Of a DNA stretch of 64,000 nucleotides, positions 1 through 64,000 are shown in pieces. The number at the start of each line of letters is the position of its first letter. Position 1 is the first letter of the stretch. The stretch covers positions 124,001 through 188,000 of the forward strand of contig CAKKNE010000003.1 in the NCBI GenBank assembly GCA_918797485.1. The letters run 5' to 3'. A program made the translations under genes and the position numbers. The notes beneath the pieces were generated by a model, which searched no databases, was not told the origin of the DNA, and saw nothing but the letters and a program-made list of their open reading frames with translations. The DNA is from Pelagomonas calceolata. Taxonomy: Eukaryota.

Positions 1-201
1 TACCACGGCGTGTCTCGCGTGGAGAGCGGCCGCCGGCGCGTCCTCGTACTGGAGCTCTGGAACGGCGAGGAGCGCTTTTGCAACCACCGCTGCACGGTGG
101 CGCGCGGAAATTGTGAATTGCTCCAGGTCGGCGTCGCGGAGCGCGAGCTGAGTAGTCAGGAAGCTGCCTGGGGGCGGCTACCGGCGCGGCGCGCGCAATA
201 A
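1..201 (+). CDS. 3' end of a 2OG-Fe(II) oxygenase-like protein (partial, runs off window start)
   Basis: Frame 1 reads YHGVSRVESGRRRVLVLELW, matching the distal His plus 'V..G.R..LV.W' signature of 2OG-Fe(II) dioxygenases; stop at 199-201. Confidence 0.6.
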   Translation, partial: YHGVSRVESGRRRVLVLELWNGEERFCNHRCTVARGNCELLQVGVAERELSSQEAAWGRLPARRAQ

Positions 202-848
202 CGCGCGCGCCACCATCGGCGAGCACGGCCCAGAGCAAAAACGACGCGCAGCACCCGACCGTCACGCCGACGACGGCGTTCTCCCGGTACTTCTTCTGGC
301 GCATTTTCTGGATGATCGAGTCGATCGACGGGAGCCGGTCCGTCAGCGACTGCGCCGTGTTTGTAGAGCCCTCGAGGGTCTCGCGCTGCGACGCCAGGTC
401 CGACTGCGCCTCGTGGGCCTGCTCGATGACGTCGCCCACTCCTCGCAGCGCGTTCGTCGTCGCCTTCCGCTCGCGGTGCACGCCCTTGAGGTGGTCCGGC
501 CCGCCCTCCAAGTCGACGACGTCGTCCGCGCCCGAAGAGCTTCGCCCGGTCCGCGTTCTTGCGCAGTTGTTTAGCGACGCGGCCGACGTCGGACGAATAA
601 TCAACAACAACGGCGCGACACCGCTCGACGACGGCCTTGCGCGCCCGGCGACGGCTCGCGCCTCCTCGGCCTGCAGCGAGTCGCGACGCGCCGCCAGCGC
701 CTTGAGGTGGTCCTCCACCGTCTTCAGGAGCCGCTGCGCCTCGGCGCCGCTGTCGCCGTCGGCCGCGAGCGACGCTAATTGAGGAGGGCGCGTTCCACGC
801 CGCTTCGATCTTCCTCGCTTGCGCTCGCAGCTGCTCCCAGGACTCCAT
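156..848 (-). CDS. Qb-SNARE, GOS1/GOSR-membrin family (frameshifted in this assembly)
   Basis: N-terminus MESWEQLRAQARKIE; an alternate frame gives the SNARE motif VGDVIEQAHEAQSDLASQRETL...LTDRLPSIDSIIQKMRQKKYRENAVVG followed by a C-terminal TM segment. Confidence 0.7.
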   Translation of the reverse strand: MESWEQLRAQARKIEAAWNAPSSISVARGRRRQRRRGAAAPEDGGGPPQGAGGASRLAAGRGGASRRRARKAVVERCRAVVVDYSSDVGRVAKQLRKNADRAKLFGRGRRRRLGGRAGPPQGRAPRAEGDDERAARSGRRHRAGPRGAVGPGVAARDPRGLYKHGAVADGPAPVDRLDHPENAPEEVPGERRRRRDGRVLRVVFALGRARRWWRARYCARRAGSRPQAAS

Positions 849-1091
849 CTTGTCGAACCGCTCCGCGTCGGCTGGCGTCGGGTTGGCTCCACGTCAGTGG
901 CGTCAGGTCGCTCCGCGTCGGCGGCGTCCGAGGAGTTTTTGCAGCAGTGGCGTGTCGGTCTATACAGCTGCCGACAGCCGGCAGAGTGCAGCAAGCGCAA
1001 GCCGCTGAGGTTGGGTCTCGGTAGAACGCTTGCGCGTGCCGGAGCCTATGTAGACTGTCCCGTAGCTCTAGAAACTGCCGCCGCGACGCAT

Positions 1092-1114
1092 CTAGCGTCC
1101 TGTAAGACACTAGC
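1092..1114. promoter_or_regulatory. CTAG-N14-CTAG upstream motif, in the divergent region between the SNARE and ATG12
   Basis: ctagcgtcctgtaagacactagc; near-identical copies recur upstream of many genes in the window. Confidence 0.6.
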
Positions 1115-1247
1115 CTGGCTCCTTGTCCGGGCGCTAGCGCGGCACGAAAGGCCTACCGCTGGACCGCACCGTTATTTTTGACGTGCCACGAGCTGCGACG
1201 AAACAAATCCGCATCGATTTCACTCACAGACAGTCAGAAAAATCAGC

Positions 1248-1571
1248 ATGGCAGCACAGCCATCCCCAGCACCCGGCGCAGAGGCAGCACCACAGCCACC
1301 ACCGGAACGCGTCAAGCTCCACTTCAAAGCCGTCGGCTCCGCCCCCTTATTACGAAAACCAAAACTCACGGTAAACGGAACAGAGCCGTTCCACGCGGTG
1401 CAGACGTTCCTCGCGAAGCAATTACAATTACCTCAAACGGAGCGCCTTTTCCTCTACTGCGACAGCGCCTTCTCGCCTGTCCCTACCGAGCCCGTCGGCC
1501 ACCTCTACGCCTGTTTTGGAAGAGGCGGCGAGCTCGTCGTCAACTACGCGACGACGGGCGCGTACGGGTGA
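1248..1571 (+). CDS. ATG12: Ubiquitin-like autophagy protein ATG12
   Basis: VKLHFKAVGSAPLLRK...LFLYCDSAFSP...ELVVNYATTGAYG, with the terminal Gly. Confidence 0.95.
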   Translation: MAAQPSPAPGAEAAPQPPPERVKLHFKAVGSAPLLRKPKLTVNGTEPFHAVQTFLAKQLQLPQTERLFLYCDSAFSPVPTEPVGHLYACFGRGGELVVNYATTGAYG

Positions 1572-4500
1572 AGCGACGCGGCGTTTGTAAGGTGGCGTTT
1601 ATTCATCCCCTCCTCCAAGGCAGCGGCCTCTTGCGCCGCCTGCCGTTCAAGCAACTTCCGCTTGGGCCGGAGCGCGTCCCGCTTGATGATGAGCTGCTTG
1701 ATCTCCTGGTCGCGCTGGTTGAGGATCGAGCCGAAGAAGGACTCCTCTCCCGCCTTCTCCTCGGCCTTGCGCTCTCCTGCCAAAACTTCTTGGTCGGCTT
1801 TGGTTTTTTCGGCCAACGAGACGCTCGCGCCGATGTTGAAATCCAACAACGTGCGGTCCGCCGCCACGGGCTTCACACCGGCCGTCGCGAGCTGGTGCTG
1901 CACATCACCCAAGCCTCGCCGTCGATAAAGCGCGCGTAGTGGCCCACCATCCTTAAAGTAGCTTTGTCGTCGGGCGGGCGTCACTATCACCGGGCGTCGC
2001 CGGACGCGAGCAAAGCGGCGTAGATCGGCGCGACCTTGCTCCGCAAATCATGCGTGGCGACGGCCTGCCGCAAAGCCCGCTCGGCGCGCGCGGCCTGCGG
2101 CGTCTGCAGCGCCGCCGGCCGAACGCTGCATGAACTTCATGGTCGTTTGAGCATCAGCGGGCGGCGCCTGTACCACTGTTAATTCTTCGTCGGAATCCGA
2201 GCTGTCTCCAGCGATCGTCGTAATAATCTTCTCCTCCTTTTGGGAAGGTTTTTTCTTCCTTAGAGGCTGCGCCGTGTCGCTCAAAACGCCCCGATCTCTA
2301 TCGCAGCCCAGCCGGATCTCCTCGTCCTCCCAGGCATGTGCTAACAATTGACACGTCGACCGCATGGTCTTGTCCGACCGCCAGCCCCGGATGTACGAGA
2401 TGAGCTTGGGGTTTCTCGCCAAATCAGCTAAAACACCACAAACCTGCAGCCGCATGAGCCTCGGTCCTACTTCTAATAAAGCTAGAAGCGCATCCAAACC
2501 ATCAACCGGCGGCAAGCGAGCTTCCGACCGCCTGTTGCCCACGACGCCGTGCCAGAGGCAGTCCAGGACACCGACAATCAATGGATCAACTTTTTCAGCG
2601 GAGGACGACGACGGCATGGCGTCGCGCGCCGCCTCGCTCAAATTCTTGTGGCGCGATCTAGTGACCGGCACGCGCCGTTTGACGTACGCGTCGATCTCCT
2701 GGATCAACAATGAAACGCCGTGCGCCCGCCGTAACCGAGCTTGGTTGTCCTCGTGGTTCTCGCAGAGCTTCGCCAGGATCATGACGGCGTCGTTCCGCAT
2801 GTTCGCGCCCGCCCTTGAATCGGCGAAGCGCTTGAGCATGATCTCGACCCCATCTAAGTTGCCGAGCTCGTTCTGGAGGCCCGGTAAGCCCACCACACTG
2901 ATCAGGAGCATCAACGCACCCCTCACCAACCCATCGGCACTTCTCGCCGACGGTCTTGTGGCATTGGTGTTCTGGGTGGCTTCGTCGTTACCTTCATCGC
3001 ACGCGTCCAGGAACCGTAGTGCCAAAATGTGGCCCTGGAGCTTCTGGAATGCCGCCGGCGCCGCGGCGCCAAATTCAACAACACGGCCATGGCCTGCTGC
3101 TGTAAGACATGCAGCTTCGTCAGCTCCAGGTTCTTCAGGATGCCCGGGATCCGCCGCCCGTTCACCGAGACCGTGTCGCGACACGGCCGTCTCGTCGTCG
3201 TCCCATTCCTCGGGCTCGTCGGCCGCATCTAAGGCTTCCACATCTAGATACATGAGCAAGGCGCCCATGAAGTCCGCTTCTACAACTAATTTGAGATTTT
3301 CCTCCTCGGCCCGGCCCAGATCACTCAACATGGACCACAAAATTCGCTTCGTCTCCAAGTCTTCATTCGACGACGTGGCGAAGGTGTGCCGATCCGCCAA
3401 CGGCGGCTCCGTGGACCGCGGGTCGCGGCTTTGTGTGGCCTGCGTCCGCACTTCGATCGCGTCCTCGGGCAATTCGGCCGCACAAGCATAATCGAGCAGC
3501 AAGTGGATCAACCGCTGCCGTCGGAAGGCGGCGTGCGATTTTCGATGCGACGCGATCAACGAGCAGACGATGAGGACCTCGTTCCTTAGTCTTTTGTCGT
3601 CGGCCTTGTGGCCCGTCAGGAACAGGTGCTGCAGGATCTGTCTCAGGACCGCGATGGTCGCATCATCCGACAGCTGGTACATAGCTGAGGTGAAGCGCCT
3701 CCTTGATAGGAGCTTGGTGCGAGAGGCCGCAGGCGGCCCGGCGACGTCGGTGACGTCGTGGCAGTGCTCGAGGACGTTCCAGAGAATTTCTACCGTCGCA
3801 TGGACGACATCCGACGCGGCAGGATCGTGGAGGTAGCACCGCAGTAGTTTCACACACGCTCGAGCACCGCCACATTCCACCAGGTCGAACGAAGACTGCG
3901 CATCTGTAGATAGTTCCCTCAGCAAATGTACCAAGCTTCTAAGGACTTGCGACTGCGCATACTCGAGCGTGCGCTTGTGCGTCGAGTAGGACAAAACGTC
4001 GCTGAATAAGGCGTCGGTCTTGGCGGACCGCGGCTTCCTTCTTCGACCACCTCTGGAGGAGGACCGCGACATGGTGACATCTTCATCATCCGACGTGTCC
4101 GCATCAATAAAGTCGACGGTCGCACGCGCGTCGAAGACCTTCCGCTCCGTGCCGTCGTCGTCAATAGCTAGGATAATGTTCGCATTCTCCTCTACTTTCG
4201 CGCACGTCGCCTGGACGGCGTTGGCTTCGAGCAGGAGCTTTCTGTTTAGTTTTTTCTGGGCCTTGCCCGCGGCAGAGGTATCTTCGGGGGTCGCGATGGC
4301 GGTCAATGCTCTTGTAGCTTCGACGGCCACCCTTACCGATGTCGATGATTGTAGGCGGAGTAACTGCTCCAAGATCTGGGCCGCGGCCTTGAGACCCGGT
4401 GCTAATAATTCCTCGTTGGCCTTTTGCCTTAGGTTCGGTCTCGCGGTGATCCTTATAATGTTGCAGAGCGTCCTCTCGAGTTCTTCGCTTTCTTCCGCGT

Positions 4501-4720
4501 CTTTTTCAATTAATCCTTCAATACGCTTGGGCACGATATCCAACAACTCCGCGACGACCGGGAGCTCCCTTAACCTAAAACCACGCTGGCACTTCTGGAC
4601 GACGCGTTTCAGTAAAGCGTGCTGCCGCGCCTGGAGGTCTTCCGTGCGCGGGTCCGTGAAGAACTCGAGGATCTTGGGGAAGTCCGGGCGGTCGTCGGCC
4701 GCGAAGCCCTGGCCCGCCAT
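1544..4720 (-). CDS. Armadillo-repeat flagellar protein, CFAP69-like (ORF 2048-4720 continued after a frameshift by ORF 1544-1990)
   Basis: 890-aa helical ARM-like ORF (EILWNVLE, LRNEVLIVCSLIA, VLDCLWHGVVGNRRSEA); the family call is recalled resemblance only. Confidence 0.65.
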
Positions 4721-5049
4721 CGGTCCGTCAATGGGGCTGCCCCTGTGCTTTGCCCGCGGTGGCGTGCCGACGCGCTTCGACTGCGGCGCGTGCCGGTCGT
4801 GGCTGCTCCTCGGAGCACGCGGATGCGACAGCTGGCCTTCTCCGGCCTCGTGGCAGCGTCTACGAGCGGCGCTTTAATGTGAGCGCTGTCCATTGCCTGT
4901 AGGCTAGAGGGTTTCTCTCCTACTAGCTTGCTCGTCCTGCCCGGCGACGATATCACTGCCGTAACAAAGCCCCCGGAGCGGCGGGCGGTCTCGTCGCTCA
5001 AGTCTCGGAGACCACCCCTACGCCGTCGACGCGAGGTCGCGCGCCGCGG

Positions 5050-5979
5050 TCACCACGGACAGATCTGCAAGTAAGAAACAAAACGAACGCCGCTGGTACA
5101 GCCGGATCGGCAGTAGCTCACGGCCGCCGGCGTCAGCACGCCCAGGTCCGTGAAGAGGAGCTCGATGAAGTCCGGGGGCGTGTAGTCGACGTCAGCATTT
5201 GGTAAATCGCGCTGGCCCAACGGAAAGGCCCGCGCGAACTTGTAGGATTCTGCTGCGACATACAACGGCCGCCGCATGGCTCTAGCACAACAAGCCACGG
5301 TCAGCGTCCCCACTTTATTGACGACGCCGCCGTTCTCCGCGACGGCCTCCGCGCCAACTAAAACAACGTCAATGACCTCCATCTCCCGCGCGACGGCGGC
5401 GTCCGCGATTATTCTTGTAGTAATACCCTCCTCGCGCAGTTCTTGGGCCACGCACGCGCCGCAGTCGTCCGCGCCATTTACGACCACCGCTTCCAGCGAC
5501 ACGCCACTCTTCGCCGCCGCTTTGAGCGTCGCCTGCACCACCCTCGACCGGCCGTGCACTAACACTCGCGAGCCGTCCCTCAAGAAACTTGAAGCATGTC
5601 CAGCAATGTCGTCGCGCGCGTTCGTCGCGTGCGCCGCGAAGGCCCGGCCCCTTCGCAGAATCTCGTCCCGGCATTCCGAGAAGTCGCCGAATTCTAAGAA
5701 TGTTCTAGTGACATGTCTGAGAAACAATTCGCAGCCACTCGACACGCCTAATTCAGTCCTCCCACCGAGGCACGCCGGTCGCTGCTCGCAGAACTCCACT
5801 AATGCCTTCCTTCCTTCACATAGTTCATCTTGCAGCCCGTGCATCGTCTGCGCGCCGCTCCTTTCTATCACACCCAGTAAAGCTTCGATGGCGGCGACGG
5901 GCGCCGCGCGCGTGCCGTCCGCCAAACTTCGCTGGAAACAGGCTTCGACGTCGCCCGATGCACATGCGGGCGGAGCCAT
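5050..5979 (-). CDS. EIF2B1: Translation initiation factor eIF2B subunit alpha
   Basis: SSGCELFLRHVT, VLVGAEAVAENGGVVNKVGT, AESYKFAR, VDYTPPDFIELLFTDLGVLTP; extreme C-terminus probably mis-assembled. Confidence 0.93.
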   Translation of the reverse strand: MAPPACASGDVEACFQRSLADGTRAAPVAAIEALLGVIERSGAQTMHGLQDELCEGRKALVEFCEQRPACLGGRTELGVSSGCELFLRHVTRTFLEFGDFSECRDEILRRGRAFAAHATNARDDIAGHASSFLRDGSRVLVHGRSRVVQATLKAAAKSGVSLEAVVVNGADDCGACVAQELREEGITTRIIADAAVAREMEVIDVVLVGAEAVAENGGVVNKVGTLTVACCARAMRRPLYVAAESYKFARAFPLGQRDLPNADVDYTPPDFIELLFTDLGVLTPAAVSYCRSGCTSGVRFVSYLQICPW

Positions 5980-6516
5980 TTCTGTGCGTGCTTGTGCTGC
6001 TTTGTGCTGTGCTTGCTGCCCTCTCCGAGCTTAGGGATGCTCCACGCCTCGTTTTTGCACGCCGCGCAGCGATGCTGCAGCGATGCTATACGTTGGCCGT
6101 CTCGTGCACTAATTTTGCGCCTCTACTGAAGCAAGCAACCTGAGTTTTTGTCGCAAACACAAATAGCACCCGCACGAAATCAAACAGCGCGAGACAGTCG
6201 TCTCCTCCCTTCCCTTCTTGCGGGGGCCGGCTCGTCTCGCCGGCGCCTGAGCGGGGCCGGGTGGTTTTGGGCTGCGAAGCCAAAGTTACCCCACAGCAGC
6301 CGAGCGCCCGCGCCGGCCTCATTTCGACGCAGCCGAAGCACCGTCGTCGGTCGAAACAGCTGAGCTTGGAGGCAGCCTTAGCCGTCCAAGCAGCCGTCGT
6401 CGGACGCCGCCGCTTCCGCCGTCCAGCGCTACAGACGCCATCGGCGGGCAGCCCTGCCGCTGCGCCGCGAGCCGCTTGCGCCAGACGCCGCCGCCGCGGA
6501 TCCGGTTCAGACCACC

Positions 6517-7234
6517 ATGGCCTCGATGATCCCGCCCCACGACTCCCTGGTCAAGTACCACAGCCCCGTCGTCGTCACGACGGCCCGCGCGGCGCCGAAG
6601 AAGGGCAAGAAGGGCCCGGCGACGCCCGAGAAGGCCTCTACCCAAACGGAAGACATTCTTAATAGTATCTTACCGCCGCGAGAGTGGACAGAAGACGGGA
6701 CGCTCTGGGTCCAGTACGTGTCGTCGACGCCGGCGACGCGGTTGGACGTCGTCAACCTCCAGGAATCATTAGATAGAAAATTGCAGCAGCGCCAGGCCCG
6801 CGAGACGGGCATCTGTCCCGTCCGCGAGGAGCTGTACGCGCAGTGCTTCGACGAAGTGATCCGCCAGGTGACGATCAACTGCGCCCGGCGGCTTACTCTT
6901 GCTGCGAGTGCGAGATGAAGTGAGGATGACGATCGCGGCCTACCAGACGCTCTACGAGTCGTCCATCGCCTTCGGCATGCGCAAGGCGCTGACCGCGGAG
7001 CACACGAAAGCGGAACTCAACAATAAGGTCCGGACCCTCGAGGCCGAGCGCGAGGATTTGGAAGGACAGGTGAAGGAACTGCAAGAAAGATGCGAGTCCA
7101 TCAAGGACCGGGAAGCCAAAAGGCGCGAGGAGGACGACGCGGCCCACGCCGAGGAGGTCGACAAGTTCAAGAAGATCAACGAACAACTCAAGGCGAACCT
7201 CGAGGCGATGCTCTCGGCGCCGCAGCGGTCCTGA
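6517..7234 (+). CDS. DNALI1: Axonemal inner-arm dynein light chain p28 (frameshift near 6885)
   Basis: EDILNSILPPREW...TPATRLDV...RQARETGICPVREELYAQCFDE, then LRVRDEVRMTIAAYQTLYESSIAFGMRKAL in the next frame. Confidence 0.95.
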
Positions 7235-7717
7235 TAAGTAGCGTTGTTTCTCTTTTGGCGTTGTTCTTTCGCTCCGTAGATCGATGGGCATTTTACCGCC
7301 CCGCGTCCCGAGCGCGCTGATGCGTTTGAACAAACAAGCCGGGTTTTGGCTACCTTCCTTATGTGTAGTGTTGTTATGGTGCTAGGTAGAGGTGCTTGTC
7401 CTTATGCTTAGGCTAATTACGTCGCGAGTATGAAGCTAGTGTAGCGACACACTAGCCTGTCCCAGTCTTTGGCCGTCCGCGGTCTCCCCTAAACACTGCA
7501 CATCTGTGCTCTCTGCAGCTCCAGCGACTCATCGTTGCCCACGAGATTGCGGCGCTGTTAATTCTCGACGCGCCACGCTCTCAGCCGGCCCAGCAGACTC
7601 GCCGCCGGTTCATACCGCCGCGGTAGACCTCGCGCCCCGCGCACGCCAGCCGCCGCGGCGCGCCTCTCCCAGCAGACTCGCCCGCGCACGCCAGCCGCCG
7701 CGTGCACCTAAGCGGCC

Positions 7718-8914
7718 ATGGCCGAGCTCGTGAGCGACGCGCCCGGCGCGGCCGAGAAGAGCAAGGAGACCTTCGAGCCGCCGATGAGCCTCGCGCAGTC
7801 CGTGTTCCGCCACGGGCGCAATCCCACGCCCGCGTCGGAGAAGGAGATCCTGGACCTCGTCACGCAACGCCAGATGGCGCCCTATTACGCGCGCGTCTGC
7901 GCCGCGTTCGGCATTAGCAAGGACGAGAGCCTCTACGCGAAGATGAAGGACGCGAACGCGGCAGAGATCGCGGCCCTGGCGGCCAAGAAGGAGGACGCCG
8001 AGGCGAACCAGGGCGACATGGAGGTCTTGGACGCGCTGTTCGACGCGGCGAAGTACCACGCGCGCATCGGCGACAGGGACGGCGCCTACGCCGCGTGCGA
8101 CGTCATCGTCGAGCGGCCGAAGATCTCGACCGGGAAACGCATCGACGCCGTCATGTTGAAAATACGCGTGGCCCTCTTCTTTGACGACGTGGGCAACGCG
8201 AAGAAGCAGCTCGAGGACGCGCGGCGATTGGCGGCCGACGGCGGCGACTGGGACCGCAACAACCGGCTGTCGGCCTACGAGTCCGCTTACTTAATTGTGA
8301 CGCGGGATTTGAAGGGCGCCGCCAAGAAGTTATTGGGCGGCGTGGCGACGTTCACCTGTGTGGAGCTCTGCACGTACCCGGAATTCGTTTTTTACGCGGT
8401 CGTGACGAACGTGCTGGCGCTGCCGCGGCCGGACTTGAAAAAGAGGATCATCGACTCGCCGGAAGTCCTGCAGGTCATCAAGCAGATCCCCCACCTCTCG
8501 ACGTTGGTCGAGTCGCTCTACAACTGCGAATATTCGGTATATTTTGCATCATTACTAGAGATCGAGAAGGTGCTCTTAGATGATCGCTACTTCTCGCAGC
8601 ACACTAGATACGTCATCCGCGAGTTGCGGGTGCTCGTCTACACGCAGTTCCTCGACGCGTACAAGACCGTTACATTGTCCTCGATGGCGGCCGCGTTCGG
8701 CGTCTCGGTCGAGTTCATCGACGGCGAGCTGGCGCGGTTCATCTCGTGCGGCCGCCTCAACGCCAAGGTCGACAAGGTCGACAACGTCGTCCACACGACG
8801 CGCGCGGACCTCAAGTCGAAGAAGTACCAGGAGATCATCAAGTCGGGCGACGTGCTGAACCGCATCAGCAGCTGGCGCGTGTCGTGTCGATCTAACCGGG
8901 ATTGTTTTCTTTAA
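7718..8914 (+). CDS. RPN7: 26S proteasome regulatory subunit RPN7/PSMD6
   Basis: GGDWDRNNRL, ATFTCVEL, and PCI domain YVIRELRVLVYTQFLDAYKTVTLSSMAAAFGVS...KVDKV. Confidence 0.95.
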   Translation: MAELVSDAPGAAEKSKETFEPPMSLAQSVFRHGRNPTPASEKEILDLVTQRQMAPYYARVCAAFGISKDESLYAKMKDANAAEIAALAAKKEDAEANQGDMEVLDALFDAAKYHARIGDRDGAYAACDVIVERPKISTGKRIDAVMLKIRVALFFDDVGNAKKQLEDARRLAADGGDWDRNNRLSAYESAYLIVTRDLKGAAKKLLGGVATFTCVELCTYPEFVFYAVVTNVLALPRPDLKKRIIDSPEVLQVIKQIPHLSTLVESLYNCEYSVYFASLLEIEKVLLDDRYFSQHTRYVIRELRVLVYTQFLDAYKTVTLSSMAAAFGVSVEFIDGELARFISCGRLNAKVDKVDNVVHTTRADLKSKKYQEIIKSGDVLNRISSWRVSCRSNRDCFL

Positions 8915-9877
8915 TGGGCTTCGGCCTCTGCTCCCAAAGTGGATGTCCGGCTAACCTTGCGTACGCCGTTGTTTTGCCTCCGGGCGGCGCGATCCGTGCG
9001 GCCCACGTCGATCGCGTCGCCCCTGGACGACTGGCTCGCGGACGCCGAGGCGCGGCTAAAAGCGGACCAGGCGGCGTCGGTCGTGCGGGCGGCTGTCGTT
9101 TTGGCGCGTCGGGCGGCGGCGGAGTTTGCTAAGTAGAGGTTGCATATGCTACTACCGTCCGCGGACCGCCGCGTTGATTTGCAACTCGGCGGACTAGAGG
9201 TGCGGAGCAGTCTCGGACGTGCTAGGATGGCCTTAGACACGTTCGAACACCATCGACGCGCGAGGCATTTTCCTCTATTTCTAGGAAATTATTTTTCAAG
9301 CCGATCTTCGTAAAAACGGGTTCTGACGCCCTATCTCGGCACCAGAAGCACCGTTTGCGCTCAAATTTGAGGTGCACATAGGCCCAAGCGAAGGCAAAAC
9401 CCGCGTCGAAATACCCGTTTTAAAATTTAAACTTCGCGGCAAAAAAGGGATTTTAGCCTTTTTGCGCTTGAAACGCTGCACACACGCTCTGCGATACTTC
9501 AAGAGGCCTCGGATCTTCTGCTGACAGCTGTTAGTACGCGCGCCTGGCGCGCGCCGGCGCGGTGGCCTCGCGGCCGCCCGCGCCGTGCCGAAGGTCCACC
9601 ATCACCACCAATCTGGCCGAGCGATTTAGCGGGCTGGCTGCTGCGGCATTGCTTCGCAGCGATGCCGCGGTCACGCCGCGGACGCTGCACCAGTGCGCGT
9701 CCCGCCTCGCTAGCTCTTCGACGACCGTCGCTCGCCCGGCGCCGCGCCGACCCTTTTTTTTTTTGGCAAAGGCATCATCATCATCTACCACACCGCCGCC
9801 GAACTCGCCGACGTCGCGCCGCTGCGCGCTGAAGCCGTTCCAAGACCGACGCCATCGCAGCGAGGGCGCGCCTCGCC

Positions 9878-12529
9878 ATGGGCCTTCCCGGTTTGTTCAA
9901 ATTGGAGAAGGATTCGATAGTAGCAAACGTAGAGATCGTCTACGGTAGACCAGACTGGCTCTGCCGCGCCTTAAAACGGCTCCTCATTGAAGTCTGGTGG
10001 GACGACCTTCAGAAGCTCGATTTCGTGGTGTCTGATGCAGATGTCGACTGCCATCAATACTGCAATCCAGATGATCGAAACGTGGCGATCGGCGTGATGC
10101 TCAAGGGGCTAGGAATCACGCACTGCGTCGTCCGAGGTGGTATCGGGGATACCAAAAGCCGGGAGTCGGCTCCAACTGTCGACTTGCGGCGCGATGCACT
10201 AGAAATAGTCATCGCCCAGCTACCACAAGATCATCCTGCTGTGCTGGCTCTGTCTTATCTCGTGAGGCCGGACGTCCGGGATGCGGCGCAGGCCGTGCGT
10301 GAGGCCCCCCCAGCCATCCGACCATTCAAGCCTGTTGCCTACTCAAAGTATTCTGGTTACTTGCGAGCGCAGACGCTTCGTGAGCTGCGAGACGCCATCG
10401 ATGCTGGTAGTGACGTCGTCGTCGACCAAGCCTCTACGGTCGACGCCGACAAGGTCATCGGTTTTTTGGCGGCCTGCTTCCCGCATAAGAGAACCGCCGC
10501 TCGGACCATCGACAGCGACATTCACTTCTTCATGGATATGATGGCCTACTTCCAGAAGACGAAGAAAGAGCCGGCCCGCCTCATCTACCTCGCCAGGAAG
10601 TATGCGGCGGTCCCGGCCGTGCACATGCTCCTGTGCGCGTGGTTATTGTGCGGCGGTAACGACTTCATGGTCGGCTATATTGCGCTCGCGTCGCGGACGA
10701 ACAAGGGAAACGCGACGGAGCGGGAGACGTTCTTCGCCATGCTGGACCAGATGATGGCCGGGGCGCGACCGGTGATGTCGTTAGACGAGCTGTTCGACTT
10801 CCTCTGCGCGACGCGAGAGGAGCGCATCCGGGTCGTGTTCGCGTTGATTTATTATTTTGATGCGCCGTCCTTCGCCGGCGTCCTTTGCGGTCCTTGTTCC
10901 CATCTGACGCGACGTCTCGCAGGTTCTTCATCGAGAACGGGCGCGTGCGACGAGGACTCGAGGCGGCGGTGGAGCTGGCGCCGACGGCGGCCGCACGGGA
11001 GCGGATCATCGACATGTTCTCGATGGTCGTGATGTCCGAGCTCTACGAGATCGTCGAGGCCGTCGTCGCGGCCGCGTGCGCGACGCCCGAGGGTATCAGG
11101 GCCATCAAGGCCACTGGTCGCGAGCTCCGCGCCCGCGCGCCGTCGGAGGAGGCGTCGGCCGTGGTTCGCGGGCGCTTTGATCGAGGGCGTAGACGCCGTT
11201 TTGTGCTAGCGCGCCGCTTTGAGGGCCAGCGCCCTCTTTGGTCACGGCGGCGCCGCGGTCTTGGAGGTGCTCGCCGTGCCCCCTAGCGTCGCCAAGATGA
11301 TGAAGGATTTGCGGGACGAAGCGGAGACTCACGAGCGACGCGGCGACGTCGGCCTGCGGGACGCGGAGCGGGCGGTGCGTCGTCTGGCGCGCGTTGCGGC
11401 TCAATTGGAAGATAGATTTCGGCGCACCGCTCTCGTCATTTCGCGGGCGCGCGATGCGTTCGCGCGGCTCACCGTCGCGGATCCTACCCTCGTGCGGCTC
11501 TTCGCGAAAGCGCTGACGGCGTGCCTGTCGGAAGACGAAGACACCGTCAAGGCGGCGCTCGCGGCGACGGGCGTGTTTGATGTGAGTCGGCCAGGAGGGC
11601 GGCACCTGGCGGCGCGGTTCGCGACGACGCCGGCGGCGGCCGCGGCGGCCGCGCCAGCAGTGGCGCCGTTCGCGATGCCTGCGCTGCCCGACGCGACGCC
11701 GCCGCCGCCGCCGCCGCTGCGATACCCTCGCCATCGTAGGCGGCTCGTTGGGCTCCAATCATGCCCAATAACGGGCGCCGTTGCAAAACCGCGCCCCGCT
11801 CCTAAACCGCGCGCCGCTCCTAAACCGCGCGCCGCTTCAAAACCGCGCACGTCGAGGGACGCGCCGGGCGGAACGGCCGTCGATTCTGACGACGAGGATT
11901 TTGGCCCGCTCCTGAGGTCGCGGGCCGAGATCGAGGCCGACGCGATGCGGTGGGACGCCGCGGCGGCCGCGGAAGCGGCCGCGGAGCGCGCCGGGGCCGC
12001 CGACGCGACCGTGGCCGACGACGGTCGCGATGCTGACGTCGACGGGGGTCGGCCGCCGCGCGCCGACGGCGCCGCTGCAAAACCGCGCGCCGCGCCGCCA
12101 GTCGTCGCTGCATCGCCTGGCCCGCACCTAAGCTCTAGCACCACGATCGACGTCGATGCCCTGCAGCCGCTCAGCAGCATCCCAATCCAGGAGGCGCCGT
12201 CCTACGACTCGGTCATCAACTTCACGCGATGCACTCCACGTCAGAAGAGCGGCGGCGCGACGAACTGGTGCGTCTTGTGCGGCAAACTGGAGGGCACTGG
12301 CGACGACTGCGTCACGATCCCGAAGCAGAACAAGGACGTCTGCAAGATCTGCGACACGGTCACGTGGAAGCACAACGCGTCGGGCGCCTACTTCAAGTGG
12401 TGCAAGGGCTGCAAGCGCTTCCACGAGATCCACGCCTTCGCCGGTAAGATCAGCGCCTCGAAGTGCAACGGCGCGCGCGCGCGCGGCCGCGCATATATGC
12501 GGAATTATCACGCCGCCCTCGAGGACTGA
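9878..12529 (+). CDS. PIN/FEN1-XPG-like 5' nuclease region plus low-complexity linker and C-terminal SBP-like Cys/His zinc finger (three overlapping ORFs)
   Basis: MGLPGLF, DADKVI, TIDSD, LLCGGNDF parallel the FEN/XPG MGI.GL, EAD, S.DSD, L.G.DY motifs; C-terminal WCVLC...VCKIC...KWCKGCKRFHEIHAF...KC resembles the SBP-box RFCQQCSRFH. Confidence 0.55.
11783..11848 (+). repeat. 18-bp coding tandem repeat (about 3.7 units; AKPRP/APKPRA)
   Basis: aaaccgcgcgccgctcct units; a further single copy near 12077-12097. Confidence 0.8.
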
Positions 12530-13246
12530 GGCGCCGGGCGACGACTCCTTTCCTCCGCGATTCAACGAACCTGAATCATCCACACCACCTGCGTAAGTAT
12601 CGCAAACGGTGCTCTCTTAAATACAAAGTAGAACCGCCGACGCCCATCTGTCCGACGAGCGAGCTCACTTCCACAGTGGGATCAGCCGGGGCTAGCTTGT
12701 CGGCGTTGGTACCCATATGGCGTCGCTGTTCCCTGAAGGCACCCGAGGGCGGTTGGAGGCGTCCGTGGAGGCTACAGTAGATGTGCGGCCGCGTGTGGAC
12801 ATGTTGGGCGACAAGGAAGCCTCCGGGTTTCGAGTCGAGCCGCAAGTACTTAAGTTTTTGTAGCCCACACGCCACATCCGTGCGACGTGCGCGCACGAGC
12901 ACCGTTCACACGTGGTCCTCACGTCCGCCGTACGCCGCCGCGTCCGTCTACCGCGCGCGCGTGCAAGAAACCGTCGCAAGCACTACGACAAAAATTTCCA
13001 GAGAAGCAGGAAGCAGACATGCGCGCGCGACGCACCGGAACCGAGTCAGAGGTTGGCTATAGACGCCGCCCGCGCGTCGCGGGCGCGCGTCGAAACCGTA
13101 CATCGCGCACGTCGACAAAAAGTGTACTGCCGTAAAATCTCGATCGCGGAGGTGGGGTTCGCGCGGATGGTGCGACCCCACCTGCCGCAGCCGGTCGTCG
13201 AGGACCTCTATCAGCGCTAGGCGCTCCGTTCCCTCTCCGTATAATA

Positions 13247-13555
13247 CTAGAAATGAGGCATGTAAAACTCCCCCTCCGCCATCAATCGAAGCGTCTCGTA
13301 CGCGTACAAACCGAAGAAAACGAGAGTCGAGCCGACCGCGACGTAGGCCACTATTTTATCGTCATTCGTCGCGGGGGCGGGGGGCGGCGCGTCGAAGAAC
13401 GGCTCCGCGTCGTCGTCGTCGGACGCGCGAAGAATCGTGACGTGTCGCGGCCGCACGACTGGCGCGCGACCGCATGCAGTCGTCCGCGTCGGCGGCGCGA
13501 AGGCTGCAGCGATCGCTGTCAGCGCCCAGAGGACGCATGCGACGTGTTTGACCAT
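13247..13555 (-). CDS. Small putative plastid-targeted membrane protein
   Basis: Signal peptide ending AAA-FAPP (ASAFAP-type), Arg/Thr-rich transit-like segment and one C-terminal TM helix. Confidence 0.7.
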   Translation of the reverse strand: MVKHVACVLWALTAIAAAFAPPTRTTACGRAPVVRPRHVTILRASDDDDAEPFFDAPPPAPATNDDKIVAYVAVGSTLVFFGLYAYETLRLMAEGEFYMPHF

Positions 13556-13739
13556 TTGTACGAGTTGTGCAGGCTGTTGTCTAATCCTTGGCTCTCTGCC
13601 TTACGAGCTTGTATGCGTTGCTTCGGCAGCACAGATGGAAAACAGATGCGGCACGGTACAACAGGCCACTCGGACCAAGATACTGCTCTACCGCGCTTGT
13701 ATAGCACGCTTGGCCGCTTTTGTCTCCGTTTTGGCTATA

Positions 13740-13839
13740 GCTAGCGGCCTGTAAGATACTAGAAATCCACAAAAATCATAAGGCGCGGCTTCCAGGCTAC
13801 GCGCGCTTAGGTGGGCTAGCGGCCTGTAAGCACACTAGC
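13740..13839. promoter_or_regulatory. Two copies of the CTAG-N14/15-CTAG motif (13740-13762, 13815-13839)
   Basis: gctagcggcctgtaagatactag and gctagcggcctgtaagcacactagc, upstream of the 13247-13555 gene. Confidence 0.6.
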
Positions 13840-16524
13840 AAACAAACAGGTGTGCGCGCGGCGCATGAAACGGCCGCAACACCAGCGCCGGCGCGGTCGC
13901 GTCGACGGTCTGCGCCGGCACGTACGCTTTCGTCGCCGCGTCCAACCGGACGACGGCCGCGCGCTGCGACGACTCCAAGTACCCGAGGAACTTCTCGAGC
14001 TCCGCGACGCCTTCCGGCGCGACGCCGAAGATGACGGCGTCGCACAGTTCTACCCGAGTCGCATCCTTCGCAGGCGCGGACGACGAGCTCGGGCCAGCAC
14101 GGCCGATCCGGCGATAAGGAAGCGATGGGCGTGCGCTTGTTCGGATCCCTCGACGACGGCACCGACAGAACGGTCGGCGCGAACTGCTGTTGCTGAAGTA
14201 CGCCCGCCGCCATGAGGACCGAGAACGCTTCGTCCATCGCGGGGCCGATGCCGTCCACGAGCAGCGACTCGACGTAGGGCGGGTTGTAGGCGTCCATGAT
14301 CATACCCGTGATTTTCGCCGAGAGGGCCTCGTCGAGCGGCCGCCCCCAGGGGTCGTTTTCCAGCGCCACGGCCGCGTACACTCGATCGGGGAGCGTCGCG
14401 TAGGAGGCTCCCGGCGCGAGCGCGGGCGCCGTCGTCGGGATCGGCGCGGCCTCGGCCTCGCGCTCGTCGGACCGGCGCCGCGCAGTGCCGTCAGCGCGGC
14501 CTTGGCGTCCGGCGGCGGCGCCGCCGCGGGCGCGGCCGCCGCGAAGGACGGCGCCTCACGGGGCGGGGCGTCCGCACCGTCGGCCGCTTGTACGTCCGCG
14601 GCGGCGCCGGCGCCGCGGGCTCTTCCTCGGGCGCCACGGGCGCCGCCGCCGCTACAAGCAGCCCGCGAACAGCGTGTCGACGTTGAGGATGCCGAACGTC
14701 TCACAAGCTAAACGGGCAGCCTCGGCCGACGCCGTCCGCGTCTCCTGATCCAATCGCGCCTCGAGCGGCGGCGGCGCCCAGTCGTCGCCGCGCGGCGCGC
14801 CGTCGTGCTGGGCCGCCCAACCCTCCAGCTTCGCGAGGAGGCCCGGGAGGTCCGCGGCCTCGCGCGCCGCCGCGTCGACGGCGCAGCGCGCGCCTCGAGC
14901 CAGGCCGCCGCGTCGAAGGCCTCGACGGCGCGCTCGGCCGCGGCCATGGCCTCGGCCCTGCGTCTCGCTCCAGCTAAAGCGAGGTCTTCGCGCCGCCGCT
15001 TCTCGCGTCGTTGGCCGCGCCGCCGCGCTCCGCGTCCTGGATGGACAGCCGCGGGTCGCGCCGCCTGGCAAACTTATCGATGGGAGCCTTGAGCGCCTTC
15101 TTGCGCTTCTTCGGGCCGGACCCGTTTGATGAAGCCGGCCGCTTCTCCCGCGGGCCCTTGTTGACCCCATATCTAGCTTTGAGTTCCGCGATGCCCAGAC
15201 CCGTCGTGTCGTCCTCGTCGCTCGCGTCGGAGTCGTCCGAGTCGTACAAGGTCTTCGGCTTTGGCGCGCCCCAGTCGCGGTCGTTCTTATCATCATTGTC
15301 GTCCTTGGGCGGCGCCCGGAGCAGCGCCTTCGCGCGCACAGTAACCGCGCTCTCCAAAAACTCCGCGCGCTCCGCGGCCGTCACTTGCAACCCCCGGGCC
15401 ACGTACGCGTCGAGCGTGTCCTCTGTACGTTTAGGTGCCTCGCCAACCACGTCGCTCTCCAAAGCCGCAAAGTCCACGGCGACGCGCGCCAGCGCCGCCT
15501 CGAGGCGCCGCCGCTCGGACGCCGTCAGCGACCCCCCGCCGCTCGACCACGATTTGAGCGTTTCTGATAATAACCGCCGCGCGCCGGCGTCGTTGGCGGA
15601 CACGGCCGGGTGCCGCGCGTCGGCCGCGGCGCCGTAGGCCACCGTCTCGACCCAGTGCGGGAAGCGGCACTCGGCGTCGACGCGGCACCGTTTTTCCAGC
15701 GAAAAGACGGCGAGCTGCGTCGCGAAGGCTCTCGAGTGGAGGTAGTTGCCCCCCAGCACGAGCGAGTCCTCGGGCGTGTAGACCGCGTGGAGCCAGCCCG
15801 CCGGCAGCGAGAGCACGTAGCCGGGCTCGAGCGAGATGCGGGACACCTCGCTTTCCCCCAGCACGTCGCCGAACCACGTCTTGGATTGAGATGACGACGA
15901 GATCCACTTGGCATACGCGTCCAGATTCTTGGGAGAGGGCGGCGCGAACCAGAAGACCTTGGCGCCCTCCACCACGTGGTACCACACGCTCGAGCCGCCC
16001 ATGTCGACGTGCCAGTCCGTGAAGGCCCCCTTCGCGGACATGAGGCAGTACTTTCTGACTTTTGGCCGCTGGTCCTCGGGCGTCTTCGACACCCAGTCCA
16101 CGTCGCGCACGAACTGCGGCGCCCTGACCAAAGCGCCGAGCCTCGTGCCGCTCACCTCAAGCGACAGGATGTTCAAAACTTTGTGCGTTGTCGGCGTCTT
16201 CTCGCGCATGTAGGCGGCCCACTCCCGTAGCGTCCAGCGGCGCTGCTGCTCCTGCGTCGCCGCGTCGAGGACCGGCACCTCCGTGTCCGGGCCCGCGAGT
16301 ATGGCTACGTCGTCTATTGTGAGTTCTGGTCGTTTCAGGCCCGCCGATTCATGTCCGCGGATCAGGAACGGCGCGTCGACGGCCGCGTCGGTCGCGCGGC
16401 ACCACGCGCCGTCTATATCAGCTCCGTCCTCATGGATCGGCGGCGTGAAGGCCGAGCCGTGCGGCTTCGCCATCATCAATGCGGCAAAAGCCGCGGGGTC
16501 TTTTTCGATGAGGGAGAGGTCCAT
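13835..16524 (-). CDS. JmjC histone demethylase (KDM2/KDM7-like), probably continuing through frameshifts into MLLE/PABC-like and SPOC-like segments
   Basis: LNILSLEVSGT, KVRKYCLMSAKGAFTDWHVDMGGSSVWYHV, AGWLHAVYTPEDSLVLGGNYLH; downstream frames give SAKITGMIMD (MLLE-like) and LEKFLGYLESSQRAAVV (SPOC-like), stop at 13835-13837. Confidence 0.8.
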
Positions 16525-16748
16525 TGTGGCAGCACTGCTCTATCTCGTGCAACAGGGCTGTGGAAACTATGAATCTATATATCGTCCAGCCAGAATTAGC
16601 AGCCCTATATGCTCTAACAGACCCAAATTTAAGCCGGCGCGCCCGGCATAGCTAAGGCTAGAGACACACTAGGCTTGATTAGAAGATGCGTCATGCAGCC
16701 GTTCGAGTATCGTTCGGTTCGATACTGGTCCAAAGAGATCAATGGGAC

Positions 16749-18649
16749 ACGTACTGGGGGCCGAAAAACTAAATTTTTTAATTCGCGGCCGGCGACGGCG
16801 CCACGGGCAATGGCGGCCGCGCCGGTTTAATCCTGTCAATCCCTGCCCAAGAGGTCTCCCTGTCGTCGCCTAGGGTCGGTACTATACACGTGCAAGCGCC
16901 TACGCCGCATGCGCCGCCGCTTCAAGCATTTTTGGCCGATTTCTCTCAGCATTGCAACCCATTTGAGCATGAATTACTTGGCAATGGCTTCCAGAGCTCT
17001 CCGAGTGCACTAGACGGCCGCATCGATGACGTACGCGACACAGGCGACTACCCACTACCAGACCTACCCCGAGAGACGTCCAGGGGCCGACCTGCATCCG
17101 AAAAAAGTGTGCAATTTGGACCCGATGGCGCCCCGTTCCCGTCAAAAACGTCAATTACCCGAGGGCCCCCAGTAGTCGCCGTAGCGGTCTCGTTGGACCC
17201 CATACTACCCCACCGATAGTCAATTACAAGTATATGACATCTACACCGCGAGAAGGGTACTTTGGGCCGACCACGCTCGGGACGTGAACATCTGCATCTG
17301 GAGCTCGCGTAAGTCAGTCGGTCATGAAACAAATGATCGCGTCTTGGTCCATGGTGATGGTACACGGGCTGATGGTCGCAGGTCCAAGTAACTAGCCCAA
17401 ATTATCGAGATCAGTGGGTGGCAGGGTGGCCGAGCCGCCGTGGAGATTACTGTTCAAAAATCCTATGTAGTACACGCTCAGGCCGGTTATCTGGCCCGTC
17501 CCACAACCAAAGCGCCTGAAAAGCAAATTTATTTCACAACTCACCGGTCTGGGGCCTTTCCGGTGCTCCGTCTCCGCACCGTCGTCCGCGGAGAACGGGC
17601 AAGTCGGTCGATTGTGAATAGAACAACGGCGTTATGGTCCATCTGGATGGTGTCGTCGCTGATACTCGCAGGTCTGGGTTCTGTGCCCTTTACGCCATCG
17701 AAGCGTGGCCGCGAAGTCTCCGTTTTGGGCAGCTCTAACGGAGCATCTCATTCTGCTCAGTGAGTGTTCAATCGGGCTAGATGGACTCTACCACTAACAA
17801 ACGGAAGGAAACGAACATAAACTCGGGAGTTGTCCAGTAGAATTCTTCTCCCGCCCTCCGAGCGCGGGCCGTCGGCTCCGGTTCCGTCGAACTTATATGA
17901 AAACTGGGCTGGAGTTGATATAATGTCTTAATTGGATAGTAGAAGGCGCCACCAAACGCTGGTGTATTTTGGCGACCCGTAAGTCTCATCCGTGAATGTC
18001 GCGGGCGGTGCCTTCCGGGAGGCGCGAGAGTATGTTCTCGGGCCTCTACTCTAAAATATTTGGTCTCGGCGAACGACTAGGATGTATTCTGAATTTGGGT
18101 CATTCTTTTGACGCTATCGAGGCGTTTCTCTGAATTTCCTAGTGTGTCGATATACGCTAGCTCGGTTGGCTCTTCTGTCAACGTGCTTGTGATCTTCACG
18201 AGGTCCCGGAGAACGCATTGCGTCCGGGTCCATTGCACCTCGCCGCCGCGGGTTGTATTCCTCTACACGCTCCCGCCGGCCGTTCAGCTCCACCTGCTCT
18301 TGCCTTCGATCATTGAGAGATTTCACACAACGTGCGGGTTCTATAGCGCCGTTCCAGCTCGAGGTGCTCTGCTGCTGCTCCACACACACACACGCGCGCG
18401 CCGACGTCCGCTGCCCCGCTGCAGGTTTCTTCCCCCGCGTCCCAATCGTCACCTTTCGTGTGGAGCAGCAGTAACATCTCAACGCTAGCTAGCTCTGCTT
18501 CCGGAAGACACTTCCCTACCGTATCGCGCGCTCGCGCGGTCTGGTAGATTGAGGCTCGGACCCCCTAGGGTGAGTTCGGGTTCTCTACTATCAAGTCCTT
18601 AAAATTTCAACGTGCGGGCCCGGAGCAGAATAATCTCGCACCTTGGTAC
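16749..18649. mobile_element. Decayed lower-GC insert, possible transposon relic
   Basis: No coherent ORF, visibly lower GC/CpG than flanks, flanked by direct repeat atgggac (16742-16748 and 18650-18656), weak inverted gtac-containing ends. Confidence 0.35.
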
Positions 18650-18786
18650 ATGGGACTACTCCGGACGCTCGCGCAGCCATCGACGCGATCGACGCGATAT
18701 ATATATATACCCCATATACTTACCTGGGAACGCACGAGACGTCGCACGAGAGGGATTTTTATAAACGAATACGAGTTATTACGCGA

Positions 18787-19443
18787 CTAGTCGCTCTTGA
18801 TGCCCCCGTCGTCGGCGTACTTGATCAGGTCCGCGTGCGAGTTGATTTTGAGAATAGTGGTGCCCTTGCCGTGGTATAGCTCCTCCGCCAAATTGCCATG
18901 TAAAAGTACTGCGGACCGGTCGTTGATGCGCACGAGCCGCGGGCCCGCTTCCGCAAAAGCAATACCCAAGACATCAAGCACGACGAAAGGCGCGTGCCAC
19001 AGCGTGGCCACCTTCAGACACCCGACGCCCGCCGCGCGGTCGACCAAGCATGCCGACGACGCGACCGCGTCGGGGTGGAACGACGAGCACACCGCCGTCA
19101 CCGTGGCCGCCACCAAGTTGAGAGCGGCGACCATCTTCTTCGTCCGCGGTAACGCGGCGGTCGCGAGGGTCATGCACGTCGCGCCCCAGACCGCGAGGTA
19201 AACCGCGGCCACCATCACCAGGTTCTTCGCCAGCACGTGCACGGCCTGCTGCTCCGGCGTCTTCTTCTTCGGTCCGTCGAGCGACACGCCCCAGGCGTCC
19301 GCGATCAATGCCAAGCTCTCGGACGGCTGGGCCACATAGTACGCGCCGACCCCAAACAACCCGACGCCGTGGAAGAAGATGCACGCCGAACTAAAAGCTC
19401 TTCGCTTCTTGCCGACGTTGCCCGTGGGCAGGATGTTGTCGAC
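18787..19443 (-). CDS. Multi-pass membrane protein of unknown function, paralog A (main exon; a 5' exon may start at ATG 19598)
   Basis: GKKRRAFSSACIFFHGVGL...PSESLALIADAW...PRTKK...AGPRLVR...NSHADL aligns with paralog B; acceptor cacacag at 19450-19444. Confidence 0.75.
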   Translation of the reverse strand, partial: VDNILPTGNVGKKRRAFSSACIFFHGVGLFGVGAYYVAQPSESLALIADAWGVSLDGPKKKTPEQQAVHVLAKNLVMVAAVYLAVWGATCMTLATAALPRTKKMVAALNLVAATVTAVCSSFHPDAVASSACLVDRAAGVGCLKVATLWHAPFVVLDVLGIAFAEAGPRLVRINDRSAVLLHGNLAEELYHGKGTTILKINSHADLIKYADDGGIKSD

Positions 19444-19999
19444 CTGTGTGCGTGACGGGTGTGCGTGTGCGCGTTGCGGCGATGGCGTATAGCGTTCCGA
19501 TACGTCTCAGCGCAGCGATGCAGCGCAGCGCTATTTGACGAGGCGTTCGCGCGACGGCAACGACGCATCCTGAGCGCACTGCCAAGGCTCTGACCCATGG
19601 ATCTTGGTTGCACGGCAGCAGCGATGCCGGGGCTTGCGGCCATGCAAACCAGTACTTCGAACTGTCTCTGGACACCGCTTCCGTACGCTCTCGTTCATGG
19701 TGCGTCTCGTTCACGGCGTTCTTGTGCGCACCTGATGGCAAATGGCAGTGCTCAAGGATCCGTGACTCAGCGACCGAGAGCCGTCGCACCGTTATAAGAG
19801 TGCCTCTGCCCGCGGAAGAGAAAAGCGAAATCCGCGGGAACAAAACGGGTTTCGAGTGCCATGTGTTGCTTTTTGGGGCGCTAAAAGCTGTGCAACAATC
19901 ACAAAATATCCGCACGAAGCAGCATTTATTCCACACGATACGTGCGCGACGCGTGCGCTGATCTGAACGCGTTCCGCCGGAGCACAGCACCGCAGCAGA

Positions 20000-21188
20000 A
20001 TGCACACTGCATTCGCCGTGCTCCTGCTGCACGCCATCGATGCGACAGAGGCATCGACAGTAGTCGAAGACTTCCGCAAAAATGGCTACGCAATCGTCCA
20101 GAACTTCGCGAGCGCCGCCGAGGTCGCCGCCATGAAGACGGCGATGCAGGAAAAGACGGACGCGTACTGGGCGGAGCGCTCGGACCCCACCGTCTTCCGG
20201 ACCGACGCGGGCCAGGAGGCCGCGCAGGCCCGGTCGCGGAAGTTCTTTGAGAGCGCGGACCGCGTCGAGTTCTTCGAGGAGGCCGAGGGCGCGGCGCTGA
20301 ACAAGGCCGGCCACGCGCTCCACCTCGGGGACGACGCCTTCGGGCGGTATGCTACTTCTCAGAAGGTGCGAACCCTGCTGCGGGACCTCGGCTACGAACG
20401 GCCCGTGCTGCCCCAGTCGATGTATATCTTCAAGGCGCCGTTGCACGGCGGCGCGGTCACGTCGCACCAGGACGCGACGTTCTTGAGGACGGACCCGGAC
20501 CAGACCGTGGTCGGGCTGTGGCTGGCCTTGGATGATGCCACGCCGGAGAACGGCTGCGTCTGGGCGCGGGCCGGGTCGCACCGGGAGCCGCTGCGGCGCG
20601 TCTTTGTTAGGGATCGCGACCGCGGCGAGGCGAACGCGACGATGGTGTTTGTGAGGACCTGTGCGCAAATCAAACAGTGCGTCGGCTGCGAAAAGTCATT
20701 TCTCGGCGACAACGCGACCTTGATGACTGAATCGAGTGGTGCAAGACCCACACTGCCACACAATCAAGCTGGCGTCGCGTCGATGGCGTGGAGGTCATGA
20801 TTCAGCAGTGGCGGAGACGCGCAGCGACAATTTGATTTATGCACAGGTCAGGACGCCGCCGGGGCGTTTCTACTTCTCGGAGCGGCTCGGCGGGCCGCCG
20901 GCGAATGCGCGCGCCGTCGTCGAGGCACCGTGGGAGGGCGCCGACATGACGCCGGAGGCCGCGCAGCTGCACGGCTTCGCGCCGCTGCCGGCGCGCGCCG
21001 GCGACCTCGTCCTGCTGGCGGGCACGCTCGACCACCTGAGCTTCCCGAACACGTCTCCACAGCAGCGCCACACGTTCCAGCTCCACGTCGTCGAGTCGGC
21101 CGGGACGGCGTGGCACGCGGCGAACTGGCTCCAGACCGACCGCGTTGGTGGCTTCCTGCCGCTGGGGGTCGAGGAGGGCGAGCTTTGA
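20000..21188 (+). CDS. Phytanoyl-CoA dioxygenase family protein (PHYHD1-like); intron 20651-20846
   Basis: LNKAGHALH, QSMYIFK...GGAVTSHQDATFL, GLWLALDDATPENGC...GSH, HLSFPNTS..RH; splicing the introner joins ORF 20000 to the frame of ORF 20736-21188. Confidence 0.9.
20659..20846. mobile_element. Introner element (188 bp) in the PHYHD1-like gene
   Basis: TIRs ctgtgcgcaaatcaaa / tttgatttatgcacag; TSD gtgaggac (20651-58) / gtcaggac (20847-54); GT..AG intron 20651-20846 restores the frame. Confidence 0.92.
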
Positions 21189-21315
21189 CGCGTCGATGGC
21201 GTGCAGCGCCGGCAGGCGCCGCAGGTTCCGCCGGTCCTCGCGGGTCCGAGTTTGGGGCCAAGAGGAGCGCGCTAGGTGTATGTAATTTGTTTGTTTATAA
21301 GAACCGAGCCTGCTA

Positions 21316-22101
21316 CTACTGCTGCTTCTTCGGCGTCGAGGGCGGCTCCTCATCTACCATTCCCGCGTACTCGGCGGCCGTCCGGGCGTCAGCTTTCGGT
21401 ACTAGCTTGCTGTGGCGGTCGAGGACGCGCGGCGACGCGTATTCGACCAAGTCGGCGCGGCTGTCCACGCGCGTGATGCGGGCCGCGCCGCGCCGCGCGT
21501 TGTCGACCGCGCCGTCGAGCAGGATGGCGCGCGTCGCATCCAAACGCACCAAGCGCGGCCCCGCGTCCGCGAACAGCACCCCGAGTCCTGCGACCACGGC
21601 CACGGGCAAGTACCACATGGCTGCGGTCTTGACGCACTTGGCCGCCGCGGCCGACGACGCCGCGCAGCGCGGCGCGGCTATGGCTTCGGGATGGTAGGCC
21701 GAGCAGGCGGCGGCAAGAATGGCAGCGATGAGGTTGAGGAACGCGGCGAGCTTCTTCGTGCGAGGAGCCGCACTTGAGGGTGCCAAACACATACAACCGA
21801 TGCCCCAAGCGCTGAGATGGATGCCGCCGATCGCAAGAACGTGGCGCGAGAACGCCGCCGCAGGGTTCGCCGCGTCGAGCTGGACGTCCCACGCGTCCGC
21901 CATCATCGCCAGCGACTCGGTCGGATAGCGCGCGGCGAAGAAGCCGCAGAACGCCAGGCCAGCGCCGTAGACGAAGATGCAGATCGACGAGAAGTTCCGC
22001 CGCTTGTTGCCGAAGACTAAGCCGTCCAAGCTCGACACGAGGGCGTTTGGAATTAGAGATGCGGCCTCCAGCGGATCATGGAAATTAGAGATGCGGCGCA
22101 T
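21316..22101 (-). CDS. Multi-pass membrane protein of unknown function, paralog B
   Basis: GNKRRNFSSICIFVYGAGL...PTESLAMMADAW...PRTKK...AGPRLVR...DSRADL; about four hydrophobic segments; ATG at 22101. Confidence 0.8.
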   Translation of the reverse strand: MRRISNFHDPLEAASLIPNALVSSLDGLVFGNKRRNFSSICIFVYGAGLAFCGFFAARYPTESLAMMADAWDVQLDAANPAAAFSRHVLAIGGIHLSAWGIGCMCLAPSSAAPRTKKLAAFLNLIAAILAAACSAYHPEAIAAPRCAASSAAAAKCVKTAAMWYLPVAVVAGLGVLFADAGPRLVRLDATRAILLDGAVDNARRGAARITRVDSRADLVEYASPRVLDRHSKLVPKADARTAAEYAGMVDEEPPSTPKKQQ

Positions 22102-22282
22102 CGTGCGTGATATTAGAGCTCTGAGCGGCTCTGAGCTGGATTGCTGCTCCCCGGCGCCAGCTAGCGTTCTGCTGTTGCAGCCGTCGGTAGGGCAATGACA
22201 CGGAGACGCTGTGTTACGTTCCACGCCGTCTATCCGGGTCGTATACGGGCAATATAAGCTGGTGGCGTTCGGCTGCGTGATT

Positions 22283-22307
22283 GCTAGTGTGTCTTTACAC
22301 CGCTAGC
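22283..22307. promoter_or_regulatory. CTAG-N15-CTAG motif in a divergent promoter
   Basis: gctagtgtgtctttacaccgctagc (reverse orientation), about 180-190 bp from both ATGs. Confidence 0.55.
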
Positions 22308-22499
22308 TCACAAATACCCCTTTTGCCGAGACCACAGCCTGAGAGCCACTATCCGTCGCCCCACGCGCTGTTCTCAACACTCACTGCACCGTTGTACAGC
22401 GCCACGCCACCCACGCGCTGCCAAACGTGCTCTAAGTGCCAAACAAACAAAAAGCTCTCGCAGATTTAAACCAGTTACGCAGTACGAGCTCGTACAGAC

Positions 22500-23613
22500 A
22501 TGGCGGAGCAGCCCACAAACCTATCGGACTATGAACTGCAGCGCCTGGCGCATATCCGTCGCAACCACGAATTTCTCGTCTCGCTCGGGTTAGCCGATGC
22601 CGCCGTCGACCCCGTCGAAGCGATGAGAACCGGCAACAAGAAGAAGCCCTCCAAGCCGAGAGCGCCGCGCCGCCCCAAGATCGCGCCGCCACCCGAGTCG
22701 CTGCGGCGCTCGCCGCGCCTGAAAGGCGAGGAGGCCGAGTTCGGCGCGGAAATTGTCAATTCGTTCGGCGACGAGGACGACGAGGTCCGCCCGAAGAAGC
22801 GCGCGAGGGCCGAAGAGATGGACGACGAGGCACTCGCGGAGATGCGAGCGGAGGCGATGGCGTATTTGAAAGAGGTCCGCGAGGCGCAGCTCGTGCTCTC
22901 CGTGCCCGAGGGCGGCGAGAGCGGCGACTGGCGCAAAGAGGCCATCCGCCGCTGGGGCGCTTTAGCTGGCGCGGGCAAGGAGGACCGCGACTGGAAGCTC
23001 TTCGTCGAGTCGCGGCTCAGCACGCCGCCGCCGGTCTCGCCGATCGACTTTCTGCAGGAGTACTACGTGGCGTGCGGTGTTGTCAAAGGTGCCTTCGACC
23101 TTAACGCCAGGCGTCGCGTCGATGGCGTCAGTGACTTACCGCCGGTCTTCGCGCAGGCCGCCGACTCGTGGCGCTTATTGGTCTCGTGCATCCTCATGAG
23201 CAGGGTGAGCTCCTGGAAGACCAAGCACGAGTGCATCTCCGCGTTCTTCTATAAAGCCCACTCCGACAGCCTTCGCTGAGGAGTCCGACTCGGCCAACGT
23301 GCTGGCGGCCATCAAGTCGCTCGGGCTCTTCGACGACCGGCTCCGCTCGCTCGTCGCTCTGACGGACACGTTCCTCCGCGGCGCGCCGCTCGAGCCGTCC
23401 AAGAAGAAGTCGCCACGCGCCGACGAGTTCAAGGTCGAGACGGACCGCAAGTCGGTGCACAAGGTGCACGGCGTCGGCCCGTTCGGCGTCGAGTCGTGGC
23501 TCGTGTTCTGCAAGGACCAGGGCGCCACCATCAAGCTCTCCAAGGGCGGCGAGCCCCTCGCGCCCTTTGTGGCCTGGCGCAAGCGCGCGGCCAAGGCGGA
23601 TGCGAAGAAGTAG
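22500..23613 (+). CDS. MBD4-like HhH-GPD DNA glycosylase; probable intron 23067-23156 and frameshift near 23255
   Basis: After splicing: FLQEYYAADSWRLLVSCILMSR, then IKSLGL...VHGVGPFGVESWLVFC (HhH); N-terminal LSDYELQRLAHIRRNHEFLVSLGL motif. Confidence 0.8.
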
Positions 23614-23664
23614 GCCCCGTGAGACGCGACTCGGAGACAGATGTGACTAAACAGTAATAGACAT

Positions 23665-25753
23665 TTACCGCCTTCGCCGCCGCGACGGCTTCTTTCCTTT
23701 CGCCTTGCTCTGCCCCCGCAGCACGCGCCCGCCCGTAAACTTCGCCGTCGTGCGTCGAAGATCCTCAAACGGCAGGAGCGGCTCGCGCGTCGCGACGGCT
23801 ACACCGGGCAGAGCCGACACGCGCAGCGAGCAGCGGCCCGAGCCGTAGACGGCGAGCCAGCCCAGCCCGGCGAGCGTCACATCTGCCGCGGCGCCCTCGA
23901 AGCCCCGACCGTCGATCTCTACCGTGTGAGATTCAAAGTCTCCGAGCTCGGCCACTCTTTCACTATCAAAGGGCGGCGAGAGCAGGCCGCCCGCGTGCTT
24001 CTCGCGGAACGCCGCGTCGGCGTTTTTCGCGGAGGTCGGGTGCAGCGTCAGCGTCGGCGCGACGTAGAACGGAGGAAGAATGCCCCGAGCGGCGCGTCGA
24101 CGACCTCGACCCTGGCAAGTCCTCCGAGGAGCACGCACTGCCCCTCGCTCACACGGAGCGTGACCACGTCGAGCTTCTTAGGCGTAATGGCCTGGAGCTC
24201 CTCCTCCGTCAGAACCGTCCCCAAGGCACCCGGCTGCAACAGACCAGGCGTATCGTAGACGTCGGGGCCATCATCCCTAAGATTGATCTTGACCACGCCG
24301 AGCGTCGTCCCCGGCGACGCCGACGCCGTGACGCCCCAGGCCTTGACGCCCTTGTAGTTTTGGCCGCCGGAGTAGGCGCCCACCGCCCTATTCACGAACG
24401 ACGACTTGCCGCAGTTCGCCGCCCCGCAAACAAAAACGTCGCCCCGCGCCCGCGCCGCGGCGTCGCGCGCGTCCTGGAGCAAATCACCAATACCCTGGCC
24501 CGAGCGGCAGCTCACGAGCTGCACGTCCGTCTCCTTGAGGTTGTCCCGCAAGTAGGGCACGGTCTCCTTGCAGCGGCGCACGACCCAGCTCAACGCGCGC
24601 GCTCGCGAAACATCATTGGGCAGGAGGTCGCACTTGTTCGCCGCGACGAGCACGCGCCGCTTGTGGCCCACGAGGGCCCCCAACTTGCGCCAGCAGGCGA
24701 GTGAACCTTCCACGTCGAAGAAATCGACGAACAGGAGCACGACGCCGCGCCGGTCGCGGACCTCATCAATTATAAGCCTCTCAAAAGCCTCCGGCGTGAG
24801 CGCGTCGTCCGTCGCGCCGGCCCGCGCGCGCGTCGCCTCGCCGCCCTTCTTCTGGTGCCGCAGGCCGTGGCACCGCTGGCAGATCGGCACGGCGTTGCGC
24901 TGGCGCTTCGCTTCCGCCCGCTCGAAGCGGCGCACGTCCGCGGCCTCGGCCTCCTCGAGCTCCTCCTCCTCGAGCCTGTGTGGAGATCAAGCAGTAAGTT
25001 AGGTTATCTTCGTGAACCTCCACGCCATCGAGCAGAACTTGATTTCCACACAGCCTCGAACTCCTGCAACAACTCCTCGAACTCCTCCTCGTCCATCGCG
25101 AGGTCCTCCTCGTCCACCTCCACCTCCGCCTCCTGGCGCCCAGCGCGCGCCTCGGCGAGCAGCCGCTCGACCTCGGCCTCCGGCGAGTCGTCGTCCTCGC
25201 CGGCGAGGTTCAGGCGCGCGTAGACGCTCGGCGGGACGTAGCCCGTCCGCGCCTCGTCCTGACATTGAAACGGAGCGCCGCAGCCGCCGCAGTTCCCGGC
25301 GCCGACCTCAATAGCAAAATCCGGGGCGCCGCGGCGCTCGTCGTGGGACGCGCGCGCCCCGCCGTGGCCGACGTCGCCGGCCGAGGCGCGCGCCAGGCGG
25401 TCCGCCATGTCGGTCCCGGCGTCCTCGTCGCCGTCGTCATCATCATCGAACCCCCAGTCGTAGTCGTCGCCCACGTCGATGACGCGCACGCCGTCCACGA
25501 CCACCGGTTCCGCTTCCGCCGCGGCGGCGCCGTTCTGCTCACTCTCTAGCAGCCGCTCGACCAGTTCGCCCTTCTTGCCGCCGACCTTCAGGCTCAGCGA
25601 CCGCAGGCGGTCCTTGAGCACCGGCACCGTCAGCGCCTCGAGCTCGGACCGCGTCGCGAGGAGGTGCGTCCGGCGCAGCGCCGGGCGCGCGATGTGGTGC
25701 AGCGCCCGCGCGCTGCGGAGAAGGAGCATGAATCGTATGTATAGTAGGCGCAT
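23665..25753 (-). CDS. Circularly permuted GTPase, YqeH/NOA1 family, with N-terminal SAP domain; intron 24976-25061 and frameshift near 24065
   Basis: SAP-like LTVPVLKDRLRSLSLKVGGKKGELVERL; CGGCG...ICQRC zinc finger; NKCD, GAANCGKSS, PGTT, DTPG in G4-G1-G2-G3 order; DVTLAGLGW. Confidence 0.9.
24976..25053. mobile_element. Short introner element (78 bp) in the GTPase gene
   Basis: TIRs ctgtgtggagatcaag / cttgatttccacacag; TSD cctcgagc (24968-75) / cctcgaac (25054-61); the minus-strand GT..AG intron joins ORFs 25004-25753 and 24048-24935 in frame. Confidence 0.92.
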
Positions 25754-25988
25754 GTGGCCTCGATGGCGTCTTGAGGTGCCCGGACCTCGCGCGCAACAGG
25801 TGTGCGACGCGCCGCCGAGCGTCCTGGCGACACCGTCGTTTTCCAGGTGTCTTTTCCGGTGTCTCGAGTCGCGCAGCGCCCCGTGACGTCGTGCGCACTA
25901 TATTGACGAGCTAACTGGCTACCCGCCTTGTGCTGCACGCCACCACTGGCGCTCTGAACGGCAACCTGTGCAACAGCGCCGGCTGAGC

Positions 25989-26011
25989 GCTAGTGCCTTA
26001 CATCACGCTAG
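25989..26011. promoter_or_regulatory. CTAG-N14-CTAG motif in a divergent promoter
   Basis: gctagtgccttacatcacgctag between the GTPase and NECAP. Confidence 0.55.
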
Positions 26012-26166
26012 AAACGGCGCTGCTCCGGCTATCCGCGCGCGCGCGGACCTAGCCCATCTTCTTAAGTGCTTCTTATTGACTGCTTTTACGTATTTCAACT
26101 CGCTGCCATTTGTGCGGCCCACCCCTGCGCCATAGCAAAAGCTTGCCTCAGCTGCACTGACAGAGG

Positions 26167-26928
26167 ATGAGTGAACTCACAGCAACCGCAGACGCCGACA
26201 GCGCTCACACCCCAGTCGAGCTCATCCTGCTGCGCTGTCCCGAAGTCTTCTGCTACAAAGTGCCTCCGCAAGCGTCGGCGGCGGGCCACCGCGCGGAAGA
26301 CTGGAACCTCGGAGAACCGCGCTTCACGGGCCGCCTGCACCTCGTCGGCGTCGGCAGCACGCTCGAGTGCCGCGTGCTCAAGCAAGACGATGGGGACGAC
26401 GCGCCCGTGGCCGTGTGCCCCGTGCGGACGGGCGACAAGGCGCCGCCCGTCGATGCCGTGGTCTGCGCCGTCGTCGACAGCAGTCGCTACTTCGTGTTCC
26501 GCTGCGAGGACGCGAAGGGCCGGCGCGCGTACCTCGGCGTCGGATTCCGCGAGCGCGACCAGGCCTACGACTTCAAGGCCTCGATCGACGACTTTGTGCG
26601 CGCGGCGCGCCGCGAGGCGACGGCGGCCGTCCTGCGCGAGGCGGCCGAGGAGGCGGCGGCGAGTCCCGTCGCCGCCGCGCCGGCCGTCGACATGTCCCTC
26701 AAGGGCGGCCTGAAGCTGAGTTTTGGCGACAAGGCGTCGCCGTCGGCGTCGCCGCCGCGGCGCGAGGCCGGCGCCGTACCGAAGCTCGCGCCGCCGCCCG
26801 TGCCGAAGCTCGCGCCGCCGCCGCCTGTGTTGGAGGAAGATGAGTTTACGGCGTTCTCGTCCGCGCCGGCGGCGCCGCTCGAAGAGGGCTGGGCGGACTT
26901 CGCGGACGCGTTCCCGGAGGCGAGCTAG
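26167..26928 (+). CDS. NECAP: Adaptin ear-binding coat-associated protein (NECAP/PHear domain)
   Basis: YKVPP...GHRAEDW...VVDSSRYFV...AYLGVGFRERDQAYDF; C-terminal WADF (WxxF) motif. Confidence 0.92.
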   Translation: MSELTATADADSAHTPVELILLRCPEVFCYKVPPQASAAGHRAEDWNLGEPRFTGRLHLVGVGSTLECRVLKQDDGDDAPVAVCPVRTGDKAPPVDAVVCAVVDSSRYFVFRCEDAKGRRAYLGVGFRERDQAYDFKASIDDFVRAARREATAAVLREAAEEAAASPVAAAPAVDMSLKGGLKLSFGDKASPSASPPRREAGAVPKLAPPPVPKLAPPPPVLEEDEFTAFSSAPAAPLEEGWADFADAFPEAS

Positions 26929-27188
26929 TTGTGAACGTAGCAGCGCCGTGCAACGGCGGGGCAGACGCGTCGGCCGGGCGAAGGTCTTTGTGTAGTGTTG
27001 CCCGCGGTTTGCGCTCGGGCCTGCCACCGGTCCTGAGGCCTGCGTTCGCAGAGATTTGCGAGAAGCGCTGGGGTATTGGCCGCCCGAAGAAGCCGCGGCG
27101 CGCGCACGACGTGCATGATGCGCTCTAGTAATGTCTGTGTGGTCTTCTTATAAGGCCGGGAGGGGGAGGGGGAATGCACAGCACATCT

Positions 27189-28361
27189 TCAGCGGCGGCG
27201 GCGCGCGGGCTCCTCCTCCTCCTCCTCCTCGTCGTCGGAAGACTCGTAGAGCGCGTCCTCCATGGCGCTCTCGAAGCGCTCCTCGAACTTGGCGCCGAGC
27301 TGCACGGCGGCGACGTGGACCGGCTCGTCCGCGCCCGTGTTGAAAGTCGTCGCGTTGCGGAAGACGAGGCGCACGTCGGCGGCGAACGCCTCGGCGCTCG
27401 CGTAGCGGCCGCCCTTGTACTTGCCCTTGATCGTGCCGAAGTCCATGGGCTGCTTGATGATCTCCGCGTAGTGCGGGATGCCCATGCCGACCGGGTCGAC
27501 GGGGTCCGCGAACCAGGCCGCGTGCTTGTGGCGCAGGAGGTACTTGAGCACGCCGTCGCAGGCGCCGAGGCACGCCGCGCGCTGCTCGGGCGTCTGCTCG
27601 GTCTCCTTCGTCGGCGCGGCCGGCGGCTCCTCGGCCGTCGGCTCGGCCGCCGCCGTGGAAGCGGGCTCGACCGGCGCCTCGGGGGCTTTCGGCGCCTCGA
27701 CCGTCGGCTCGGGCTCCTGCGGCTCGGCCTCCTTCGTCGGCGGCGCGGGCGCCGGCTCCTCGGCCGCCTCGTCCTTCTGGCTCGCCGGCTTCAGCTTCGG
27801 CGAGGGCGCGGCCGGCGCCGACGCCTCGGACGCCACCTCCACCGTGGGCGCGTCGTCGTTGACGACCAGCGTCTCCCGGCGCTCGGGCTTGCCGACCGCG
27901 GCCGACGCCGGGCGCAGGACCGGCGGGCCGTCCGCGCCCGACTCGCGGCGCGCGCGCTTGGCCGCCCGCGCGGCCGCCTCGGAGGCCTCGTCCATGCGCA
28001 CGTCGCTGAAGTCGATCTCCTCGCAGCCGTCCGTCTCGTCGAGCTCGGCCGCGTCCTTGGCCACGGCCTCCCATAGCGCCGAGTCGGCCGCCGTCGACTC
28101 GACGCTGAGCTCGTCCTCGTTCGTCACCGTGGGCGGGTGCGCCGCGGCGACCTCGCGGCAGCGCTTGGCGAGGCGGCTCGTCGCCGGCTTGGCGACGGTC
28201 ACGCGCTTGGGCGGCTTCCACGAGCCGGAGAGGAAGCCCGACGTGCAGAGCTTGGGCGGCGGGCGCCGCGCCCAGGGCTTGCGGCCCGGCGCGTTGCTGG
28301 CCCCGCCGGGCTTGAGCGGCGCCGGCGGCCGGAACGGCTTGAGGTAGGTGCCCGTGGACAT
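27189..28361 (-). CDS. Bromodomain-containing protein
   Basis: AWFADPVDP...HYAEIIKQPMDFGTIK...FAADVRLVFRNATTFN. Confidence 0.9.
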   Translation of the reverse strand: MSTGTYLKPFRPPAPLKPGGASNAPGRKPWARRPPPKLCTSGFLSGSWKPPKRVTVAKPATSRLAKRCREVAAAHPPTVTNEDELSVESTAADSALWEAVAKDAAELDETDGCEEIDFSDVRMDEASEAAARAAKRARRESGADGPPVLRPASAAVGKPERRETLVVNDDAPTVEVASEASAPAAPSPKLKPASQKDEAAEEPAPAPPTKEAEPQEPEPTVEAPKAPEAPVEPASTAAAEPTAEEPPAAPTKETEQTPEQRAACLGACDGVLKYLLRHKHAAWFADPVDPVGMGIPHYAEIIKQPMDFGTIKGKYKGGRYASAEAFAADVRLVFRNATTFNTGADEPVHVAAVQLGAKFEERFESAMEDALYESSDDEEEEEEEPARRRR

Positions 28362-28658
28362 CTCTTCAGCGCGCCGCGTTCTGCGCGGCGCGTTCTCGGC
28401 TGAGATCGGTTTCCCTCCTGATTCGGCGCGCAGGGCGAGCGCGAGAGCGTAAGATCACGCAGCGCGCTAGTTCTGAACTATGGCGCTGCGCCGGCAGCGT
28501 GTATGTCAATCCTTACGTCGACTGGCGCGAACGCGGAGGCTCAGCACCGAGACGCAGAGGACGGTCCGTGGTCTCGACGAGCCAGAAATCGTAGCAAGCC
28601 TCGGTACTCCGTTCTGAAGACTCCACCGCAAGCACCAGGTCCGTGCAAGCCTCCATGG

Positions 28659-28681
28659 GCTAGCGCCTGTGAGACACTAGC
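28659..28681. promoter_or_regulatory. CTAG-N13-CTAG motif in a divergent promoter
   Basis: gctagcgcctgtgagacactagc. Confidence 0.55.
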
Positions 28682-28894
28682 AAGCAACAAGCACAGGCAA
28701 GGCTAAAAACGCCGCTGGTGCCGCCGCTGGTCGGTGGACAACGCTGGCAATTTCTTATTGATTGTATTTTCACGCATAAATCAAGCGTTGTGAGTTTCAG
28801 CGCCAACGTTTGCAGGACTAGTTAGTTTGGGTGCTGCTGCCCTGCACAGCAGTGAGGCGCGCTCGTCGCAAAAGAAAAAAAATAGCAAGAAACC

Positions 28895-30079
28895 ATGGCC
28901 TCCTTCCACCACGAGGGCATGGAGCTCGACGCCCCCGCGGGCACGGCCGGCCGCCTGCCGCACGACATCCAACAGGACGAGTCCGGCGCGCCCACGAAAC
29001 TAGATGAATGGGACGACAACGTCCCGACGGCCGGTCCGAAGGGAGAAGAAAATCCAATGTTGGACGAGAGCGAGATGGAACGATTTGTGCGCGAAGGCAT
29101 GGAAGCTTGGGATCTCTACGACAAGCGGTCAAAGGAAAAGAACAGCATGTACGAGGAGGGCTTCCCGGTCCCCGACGAGCACCTGAACTGGAAGATGCGG
29201 TTGCAGTACGGCGGTGCCACAGTAACACCGGAGCTCATGGAAAAAGTCAGAGCTGTGGACTTCCTGAAGGACCCGCCGGAGGTCGACCTCCCCCCGAAGT
29301 CGGACAAAGGCCGGAAGGAGGCCGAGAAGATCATGCAGGAGGAGCACGATAGGCGCTGGAAGAAAGTAGCCGAAGATGTTGATGATTTACTAGAGTGTTT
29401 TCGAGGGTTTGATCGAGCAAAGGAGAAGATCCTGAAAAGGCGAGAAGGTATATTAACACCGTTCCCGGACGGCGGCGACTGGCAGTGGGAGTGCTACCGG
29501 ACGAGGCAGGCGCACGAGCGGGAAGAACGGGAGCGCGAGATCGCCGAGGCGGAGGCTGAGGGACGAGAACCGCCGCCCGAAAAGGTGCCGACGATGCCTG
29601 ATTTAGCTAAAGCGGAGCAGGCCTTCAAGGATCTGCAAGAACAGGGCGTGTTCACGCAGAAACAAGTTGATGAGGAACTGGAGTTGTCGGAACGAAGGGC
29701 ATCGTGGGATTGTGTGAGGGTCGCATTGACGCTGGAAGAGGCGGCGAAAGCGGCAGAAAAAAGTGGGGACTACACGGGCGAGAAGCTCCCCAAGAAATCC
29801 GACGAGTTGAAAGCCGCCGAGAAAGTACTCAATGAGACCGACGACCCGCCCAAGCCGAGCTTCTACTACGGCGGCTTCGAGGAGAACGACTATGGGGACG
29901 AGGACACCTGCGCGCGCATCGCGGCCACCACGGCGGCGGCCGCGGCCGCGGCCGAGTCCGGCGCGCAGGGTTTAGATTTGATCAAGGATTTGTTGGAGAA
30001 GCTCGACGCGAAGCCGGAGGAGGCGCCGCCGGCGCCGGCGCCCGCGAAAAAACCGTCGCGGAAGAAGCGTGGGTCGTAA
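28895..30079 (+). CDS. Hypothetical acidic/charged protein
   Basis: Uninterrupted 394-aa ORF with plausible composition; no family recognised. Confidence 0.75.
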   Translation: MASFHHEGMELDAPAGTAGRLPHDIQQDESGAPTKLDEWDDNVPTAGPKGEENPMLDESEMERFVREGMEAWDLYDKRSKEKNSMYEEGFPVPDEHLNWKMRLQYGGATVTPELMEKVRAVDFLKDPPEVDLPPKSDKGRKEAEKIMQEEHDRRWKKVAEDVDDLLECFRGFDRAKEKILKRREGILTPFPDGGDWQWECYRTRQAHEREEREREIAEAEAEGREPPPEKVPTMPDLAKAEQAFKDLQEQGVFTQKQVDEELELSERRASWDCVRVALTLEEAAKAAEKSGDYTGEKLPKKSDELKAAEKVLNETDDPPKPSFYYGGFEENDYGDEDTCARIAATTAAAAAAAESGAQGLDLIKDLLEKLDAKPEEAPPAPAPAKKPSRKKRGS

Positions 30080-30094
30080 TAATATCACTAAATC

Positions 30095-33000
30095 TTAGGT
30101 CGTGTCCGCGAGGTAGTCCACGTCGTCCCGCGTCGCGGGCCGGTTCGCCCTTAATGCATTCTTCACGAGCGCGGACTCCTCGGCGGTGAGCGACTTCTTC
30201 CCCAGTAGGTCCGTCAGCTGCTCCGGCGAGAGAGCGGGCGGCGTCGGCGGCGGCGGCGACGTCGGCGGCGGCGGCGACTCCATCAAAGGATAGGACATGG
30301 TAGTGGCCGCCGCCGCCTCCGCCGGCGGCAAATCGGCCGGCGTCTCGTCCTTCCGCTTCGAGCGCGCGGTGAAGAATTTGGGAGTCGCGACGCTTCGCGG
30401 CGTCGAGTGCTTGGGCGTCGAGGCCGCCTTCTTGGCGAGGATCGTCCCCTTGACCCAGCCGACGTGCTTGTCCACGGTCGCCTTGGCCCGCGACGACATG
30501 GACCTCTTCTCGGGCACGGCGGCGTTTCGCCGCTCCTCGAGCTCCCGCTGCAGCGACTGCAGCCCCGCGAAGCCCGACTCCGAGCTGGCCACGGACGACG
30601 TCGACGACCGCCCGCGGCCCGTCCTCCCCAAATCGACCTCGGCGAGCGTCCGCGTCGGGCTCTCGGCGCCGCGCGGCGGCGGCGGCGGCGGCCGCAGCGC
30701 GTCGTCGATGGCCGCGCGCAGCTTGGCGTTGTCCCCCTCCAGCTCGTCGGCGCGCCGTTTAGCTGCGTCGCCGGCCTCGCGCAACTGGGCGTTCTCGGCC
30801 TGGAGCGACGCGACGCTCCTCGCGAGGTCGGGCACCTTGTCCGCGCAGGCCTCGAGGGCCCGGACCTGCTTCTGCGCCTCGTCACGCTTCGTCGCGAGGG
30901 ATTTGCTCTGCTTATGCAGCGCGTCGATCTCGGTGGCCGCCTTCTTCACGCGCGCCTCGAGGGACCCCGGGCGCGCGCGCCTGCTTGTGTTCACTAAGAG
31001 CCGCGTCGCGCTCGGCGCGCAGTTTCTGAGACTGTTTGGTCAGCCCGTCTATTTCGGCGGCGGCCTTCTTAATGCGCGCCTCGAGCGCGCCGCCCGGCGC
31101 CGCGCCTTCTCGGCCTCCGCGGTCGCCGCGTCGCGCTCGGACCGCAGCTTCCCGCTCTGCTTGTTTAGAGCATCTATTTCGGCGCCCGACTTGGCGAGCC
31201 GCGCCTCGAGCGCGCCACGCGCCTCTTCGTGCGCGGCCGCGAGGCCGTCGGCCCGCTGGGTCGCCGCGTCGCGCTCGGCCGCCAGCTTCTCCGTTGTTCG
31301 CGAGAATTTCGCCTCCAGCGCCTCGATCGTCTCGCGGCTTTTGCGTTGCTGCTTGGTTAGCGCCTCGACATCGGCACCGGCCTTCGCGGCAGCGTCGCGC
31401 TCGGCGCGCAGCGCGCCGTTCTGCTTGGTCAAAGCGTCGAGCTCGGCGGCCGCCTTCGCGAGGCGCGCTTGTAAAGTCTCGTTGTCGGCAGTCAGAGCGG
31501 GCACCTTACCCGCCTTGGCCTCGAGGTTCTTGAGTCGTGTTGTCGCCTCGTTCTGGCGCGACCGGAGCTCCTTGACTTCCGCCGACAGTTGGACGTTCTT
31601 CGTGGTCAGCTCAGTTGATGAAGACGCCTGCTCCTTGTGCTTCGCGGCGAGGTCGCGCGCCAATTTATTGGAAGCCTCGAGCTTGCGCTGGAGCTCCGTG
31701 TGCTTACTGTTGGCGGCCTCGAGCTGCGTCTTCTCCTTGGCGTGCGAAGCCTCCAACGCCGACACGCTCCGCTTCATGTCCTCGCCGGCCTTCGTGAGCT
31801 TGGCGTTCGCCTGCTGGAGCGCCGCGCGCTCGTCCATCAATTTCTTCGCCTTGGCCTCGAGCGCGTCGACGCGGCGCCGGCCCTCGTCGACGGCGCTGCG
31901 GAGCTCGGCCCGTTCTTGGGAGAGCGTGACGTTTTTTGTGGATAGATCCGACGCCTGGCCGGCGCGCTGCTCGGCCTTCTTGCGGAGGTCGGCGTTCGCG
32001 GCCGCGAGCTGCTCGAGCTGCGTCTGCGCGTCGGCGTGGGACCTCTTTAAAGAATCGTGGTCGTCCGCGAGCTTGGAGTGCCGCGTCGCCTGCGCGTCGA
32101 GGTCGGCGCGGACCTTCGCGAGTTTCTCCTGCGCGGCGGCGATCTGCGTCTTGGCCGCGCCCGTCGCGGCGGCCTCGGCCTTGGCCGCGGCCTCGGCGTC
32201 CGCGGCGCGCTTCTGGGCGGCGGCGGCCGTTGCTGGGCTGCGGCCTCGGCCGTCGCTTTGGCCGCGCCTATGCTTTTTCATGCGTCGCAGCGCGCGCGAG
32301 CGCTCGGCGTTCGTGCGTCTCGGCCGCGACCTTCACCGCCGCCTCGGCGTGCTGGGCCGCTGCCTCGGCCTTCGCGAGCTCGCGTTTATGGGACTCGGTG
32401 AGCTCCCGGATTTTTTGCTGGGAGTCGGCCGCAAGCGCCGCGTTCGCGTTCATCGCGGCGTTCTCCGAGTCCTGCCGCGCCCGCCGGTGGTTCTCGGCCA
32501 TCGCCGCGGCGGTCGCCTCGAGCTCCCGGACCCGGTTTGAGGACTGCCGGTGCTGCTCGTCGAGGTCGCGGATCCGTTTGCTCGTCGCGACGCGCTCGGC
32601 GGACGCGCGCTCCGCCGCGGCGCGCAGCTCCGCCTCGGCCGCCGCTGCCGCCGCGACGGCGGGCTCCGCCGCGGCCGCCTGCTTCTTGAGCTTCGCGTTC
32701 TCGGCCAGCAGATAGGCGTTGTCGCGCGGCAGCCGCTCCGCCTTCACTCTCAGCTTCTCGTAGTCCTCGCGCAACGATTCGCCGTCGCGCCGCGCCGCCT
32801 CGGCCGCGAGGCGCGCCGTCGCGAGCTTCTCCCGCGCTTCCGTTAGTTCCGATTGAGCCCGCTCCTCGTCGCCCTTGAGCTGCGCATTCGCGACGCGCAG
32901 TTTCGCGATTTTGGAAGCGTCGTCGTCGTCGTGGCGGTGCACCAATGTAAAGGCGTCGACGCACTCCACGGATTGCTGGACGGCCTTGTCCGCGCTCGCC

Positions 33001-33257
33001 GGTAAGAGCAATTTGGGCTTGGGCCTGGGCTTGGGCTTGGGCTTGGGCGGCGCCGGCGCGGGCCGGTGCTCGAGCTCGAGCCATTTCGCGAGGAAGGGTT
33101 TGGGCTTTTGCGACTTTTCGCGTCTCTTTGCCGGCGGCACGCCCCAGGGGCGCGGGCTGGGCTGCACCGGTTGTCTCCATGGCTTCGGTTTCGTCCGGCG
33201 GCGCGGGCTTCTAGGCGGGACCTGGGGGCCCGGCGACGGCTCGCAGGAGAAGTGCAT
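30095..33257 (-). CDS. Long coiled-coil protein (three ORFs joined by apparent frameshifts)
   Basis: ORFs 32268-33257, 31049-32281 and 30095-30994 are consecutive A/E/K/L/R-rich heptad sequences. Confidence 0.7.
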
Positions 33258-33713
33258 GGTTGTTCCTCTGCTGATCTATGCCGGTGCGTTTCGCCGCCCA
33301 GAGATATATAGCCCCCGCGCTGCGGGCGTCTTGTTGTTGGCTGTTGCCCCAACACAAAAGGCTGCCCGCCGAGTCACGGAGCCGCGAGGCGTTGTCGAGG
33401 GCTTGTTGTGCTTCACGTGTGTACGCTCTATCGTGCGTTTACCATCGTGTGTGCAGCCCTATTGATCTGATTCCAAACAACCAAAAGCTAGTACTCTTGT
33501 ACGCTAGCCAGTAGCCCTGGCTGGGCGTGGGGCGGTACAGCACAGCTTGTGATAGCTCTTAACTTGCGTAGCACATCGCCGCGAGGTGACCGATAAAGGC
33601 CTGAAGCGAAACAGCACGCCGGGCACGCGTGCGGTGAGTGGTGAGCAGCCACACGAGACAGCTCCATATTAGTGGTGCCAATAAAGCTACGCACAAATAC
33701 GCAGAGCGCAAGA

Positions 33714-34626
33714 ATGTCGTCGATGGCGTCGCGCGCCGTGCGCCAACGGGCCATAGCCGAGATGTTCAAAGACGTCGAGCGCCGCTGGGGCAATCTGGAC
33801 CGGCTGCTGCGGCCAGACTTACGAGTAGAGCGCAGCGCCGCGCTGTCGACGCAATCATTGAGACGCCTCTTCGCGCTGGAGACGCTGGCATTAGTAATTC
33901 CAAACTTTGTACAAAGACCGGAGCCGCTTGCCGACGCGATCCAACAAGCGGGCGAGACGGCCCGGAACTGGTCGGTCACCTCGGCGCGCGGCATGGAGTC
34001 CTCGGACGTAAAAGCTGTGGGCGGCACGCCCTACAATATGTGCGTCGCGTCCGGCGACACGGAGCGGTATTTTGTGGAGGACGTCCCAAACGCGAAGAAA
34101 TGGGTGAGGAGTCTGCCGGGCGGCGACGCGTTGGATCGGCTGCGCTGCGATTTAGACGATGCCTGGCCGGGCGGCTGCTCGGCGAAGAAGGATGACGCGG
34201 GCCGCGCGCACCACGTCGGGTTAGGAAGGGTCATGGCGGGCCCCAACGGTCGCGGGCGTGCACGTCGACGAGTTGGCGCCGATGTCTCCTTCGAAAGGCC
34301 ACTTCTCGGCGAATTTATACCTGAAATTGCCATCGGAGGGCGGGCATCTGGAGCTGTGGCCGCTGCAGTTTGAAAATAGGTGGGAGTTTTATACGAACGC
34401 GCACACTCTTTCCAAACTCGTCTCCATCGATGAAGACGCGCAGCGGGAGCTGCGGGCGCGCCTGCCGCCGCCAATCGTGCTGGAGGTGGCGCCGGGCGAT
34501 TTGGTGATGTTGTCGGTGCAGCGGCCGCACGCGGTCCAGGGCTGGACGTCTGGCGATAGCCGCGCGTCGCTCCAGTCATTCGTGAATTTTGCTGGTGATG
34601 ATGCCGCGTTGACGTTGGAGGCTTAA
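33714..34626 (+). CDS. 2OG-Fe(II) oxygenase-like protein (frameshift near 34240)
   Basis: HVD...FSANLYL..PSEGGHLELW...PGDLVM...RPHAV...RASLQSF. Confidence 0.75.
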
Positions 34627-34983
34627 CTTTGTTCTGTTGTGTTTTTCTCCAGTGTTTTTCCTGGGAGGCGGCCGCTCGCGGCGCGACGCCGGGCCGGCTC
34701 CTCGGCGTCTTAAGCTCCCGGATTGGTCCTGCGAGACGGACAGGAGATGGAACTGATGCGCAAACCCGTGCTATGCACGAGGGGACGCCGCATCGCGCAG
34801 CGCTAGTACATAAAGACACTAGGAGAGCAAGCACCCGAAACTGCTGCCGCCTGTCACGACCCACGCTGTTGGCCAGCGCTCCACGTTTGCACTGATTGAA
34901 GGCGCCAAACACTCATACTCTTCAGGAGGCAGCTGCACGGCACCTCAGCACGCCATCGCTGCGCACCAGCACCGCACACAAGC

Positions 34984-36102
34984 ATGGTTGCTACTCGCCG
35001 CCAGCGCGCCGCCGAGCAGGCCGCAGACCTCGCCGTCGAGCTGAGCCCGCCGGCGAGCCCGAGCGGCACGATGTCGCGGTCCTCGTCAATGGAGAGCCTC
35101 ACCAACTCCATACGGAGGACGAAGAACCGCGTCAAGGAGACCGTAAGGAGAAAAAAGAAGCAGGTCAAGGACAAGGTAAAGCGCACGAAAAAACAAGTTA
35201 AGGAAAAAATAAAGAAACAGAAAGCAAAAATAGACAAGATTTTGGATCGTGACGCGTGGTGGACGTCCCTCGGATACGACCCGGCCGTCAAAGCGAGGAG
35301 CGTGCGCTGGGTCCAGCGCGGCGTGTTCTGCGTCGTGGTTTCACTACTACTAGCGTCGCGGTCCTTCGCCCAACCTTCCGTGGACGTGCCTTTCTCGTCG
35401 TATCGATGCGTCGCCTCGGCTTTCTTACTACTTTGTGGTGGCTCATCTTTATTTACGGACACATGGCGCAATCCCCCACCGGAAAAAGGGTCGGACTCGC
35501 ACGCCTGCGCGTCGACATTGGGTCCGTACGCCTTCTTCACGAAGCAAGCTTTGACCATACAGACGTCGCACCTCATCGTGAGCTGCCTGGCGGAGTTTCG
35601 CGTGGCTTCGGGTAAACTGCTCGCGCTGACGCACTTCTTCGCGCCGTTTGCTGCTGTTGTGGCGGTCTCCCTGACGCTCTTGTACCTGAAGCTGAACTGG
35701 TTTGAAGAAACGTGGCGCCGCGAGGTCTTGGAGGCCACGAACGCGCGCGGCGTGCGCTTCACGGAGATTACATTGGTGAGCCACCTGCCGCCGTTGCCGG
35801 TGGCGATCCTCGACTGCTTCCTCGCGAAGCGGCCGGGCGTCTTCCCGCTTTCTATGAGAAACGTGATGAATGTGGCGTTGTTTGCGTCGTGCTATTGTGC
35901 TTCCTACTGCCTGTTGACGCTGATGAACTACAAGTTAGTAGGACGGTACCCGTACCCGTTCATGCGCGCGTTGAAGCGCCCGTGGCACTGGCTCGCTTTT
36001 TTAATGGGCCTGCTGGTCCTCGCGAACCTCGTGATCCTGCCTTTACTTTTATTCTGCTCGCGGCGAACCCGACGTAAGTTTATCGCATATTGTGGCTCGT
36101 AG
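34984..36102 (+). CDS. FAR-17a/AIG1-like multi-pass membrane protein
   Basis: About six TM segments with YAFFT, a His/Asp-containing helix (SHLPPLPVAILD) and a YPYPFM loop. Confidence 0.65.
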   Translation: MVATRRQRAAEQAADLAVELSPPASPSGTMSRSSSMESLTNSIRRTKNRVKETVRRKKKQVKDKVKRTKKQVKEKIKKQKAKIDKILDRDAWWTSLGYDPAVKARSVRWVQRGVFCVVVSLLLASRSFAQPSVDVPFSSYRCVASAFLLLCGGSSLFTDTWRNPPPEKGSDSHACASTLGPYAFFTKQALTIQTSHLIVSCLAEFRVASGKLLALTHFFAPFAAVVAVSLTLLYLKLNWFEETWRREVLEATNARGVRFTEITLVSHLPPLPVAILDCFLAKRPGVFPLSMRNVMNVALFASCYCASYCLLTLMNYKLVGRYPYPFMRALKRPWHWLAFLMGLLVLANLVILPLLLFCSRRTRRKFIAYCGS

Positions 36103-36299
36103 TCCTGGGTCGCCTCTCTTGTAGATACCTCCCCAAATCCAGCGATTCCGTTTCGCTAGTGTCTTTATGGCCGCTAGTTATCTCGCTCAGATTGGCAGAA
36201 CCAGAACCACGCGCTGTGCTCGCCCTCACGGGCATCGGAGACTGTGCACAAAGCGTGCAAAGCTGACAACATAGCCCTGCAGACCAGATCACCCTCACC

Positions 36300-36982
36300 A
36301 TGTCTACGCGTATCCTGCTCGCATCCCTAGCTGCTGTGGCCCAAGGGCTGGTCAGCCGGCGAGACCGAGTCGCCTCGCGCCCCTGGCGGCCTACAACAAG
36401 TGGACCGACAGCTACGATACGAATAAATTAAAAGGCGCAGCGTCCAAGTTCGTCAACAAGGACGGCCGCCTCTACGCGCCGTGGCTCGAGCAACAGGTCG
36501 ACGACGCGGCGACGGCGCGCAGTAGATCGGAGCGAGAACAGCGTACCAAGCAGAAATACGCAAAAGCTGCGGCCGACGGCCTGATCGGGATGTCGATCGA
36601 AGGCGCGTCCGCCGAGCTGGGCGGCGGCGGCCTGCGCATGAACGCGAAGGTCGTCGAGACGCCTGCTACCGCGGAGGAGCACGGCCACGTCCAGCTGAGC
36701 TGGAGCAACAAAGGCGGCAACATCAGTATCGAAAAGAAGCAGGGCGGCTCGTGGCGCTCGATCGCGTCGCGCGCCAGTTCGCCCGTGATCGACTCGGACG
36801 CCGCCGTCGGCGAGCAGCTCTACCGAGCGAAGAACGGCCGGGACGTCGTCGCGCAGATCGGCATCTTGATCGAGTCAAAAGACCAGCAAAGCGGCTCGAT
36901 GATGATCCTCGGCGGCCTCGGCGCCGTCTTGCTCCTGGCCTTCGCGGTCAGGATGAGTGAGGGGACGCGATCGAGCGTCTGA
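36300..36982 (+). CDS. Hypothetical protein with signal peptide and C-terminal TM (frameshifted)
   Basis: MSTRILLASLAAVAQG start at 36300; ORF 36590-36982 ends in a hydrophobic helix. Confidence 0.5.
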
Positions 36983-37012
36983 GGTTCCCAGGACTAACGA
37001 TCTCCGGTGTTT

Positions 37013-37783
37013 CTAACTGGTGCGCTTAGGCAGGAGTGGGCGCGGCGCGAGCAGTCTCACTTGAAGGGCAGCAGCGACGCCGAGGAGAGCCGGCGTGACC
37101 GCGACGAGGAGCCGCTTGCCGAACTTGGTTTGCGTCGCCACCGTGCTGTCTTTAGGAATCGTGCACATCGGCGGCGGCTTGATCCAAGCGAGTTTGGGCC
37201 ACGGAAAGCACAGCGCCCCCTTGGGGCACGCTTTCTCCTCCTTCGGTGCCTTCTCGGACTTATTCGTGCGGCAGGCAGCTTCGCTTGGCTTCCTCGCGCC
37301 CAGATGAGGAAGATAGCCTCCATTGTCCCCATCCTTCAGACTCACCTTCTTCTCTTTGAGGGTCTTCGCGATCTCCTCTTCCAGGAACATCTCGACGAGT
37401 TCGTTTGACGGCGTCGACGTGAACAGCCGCGAAAGAAATCCGCGGCGGCGCAATTTCTTCTTCATGCGCGGCAGGCCTGTCTTGACCATCTTGGTGAACT
37501 CATCACAATCGATCTCTTTCGCGGCCTTCTCATCTCTGTCGAGGTGGAGCCATACGCAGTACTTAGCCGTCTCGCTCGCTTTCTCGCGCAACGAGTCCTT
37601 GAGTCCCTGGCGGTCGTCTTCGGCCGCACTGGCCGCTTCCCGGACAGTATTGAGAGCCGGCAGTAGGGCGGTAATGCCGATGTTCCTTGCCGAGGCCAAT
37701 GATTTGGCCTTGGAGAAGAGGGAGAGCAATGGGTTCGCCGAGCAGGCGGCAAAGACGCCTAGCAGATGCGCTAAGAGCCTCAT
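37013..37783 (-). CDS. Hypothetical protein with signal peptide
   Basis: 256-aa ORF, MRLLAHLLGVFAACSA N-terminus, hydrophobic segment near the C-terminus. Confidence 0.65.
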   Translation of the reverse strand: MRLLAHLLGVFAACSANPLLSLFSKAKSLASARNIGITALLPALNTVREAASAAEDDRQGLKDSLREKASETAKYCVWLHLDRDEKAAKEIDCDEFTKMVKTGLPRMKKKLRRRGFLSRLFTSTPSNELVEMFLEEEIAKTLKEKKVSLKDGDNGGYLPHLGARKPSEAACRTNKSEKAPKEEKACPKGALCFPWPKLAWIKPPPMCTIPKDSTVATQTKFGKRLLVAVTPALLGVAAALQVRLLAPRPLLPKRTS

Positions 37784-37959
37784 GATGCTCGCGCCAACGT
37801 CCGACGGTCCGAGACGCCCGAGAAGCCTTGTAAAACCTCGATTGCACTGCGTAAGTCTGCGTAATCAATGGAAAAACCCGCATCCAAGCGGGAGATAGGG
37901 GGACGCCGCGACGTAATAGCCTGGGCCTGACAAGAAGAGAGAAGACAAAAATAGTCACA

Positions 37960-39165
37960 CTAAGAATTCCTACTCCAAGACGCCGGCAAGACCGCGCCAG
38001 CCCCGCGCGCCGGGTACACGGCCACGCGGTCCGCGGCGGTCCGCAACAGCGTTTCCAGCTCAGCATTGGGCGCCGCGTAGAACGCATCCAACGCCGCGCG
38101 CGTCGACGTTAGTAGAGGCCGCGGCGAGTGGCGCCGCACCATCATCGCGTTATGTCGCATGTACGTCGCCTTGGCCCAGCCCGTGATTCCGGGCTCGCGC
38201 AGCTGGTCCCTTCCTAAAGCGTCCGTGAACGTTCTCAGGGAACTAAAGTCGAAGCGCTCGAGCCCGAGCCACTGGACCACGGCGTCGAGCAGTTTTGATG
38301 GATCCTTCATCGCTGTCTCGGACATGATAACTAAAAGACGGGCATCGTCGAAGCCCAGCGCGCGCACCTGCTTGATTTGATCCGCGTAGAGGCCCCACGT
38401 CACGAGGCGCGTCTGGGTGTTCGTCACAACGCCTTTATCAACTCGTAGGAAGGCCTCGAAGTCCTCGGGCGCGCAGGGCGCCGCGAGGGGCCGCCCCGTC
38501 ACGTCCTCCTCGAGGGCGAACTTGGGACCTTCGTAAAATCTTCCCTTCCTACAGTGGTGCTGGTACGCCGAATAGGCCCTAGATGACGGGTCGCGCAGCA
38601 TGAAGATTAATGACACGGACGGGATCAAACTGTATATACTTTTGAGGGCCGTGGCGTTCGGCAGGTAGTCCGGCGTCTTCTCGTACGTGATCAAAGCAGA
38701 AGGCGTCGCAAAATTATCGAGGTACGTCGAGCGCCACTCATGTAGATTCTGGAGCTTGTCGAAGTAATGAACTTCTTTCCCACCGCCCTGCGCCAATGAA
38801 GGGTGCGCGGCGAGGCGCTGCCGCAGCCAGCCGGTCGCGGCTTTCTGGGCCCCGGCCACAATAAACGAGGGCAGACAGCGCAGCGGCTTCTTCGGCTCGT
38901 CGATGCAAAAGCCCGCGTCGACGGCTTGTGCGCAGACCTTGCCTTTCAGTATTGGCCGCGCGCCCGCGATGGTCGCGCCGCGGCGCGTCACTTCGATCTT
39001 GTCCGGGCACGCGCCGTAGGTCGCGGTGGCGATTTTTGTTTGCGTTTCTGCTGGTTTAAAGTCGAGCAGGAAGAAGAAGGCGAGCAAGGCGGCTGTCGCG
39101 ACGAATGCGGCGCGGCGCCGGAAGGCGGCGCGCAGGAATGCCTTGCGGGTCTCATTGCTGCCCAT
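37960..39165 (-). CDS. Type II membrane sulfotransferase (heparan-sulfate sulfotransferase-like)
   Basis: 5'-PSB IVAGAQKAATGWL, EVHYFD, YEKTPDY, 3'-PB LRDPSSRAYSAY; N-terminal TM anchor. Confidence 0.88.
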   Translation of the reverse strand: MGSNETRKAFLRAAFRRRAAFVATAALLAFFFLLDFKPAETQTKIATATYGACPDKIEVTRRGATIAGARPILKGKVCAQAVDAGFCIDEPKKPLRCLPSFIVAGAQKAATGWLRQRLAAHPSLAQGGGKEVHYFDKLQNLHEWRSTYLDNFATPSALITYEKTPDYLPNATALKSIYSLIPSVSLIFMLRDPSSRAYSAYQHHCRKGRFYEGPKFALEEDVTGRPLAAPCAPEDFEAFLRVDKGVVTNTQTRLVTWGLYADQIKQVRALGFDDARLLVIMSETAMKDPSKLLDAVVQWLGLERFDFSSLRTFTDALGRDQLREPGITGWAKATYMRHNAMMVRRHSPRPLLTSTRAALDAFYAAPNAELETLLRTAADRVAVYPARGAGAVLPASWSRNS

Positions 39166-39318
39166 GCCGCTGCTCCTGATGCCACTGCTCCTGACCAGCA
39201 GGACTGCGTGGAGATGTTGGCCACCGCTGCGCCGCGGCCAGCAGGTCTGCGTGGAGCTGCGTGGTAGCGCAGGAGCCCTGAAATCAATCTGCCGTTGGTC
39301 AGCCGCTTTGTATAGCTG

Positions 39319-39342
39319 GCTAGTGTCTTACAGGACGCTAGC
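39319..39342. promoter_or_regulatory. CTAG-N14-CTAG motif in a divergent promoter
   Basis: gctagtgtcttacaggacgctagc, the reverse complement of the 1092 copy. Confidence 0.6.
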
Positions 39343-39471
39343 CTCGCGCCGCCGAGCCGCCACCAAACGCGAACATACTGCACAAACGGAGCGTTAAGAG
39401 TGCGCACTCTGCTGCTGCAAGCGCTCTCCTGCACCATTACTGCACTCTACGCATCGCTGTCGAGCGCTACC

Positions 39472-40500
39472 ATGCGCAGCCACCACGCGACGCTGTTGGT
39501 CATCGCTGCCGCAGCAGCCCTGACGCCGCTGCCGCCGGGCATAAATGCCTACGAGGTCGCGGCCGGCACGAGAAATCGACCCGCCGAAGCGCTGGCGCCG
39601 GTCGCATTACGGGCCATCGCTGCGGCCCGCGAAGCCAACGTGAAGCTGGGAGAGATTGAGTTTCCTGCGTTACTTGGCGAGAAGACGGCATTTGACGACG
39701 TCGACAACGTGCACATCTGTGTGGAAATCAACAAGTGCGTCGGGTGCCATCGATGGCGTGGAGGACGACGCGATGATTCAGCACGAACGCGCCGTAAAAT
39801 TTTGATTTCCACACAGGTGCAAATCCTCAACTGGAATCGGGACTGGTGCATGGCGTCGATGCAGCCGCTCGCGGGCGAGCTCGACGGCGAGCTGTGGCTC
39901 GCGTTCCCCGACCGCAAGGAGCTGGAGCTCGCGCGGGAGGAGTGGCCCGGCGCCGCGTACGCCAAGGCGACGCTCACGACGCTCGAAGACGCCGCCGAGG
40001 TCCTGAGCGGGTCGTCGGACCAGGCGTGGGGCGCGGCGTTCGCGCGCGCGGCGGAGGGGCTCCTCGGGACGTCGAACCTCGGCGCAAAACCGGAGACCAC
40101 GACGGCGCCGGCGCCCCAGGTCGTCGTCGCGGTCCAGCCCGGCGACGGAGGCCCGCTCGAGGACTGGTTGAATCTGGAGCGCTGCCAACCGAGCGACGGG
40201 TTGCTGGTGTCGGTCAACGGCGCGTTCGACAAACTGCGGGGCGGCTTCTACCCGCGCCCTTTATTTCCGAAGCTCGCGGAGTGCGTCGACCGCTTCGTCG
40301 TCGACGCCGAGGCGCTCGTGGTGCTGAAAAACGTCGCCGACAAGGGGCGGGCAGGATGGTTGTTTCGCGTCTACCCGGAGCCGTGGCAGCTCTTCGCGCA
40401 GGGCAAGGAGGCGTCTTTGCTCTTGGAGACGTATACGACGAGACCCGCGTACAACGACTGCGTCGCGACGCTGCTGAAGGCGGGACCTGTGGTGGCGTAA
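39472..40500 (+). CDS. DUF1995/LPA3-like putative plastid protein; in-frame intron 39709-39816
   Basis: Signal peptide; EIEFPAL, FPDRKE, VNGAFDKLRGGFYP, GWLFRVYPEPWQ. Confidence 0.75.
   Translation: MRSHHATLLVIAAAAALTPLPPGINAYEVAAGTRNRPAEALAPVALRAIAAAREANVKLGEIEFPALLGEKTAFDDVDNVHICVEINKCVGCHRWRGGRRDDSARTRRKILISTQVQILNWNRDWCMASMQPLAGELDGELWLAFPDRKELELAREEWPGAAYAKATLTTLEDAAEVLSGSSDQAWGAAFARAAEGLLGTSNLGAKPETTTAPAPQVVVAVQPGDGGPLEDWLNLERCQPSDGLLVSVNGAFDKLRGGFYPRPLFPKLAECVDRFVVDAEALVVLKNVADKGRAGWLFRVYPEPWQLFAQGKEASLLLETYTTRPAYNDCVATLLKAGPVVA
39717..39816. mobile_element. Introner element (100 bp), internal-deletion derivative of the 63369 family
   Basis: TIRs ctgtgtggaaatcaa / ttgatttccacacag; TSD gtgcacat (39709-16) / gtgcaaat (39817-24). 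Confidence 0.93.
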
Positions 40501-40566
40501 TTAATACTGTTGAATTGCCTCCTCTCCTCCGTTTCGCCAAAAGCTGTTCCCAGGACGGAGTCCGGC

Positions 40567-40654
40567 AAGAGAGAGAGAGTCACTTATTGTGCCCACCCCC
40601 AGGTAGTACGGACCCCGGGCGCTCGGCAACGCCTAGCGCCCGTAAGACACTAGC
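40567..40654. repeat. Dispersed ~90-bp repeat, copy 1 (ends in the CTAG motif at 40633-40654)
   Basis: (ga)n-gtcacttattgtgcccacccccaggtagtacggaccccgggcgct..., colinear with 56629-56717. Confidence 0.8.
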
Positions 40655-40820
40655 AAGCCGCAGATTTGGCAGGCTCCGTACGCTGCTAGACGCAATTGGT
40701 TACAGCCATTGGGCCTAGGTTACGCAGCAATACGCAGCCGCAGCCGATTTGCGATTTATGCGCTTGCCTCGACGCGCCGTTACCGCGATCAGAGCAGTCA
40801 CCTGGTAGGCCAGGAAAGCC

Positions 40821-42585
40821 ATGGACGACGTCGAAGCCGCCTCGGCGGCCACACCCGTGCAAGTGAAATTCACGGGCATCACTCTAGACGTGAAAACCGG
40901 CAAAGACCAAACAAAGCGCATCTTAGATGATGTTTCGGGCCACTTCGGCCCCGCCGAGCGTCGCCGTCATGGGTCCGAGCGGCAGCGGCAAGACCACGCT
41001 GCTCCTCTGCGTCTCCGGCGCCGCGGCGCCGACGAGCGGTCGTGTCGAAGTGAACGGCGCGCCGTTCGACGCCGGGACGATGCGGCGCGTCGCGTCCTTC
41101 GTGCCGCAGGACGACCTGCTCACGCCCTGCCTGACCGTGGAAGAGTCGCTGCGGGAGGCGGTCCTGTTCAAGACGGGCCACGCTGCGGATTCGCTGGAAT
41201 GCGACCAAAAGGTGAACGAGCTCGCGGAGCGCTTCGGGCTCGTGGACTGCCTTTCCACACCCGTAGGCCGGCCGGGCGAGGGAAAACGAGGAGCATCAGG
41301 GGGCCAGCGGCGGCGCCTGTCCGTCGCGCTGGAGCTCTGCGGCGACCCCTCGTTGTTTCTGGACGAGCCCACCAGTGGCCTGGACGCCGTCGCGACGATG
41401 TCGCTCGTGCGGTCGCTGCAAGCGCTCGCGAGGCGCGGCGTGTGTTGCGTCGCGGTGATCCACCAGCCCTCGGCGGCGGCGTTCTTCGCGTTCGATCGCT
41501 TGCTGCTGCTACGGGCGGGCGGGTCGCTGGTCTACGAAGGACCCGTCGCCCCGGGCGCCCAGCCCGCGAAGATGCTCGCGGACATCGGGCGGCCGGTCCA
41601 CGAGCTCGCAAACCCGGCGGACGCGATGTTCGACGCTCTTACGGAGGATCCCGACGCGCTCACACGGCGGCTCCCGGCACCGCCGCTGCCGCCACCGCCG
41701 CCGCCTATTTCAACGTCGGGCCCGCGCTACGCGCTCTCGCTGCCGGGCCAGATCCGGGCCCACTGCGTGCGGAACGCGCGCGCGATGGTCAGGGAACCGA
41801 TCTTAGCGCGCATGCGCATCGGCTCGCGGTGGGCGTCTCGATCGTGTTGTCGATTCTGTATGGCGAATTGGACTCAAATTTCGAAGGCATCAACAGCACG
41901 ATCAGTCTGCTTTTATTTACGATGGTCTTCCTCGCCCTGACGAGCGCGCTGCCCGTCGTGCTGAGCGTGCTGCCGGAGATCCACGTGACCCAGAAGGAGG
42001 TGCGGAACTGCTGGTACCGGCCCACCAGTTACACTCCCGCGAAGTTCATTGTCGAGACGCCCCTACTCGTCATACCGCCTTTGCTCTACCTGGCCATCGT
42101 GGGCAACGTGGACGGGCCTCACGCGCGGCAACAACGGTGCGCGGTTTATACGGGTCTACCTCGCGTGCCTCGCGACGGTGGTATGCACGAATTCGTGGTC
42201 ATTCCTCCTGTCCAGCGTCGCGCCGACGATGCAATTGGCGGTGCTGAGTGCTCCCGGTTCGATCATGCCCATGATGCTGCTGTCGGGATTTTTCGTGAAC
42301 CAGCGCGACATGACGTGGGTATTTAGATGGGCGACTTATATCGACTACCTGAACTACGTCTGGCAGGCGCTCGCGATCGCCGGGTTGCAGGATCGAACCT
42401 ACAACGCGCCGCCGGGCGCGGGTTTGGACACGGGCGAGCAGGTCCTCAAAACGAGGTTGAAGCTGCCCGACTACACGGGCAGCTGGAAGAAGAACTACTG
42501 GGTGAACATCGGCATCCTGGCCGGATTCATCCTCTTCTTCCGCGCCGCCGCGGTGGTGGTCGTCGCGCGGCGCCTCTCCCGCTAG
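40821..42585 (+). CDS. ABCG (White-type) half transporter (several frameshifts)
   Basis: Walker A GPSGSGKTT, signature SGGQRRRLS, Walker B LFLDEPTSGLD, IHQPS; C-terminal TM domain with LLSGFF. Confidence 0.92.
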
Positions 42586-42626
42586 CAGCGACGGGCGTTA
42601 TACTACGGTGATAAGTGTGTGGACTA

Positions 42627-43342
42627 CTAACTAGGTGTACTTGACCCCCCCCATGAACGCGCGCGGGTCGGGACTTGCCCGTTGAATTCGGCAGACCTAA
42701 AGTCGAAGCCGGGATGCTCCTCCTGAAACCTTTCGATCATGAGCTCGCGCTGGATCTCCTGGCGCGTGAAGGGGTCGACCTGGCCCCTTCCACCTAAGGC
42801 CGTGCCCCACGTTTCTCCTTTTCTCATTTTCGACATGGCCACCGTGATCTCGCCGTCGACCATGTAGAAGTGCGACTCTTTGGCGACGATGGGCCCGCCC
42901 GTCGGCTCGTCCAGGAACGGCGGGTTGCCCCTTAACCCAAGTCGTAAATGCGACGGCGTCAGCTTGCAGTCGATCATGTCCGGCGTTACTCCAGGAGGCG
43001 GCTTCACATAGATGTTGACATCTCCAAGCTCTGGTCCCATTCATAAATCAATCGACCTTCGTGCTTGAACTGGTAGCGGCCGACCTCGCTGCCCTTGGGC
43101 GTCAGCGAGCCCACCGACCGGACGCCGCCCTTGGCGTCCATGACGTGGCCGTCGGGCCCGGCGGCCTCGCGCGTGCGCGCGACGTTGCCGCCCTTGACTT
43201 CATTCGTCATCGTCGCCGTGTGTACGCGCGCCTCGGGGATGCCTTGGGGGTCGAGCTTCTGTTGTGGCGGTGCGGGTGCCGGCGCGTCGTCGTCGCTGTC
43301 GTCCAGATTATCAAATTTGCTGTAGTCCGCGAGGCGCGACAT
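42627..43342 (-). CDS. NudC-family CS/p23 domain protein (frameshift near 43020)
   Basis: IYEWDQSL...VNIYVKPP...LMIERFQEEHPGFDFRSAEFNG; start MSRLADYSKFD at 43342. Confidence 0.88.
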
Positions 43343-43521
43343 CTCTTGCACGGCAGTGAGCTCTATACAGAGAGCAAATTTGAGCCGGCAGCGATGCTCG
43401 AAACTTGCGTGAGCTCGCGTGGACAGTCGCAGCGATGCGTTAAACAGCCTGAGCACGTCTATGGCCCACAATTGCGTGAGCACGCGGCCCGAGCGCGGCA
43501 CGATTTCGCAAGCAATAGCTA

Positions 43522-43544
43522 GCTAGAGGCTGTAAGACACTAGC
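43522..43544. promoter_or_regulatory. CTAG-N13-CTAG motif in a divergent promoter
   Basis: gctagaggctgtaagacactagc. Confidence 0.55.
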
Positions 43545-43745
43545 AGCGTCAGGATGCGTCGCGCGAATACGCAAAAGCGCCCATCTTTCATGTAGGCCAC
43601 CTCGAGTTTTGAATCCGTGCACCCGTACGGGCTCTCCGCCAATGTGATGCTCTGTGGCAGCTCAGATTTCAAGGCTGCCCCCGCCCTCCCGCTGGACCAG
43701 GCTGCCAAAACCTCTGCTCCCGGCCAAACCCTTGCTGCCGAGGCG

Positions 43746-44213
43746 ATGAGCGACCTGCTCTGCCCCTTTTTCGACGCTTGCCAAAGCGAGGAGCAATCGG
43801 ACAGCGAGGAGGCGACGTCGCCGCGCGGCTCCGAGTACTCCTTTAGTCTCCTCTTCCGAGGCGAGAGCGCCGACGAGCCGGCGACGCCGGGCGCACGGTC
43901 GCCCGGCGCGCTCTCCGACTACGTCTTCGGCGGCGGCGGCACGCCGGCCGCGACGCCCCGCCGGAGCCTCTTCGCCAGCGACGCAGACGCCAAGGAGCCC
44001 GCGGCAAAGCCTTGGTTTGCGACGTCGACCGCACCACAGAACGTCCCGCCGCCCAAACAAAAATCGACAACGCAATGCGTTCTTGAAGCCGTGGGCCTGG
44101 CCGCGCCCGAGCCTGAGCCCGAGCCAAAGTCCCGGACACGAGCCGTGCTCGAAGCCACTGGCCTCGTTTCGCCGGCGCCGGAACCCAAGGAGGAGAGCGC
44201 GAGCTACTTCTGA
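43746..44213 (+). CDS. Hypothetical protein with a duplicated C-terminal ~22-aa unit
   Basis: KSTTQCVLEAVGLAAPEPEP / KSRTRAVLEATGLVSPAPEP. Confidence 0.6.
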   Translation: MSDLLCPFFDACQSEEQSDSEEATSPRGSEYSFSLLFRGESADEPATPGARSPGALSDYVFGGGGTPAATPRRSLFASDADAKEPAAKPWFATSTAPQNVPPPKQKSTTQCVLEAVGLAAPEPEPEPKSRTRAVLEATGLVSPAPEPKEESASYF

Positions 44214-44231
44214 CTAACACATTCCACTAAC

Positions 44232-45482
44232 TTAAATCATCACGAGAGACCCCGAGGCACGCCCGCGCCGCGACCTCGACGGTCGGCCCGTCGCCGCACG
44301 TCGGCCTGAGACACGCGCCCGGCGCCTCGCACGCGACGGCGCGCGCGCGCGCCTGCCCTCGCCCTTGACGCGCTCCAGCACGCGCCAGACGCGGTCGAAG
44401 AGCGCCGTGCGGTCGAGGCAGTTCGCCGCGAAGGCGTCGAAGACCGCCGGCGCCGCCGCCGTCGCGTTGAGCGCCCACGATTGAAAGGCGGCGATCAGGT
44501 TTCGGCGCGAATCCCGCCACGAGACCGCACCCACAAATGGCTGGCAAGCGACCGCTCCTGCCAGGTTCGCCTCGAGCGACGCGAAGACTGGCCGCCCCGC
44601 CCTCAAAGCTTCGGTGGGAACGCGCGGGTTCCGGTCGTGGAGCGGGAAGGCGACGGCGACGTCGGCCGCGCAGTAGGCCCCCTGGACGTCGTCGACGCGG
44701 CCGTGGAATGTAGATGAGAGGTTCATCGCGTCGAGCACGCCTCGGAGGCGCGCCGAGTAGTTGCCGCGGTCCGCGCCGTAGAAGTGCCACGAGAAGCGCC
44801 GCACAAAATCCAACCCCGCGGCCTTGTCGAACTTCTGGAAGAACGATAAAGGTACCTTCGTGGGCTGCACGGAGCCCACGAACGCCGCGCGGCACGCGGG
44901 CGCGCCCGCGTATTGGTATGGTGGCGCCGCCAGCGCCGCAGCGCATTTTGAGGAAGGCGGCCGCGCGCAGGGCTTCATTTTTAAAGGAGGCTTCACTGTT
45001 TTGAGGAAGGACATGACCACGTCCACGAGTGACCCCCACATCTCTTCGCGCTTCGTCGTATGACCCTCGCTGATGGGCACGTTGGTGACGAGGCTCGCGT
45101 TCGCCGTGAGACGGTAGAACTCGCGCAGGGCGTCGCTGTCCCTCCCGGAGCCGACGCCCAGCGCGTGGTCGAGGTTTAGTTGAGCGAGCGCATTCCTGGA
45201 CACGCATTCATCCACAGGGCACAGGCGGCACGCGCACATTTTATTTGAACGCAGGGCCTCGGGCGAGCACACAACAACTGAGGATCCGTAGGCATCCACC
45301 AGGCCCTCTCTCCAACTCTTGGGCGCGGCCCAGCACGCGCGCGGCGCGCTCGTCTCGTCTTTTGCTCCCGGGATCGCCATGTAGGCCAGCTTCGGCGGCG
45401 CGGCGGCTGCTGGTTTTTTGTGTTTGTGGCCGCGCTTGGTTGAGGCGACCGCGGCGGTGGCGAGGAGGAGGATGCGGAGCAT
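44232..45482 (-). CDS. Secretory-pathway GT-B (GT4-like) glycosyltransferase
   Basis: Signal peptide; FHGRVDDVQGAYCAADVAV...NPRVPTEALRAGRPV resembles the GT4 nucleotide-sugar-binding motif. Confidence 0.6.
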   Translation of the reverse strand: MLRILLLATAAVASTKRGHKHKKPAAAAPPKLAYMAIPGAKDETSAPRACWAAPKSWREGLVDAYGSSVVVCSPEALRSNKMCACRLCPVDECVSRNALAQLNLDHALGVGSGRDSDALREFYRLTANASLVTNVPISEGHTTKREEMWGSLVDVVMSFLKTVKPPLKMKPCARPPSSKCAAALAAPPYQYAGAPACRAAFVGSVQPTKVPLSFFQKFDKAAGLDFVRRFSWHFYGADRGNYSARLRGVLDAMNLSSTFHGRVDDVQGAYCAADVAVAFPLHDRNPRVPTEALRAGRPVFASLEANLAGAVACQPFVGAVSWRDSRRNLIAAFQSWALNATAAAPAVFDAFAANCLDRTALFDRVWRVLERVKGEGRRARAPSRARRRARVSGRRAATGRPSRSRRGRASGSLVMI

Positions 45483-45751
45483 TTGCTGCTATGGTCTAGT
45501 CATGCCGTGGGGCTGCTCTACCATCATGCCGTGGTACAGAATGTATCGTGCGCCATATATGCGGCAGCCCCTCGCACTTGTAAATTCTTTGACGTCGGGA
45601 ATAAGCTAGTATGTCTACACACGCTAATTCCGGCCTCAACTCGCGCGCGCAGCGATATAAGACGCTGCAGACGCCATCGATGCGACATTAAATCATTAGC
45701 ATTGGTCTGCGTCGTAGCTGCATCACTCACGCTTGCTCACACCTGCAACAA

Positions 45752-47089
45752 ATGTCCCTACTGCATAAGGCGATGATGCTCCTGACAATCGCGCGCGCGC
45801 GAGGCTTTGCTGCACGCGCCGCGGTGCGCGCGCCGACGACGCGCCTGATGAGCGCTGCGGCGTGGGAAGCCCTGGGCCTCAACAGCGATATGAGCGATCT
45901 CGTTTCAAAACAGTGGCCCGAGCCGAACGCCGTCCAGCGCGCGGCGCTGCCCGCTCTTTTAAAGCAGGAAGACGACGCCGTCGTGGGTGCCGAGACCGGG
46001 AGCGGCAAGACCCTGGCCTATCTATTACCGGCGGCGCAGCGCGCCGTCGCGAATCGACGGAAGCACACGCCCTACCCCGCGGCGCTGGTGCTCGTGCCGA
46101 ACCGCGAGCTCGGGACGCAGTTGCGGCGGGTGGCGGCGCGACTCGGCGCGGACACGCAGCCGCCGTTCACCGACGAAAGCAAGCTCTTCTCGCTCGAGGC
46201 GCGCCACGGCGGCGCGCTGGCGCGCTGGCCCTACGCGCCGGGCAAGGCGCCCGACGTTCTGGTCGCGACGCCGTCCTTCGCCGCGGCCTTTGATCGAGAT
46301 CTGGACCTGTGGGAGGGCCTGTCGACCTTGGTGCTGGACGAGGCGGACATGCTCTTGGACGGTGGCTTCAAGAAGCAGCTGGACCGGTGTTTAGTGGCAC
46401 TGAAACGCGTCGAGCGGAGGAGGGAAGGCAATGACGATCTCGTGGAGGACGTGCCGGAGCGGTGCCGCCGCGTCGTCGTCGCCGCGACGCTGCCCAACCA
46501 GGGGCTGCGAAGCGTCGACGGCCTGGTGACAAAGTACTTCGCGAACGCGACGCGATGCGCGGATTTGCCGATGCACGGCGTCGTCTCGACCCTAGAACAT
46601 GTGTTTGAAAGTGTACAAAGTGATGACGAGCGCGACGCGAAATTGAATGACTTGCTCGAGAGCACGGAACGGACGATGGTCTTCTGCAAGACGGCGAACC
46701 GCGCTTCTGCAGTTTCAGAGCGGCTCGCTTTGGGTGGTATTGCGGCGGCGCCCTACACGAAGGACGTCGACCCGGAGCGGCGCCTGGCCACTTTGGATTT
46801 GTTTGCCTCGGCCAAGATTAATGTCCTCGTATGCACGGACCTGGCCGCGCGCGGGCTGGACCTGCCGGAAGTCAAAAGGGTGGTGCAGTACGACTTCGCG
46901 ACGGACGCCGTCAGCCACCTGCACCGTGTTGGGAGGGCGGCGCGCGCCGGCGCCGCTGCTAGTGCCGTCTCGTTCGTCGATTCTTCCAATACGGACCTCG
47001 TGGCGGCGCTCGAGCGCGGCGACACGGTCGAGCACGCGTTTTCGCGGAGGCGGGGGCTGCGGAAGAAGCTGCGTAAGGAGCGGGTTTAG
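45752..47089 (+). CDS. DEAD-box RNA helicase, organellar RH22-like
   Basis: AETGSGKT, LVPNREL, DEAD, AAT, TDLAARGLD, HRVGRAAR; transit-like N-terminus. Confidence 0.92.
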   Translation: MSLLHKAMMLLTIARARGFAARAAVRAPTTRLMSAAAWEALGLNSDMSDLVSKQWPEPNAVQRAALPALLKQEDDAVVGAETGSGKTLAYLLPAAQRAVANRRKHTPYPAALVLVPNRELGTQLRRVAARLGADTQPPFTDESKLFSLEARHGGALARWPYAPGKAPDVLVATPSFAAAFDRDLDLWEGLSTLVLDEADMLLDGGFKKQLDRCLVALKRVERRREGNDDLVEDVPERCRRVVVAATLPNQGLRSVDGLVTKYFANATRCADLPMHGVVSTLEHVFESVQSDDERDAKLNDLLESTERTMVFCKTANRASAVSERLALGGIAAAPYTKDVDPERRLATLDLFASAKINVLVCTDLAARGLDLPEVKRVVQYDFATDAVSHLHRVGRAARAGAAASAVSFVDSSNTDLVAALERGDTVEHAFSRRRGLRKKLRKERV

Positions 47090-47511
47090 TCTTTTGTTGT
47101 TTTTTTTTCGTGGCCGCGCGGCGCGTTTTTTGTCGACGAACACGCTCGTGCCGCCGCTACTCCTCGATACCCGTCGGGAGCTTTGCCTACCAGTATCCTG
47201 GGATGGCATGGATGTCTCCGTGCGCCACGCGTAGGAACCTGTGTTGGCAGCCCTCAGACAAGCTTTTTGTGGGCCTGATAGTGCCCGCTAAAGACCAAGC
47301 GCTGCTGCCAAGCCGTGAAAGTAGAGCCGTCAGTACCTGTTCTCAGCAACCGAGTTGAAAACTCTGAGCTCTAAGCCCCAGCACACGTAAAACACACCCG
47401 GAGCTTTATCCCAGCAGGCATCCGAGCGCGAACGGCGGACGCATTCTTGTCCTCTGCGTTCTCTGCGCTGTCGACGCACTAAGAAAAGAACGCGCGCACA
47501 CACTGTGCGGA

Positions 47512-48768
47512 ATGCCAACCACGAAAACGATGCTCGGCGTCGGTGCGTGCGCCATCGCGGTCGTCGCGCTCTGCCGCCGCGCCTTACGCACGCCGACGCC
47601 GCGCGACGGCCGCCCGCAGCTCACGCGCCAGAACGCGTATCGCACCCTTCCGGGCCTCCGAGACGACCCGCCGCCGTCGTACTCACCGAAGGACCTCGTC
47701 GGCGGCGCGCCGCCGCGGGCTGAGGGCGACGGCGCGACGCCGGCGTTCGCGCTCGAGCTCCTCAAAGCCCTGTCCTCTGATCGCGAGAATGTCTTTGTGA
47801 GCCCCCTGTCCATCGCGACGGCCCTGAAGATGGCGCTCGCCGGCGCGACGCCCGGGAGCCGCCACGAGGCGGCTCTCCGGAAGGCGGTCGGGGGCATCGA
47901 CGTCCAGGTGGCCGGCGTCGACGCGGCGAACGCGTTGTACGCGCGTGCCGATGTGAAGGCGTCGTTCGCCGACAAACTGAAGCGGCTCTTCAACGCCGCC
48001 GCGGCGCCGATGCCGGCGTCGGCGGCGCCCATCAACGAGTTTGTGGCCAAGGCTACGAAGGGACTGATCACCAACCTTATTGACGACGGCACGGTCCGGG
48101 ACCCGATGACGACGGCTATTCTCCTAAACGCCGTGTACTTCAAGGGTACGTGGCTCAAGAAGTTCGAAGGGTAACTCCCGGCCGGGCGCCTTCCAGGCAC
48201 CAAGTGGCGAGAAGCAGGTCGACTTCATGCGGCAGGAGCAGCGCTATGCTGTTCATAACGCCGCTGGCGTCGGTCAGGCCGTGGCTCTTCCGTATGCAAA
48301 AGACGACCTCCGCATGGTGCTGATTCTGCCCGAGTCGGACGGACTCGCGGGCGCGCGTGCGACGGCGGCGGCGCTGCCGGCGCGCTGGGCGGAGCTCCGC
48401 CCCTCGCCGAGGACAAGGTTGTGGTGGTGCTGCCTCGCTTTAAGATCGACTCGGGCGTTGTTGAATTGATGGACGTGCTGGACGCCTCGTTTGGCCTGGG
48501 CCTCATCAAGCGCGAGGGCGGGGGCTTCCTAGGCATCGCGGACCGGCCGGACCTCCACGTCGACTCCGTGCTGCACCGCGCGGTCATCTCCGTCGACGAG
48601 GAGGGTACGGAAGCGGCCGCGGCGACGGCCGTCATAGTGGCGCAACGGGCCATGCCCCGGCCGCCGCGCGTGCTCAAGTTTGATCGCCCCTTCGTGTTCG
48701 CGATCGAGCACGCGGCGACGGGGCGCGTCGTGTTTGCGGGGGTTGTGGCGGAACCGAGCAGCGCTTGA
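47512..48768 (+). CDS. Serpin (frameshifts near 48170 and 48410)
   Basis: NVFVSPLSIATAL, LLNAVYFKGTW...F, LPY...MVLILP, LPRFKI, VDEEGTEAAAAT, FDRPFVF. Confidence 0.92.
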
Positions 48769-49140
48769 GCTCTTCTAGTGTGCATGTAAGTGATTTAAAC
48801 CAATCGAAAAGACAGACTAGCGTTAAGCATACTAGACGCCCTCCGAATCAAGATAGTCAAGCTTTGTTTGCCCCTTGTGGGCACGTACAGACCTCAAAAA
48901 CGTAAGCAAGGCGGCGTAGGGATCCTTAAACGACACGCCCTATACTTTTTTTTGCAAAAGCATCGCTATCAGCGAATTCTGATTTTGGTGCAGTGAAACT
49001 TTGCAGGCAAAGTGGCGCACGCGCGCGCGCCTCGCTTCGTTACCTTCGTCTTAGGCACTCCAGATAACGTTGACGCCACGCCATTGATGAGAGCGCGCGT
49101 AAATCGCCCCTTGCGAACCGACGCGACGCGACGCCGCGCC

Positions 49141-49302
49141 TACGACGACGCCGGGCTCGTCGGCGGCCTCATCGCCGCGGCCGTCATTGCGATCGCCGCG
49201 CTCTGCTGCATCGGAGCCATGGCGAAGAAGGAGAAGGAGGGCAAGCCCGTCTTCGCGCCCGTCCACAACCCCGTCAACGAGCGGGTCGCCGAGAAGGCCT
49301 GA
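49141..49302 (+). other. Orphan exon-like fragment: TM helix plus KEKEGKPVF cytosolic tail
   Basis: DDAGLVGGLIAAAVIAIAALCCIGAMAKKEKEGKPVFAPVHNP..., coding-like GC pattern, no clear upstream ectodomain. Confidence 0.45.
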
Positions 49303-49432
49303 GGCGTCTTGCCCGCGCGCCCCGATTAACTCGGCGGCCGCCCATCCCTAGAGCCCATCCCATCCCTTCCCCTCTGACTAACCACGTTGAACGACGGATA
49401 TAGATAGGAACTAAGTTTAAACAGGAGCGAGA

Positions 49433-50992
49433 TCATCCGACCACGCGCCGCGCCAATTCTCGCCATAAGGCGGGAGCCTCGGCCGCCGGCGCCCCGAGCG
49501 CGTCGGCGTTCTCCGCGAGGCGCCGCCCGATCCAGGGCGCGAGGTCGCGCGTCGCCCCGAAGAGCACGAGCTTGTGCGGCGGCAGCCCGCAGCGGCGAGC
49601 GACCGCGTCAGGCCGTCGCAGAGGCCCAGGATCTGCGCGAACTTGAGGCGGTCGTCGCCCCGCTCGAGGTGCAGCGCGTCCGCCTTCGACAAAGCCTTCG
49701 CAGCTCGCCCGGCGTTGTGCGTGCAGAGGAACGCCAGACGCGTCGTCGCCCGCCGCCGCGGCCTCTATTAATTGGGAGACGGCTGCGTCGTAGGCCGCGT
49801 CCGTCTCGGCCTTGGACCCGCGGAGCCGGCCGGCCGCCTTAGCTTCAGCCACGTAGGCGCCGCGCACGAGTTTGGCCCGAACGCGACCCCGAGGTCCTTG
49901 GCGAATGCGGCGTCGAGGGCCAGGCGCGCCTCCGAGCCGGCGAGGTAGCACTGGTACGTGTTGTAGAGCGGCGGCCCGGGGCGCGCCGGCCGGCCCGCGT
50001 ACCTGCGTGGAAATCAAATTTCGGGCGCCCCACGCCATCGACGCGACGTGCTTCCGTAGCGGCGTCTGCTCGACGGCGTGGCGATTCTACCGCCATCGAC
50101 GCGACGTTGTCCTCGTAACAGCTTCTGCTCGATGGCGTGGAGGATCACGAAGTAACAGAACTCACTGGTTGATTTCCACACAGCCGCGTACGTCGCGAAC
50201 GCGCGGTCCGCGTCGGCGGCCCACGCCTCGAGCGCGCTCAGGAACAGGCGGTCGACGGCCGGCTGCAGGTCGGTCATTTCGGCGTCGAGCAAAAGCGCGC
50301 CGCCCGCGGCCTCCGCGTCGCGCGCGAGGCGCACCAGGCCCTCGACGGCGTCGTCGAAGTGCTTCCGATGCTCCTCACTCAGCTGCGTCACCAGCTCGCC
50401 GTCGAGGCGCGCGGCGTCGGGCTCCGGCGCCTGCTGTATCAAGTCCGCGAGCGCGCGGAGCATCGCTCCGTCGGCGACGGCAGTGGGCTTGATCGGCACG
50501 GTAAGGCCACCAGCGGCGGCGACGAGCTGGCGCTTCCGCGCGAGTTCGAGCTGGACATCATCGGCTTCTTCCACCCCGTGATCGACGATCGTGGCGATGC
50601 CGTCCTCGGCGAGGGCCGCGGCCGTCCGCTTCGCGTCTTCCAGCGTCGCGCCACCCACAAACCGGCCCTCCGCCGCGGCGCCGACCAGCGAGGCAGCCAC
50701 GCTCGAGGTCGTCGCGGCCTGGAGGGTGGACTGCGCGATGGCGGTGCCGCCCGGGAGCCGGAGCGCGCTCATGACCTGTGTCCATCGAGCAGGCGTCGCG
50801 TCGATGGCGTGGAAGTTATGATTCAGCCGTAAGCGGAGAAGCGCCGCGAAATTTGATTTCTGCACAGAGACTGACGGTAGCGCTGCGCAGCAGGGCCGCC
50901 GTTCCGACGGAGGCCAGGCCGGCTTGCGGGTCGAAGGCCTTGCTCGACACGGCGAGGCTGAGGCGCCGCAGGCTCGCGGGGGTACGCAGCAT
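49433..50992 (-). CDS. PRODH: Mitochondrial proline dehydrogenase; introns 50776-50875 and 50003-50191; frameshifts in the 3' part
   Basis: Presequence MLRTPASLRRLS; FVGGATLED, LLDAE, LYNTYQCYL, KLVRGAY, FAQILGLCD, RRLAEN. Confidence 0.88.
50003..50183. mobile_element. Introner element (181 bp) in ProDH
   Basis: TIRs ctgcgtggaaatcaa / ttgatttccacacag; perfect TSD ccgcgtac (49995-50002 / 50184-50191); splicing yields ATYAGR...YNTYQCYL. Confidence 0.95.
50776..50867. mobile_element. Eroded introner element (92 bp) in ProDH
   Basis: Right TIR tttgatttctgcacag intact, left reduced to ctgtgt; body shared with the 63369/20659 elements; TSD decayed (ctcatgac/agactgac); splicing 50875-50776 joins ...LLRSAT to VMSALR.... 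Confidence 0.85.
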
Positions 50993-51171
50993 GGCGAATA
51001 ACGGCTGATGAGCCAGTTGTGGATCTGTGTGATGACGTGGCCGCAGAGGTGACCGAGAGGCTGAGCCGCGCAAGGAGGCAAGAGTGAGCAGTACTGGTAG
51101 TCAAAACGTGCAACCTATCGGCGCGTCAAGAGCTGTAAGCCGTTCGTTTTTCAGAGCAAAAACGACTGCTG

Positions 51172-51194
51172 GCTAGTGTCTTACGGCCGCTAGC
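51172..51194. promoter_or_regulatory. CTAG-N13-CTAG motif upstream of ProDH
   Basis: gctagtgtcttacggccgctagc, 180 bp from ATG 50992. Confidence 0.55.
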
Positions 51195-51267
51195 GCGATT
51201 AATGTAGTCCTAGCACCGTAACATCGATATCGCCACGCCGAACTCACAAGGTACCACGTTAGAGAGG

Positions 51268-51973
51268 CTAACGAACACCCGCGTCGGCGACGGTCGCGCG
51301 GCCAGAAGCCGCCACGGCCGCGGCGTCATAGGCGGGTGGCCTGCCGTCTCGCAGAAACAATCCTAGCGCGCGAGCGGGTCGAGGAACGCCGCGCTCGCGA
51401 ACAGGACCGTGACGGCGAGCGCCTTGAGCGACGTCGAGACGTTCATCGAGTTCACTCGATCTAAGATTTGCTTCGCCACACCATCCGGTGCGCTCAAGCC
51501 CAGTGCCGGCCACGTCCCAGAGGCCGGACTGGGCGATGTTTCACAGGCCCGTCTTCGCCGAATCATATAACCCGAGCGACAGAAATAAACCAGGAAGCAG
51601 CGAGCCGCTGGGACGAACGCCGCGTGGGCGCGCACAGGAACGCGGACTGCAGGAGCGTCACCACGGCGAGGACGCGCCCCGCGGCGAGCCGTCTAGCTCG
51701 CTCGGCTCCATCAATATTGCGCAGCTCGTCGGCGGCCGCCTCTCTAAGTTTCTGTTGCTCGGCGCCGGACGGCGGCGCCGGCTCCTCGCTGCCCAGCACC
51801 AACTGCATCGTGCGACCCTCCCGCAGCGTCGGCACGGCGTCGATGACGTCCTTCATGAACGGGTTCGGATTCTCGAAGTCGTTGCTTGACCGCAGCGGGG
51901 TCGGTCGCGGCGGCCGCGGCGCGATGAACGCGGTGGCGGCGTGCAGCAAAAACGAGCAGATGAAGAGTCGCAT
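51268..51973 (-). CDS. Putative plastid-targeted membrane protein (frameshifted)
   Basis: Signal peptide ending ATA-FIAP, transit-like segment, NIDGAERARR then hydrophobic segments; 3' end uncertain. Confidence 0.55.
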
Positions 51974-52404
51974 GGCTGCGAATTCGTGCGAGTGATGCGA
52001 GCGTCGCCCGCGTCGAGCTCGCTTAGCCCTCAAATGCAAACTTGTAGTGTGAGCTGGCTCCTGCCCAGAGGTGGCGTACCCGCGTTTCTCGTTCCACGAC
52101 GTTGCGTAGCGTTAGTGCGACCCAATGCGCACCACTGCGCCCACCAGTGCACTGCACGGCCGCGCTAGCTCTGTGAGCTTGGTCACACAGCTTTGTTGTC
52201 AGCTTTGTGAGGTGCTCTCTGCTCGTAATCTCGGAGCGTACGCGCACGCGTGCGACAGAGGCCTCGCGCAACAGTGCAGCACTATCAGCTGGCTGTAGCT
52301 AGGACAAATTTGCCGGCGCCGTGACCTCGCAAAAACTTTGGACTGCTGCAGGGTGCATCCTCTCAGCCTGCAAAGCGCGCGAGCTAGGCCGCGAGGCGTT
52401 GACC

Positions 52405-53186
52405 ATGCGCCGACGACTCGTCGGCGCACTGCTGCTTGTGCACTGCTGTTCCGGCGACGACGCCACCGCCGCCGTCGCCGTGACGGCTCAACTCGCAGAA
52501 ACGTTCGCGGCGGCCTGCAATGCAACTGATTTCCACGCGCTCGTCGATTTGCCGGCGGCGAAATACGTTCATGTCATGGACTTCTCCAGGGGAATCGAAG
52601 CTGCCATCTCCGCGAAACGCGGCGTGCCTTGCGTTTTGCGCCGCTTGGCCCGCAGACCGGCAAACAGCCGGTGCGCGCGCTGGTACGTGGGCCGCTACGA
52701 CGAGGTGCGGCGGAACATGTATACGACAGAGATGTTCGAGAACGCGACGAAAACTATCGATGGCTACGCGGGCATCCGCGACGTGCACATCGGTCTTGAT
52801 ATCGGGCGGGCGCTGGCACGCCGGTCACGCGCCGGCCCAGGGCGTCATTCAAAGCCGGCTACAACCCCGACGCGGGCGACTACGGCCACGTTATCGTTAC
52901 GGAACACGTGATAGAAGGCGTGCGGTGCTGGATGCTCTTCGGACACCTCGACTCCGCGTCGGTGGCGTTCAAACGCGTGGGCCAGGTGGTGGAGCGCGGC
53001 GAGCGCATCGGAGCGTTCGGCGCATCGCACGAGAACGGAGGTTGGGCGCCGCACGTGCACTTCCAGGTCTCACTCATTCCGCCGGCGACGCACGACATGC
53101 CCGGCGTCGTCTCCGCCGCGCAGCGCGACCGGGCGCGACTGGAGTACCCCGACCCGCGATTGATTGCGGGGATGTTGTATACATAA
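52405..53186 (+). CDS. M23-family (LytM-like) metallopeptidase with signal peptide (frameshifts near 52810-52850)
   Basis: HIGLD (HxxxD), GDYGHVIV, LFGHL, GQVVERGERIG, ENGGWAPHVHFQ (HxH). Confidence 0.85.
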
Positions 53187-53223
53187 TCTGTTGTCATGCG
53201 ATCAATGGTAATTACACAAGCAA

Positions 53224-54084
53224 TCAGCCGCCCCAGAAGTAGCAAGCGACGTGGCGGAAGAGCGGGTCCGGCAATTCATCAAGCGGTAGGCCGCCCGCGG
53301 CGCGGCCCCGCGCGGCATAGCGCGTCTGGAGGGCCCGGATGACCACAAGGTCGCGTCTCGGGCCGGCCAGATGGCGTCTCCAGGAACCGGCAGCCCTCAC
53401 GGCCCGGAGCGTGTCGAGGCCCCGCCGCACTCGCGCGCGCGCTTCGGATTCTGACCGGACCGTCTGCAGGAGCGGGAACAGACTCTGTTCGGCCTCGGCC
53501 GGGTCCATCGCCAGCAAGTTCAGGTCGGGCCGCGCGCCGGCTCGCAGCAGCGCGCGCACGGTTTGCAGCTCCCCGAAGGCCGTCGCGACGACAAGCGCGG
53601 TGCGGCCCGTGCCCGTGCGCGCGTCGCGCGTCGCGCCCCGCGCCAAGAGTAGTCGGACGACGTCGGCGGCGCCCTGGCGCGCGGCGACGTGTAGGGCCGT
53701 CCACCCATCGGCGGCCTTCTTGTTGGGATCCGCCCCGGCGCCCAGGAGCCGCGCGCAGAGCGCCGCGTCGCCCCGAAAGGCAGCGTACGCGAGCGGCCGG
53801 CTCCGGTGGCCCGACGGCGTCTCGGGGTCCGCGCCGCCGTCGAGGAGGACGTCGACGCATCTTTTGCGGCCGTGAACCACCGCCACGACTAAGGGCGTCC
53901 TTCCTAAACCGTCGCGCGCGTCCAGCGAGAGCCCCGCCGACACCGCCTCGCGTACGGCGTCGACGTCGCCGGCCCGCGCCGCGCGCCAGAGCGCGTGCGG
54001 CTCTTTTCGCGCTGGCAGGTCGCGGAGCTGGAGCTCCGGCGTGACGCGTCGCGGCGCTTGTTGTTGCGGCTCCACCTCCATCAT
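53224..54084 (-). CDS. Ankyrin-repeat protein
   Basis: GRTPLVVAV, SRPLAYAA, GWTALHVAA, GRTALVVA repeats. Confidence 0.9.
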   Translation of the reverse strand: MMEVEPQQQAPRRVTPELQLRDLPARKEPHALWRAARAGDVDAVREAVSAGLSLDARDGLGRTPLVVAVVHGRKRCVDVLLDGGADPETPSGHRSRPLAYAAFRGDAALCARLLGAGADPNKKAADGWTALHVAARQGAADVVRLLLARGATRDARTGTGRTALVVATAFGELQTVRALLRAGARPDLNLLAMDPAEAEQSLFPLLQTVRSESEARARVRRGLDTLRAVRAAGSWRRHLAGPRRDLVVIRALQTRYAARGRAAGGLPLDELPDPLFRHVACYFWGG

Positions 54085-54626
54085 TCCGGCGTTGCGCGTC
54101 GCGGCGGCGCCAGATACAGCAATGCAATGCTCTTTTTGCCTTTTTTTGCCCCACAGGGGTGTTTTCCAGCGCCGATTTTGCTGCCACTCAAGTATGCAGA
54201 CCAAGACGAAGCTCCAGAGCCACTTTCAGCTCTCTGGATGGACTTTGCCACGGAGCTTGCATCCAAAATGGGGCCAAGGTACGCACCGTGACGAAGACTT
54301 TCGCTCTGAGCAGGATACCCTCACCCCTCTCGGCCGGACGGCGTCCCACGGGACGTGCGCGACGAGGTGGGCGAAGAAACGGAGGCACAGATTTAGCGTC
54401 TTTTAGCCTATTTTTTTGCTAAAGGACAAGGAACGGCGCCGCGCCTCAAACAAGCCGCGCGCAAGAGCCGCGGACACACTGAGCACCTTTTCCAGCGCTC
54501 CTCATACCGCAGCTGTCGTGGCCGCAGCGTCAGAGCCGCCGCTTTGTTGGCAAGCCTAAAAAACAAATCAACTGTTGGAGCCACTCCCGCCTCGCGCGCG
54601 CGCCGGCAAAAGACAAAAAGATAATC

Positions 54627-55486
54627 ATGGACACAACCCCACCAGACCGCGAGTTCTGCGCACGCGGCGAGCAGCTCTACGTCGAGGCGCAGCTCGACCT
54701 CGCGTGCTGGCGGCGCAGCTACCCCCAGATCGAGCACCTCAAGGCCGCCGTCGCGGACCGCGAGCTGGCCGTCGATTCCAATTCGCCGCTGGGCCTGCGC
54801 GTGGCCATCGCGCAGGCGGCGCGCTTCCACCACGAAGGCGTGAGCTCGTCGCGCGAGTGCGTGCTCTGCCTCGAGATGACGCTCAACATCCTCACACACA
54901 TCCACGTCAAGCCCTGGAACGTGCACGCGAAGCGCGCGCTCGCGGATTTGAGGAGGGCGGCCATGCTCTTCGCCGAGGGCGAGGGCCCTCAGGCCTTCGA
55001 GCAGGCGCTCCAGCGGGCCTACGCGTCGCCCGCCGACCGCGGCCCGGACTCCTTCGACTACTGCGCGGAGCTGGCCCGCGCGGCCGCGCGGCTGCGCGCG
55101 GCCGACCCCTACGCGCGGCGCCGGGCGCTCGGCGACGGCGACGCGGCGACGGCCGCGCGCGCCGCGCTGGCCGGCGTCGAGCGCATGCTGCTCGACATCG
55201 AGAACCAGTACTGTCCCGAGCCCAAGTTCGCCAAGATCATCAGGGGCGACGCGGCGGCGGGCGCGGCGCCCGGCTTCGTCGAGGCCGCGGGCGCGGCGGC
55301 GCCCGAGCCCGCGTTCGCGCCGCAGCCGCCGCCGCCGCCGCGCTTCGCGCCGCCGCCGCCGGCGTTGCCGCCCCAGCCGCGCTTCCCGCCGGCGTCGCCC
55401 CGCGGCGCGCGCCGCCGCCGCCGCCGCCGCGCCGGTCGCCCGCCGCCGCCGCCGCCAGCGGCGGTCGCCCGCGGCGCCGCGGTCGC

Positions 55487-55517
<31 letters not shown>

Positions 55518-56689
55518 GCGGCGACGCCGGACACGGGCGCGCGCGCGACGGCCGGCGGCGGCAGCCCCGCGGTCGTCCCGGCCGCTCGGACGACGACGAC
55601 GAGATCAGCGAGCCGGCGCCGGTCTCGGAGTCGCAGGCCGCGGCCGAGGACCTCACGGGCCTGCTGCCCGGCGCGCCCGTGCGCGGCAAGAACGCCAAGG
55701 GCTCGCGGAAGCGCCGGCGCTGGACGGCCGACGAGGAGACGGCCGTCAAGGACGGCTACCAGATGTACGGCGACAAGTGGGCCAAGATCCTGCGCGAGTT
55801 CTCCGTGCTCAGAAAGGGCGGCCGCACGAGCGCCGACGTCCGCGACAAGTTCCGCAACCTCGTGAAGAAGGACCCGGCGCTCGCCGGGCCGCCCAAGCGC
55901 GCGCCGGCCGACGGCCGCACCGACGACGAGGACGACGAGGACGAGGAGGAGGCGGCGGCGCCGGCGCCCGCGCCGAAGCGCCGCCGCTCGTCCGGCGGCG
56001 CCGCGCCGGCGCCGGCGCCGGCCGCCGCGCCGCCGCCGCCGGCCGCGGCGCCCGCGCCCGCCGCGCCGCCGGCGCCGCGCGTGCCGGCGGACGCGTGGGT
56101 CCCCGTCTGCGCCGAGTGGTGCCGCAAGCGCCTCGTGGCCGAGCCCGACGCCAAGGTGCACATCTCGACGGTCCGCGACGCGTTCGCGTCGTCGACGGCG
56201 CTGCCGGCGGCGCACGCGGGCGCGCTGCGCGAGGCGTTCAAGCGCCCCAAGTCCAGGGAGTCCAAGGCGTTCAAGAAGACGCTCGAGGCGATCGTCAAGG
56301 GCAACATCAAGAACCAGGTCGTGATCGACGGCAAGAACCAGGTGGGCATCCTCCACTTCCGCCTCAAGGGCGACCACGTCGTGGACGACGACGAGGAGGT
56401 CCTCTCCGACGCCGGCGCGGCCGAGCCGGCCGCGGAGGAGGAGGAGGAAGAGGAAGAGGCGAGTGCCCTTTCCCCCTTCATCCCTTGTAACTCCATGCCA
56501 CCTTCCTTTCGGTCCTGGACTCGTCCGTGCGTTTGCTCTGTGGTCGAGTCAGGGTTGCGCGGCGGCTGGTTGAGTGGACTACCTTCCTATAGAGCCAAGC
56601 CTCAGCCTTTCTTACCCAAAACGGGAAAAAGAGAGAGAGAGAGCCACTTATTGAACCCACCCCCAGGTAGTACGGACCCCGAGCGCTAG
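54627..56689 (+). CDS. Telobox/TRF-like single-Myb protein (frameshift in the Pro-rich linker; 3' end uncertain)
   Basis: RRRWTADEETAVKDGYQMYGDKWAKIL...RTSADVRDKFRNL; helical N-terminal domain in ORF 54627. Confidence 0.75.
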
Positions 56690-56717
56690 GGAAGTGCTAG
56701 TGTCTCGACATACTAGC
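56629..56717. repeat. Dispersed ~90-bp repeat, copy 2 (ends in the CTAG motif at 56696-56717)
   Basis: (ga)n-gccacttattgaacccacccccaggtagtacggaccccgagcgct..., colinear with 40567-40654. Confidence 0.8.
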
Positions 56718-56849
56718 CTTCGACCTCGAATTCAGTCGAGCAAACCAGTAGGATTGCTGTAATTCTGTCTTAATTCGTTGCATTCGAGCGCAACATATCA
56801 ACCACAGCACCGCGGCACAAAGGGGGCAGCCGCAAACGCCATCGCTGCG

Positions 56850-57704
56850 ATGAAATACGCAGTCCTTTGGGCAGCAGCGGCCTGGGCCGACATCCCGAAG
56901 CGCCTGATCACGTCGCACAAGCTGCCCCTGGACGAGACGCCGGCGGCGCTGAAGCGGAACATTGAGGAATGGCGGACGCTCAACCCAGAGATGGAGTTTA
57001 CGTACTTCGACGACGCGGCCCAGGCGGCGTGGATGGCGGCGCGCTGCGAAGTTAAAGGCTGCATCGAGGCCTACCGCAAGCTCAACAGCGGCGCCGGGCG
57101 CGCGGACCTGTTTAGGGTGGCGTGGCTCATTTATGAAGGCGGCTGGTGGTTCGATTCAGATCTCAAACCGGGTCCCATCGCCAAGGCCTGCGATCTGCAG
57201 AGCGCCGCGTCGCTGGACATGTTTGCGGTGCGCGAGCCACGGAAGGGCCACGTGCGCTTCATGGTGATTGGAGGAAGGGCGCACCCGCTGCTCAAGGCGA
57301 CGCTCCGGCGCCAGATCTCGAACATTTTTGAAGCGAAGCGCCTGCCGCCCAAGAAGCAGCCGCGGACGCTGCACGTCACGGGGCCCTTCACGCTGGGCCG
57401 GACGATCTGCGACCCCTTCCGCCACGCGCCGGCGGCGGAGCTGCTCGGGGCCGGGCACGCGCGCGACGGCCACGAGGGCGCCAGAAGTGTCGCCGCCTTC
57501 TGCGAGGGCCCGTTCTTCACCGGCATGAAGGATGGGGATCGGGACCCGAAGGCGGACTGGGCCGGGACCTACGCCGAAAATACGCCCCTGGCGTTCCGTT
57601 TTGATGGGTGCGGCGGCCACTGGCACCGGCCGGGCGCGCGGATGTCGTACGCGGAGGTGCTCAAGGAGATGAACGTGACGCACCACCTGAAGATCACCGC
57701 CTAA
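56850..57704 (+). CDS. GT32 (Och1-like, DxD) glycosyltransferase
   Basis: IPKRL, WRTLNPEMEFTYFDD, RADLFR...YEGGWWFDSD, VTGP. Confidence 0.85.
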   Translation: MKYAVLWAAAAWADIPKRLITSHKLPLDETPAALKRNIEEWRTLNPEMEFTYFDDAAQAAWMAARCEVKGCIEAYRKLNSGAGRADLFRVAWLIYEGGWWFDSDLKPGPIAKACDLQSAASLDMFAVREPRKGHVRFMVIGGRAHPLLKATLRRQISNIFEAKRLPPKKQPRTLHVTGPFTLGRTICDPFRHAPAAELLGAGHARDGHEGARSVAAFCEGPFFTGMKDGDRDPKADWAGTYAENTPLAFRFDGCGGHWHRPGARMSYAEVLKEMNVTHHLKITA

Positions 57705-57730
57705 TGTTCTTGTTGTGACAAACAGTGTAC

Positions 57731-58531
57731 TTATGCCCCCTCCCCACGACTCTGGGCGAACAACCAGGCCCACATCGGCGAGTCGACCTTGTACGCCGGC
57801 GTCCAGGCGTTGTGGTGCTCCATGTACGCGACGTATGGCGGGCTCTCGGGCGTCTCCTCGTCCGTCAGCTTCGTGAAGCGCACCGGCGCGTCGAGCTTCT
57901 CCAGCGCGGCCACCAGGGCCTCGGTGTCGCTACATGGTACGGCGCTGTCCGATTCCGAATGCCAGAACCAGCAGGGCGTCTTCGCGAGGAGCGGCGCGAA
58001 GACCACGCTCCCGCCACCGCACACGGGAACCACGGCGGCGGCCGGCGGGCAGCGGTCGCTGAAGCCGTCGCCGCGGCGCGCGAGGCGCGCCGCGAGCGTG
58101 TAGGCCCCTAAACCGCCGCACGACGGGCCCGTGACGTAGACGCGGTCCCGATCAACCGCTGCCATGGCACCTCTTGCCTCCTCCGCAAAGTACGCGTCGA
58201 TGATTTTCAAGGTCGTGCCGGCCTCGCGCGACGTCTTGCACCACTCCCTTTTTGCTGCGAGGAGCGGGGCCACGACGACGGCGCGCGGGGCGATGTCTCC
58301 GGCGCGTAAGAGTGCTGGAGGGCAGTTTGGCCCTTTTTCAAAAATCTGTTGGATGTCGTCTCCCCTGGACGACGCACCGTGCAGGTAAATTATCAGAGGC
58401 AGCGGTCCGGCCGGATAGATTGGTGTCCAGACCAGGAGCTGCTCGCCCGTCTCGAGGCGGTAGTGCCCAAAGCGGTCAAAGCTGGCGACTTTCTGCAGTT
58501 TCGCGGGGTACAGGGCGGCGAGGGCAGCCAT
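57731..58531 (-). CDS. Alpha/beta hydrolase (predicted esterase/peptidase)
   Basis: PLIIYLHGAS, VDRDRVYVTGPSCGG (GxSxG), WFWHSESDSAVP, HNAW. Confidence 0.85.
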   Translation of the reverse strand: MAALAALYPAKLQKVASFDRFGHYRLETGEQLLVWTPIYPAGPLPLIIYLHGASSRGDDIQQIFEKGPNCPPALLRAGDIAPRAVVVAPLLAAKREWCKTSREAGTTLKIIDAYFAEEARGAMAAVDRDRVYVTGPSCGGLGAYTLAARLARRGDGFSDRCPPAAAVVPVCGGGSVVFAPLLAKTPCWFWHSESDSAVPCSDTEALVAALEKLDAPVRFTKLTDEETPESPPYVAYMEHHNAWTPAYKVDSPMWAWLFAQSRGEGA

Positions 58532-58869
58532 TTGTGCTGCTATATTGTGTGGGAATAACTGCTGCTGTGTCCAGGGCTGCTTCAACGCGCCGGCACGCTC
58601 GATCCACCCCACGGTTCACGGGGAGCGTCGATTGGCGTTCGAACTCTGGGGCTGCCCAAGTTTTGCATCGATGATGGGGGCTCGGGCTCTCGCAGACTCT
58701 CGAGCACAAAAGGAAGCCCAAGCTGGAAGAAAAGAACAATGGCGACCACTCCAAAACGCCGAGGACGAATCAGGCGGCGACTTTCAGCTTGGGTGCCGTA
58801 GGTGCCACGTTGGAAGCGGCGCTCTGCCGCCGTGGTCGCCGCTGCGCGCAGCGAAATTGCAATCCAACG

Positions 58870-59598
58870 ATGTGCAACACTTCTGGAATCCCCCCTGCCC
58901 CGCCGCCAAGTCCAACAGCATCAAGGGTAGCTGGGATGATGCAAAAATTGCAAGTGGCGCAAAAACCGCCCAGCAGCGCGACGCATACCGTGTCATCAGG
59001 CAGCGAGAGCAACGGCACGCCGAGCGCGCCGCCGCCGCGGACGCTGTCCATCTCACCGCTGCAGCGCGACGACGAGACGGCCGAGCTCGAGGCGCGCGTG
59101 CTAAGATTAGCGCGCGCCTGCGCCGCGCGGGGCCGCCGCGCCGCGCGCCGCGACCGCGGGCGGTCGCAGTCGCGGTCGCGCAGCCGCAGTCAGATCCGCC
59201 GCGATGTGCCGCCGACGATGGACTCGGACGCGGACGACGAGCGCGACTCCGAGACGGAGCACGCCTCGCCGCTGCGCCACCTCCGGCGCCTCGCGCCGCG
59301 GGCGCAGAGCGGGAAGCGAGTGCGCATCGAGGATAACCTTCGCCAGGCGCGCTGCCGGCCCCGCACGGCGAGCTGGGGCGACGCCGAAGCCGCTCGGACG
59401 CGGCGGGCTGACGCGCGGCGCGCGTCACGCGGCGCCACACGCGCGCTGTCGTCGGCGCTGCGCATGGCGAGAAGCTACCGCACGGGCCTGAACCGCCTCG
59501 CGCCGTCCGACGACGAGTCCGAGTCCGAATCGTCCGACGGCGAGCTTTTCGAGGACGAGGCGCGGTCCGCCTTCGCTGCCGCGCTCTGGGACCTCTGA
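58870..59598 (+). CDS. Hypothetical low-complexity protein
   Basis: Open frame with S/R/P-rich and acidic segments; no family recognised. Confidence 0.55.
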   Translation: MCNTSGIPPAPPPSPTASRVAGMMQKLQVAQKPPSSATHTVSSGSESNGTPSAPPPRTLSISPLQRDDETAELEARVLRLARACAARGRRAARRDRGRSQSRSRSRSQIRRDVPPTMDSDADDERDSETEHASPLRHLRRLAPRAQSGKRVRIEDNLRQARCRPRTASWGDAEAARTRRADARRASRGATRALSSALRMARSYRTGLNRLAPSDDESESESSDGELFEDEARSAFAAALWDL

Positions 59599-59693
59599 TC
59601 GATCATCACCACGCTCGAGACCGAAGACCGAAGACCCCCTCCGAACCCCTAATCTAATTTGTCATACTAAAATTTCTCACAGAAGGGTGCTTG

Positions 59694-61190
59694 CTAGGAA
59701 CCGGCGAGCGCGGCCAGCGCGCGGTCGGGGTACGTCTTGTTCCGCTCGTTCACGATGTCGCCGCGCGCGCCCTCGATCGCGGCCTCCGCGCCGGCTTCAC
59801 GGAGCGCTGCGGCGCCGCCGGCCACGGCGAGCGCCTCGATCGCGAGGCACCCCTGCTCCTGGAGCGTGGGCTCGCCCGACGCGACGTGTGCCTCCATGGC
59901 AGAAACGAGCCGCGCCGCGCCGTCGTTCGCGAGCAGCTTCGCCGCGTTCGCGCCGCTCTTCGCGAGCACGCGGCAGCACCCGAGGAGCACCTCGGCGAGC
60001 GAGGGCTCGTCGCCGCAGCACGGCAGCGCGAGGGCCGCGGCGACGCGCTCGCACGCGCCGGCCTCGCCGAGCGCCGCCGCGTGCGCACTGCCCAGTCGCA
60101 GCAGAGCGTCCGCGACGGCCTCGACCGCGGTCTCCGGCTCTTCCAGCGCGAGCGCGCTCCCGAGCAGGCGGACGACGGCCGCGCAGTCGCCCGAGCTCTC
60201 GGCCGCCTCGACTGCGTCGACGATCTCGTCCTCGTCCATGGCGGCGACTGCCGCGGCGTCCTGGCTGACCGGCGACGAGGCCGTGTTGACCGTGGGGCTG
60301 ACGGCCACAACCGGCGCGATGGCAGGCGCCTCGACAACGGGAGCGAGCAGCGCGAGGTAGTCGCGGTTGTAGTACGTGTTCGACGCGTCCGGCGCTGATA
60401 ACTCGCGGACGACGCGCAAGCCCGCGCGCGAGACCAAGCACCGCACGGTCTCGGGCGTGACGAAGTAAAACCCGCCGACCGAGTACTTCTCCTGGGCCTC
60501 GAAGCGCCGGAAGCCGTCCGGCGCCAGGAGATTCGACGTCGAAATGAACGCTTTCCCCTCATCCTTTAATAAAGCTCGGATCCGCTTCAGACACCGGAAC
60601 ATGGCGTGCGCGTCCATGTGCACCATGACGTCAAAACAGTACACGAAGTCGTACGCGTGTTTATGTTGCGGAGCGTAGTGCCGCGGCTTGTCGGAAAACC
60701 CGGCGTCGGCGCCGCTGGCGTCGCCGTGGATTTGCGCGAAGGTCACATTTTCCTGGGACGCGAGAGCCTGTTTCGCGGCCGCGAGCATCTTGGCACTCAC
60801 GTCGAAGCACTGGAGCTTCGATACGCGAGGCGCGACCATTCTACCGATGCGGCCGCCGCCGCTGCCGATCTCGCAGCAATGCGTCTTCAGTGAAACTTCG
60901 CTGAGGATCCACTCGTCGACGACGCGTTTTGTATGGGCCGCCGGGGCCCACTCGTCGCCGACGTTTTCCAATGTTTCTTTGGCTTCACGGTTCGAGGCCG
61001 CCATGCCGGCGACCCAGCCTGCCTCGGCGCCCCACTCGCTCGCGTAGACGTCCCAGAGCTTCTCGTTCGTCTGCACGTTGCCGGCGTCGGGGTAGATGAG
61101 CGCGCCGCTCAGCTTCTGGACCATTTGCTGCACCATCTCGTGGCCGCGGCCGGCGGCCTCGCGCAGGTATTCTTCCGTGTCGGCTTGCAT
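59694..61190 (-). CDS. Class I SAM-dependent methyltransferase fused to C-terminal ARM-like repeats
   Basis: EIGSGGGR, FDVS, YDFVYCFDVMVH, LLKDEG; C-terminal EAGACERVAAAL / LQEQGCLAIEALA. Confidence 0.85.
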   Translation of the reverse strand: MQADTEEYLREAAGRGHEMVQQMVQKLSGALIYPDAGNVQTNEKLWDVYASEWGAEAGWVAGMAASNREAKETLENVGDEWAPAAHTKRVVDEWILSEVSLKTHCCEIGSGGGRIGRMVAPRVSKLQCFDVSAKMLAAAKQALASQENVTFAQIHGDASGADAGFSDKPRHYAPQHKHAYDFVYCFDVMVHMDAHAMFRCLKRIRALLKDEGKAFISTSNLLAPDGFRRFEAQEKYSVGGFYFVTPETVRCLVSRAGLRVVRELSAPDASNTYYNRDYLALLAPVVEAPAIAPVVAVSPTVNTASSPVSQDAAAVAAMDEDEIVDAVEAAESSGDCAAVVRLLGSALALEEPETAVEAVADALLRLGSAHAAALGEAGACERVAAALALPCCGDEPSLAEVLLGCCRVLAKSGANAAKLLANDGAARLVSAMEAHVASGEPTLQEQGCLAIEALAVAGGAAALREAGAEAAIEGARGDIVNERNKTYPDRALAALAGS

Positions 61191-61373
61191 TGTTTCGCTG
61201 CGTAAGCTGTCGGCGACTCGGAGATGATTACCGCAAGGCTGCTGGTGCTTTTCCCAAAGGCGGAAGCTGCGAACGATGCTAGCGTTGTTGCAGCGAATCG
61301 ATGCGGCTTGCGAGCCTTATTTGCATCCACTAGTGCATTACAAGCGCCAAAATCGCGGCTGCGTGAAAGTCGA

Positions 61374-61397
61374 GCTAGCGGCCTGTAAGACACTAGC
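61374..61397. promoter_or_regulatory. Consensus copy of the CTAG-N14-CTAG motif in a divergent promoter
   Basis: gctagcggcctgtaagacactagc. Confidence 0.6.
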
Positions 61398-61657
61398 AAA
61401 CAAGACTTAGGGAACCCGTCCTCCAAAAATGATAAGCAGCGCCAACCGTCTCAATCAGCCGGCCCCGGCATCTCCGCCGGCGTGCGGGCTCAAACTCGAT
61501 TCGGCTGCGAGCCCAATTAAAAACAGGGCGCGCGACGTCGTGCACGCATAGTCGTGCGCCATCAACGCACCACAGACTCGGCTGCCCAAAAACAGCGAAC
61601 GACGGGCAGCCCTAGGCAAACAAAAACGAGAGCAGGCAGCCTATAGACACAACCAGA

Positions 61658-63864
61658 ATGGCCGAGCGCAACCCATCGACGCCGACGCGGCGTGTGCGCA
61701 TATCGAGCGCGTCGCCGACGCGGTCGCCCGTGCGCCTCACGACGCCGCCGCGCACGCGCGCTGGGAAGCGGAGCCCCTACGCGTCTCCCGCCAGGAGCCC
61801 GTACCGGTCGCCGCCGCCGACGACGCCGCGTGGAAGCGCCGCCGTCACCGTGCTCGGCAAGCGCGTGCCGCGCGTCAGCCTCCCGATCCTCTGGTGGCTT
61901 CAAGCGAGGACGCGCGCCGCCGTGCTCGAGAAGCGGTTGAAAAACATGCCGCGGGAAGACCCAAGCGAGGCCACCGCGTTAAGAGCGCGCGTGGCAGCTT
62001 TGGAGGAGGCCGTGCGCCAGGCGGAGTTGCACGCGGCGCGGCAGACCGCGCGCGCGACGGAGGCCGAGGCCAAGGCCGCGCGGCTCATCGAGGCACCGCC
62101 GGCCTACGACACGGCCGAGGGCGAGCGGATATTGAAGGAGCGCCTCGACGAGCTGCGCCGCGGCACGCTGGACGCGCTGCGCGCGGCCGAGGCGAAGAAC
62201 GAGCGCCTCGCGGCCGAAAAACGCCGCGGCGACGCAGGAACTCGCAGAGTGCCGCCGGAAGCTCGCCATGGACCACGTCGAGGCGGAGTCGAAGCTCGCG
62301 GCGGAGCTCGACCGGCTCACGGCCGAGACCGTCGAGGCGAAGCGCCAGCTCAACGACCGCCGCCGGAAATTGGCCATCGAGAAGCGCCGCGCTGAGAACG
62401 CTCCTCGGCGCGAGCGGGCGGCTGCAGCCGTCGCGTTGCGGGCCCAAAAGGCCGTCGTGGCGCTCAACGCCAAGTGCGACGACTTCTGCCGGAAGGTTCT
62501 GTTAAAAGCGCACGACGACGTCGCGGGAGGCGCCGGGCGGCGGCTCCGCGACAACCGGCAGCCCCTCCTCGAGACGGCCGCGATCTACGCGGCGCGTCGG
62601 CGGCCGTTCTCCGGGAAAAGCGTCGAGGAGCCCGCCGTCGATATAAATGAGCCCGTCCGGCGCATCCTCGACGTCGCCACGCGGCGCCAGCAGCTCCTCC
62701 CGACGATCGCGCCCCTTGTCGAGGAGCGCGACGCCCGGGCGACGACGGGCTGCGACGCCGCATTGGGTGCTGTCATGGCCGTCGCCGCGCAGCGCAACGA
62801 GGCGCGGTTAATACAGGCGCAGCAGCGGCTTGAGGCGCTGGCGACGGCCGCGGAGCGGGCCGCGGCCGGCGCGTCCGGCGCCGTCGGCGCCATCGCACAC
62901 CCCGACATTCAACAAACCATCGCGGACGAAGGAGTCGAGACGGACCGCGGCCGTGAGCGAAGTTCGCGCGCAGCGCCGCGCCGTCGACGCGGAACTCGCC
63001 GACCTGCGGACGACGCGCGCGCGCGCGGTCGACTCGCTGCGGAAGGAGCGCGCCGATCGCGCGAAGACGGACACGCGCGGGAGGCGCGCTGGCGCGGCGG
63101 CGCCGGCATCGAGCCGCCTGACCGCGCGGCGCGTGGCCAAGGCCGTGCGCGAGACCGAGGACCGGGCCTTCTCGGCGCACGCGCTGGCCCTCGAGGACGC
63201 GGCGACGGCACAGCAACAGCGTCACCGCCAGGCTCTGGCCGGCGCCATCGCCGCCTGCGAGGCGCGCCACGCCGAGGCGCTGGACCAGCGCCGCCGCCGC
63301 GACGTCGCGCTCGCGGCCTCGCTGCGCGGCGCGAAGCAGCGCGCCAAGGGGCCGCAGCACGTCGCGGCCTGTGTGGAAATCAACCAGTGCGTCGGGTGCG
63401 ACAATTCTTCACTAAGTCATGTCTCGGCGATGGCGTGGCCGCGCTGGTTCCGTCGAGCGGCGAGGAATCGGCATCGCCAAGCCATCGAGCAGGCGTCGCG
63501 TCGATGGCGTGGAGGACGACGCGATGATTCAGCACGAACGCGCCGTAAAATTTTGATTTCCACACAGGTCGCGGCGGAGCGCGCCCGCGACTCGCTCGCC
63601 GAGGCCGCGGCGGCGGTCGACGTCCTCTACCAGCAAGAGGCCGCGCGCATCGACCGGCGGCCGCGGCGGCGCGAGGGCGCCGCGCGGCGGCGCCGGCGGC
63701 GCCGGCGCCATCGGACGCCGCCCTCCCGCCACCGCCGCCGCGCCGGGCGCCTCCGCCGCCGCCGACGCGCGCCTCGACGCGCGCTCGCGGCCGCCACGGG
63801 ACGCCTCGGCCGCCGCCGCCGCCGGCGTCGCGGCCCCGAAATCATCGCGTCGCGGCCCCGTTGA
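61658..63864 (+). CDS. Coiled-coil protein (frameshifted; in-frame intron 63361-63567; 3' end uncertain)
   Basis: Successive A/E/R/L-rich helical ORFs starting at 61658, 62268 and 62830. Confidence 0.6.
63369..63567. mobile_element. Introner element (199 bp), apparently full length
   Basis: TIRs ctgtgtggaaatcaa / ttgatttccacacag; perfect TSD gtcgcggc (63361-68 / 63568-75). Confidence 0.95.
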
Positions 63865-64000
63865 AGCTCGGCGCGTGGAACAAGACGACGCGCACGGAGC
63901 CGATGCCGTTCAAGCACAATTACACGGTTCCTGGGTCTGATGTGGCGTCGTAAGCTTCATGAACTTGACTACTGTGTAACACACTAGATTTTCCAGCCCA

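Follow-up and report, generated by a model that had tools for sequence, protein, structure and literature searches.

Human bidirectional promoters carry motifs that include NRF1, ZNF143, ETS, NFY, SP and CREB (10.1101/2023.06.27.546584; 10.64898/2026.05.04.722487), and the CGCG element (TCTCGCGAGA) is a 10-bp perfect palindrome whose activity is abolished by a 1-bp insertion (PMC6192621). In oomycetes, the INR, FPR and DPEP motifs are located at or downstream of the start, with INR plus FPR in ~13% of genes (PMC3599244). As for mobile elements, the Helitron 3′ end is described as CTRR followed by the T of an AT target (PMC4778049), and Helitrons are a precedent for transposons as spreaders of promoter sites (PMC6927752). 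In the window analyzed here, a 64-kb stretch of DNA from Pelagomonas calceolata or a near relative, taken as a whole, we characterized a CTAG motif of which a literature search found no description.

The first-pass annotation had reported a ~23-bp CTAG-N(11-15)-CTAG element; the element is real, and its consensus is longer, running to ~28-30 bp, (G)AGCTAGCGGCCTGTAAGACACTAGCAAG(C). Each of the 17 main and 4 weak copies stands at the coordinates then given, and the list lacked one strong copy, at 18139-18160, which was found by a gapped matrix (Table 1). CTAG-N10-16-CTAG matched the window 20 times (one match, at 51190, is an overlap by-product) compared to 1.80 ± 1.20 times in 100 shuffles, none of which reached 20. 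When only the 36 spacers were considered, we counted 19 CTAG pairs; placing the same CTAGs at random 5000 times gave a mean of 2.0 and a maximum of 10, and 11 other palindromic tetramers gave 0-4 pairs each. The gapped matrix, trained on 21 copies all from outside the window, gave 15 hits in the window with scores of ≥ 15 bits, compared to 0.3 after local shuffling. The density of 22 copies in the 64-kb window is higher than that of the metagenome loci (26 unselected copies in 249 kb), and extrapolation suggests a genome-wide total between a few thousand and about 11,000 copies.

The motif is an imperfect inverted repeat of ~28 bp, in which two half-sites of 9-11 bp, reading GCTAG-C/T-G-G/T-C on each strand, flank an asymmetric 6-bp middle, and in most copies the common sequence ends ~5 bp beyond it, the flank profile being flat further out. 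The CTAG cores hardly vary, and their spacing differs by 1-2 bp between copies, as would fit two half-site contacts with a flexible joint. Tyrosine-recombinase sites of the dif/lox type have inverted arms of ~11 bp around an asymmetric spacer of 6-8 bp, with a strictly fixed length. The consensus matches this arrangement in geometry only, with its 9-11 bp arms and 6-bp middle, but the core measures 22 bp in 21 of 42 unselected copies and 19-24 bp in the other 21, unlike a fixed spacer. The same length variation is unusual for a rigid dimer and counts against the explanation that we favor below.

Table 1. Motif copies and adjoining repeats. Core coordinates run from the first through the last CTAG; strand gives the consensus orientation.
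Feature	Coordinates	Strand	Location and neighbors	RNA 5′ ends (strand)	Bits
Copy	1092..1113	+	divergent spacer 849-1247		32.1
Weak copy	4904..4926	-	tandem spacer; upstream of CFAP69-like gene (start 4720, minus)		13.6
Copy	7436..7455	+	tandem spacer; upstream of RPN7 (start 7718, plus)		21.1
Copy	13741..13762	+	minus-strand gene, ATG 13555	13722 (minus), 29.5 bp from centre	
Element A piece (shared 35-50 bp repeat)	13782..13815	+	between copies 13741 and 13816		
Element A relatives adjoining motif	L005, L010, L017, L021, L033, L053, L106, L111				
Second copy of double site	13816..13838	+			29.3
Weak copy	16652..16672	+	upstream of JmjC gene (start 16524, minus); then repeat common to L004		13.5
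Strong copy	18139..18160	-	right edge of repeat-rich non-coding stretch; then plus-strand RNA at low level only		31.1
Copy	22284..22306	-	divergent spacer	22238/22258/22259 (minus), 22327/22332/22333 (plus)	
Copy	25990..26011	-	divergent spacer	26043 (plus)	
Copy	28660..28680	+	divergent spacer	28696-28707 (plus)	
Short low-scoring copy	33488..33507	-	divergent spacer	33449 (minus), 33540 (plus)	9.9
Copy	34803..34822	+	tandem spacer; upstream of 34984 (plus); RNA contig piece from 34864		14.5
Copy	36156..36177	-	tandem spacer; downstream ATG 36300 by sequence	36196/36200/36206 (plus)	
Copy	39320..39341	-	divergent spacer	39293 (minus), 39368 (plus), both 37.5 bp from centre	
Element B repeat, GA-run at one end	40568..40629	+	adjoins copy 40633; 90% like 56632-56693; also in L017		
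Copy	40633..40653	+	tandem spacer; upstream of ABC transporter gene (plus)		27.5
Copy	43523..43543	+	divergent spacer	43476/43492 (minus)	
Weak copy, one CTAG altered	45606..45627	-	divergent spacer	45571/45572 (minus), 45653 (plus)	13.3
Shortest copy, 19 bp	48817..48835	+	upstream of small predicted plus-strand gene near 49000		below matrix threshold
Copy	51173..51193	-	tandem spacer; upstream of proline dehydrogenase gene (minus)		31.5
Second element B in window	56632..56693	+	near copy 56697		
Copy	56697..56716	-	tandem spacer; upstream of 56850 (plus)		16.0
Consensus copy	61375..61396	+	divergent spacer 61191-61657		40.0
Weak copy	63969..63987	.	window end		12.9

Our gene models combined ORFs with Pfam, a codon model and the strand of the RNA. 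As the first-pass annotation had stated, the copies are essentially intergenic (none within 48.7 kb of gene models), lie 5′ of start codons (centre-to-ATG ~130-240 bp for 13 genes with mapped 5′ ends) and occur nine times between divergent genes, the weak copy at 45606 included. A copy was present in 9 of 14 divergent and 10 of 15 tandem spacers (one further small, motif-less tandem spacer exists beyond these 15), and thus in 19 of the 29 gene-start regions of the window. The reported lack of copies in convergent spacers holds as a count (0/13), but taken by itself and corrected for length it does not reach significance in the window (p = 0.12). The autophagy label attached to one of the genes was unconfirmed, with a sub-threshold ATG16 coiled-coil match only and nothing for the frames at 12.6-13.4 kb.

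The same placement was observed in a metagenome set of 121 loci, where 146 copies were examined and 68 had a gene called on both sides: 41 were divergent, 25 tandem and 2 convergent, the last being within the error of the classifier. Gene sides pointed away from the motif in 151 of 189 calls, and the orientation of the motif at tandem copies was not biased (14 vs 11). Near-duplicates (L067, L105), one member of each homologous pair (L058, L078, L084, L090) and L123 were excluded before locus counts.

Stranded RNA-seq placed 13 of the 16 listed 5′-end clusters at 26-57 bp from a copy centre, pointing away from it; the chance of having a centre 20-60 bp upstream is ~0.02-0.03 per cluster, and 13/16 have one. 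These 5′ ends are fragment-end pileups from polyA RNA-seq with one sample label, which serve as a proxy for cap-mapped starts, and the clusters were drawn from 34 of 47 and 46 of 100 begin/end rows. In a second RNA mapping, done after the distance had been noted, 5 of 6 listed clusters fit. Among listed clusters, the centre-to-5′-end distance (39.9 ± 7.3 bp) is tighter than the centre-to-ATG distance (180 ± 38 bp; Levene p = 0.0004) and has similar means on the two sides of the motif (40.3 vs 39.6 bp). Transcription was outward and symmetric on both strands at the four divergent pairs for which both ends were mapped, all with genes on both sides, their 5′ ends being 75-91 bp apart, and even the low-scoring copies at 33488 and 45606 have 5′ ends at the usual distance on both sides.

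At three tandem promoters, stable antisense RNA had a depth of 0-0.2 in polyA RNA, from which unstable RNA would escape, so that two-way firing is documented only where genes flank both sides. TATA matches beside the motif numbered 0-0.3 per 100 positions across 261 flanks and formed no peak. Furthermore, a strongly expressed gene with 5′ ends at 19714-19726 has no motif copy, which together with the 10 of 29 promoter-containing spacers lacking one (5/14 divergent, 5/15 tandem) indicates that the motif is not required for transcription.

Homologous promoters were compared in three pairs of loci. In L079/L084 the motif is identical at 22/22 positions, with 100-bp flank identities of 0.53 and 0.49 vs 0.47 ± 0.03 for unrelated flanks; in L014/L058 it is identical at 21/22, with flanks at 0.78 and 0.59; L027 and L078 have both flanking genes in common and carry the motif in opposite orientations, ~35 bp apart. 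Retrieval used a near-exact motif pattern, which selects for motif identity within the pairs; the pairs may represent paralogues or alleles that have diverged, as many 70-90% relatives exist.

Taken together, we propose, with a probability of roughly three in four, that the motif is an orientation-independent promoter-proximal site for a putative two-part factor and likely positions outward initiation on both sides. The first-pass reading of a general or bidirectional promoter element is thereby supported by the 5′-side enrichment (window spacers and metagenome loci), by the tight distance to proxy 5′ ends on both sides and by retention at homologous promoters with diverged flanks, all checks that it had suggested. 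The predicted two-part DNA-binding factor would occupy both half-sites and would keep the promoter open, and RNA polymerase II initiation would be positioned outward in both directions, ~40 bp from the motif. At a divergent pair, a single copy would serve both genes, with 5′ ends 75-91 bp apart, and at tandem genes stable polyadenylated RNA comes from the downstream gene only. Here we infer protein binding, chromatin opening and causality, just as the dimeric factor and the nucleosome-excluding site of the earlier annotation were inferences. A bolder and rather doubtful proposal is that Pelagomonas promoters rely mainly on this one long two-part site as their core signal, in the position usually taken by the TATA machinery and firing two genes from starts ~80 bp apart; its lineage-specific reader would stem from a domesticated mobile element, and a carrier repeat would still be seeding the site into further promoters.

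It is improbable that the motif is instead the relic terminus of a mobile element inserting into open promoter DNA, which would mark promoters and not drive them. At 9 of 154 copies, element A adjoins the motif on its 5′ side, always in one orientation and in 2 of those 9 between two full copies, and further repeats such as element B adjoin some copies, but most copies have flanks without likeness past ~5 bp. CAAG/CAAA runs follow 47/162 copies on the consensus strand (two units in 10) vs 3/162 on the other side. Such runs recall retroelement tails. A MITE or retroelement fragment is not supported, with no target-site duplication signal or direct-repeat enrichment for 3-8-mers at any offset pair. 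Among Helitron-type features, a GC-rich shared flank is present at 9/154 copies, with pairing judged by eye, and no 5′ end was found; the CTRR-T rule of the Helitron 3′ terminus is not followed, with a T after the last CTAG in 2/162 copies on the consensus strand and 5/162 on the other. A flanking transposon at copies 16652 and 18139 was discarded, no long ORF being present there. Moreover, a promoter region usually has a single copy, centred between divergent 5′ ends 75-91 bp apart, and in the pair L079/L084 the motif was kept while the flanks decayed to background. The domesticated transposon remnant of the first-pass annotation may hold as an origin, given the shared repeat at 9/154 copies, whereas a plain neutral repeat is unlikely.

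We give still less credit to a chromatin boundary, termination roadblock or replication-origin mark, with starts following a nucleosome gap indirectly. One copy per spacer in either orientation would suit it, as would tandem copies that follow the 3′ end of one gene and precede the start of the next (e.g., 3′-side pileup at 36073, motif at 36156), but a boundary or terminator is expected in convergent spacers too (0/13 in the window, 2/68 in the loci), neither of these two need keep a 7-bp SD to 5′ ends, and one site per 3 kb is dense for replication origins. Least credible is a DNA hairpin or cruciform that aids promoter opening without a sequence-specific reader: the arms are complementary with variable spacing and 3 of 8 strands folded gave z < -2, but folding of the consensus is no stronger than that of shuffled sequence (z -0.28 and -0.86), arm-pair mismatches are the rule (C/A in 140/144 and G/A in 105/144 22-mers; 17/21 and 8/21 unselected) and the middle (loop) bases are conserved. 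An RNA hairpin is unlikely since the mapped 5′ ends are downstream of the motif, which leaves it outside the transcript, and a known structured RNA was rejected, with 0 Rfam matches at gathering score.

Motif patterns gave 0 matches in viral contigs, and an element-A pattern in a phage coding frame (L123) was a chance match. The one prokaryote-genome match (L122) is a bacterial-type frame running into Pelagomonas-like DNA, which we read as a chimeric contig and do not count as a sign of the motif in bacteria. In the genome-paper annotation (14,639 rows of 16,667 genes), six Pfam ids, Helitron and TBP were not among the matches listed; even TBP being missing from the listed rows, no inference on candidate factors was drawn.

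Pelagophytes include some of the ocean's most numerous eukaryotes and their promoter grammar is nearly unknown. With most starts at a set distance from it, a single long motif offers a handle for factor pull-down and gene-start annotation and a route to very short two-way promoters for Pelagomonas, in whose compact genome it becomes testable whether one factor can set the starts of most genes and whether its site derives from a mobile element.

One site per promoter of unrelated genes is also the arrangement of Reb1, Abf1 and Rap1 in yeast and of DRE and Motif 1 in Drosophila. The Abf1 site is two-part, as is the Pelagomonas motif; these sites are shorter, with fixed spacing, and those of yeast are > 40 bp from the start. 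The Helitron 3′ end (PMC4778049) resembles the motif in its CTAG terminus, and the GC-rich stretch of element-A copies stops 10-15 bp before the first CTAG, but a T follows CTAG in 2/162 copies and the element-A flank is absent from 145/154. The oomycete INR, FPR and DPEP are likewise lineage-specific motifs of TATA-less stramenopile promoters (PMC3599244), whereas the Pelagomonas motif lies upstream of the start, in either orientation and with another sequence; identity with these motifs or with a TATA box was rejected on sequence, orientation and the missing TATA peak in 261 flanks. The CGCG element is similarly palindromic, driving divergent start sites in TATA-less, GC-rich promoters (PMC6192621), but the Pelagomonas motif is ~28 bp long, imperfect, and differs in length in 21/42 unselected copies. 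The human NRF1, ZNF143, ETS, NFY, SP and CREB motifs are similar in lying just upstream of starts and acting on both strands, with outward transcription from TATA-less, housekeeping-type promoters. Unlike them, Pelagomonas uses an unrelated sequence, a single long two-part motif with flexible spacing that is present, usually once, in about two thirds of promoter regions.

All motif copies listed by the first-pass annotation were confirmed in the window, and a spacing-tolerant gapped matrix, trained on 21 copies from outside the window, added one at 18139 that had been overlooked. At ≥15 bits this matrix recovered 15 window sites vs 0.3 in local shuffles, and CTAG-N10-16-CTAG occurred 20 times compared to 1.80 ± 1.20 in 100 shuffles. 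CTAG pairs at N11-15 numbered 19 in the 36 spacers, against a mean of 2.0 and a maximum of 10 in 5000 random placements of the same CTAGs; the equivalent pair counts for 11 other palindromic tetramers were 0-4. A metagenome scan for the motif returned at least 122 stretches. Around 126 near-exact copies, among the matches listed, the base bias reaches 2-3 bp to the left and about 5 bp to the right and is then gone, giving a total length of about 28-30 bp, within which the half-site GCTAG-C/T-G-G/T-C, present on each strand, flanks an asymmetric 6-bp middle. The core length in 42 copies independent of the search pattern was 22 (n = 21), 21 (n = 8), 23 (n = 7), 20 (n = 4), 19 (n = 1) or 24 (n = 1).

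The proteasome gene RPN7 of the window matches a cluster that includes Pelagomonas calceolata entries at 99% identity and one from Aureococcus at 68%. Small indels within genes make up most of the differences between the window and RNA reads of the matching organism; the window therefore contains assembly frameshifts, and the indels that break reading frames in many genes (e.g. 40955, 41824, 42110, 42669, 43021, 14067-14078 and 23254) are assembly errors, not pseudogenes. Elsewhere, two retrieved loci, L122 (G001 contig 13, 1-3100) and L124, join Pelagomonas-like DNA to bacterial-type coding sequence in a prokaryotic bin, likely a misassembly or contamination.

Using gene models built from ORFs, Pfam, a codon model and RNA strand, we found no motif copy inside gene bodies, in agreement with the intergenic position claimed earlier. 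The nine copies placed between divergent genes also held, with 9/14 divergent and 10/15 tandem spacers occupied; the claimed absence from convergent spacers stood as a count (0/13), but with p = 0.12 after length correction it is not significant alone. Gene order in the window alternates strongly (14 divergent, 13 convergent and 15 tandem spacers). Very little DNA separates convergent genes, about 107 bp on average. Among 146 copies examined in the retrieved loci, 68 had both sides called, by a classifier that got one side wrong in the window (at 34803), and were 41 divergent, 25 tandem and 2 convergent, compared to 104, 244 and 86 control non-coding positions, respectively; on 151 of the 189 called sides the gene faced away from the motif. 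Its orientation at tandem sites was indifferent (14 vs 11).

Stranded polyA reads (four raw runs, one sample label) were mapped to 33000-46000 and 13000-30000, and 5′ ends were taken as fragment-end pileups, which likely sit a few bases downstream of the real transcription starts. Among the 80 of 147 begin/end rows listed, 40 "end" rows formed 16 clusters, 13 of which had a motif centre 20-60 bp upstream; of the other three, two were pileups inside genes and one belonged to a strongly expressed gene lacking the motif (19714-19726). In the second mapped region, examined after the distance had been noted, 5/6 clusters lay at the motif distance. These ends show the position of the motif and the symmetry around it: its centre lies 39.9 ± 7.3 bp from the 5′ end vs 180 ± 38 bp from the ATG (Levene p = 0.0004), with 40.3 and 39.6 bp on its two sides. 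Antisense polyA RNA was nearly absent at three tandem promoters. The minus-strand gene at 19441-19726, whose promoter lacks the motif, shows strong, variable expression; an intron of 243 nt precedes its long ORF.

Mapped 5′ ends of divergent pairs, and repeats adjoining motif copies
Feature	Position	Strand	Evidence or remark
Divergent pair, both 5′ ends mapped	22258/22333	minus/plus	RNA-seq pileups
Divergent pair, both 5′ ends mapped	33449/33540	minus/plus	RNA-seq pileups
Divergent pair, both 5′ ends mapped	39293/39368	minus/plus	RNA-seq pileups
Divergent pair, both 5′ ends mapped	45571/45653	minus/plus	RNA-seq pileups
Element A	window 13782-13815; L005, L010, L017, L021, L033, L053, L106, L111		seen only directly 5′ of motif
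Element B	window 40568-40629, 56632-56693; L017 4168-4209		GA run at one end; adjoins motif copies
Third repeat	L017 3870-3928; L046 1-72; L124 end		variant CTAG-N14-CTAG, perfect 6-bp arms

Six locus pairs with common flanking genes, two of them near-duplicates, were compared; all were picked by motif pattern, so that motif identity is itself selected for. In L079/L084 the motif was retained at 22/22, with coding parts at 80-86% and 100-bp flanks at 0.53 and 0.49 vs a background of 0.47 ± 0.03; in L014/L058 it matched at 21/22 with flanks at 0.78 and 0.59, while L008/L090 (22/22, flanks 0.89) was uninformative. In L027/L078, which have both divergent genes in common, the motif faces opposite ways and its two copies are offset by about 35 bp when aligned, a pattern that fits site turnover or inversion. 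The paired loci may be paralogues or divergent alleles; in L033, the one locus checked, RPL4 is 98% identical to a 92-member cluster.

We put at roughly three in four the probability that a two-part factor on the half-sites opens the promoter and sets starts about 40 bp out both ways. Such a factor would bind both half-sites, would hold a short promoter open once bound, and would place initiation about 40 bp outward on either side. Analogy with bidirectional motifs of the human genome (10.1101/2023.06.27.546584; 10.64898/2026.05.04.722487; also PMC6192621, in the parts available) suggests binding, chromatin opening and causality.

Repeats beside the motif raise the question of a mobile element. 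Element A (35-50 bp) lies directly 5′ of 9/154 copies, in a single orientation, and in two cases (window 13741/13816 and L053) has a full copy on either side; its far end is truncated to varying extent, and it is possibly a carrier or a site-targeted insertion. Other repeats adjoin copies at 40633, 56697 and 16652, and a CAAG/CAAA run follows the motif on the consensus strand in 47/162 copies. Element B in L017 is apparently flanked, by eye, by a 5-bp direct repeat and resembles a truncated retroelement end; the variant in the third repeat adjoins a long near-perfect palindrome, followed in L017 by TTAGGG-like runs. The site may have come with these repeats, or they may have inserted next to it. 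A mobile origin, compatible with present function, is conceivable though doubtful; the available part of PMC6927752 offers a Helitron-HSE precedent. That the motif is a passive remnant of such an element is improbable: no target-site duplication signal was found around the copies, T follows the last CTAG in just 2/162, and most copies have no common flank (Helitron rules after the available part of PMC4778049). Beside the regular distance to RNA 5′ ends, a boundary or origin mark appears more improbable still. A DNA hairpin formed by the two arms is the least credible, as consensus folding is no better than that of shuffled sequence and mismatches between the arms are retained, not repaired.

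Two other repeat features were seen in the window. The low-GC, non-coding stretch at 16690-18100, with no long ORF and matched on both strands by diverged RNA reads from elsewhere, likely consists of nested repeat remnants. A 108-nt GT..AG intron at 39709-39816, spliced in RNA, has relatives at 20780-20848 and 63501-63569, recurs in L022, L023 and L054, and draws thousands of reads from other copies; we take it to be an Introner-like repeat. Introner context is given in the available part of 10.1101/2022.06.06.494994.

We conclude that the motif is a real promoter element, probably lineage-specific and apparently undescribed. It invites comparison with yeast, Drosophila and recombinase sites. 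No published description was found in the literature searched, subscription journals lying outside its scope, and the two 11-base motif words gave text matches in 9 papers, judged unrelated by title. The main text of the P. calceolata genome paper (PMC9481584) uses promoter, motif and intergenic 0 times, and the accessible parts of its supplements held nothing relevant. Oomycete elements, as far as described in the available part of PMC3599244, differ from the Pelagomonas motif. It seems to act in the manner of known bidirectional start-positioning motifs, from which it differs in length, in its flexible two-part build and in the share of promoters that carry it.
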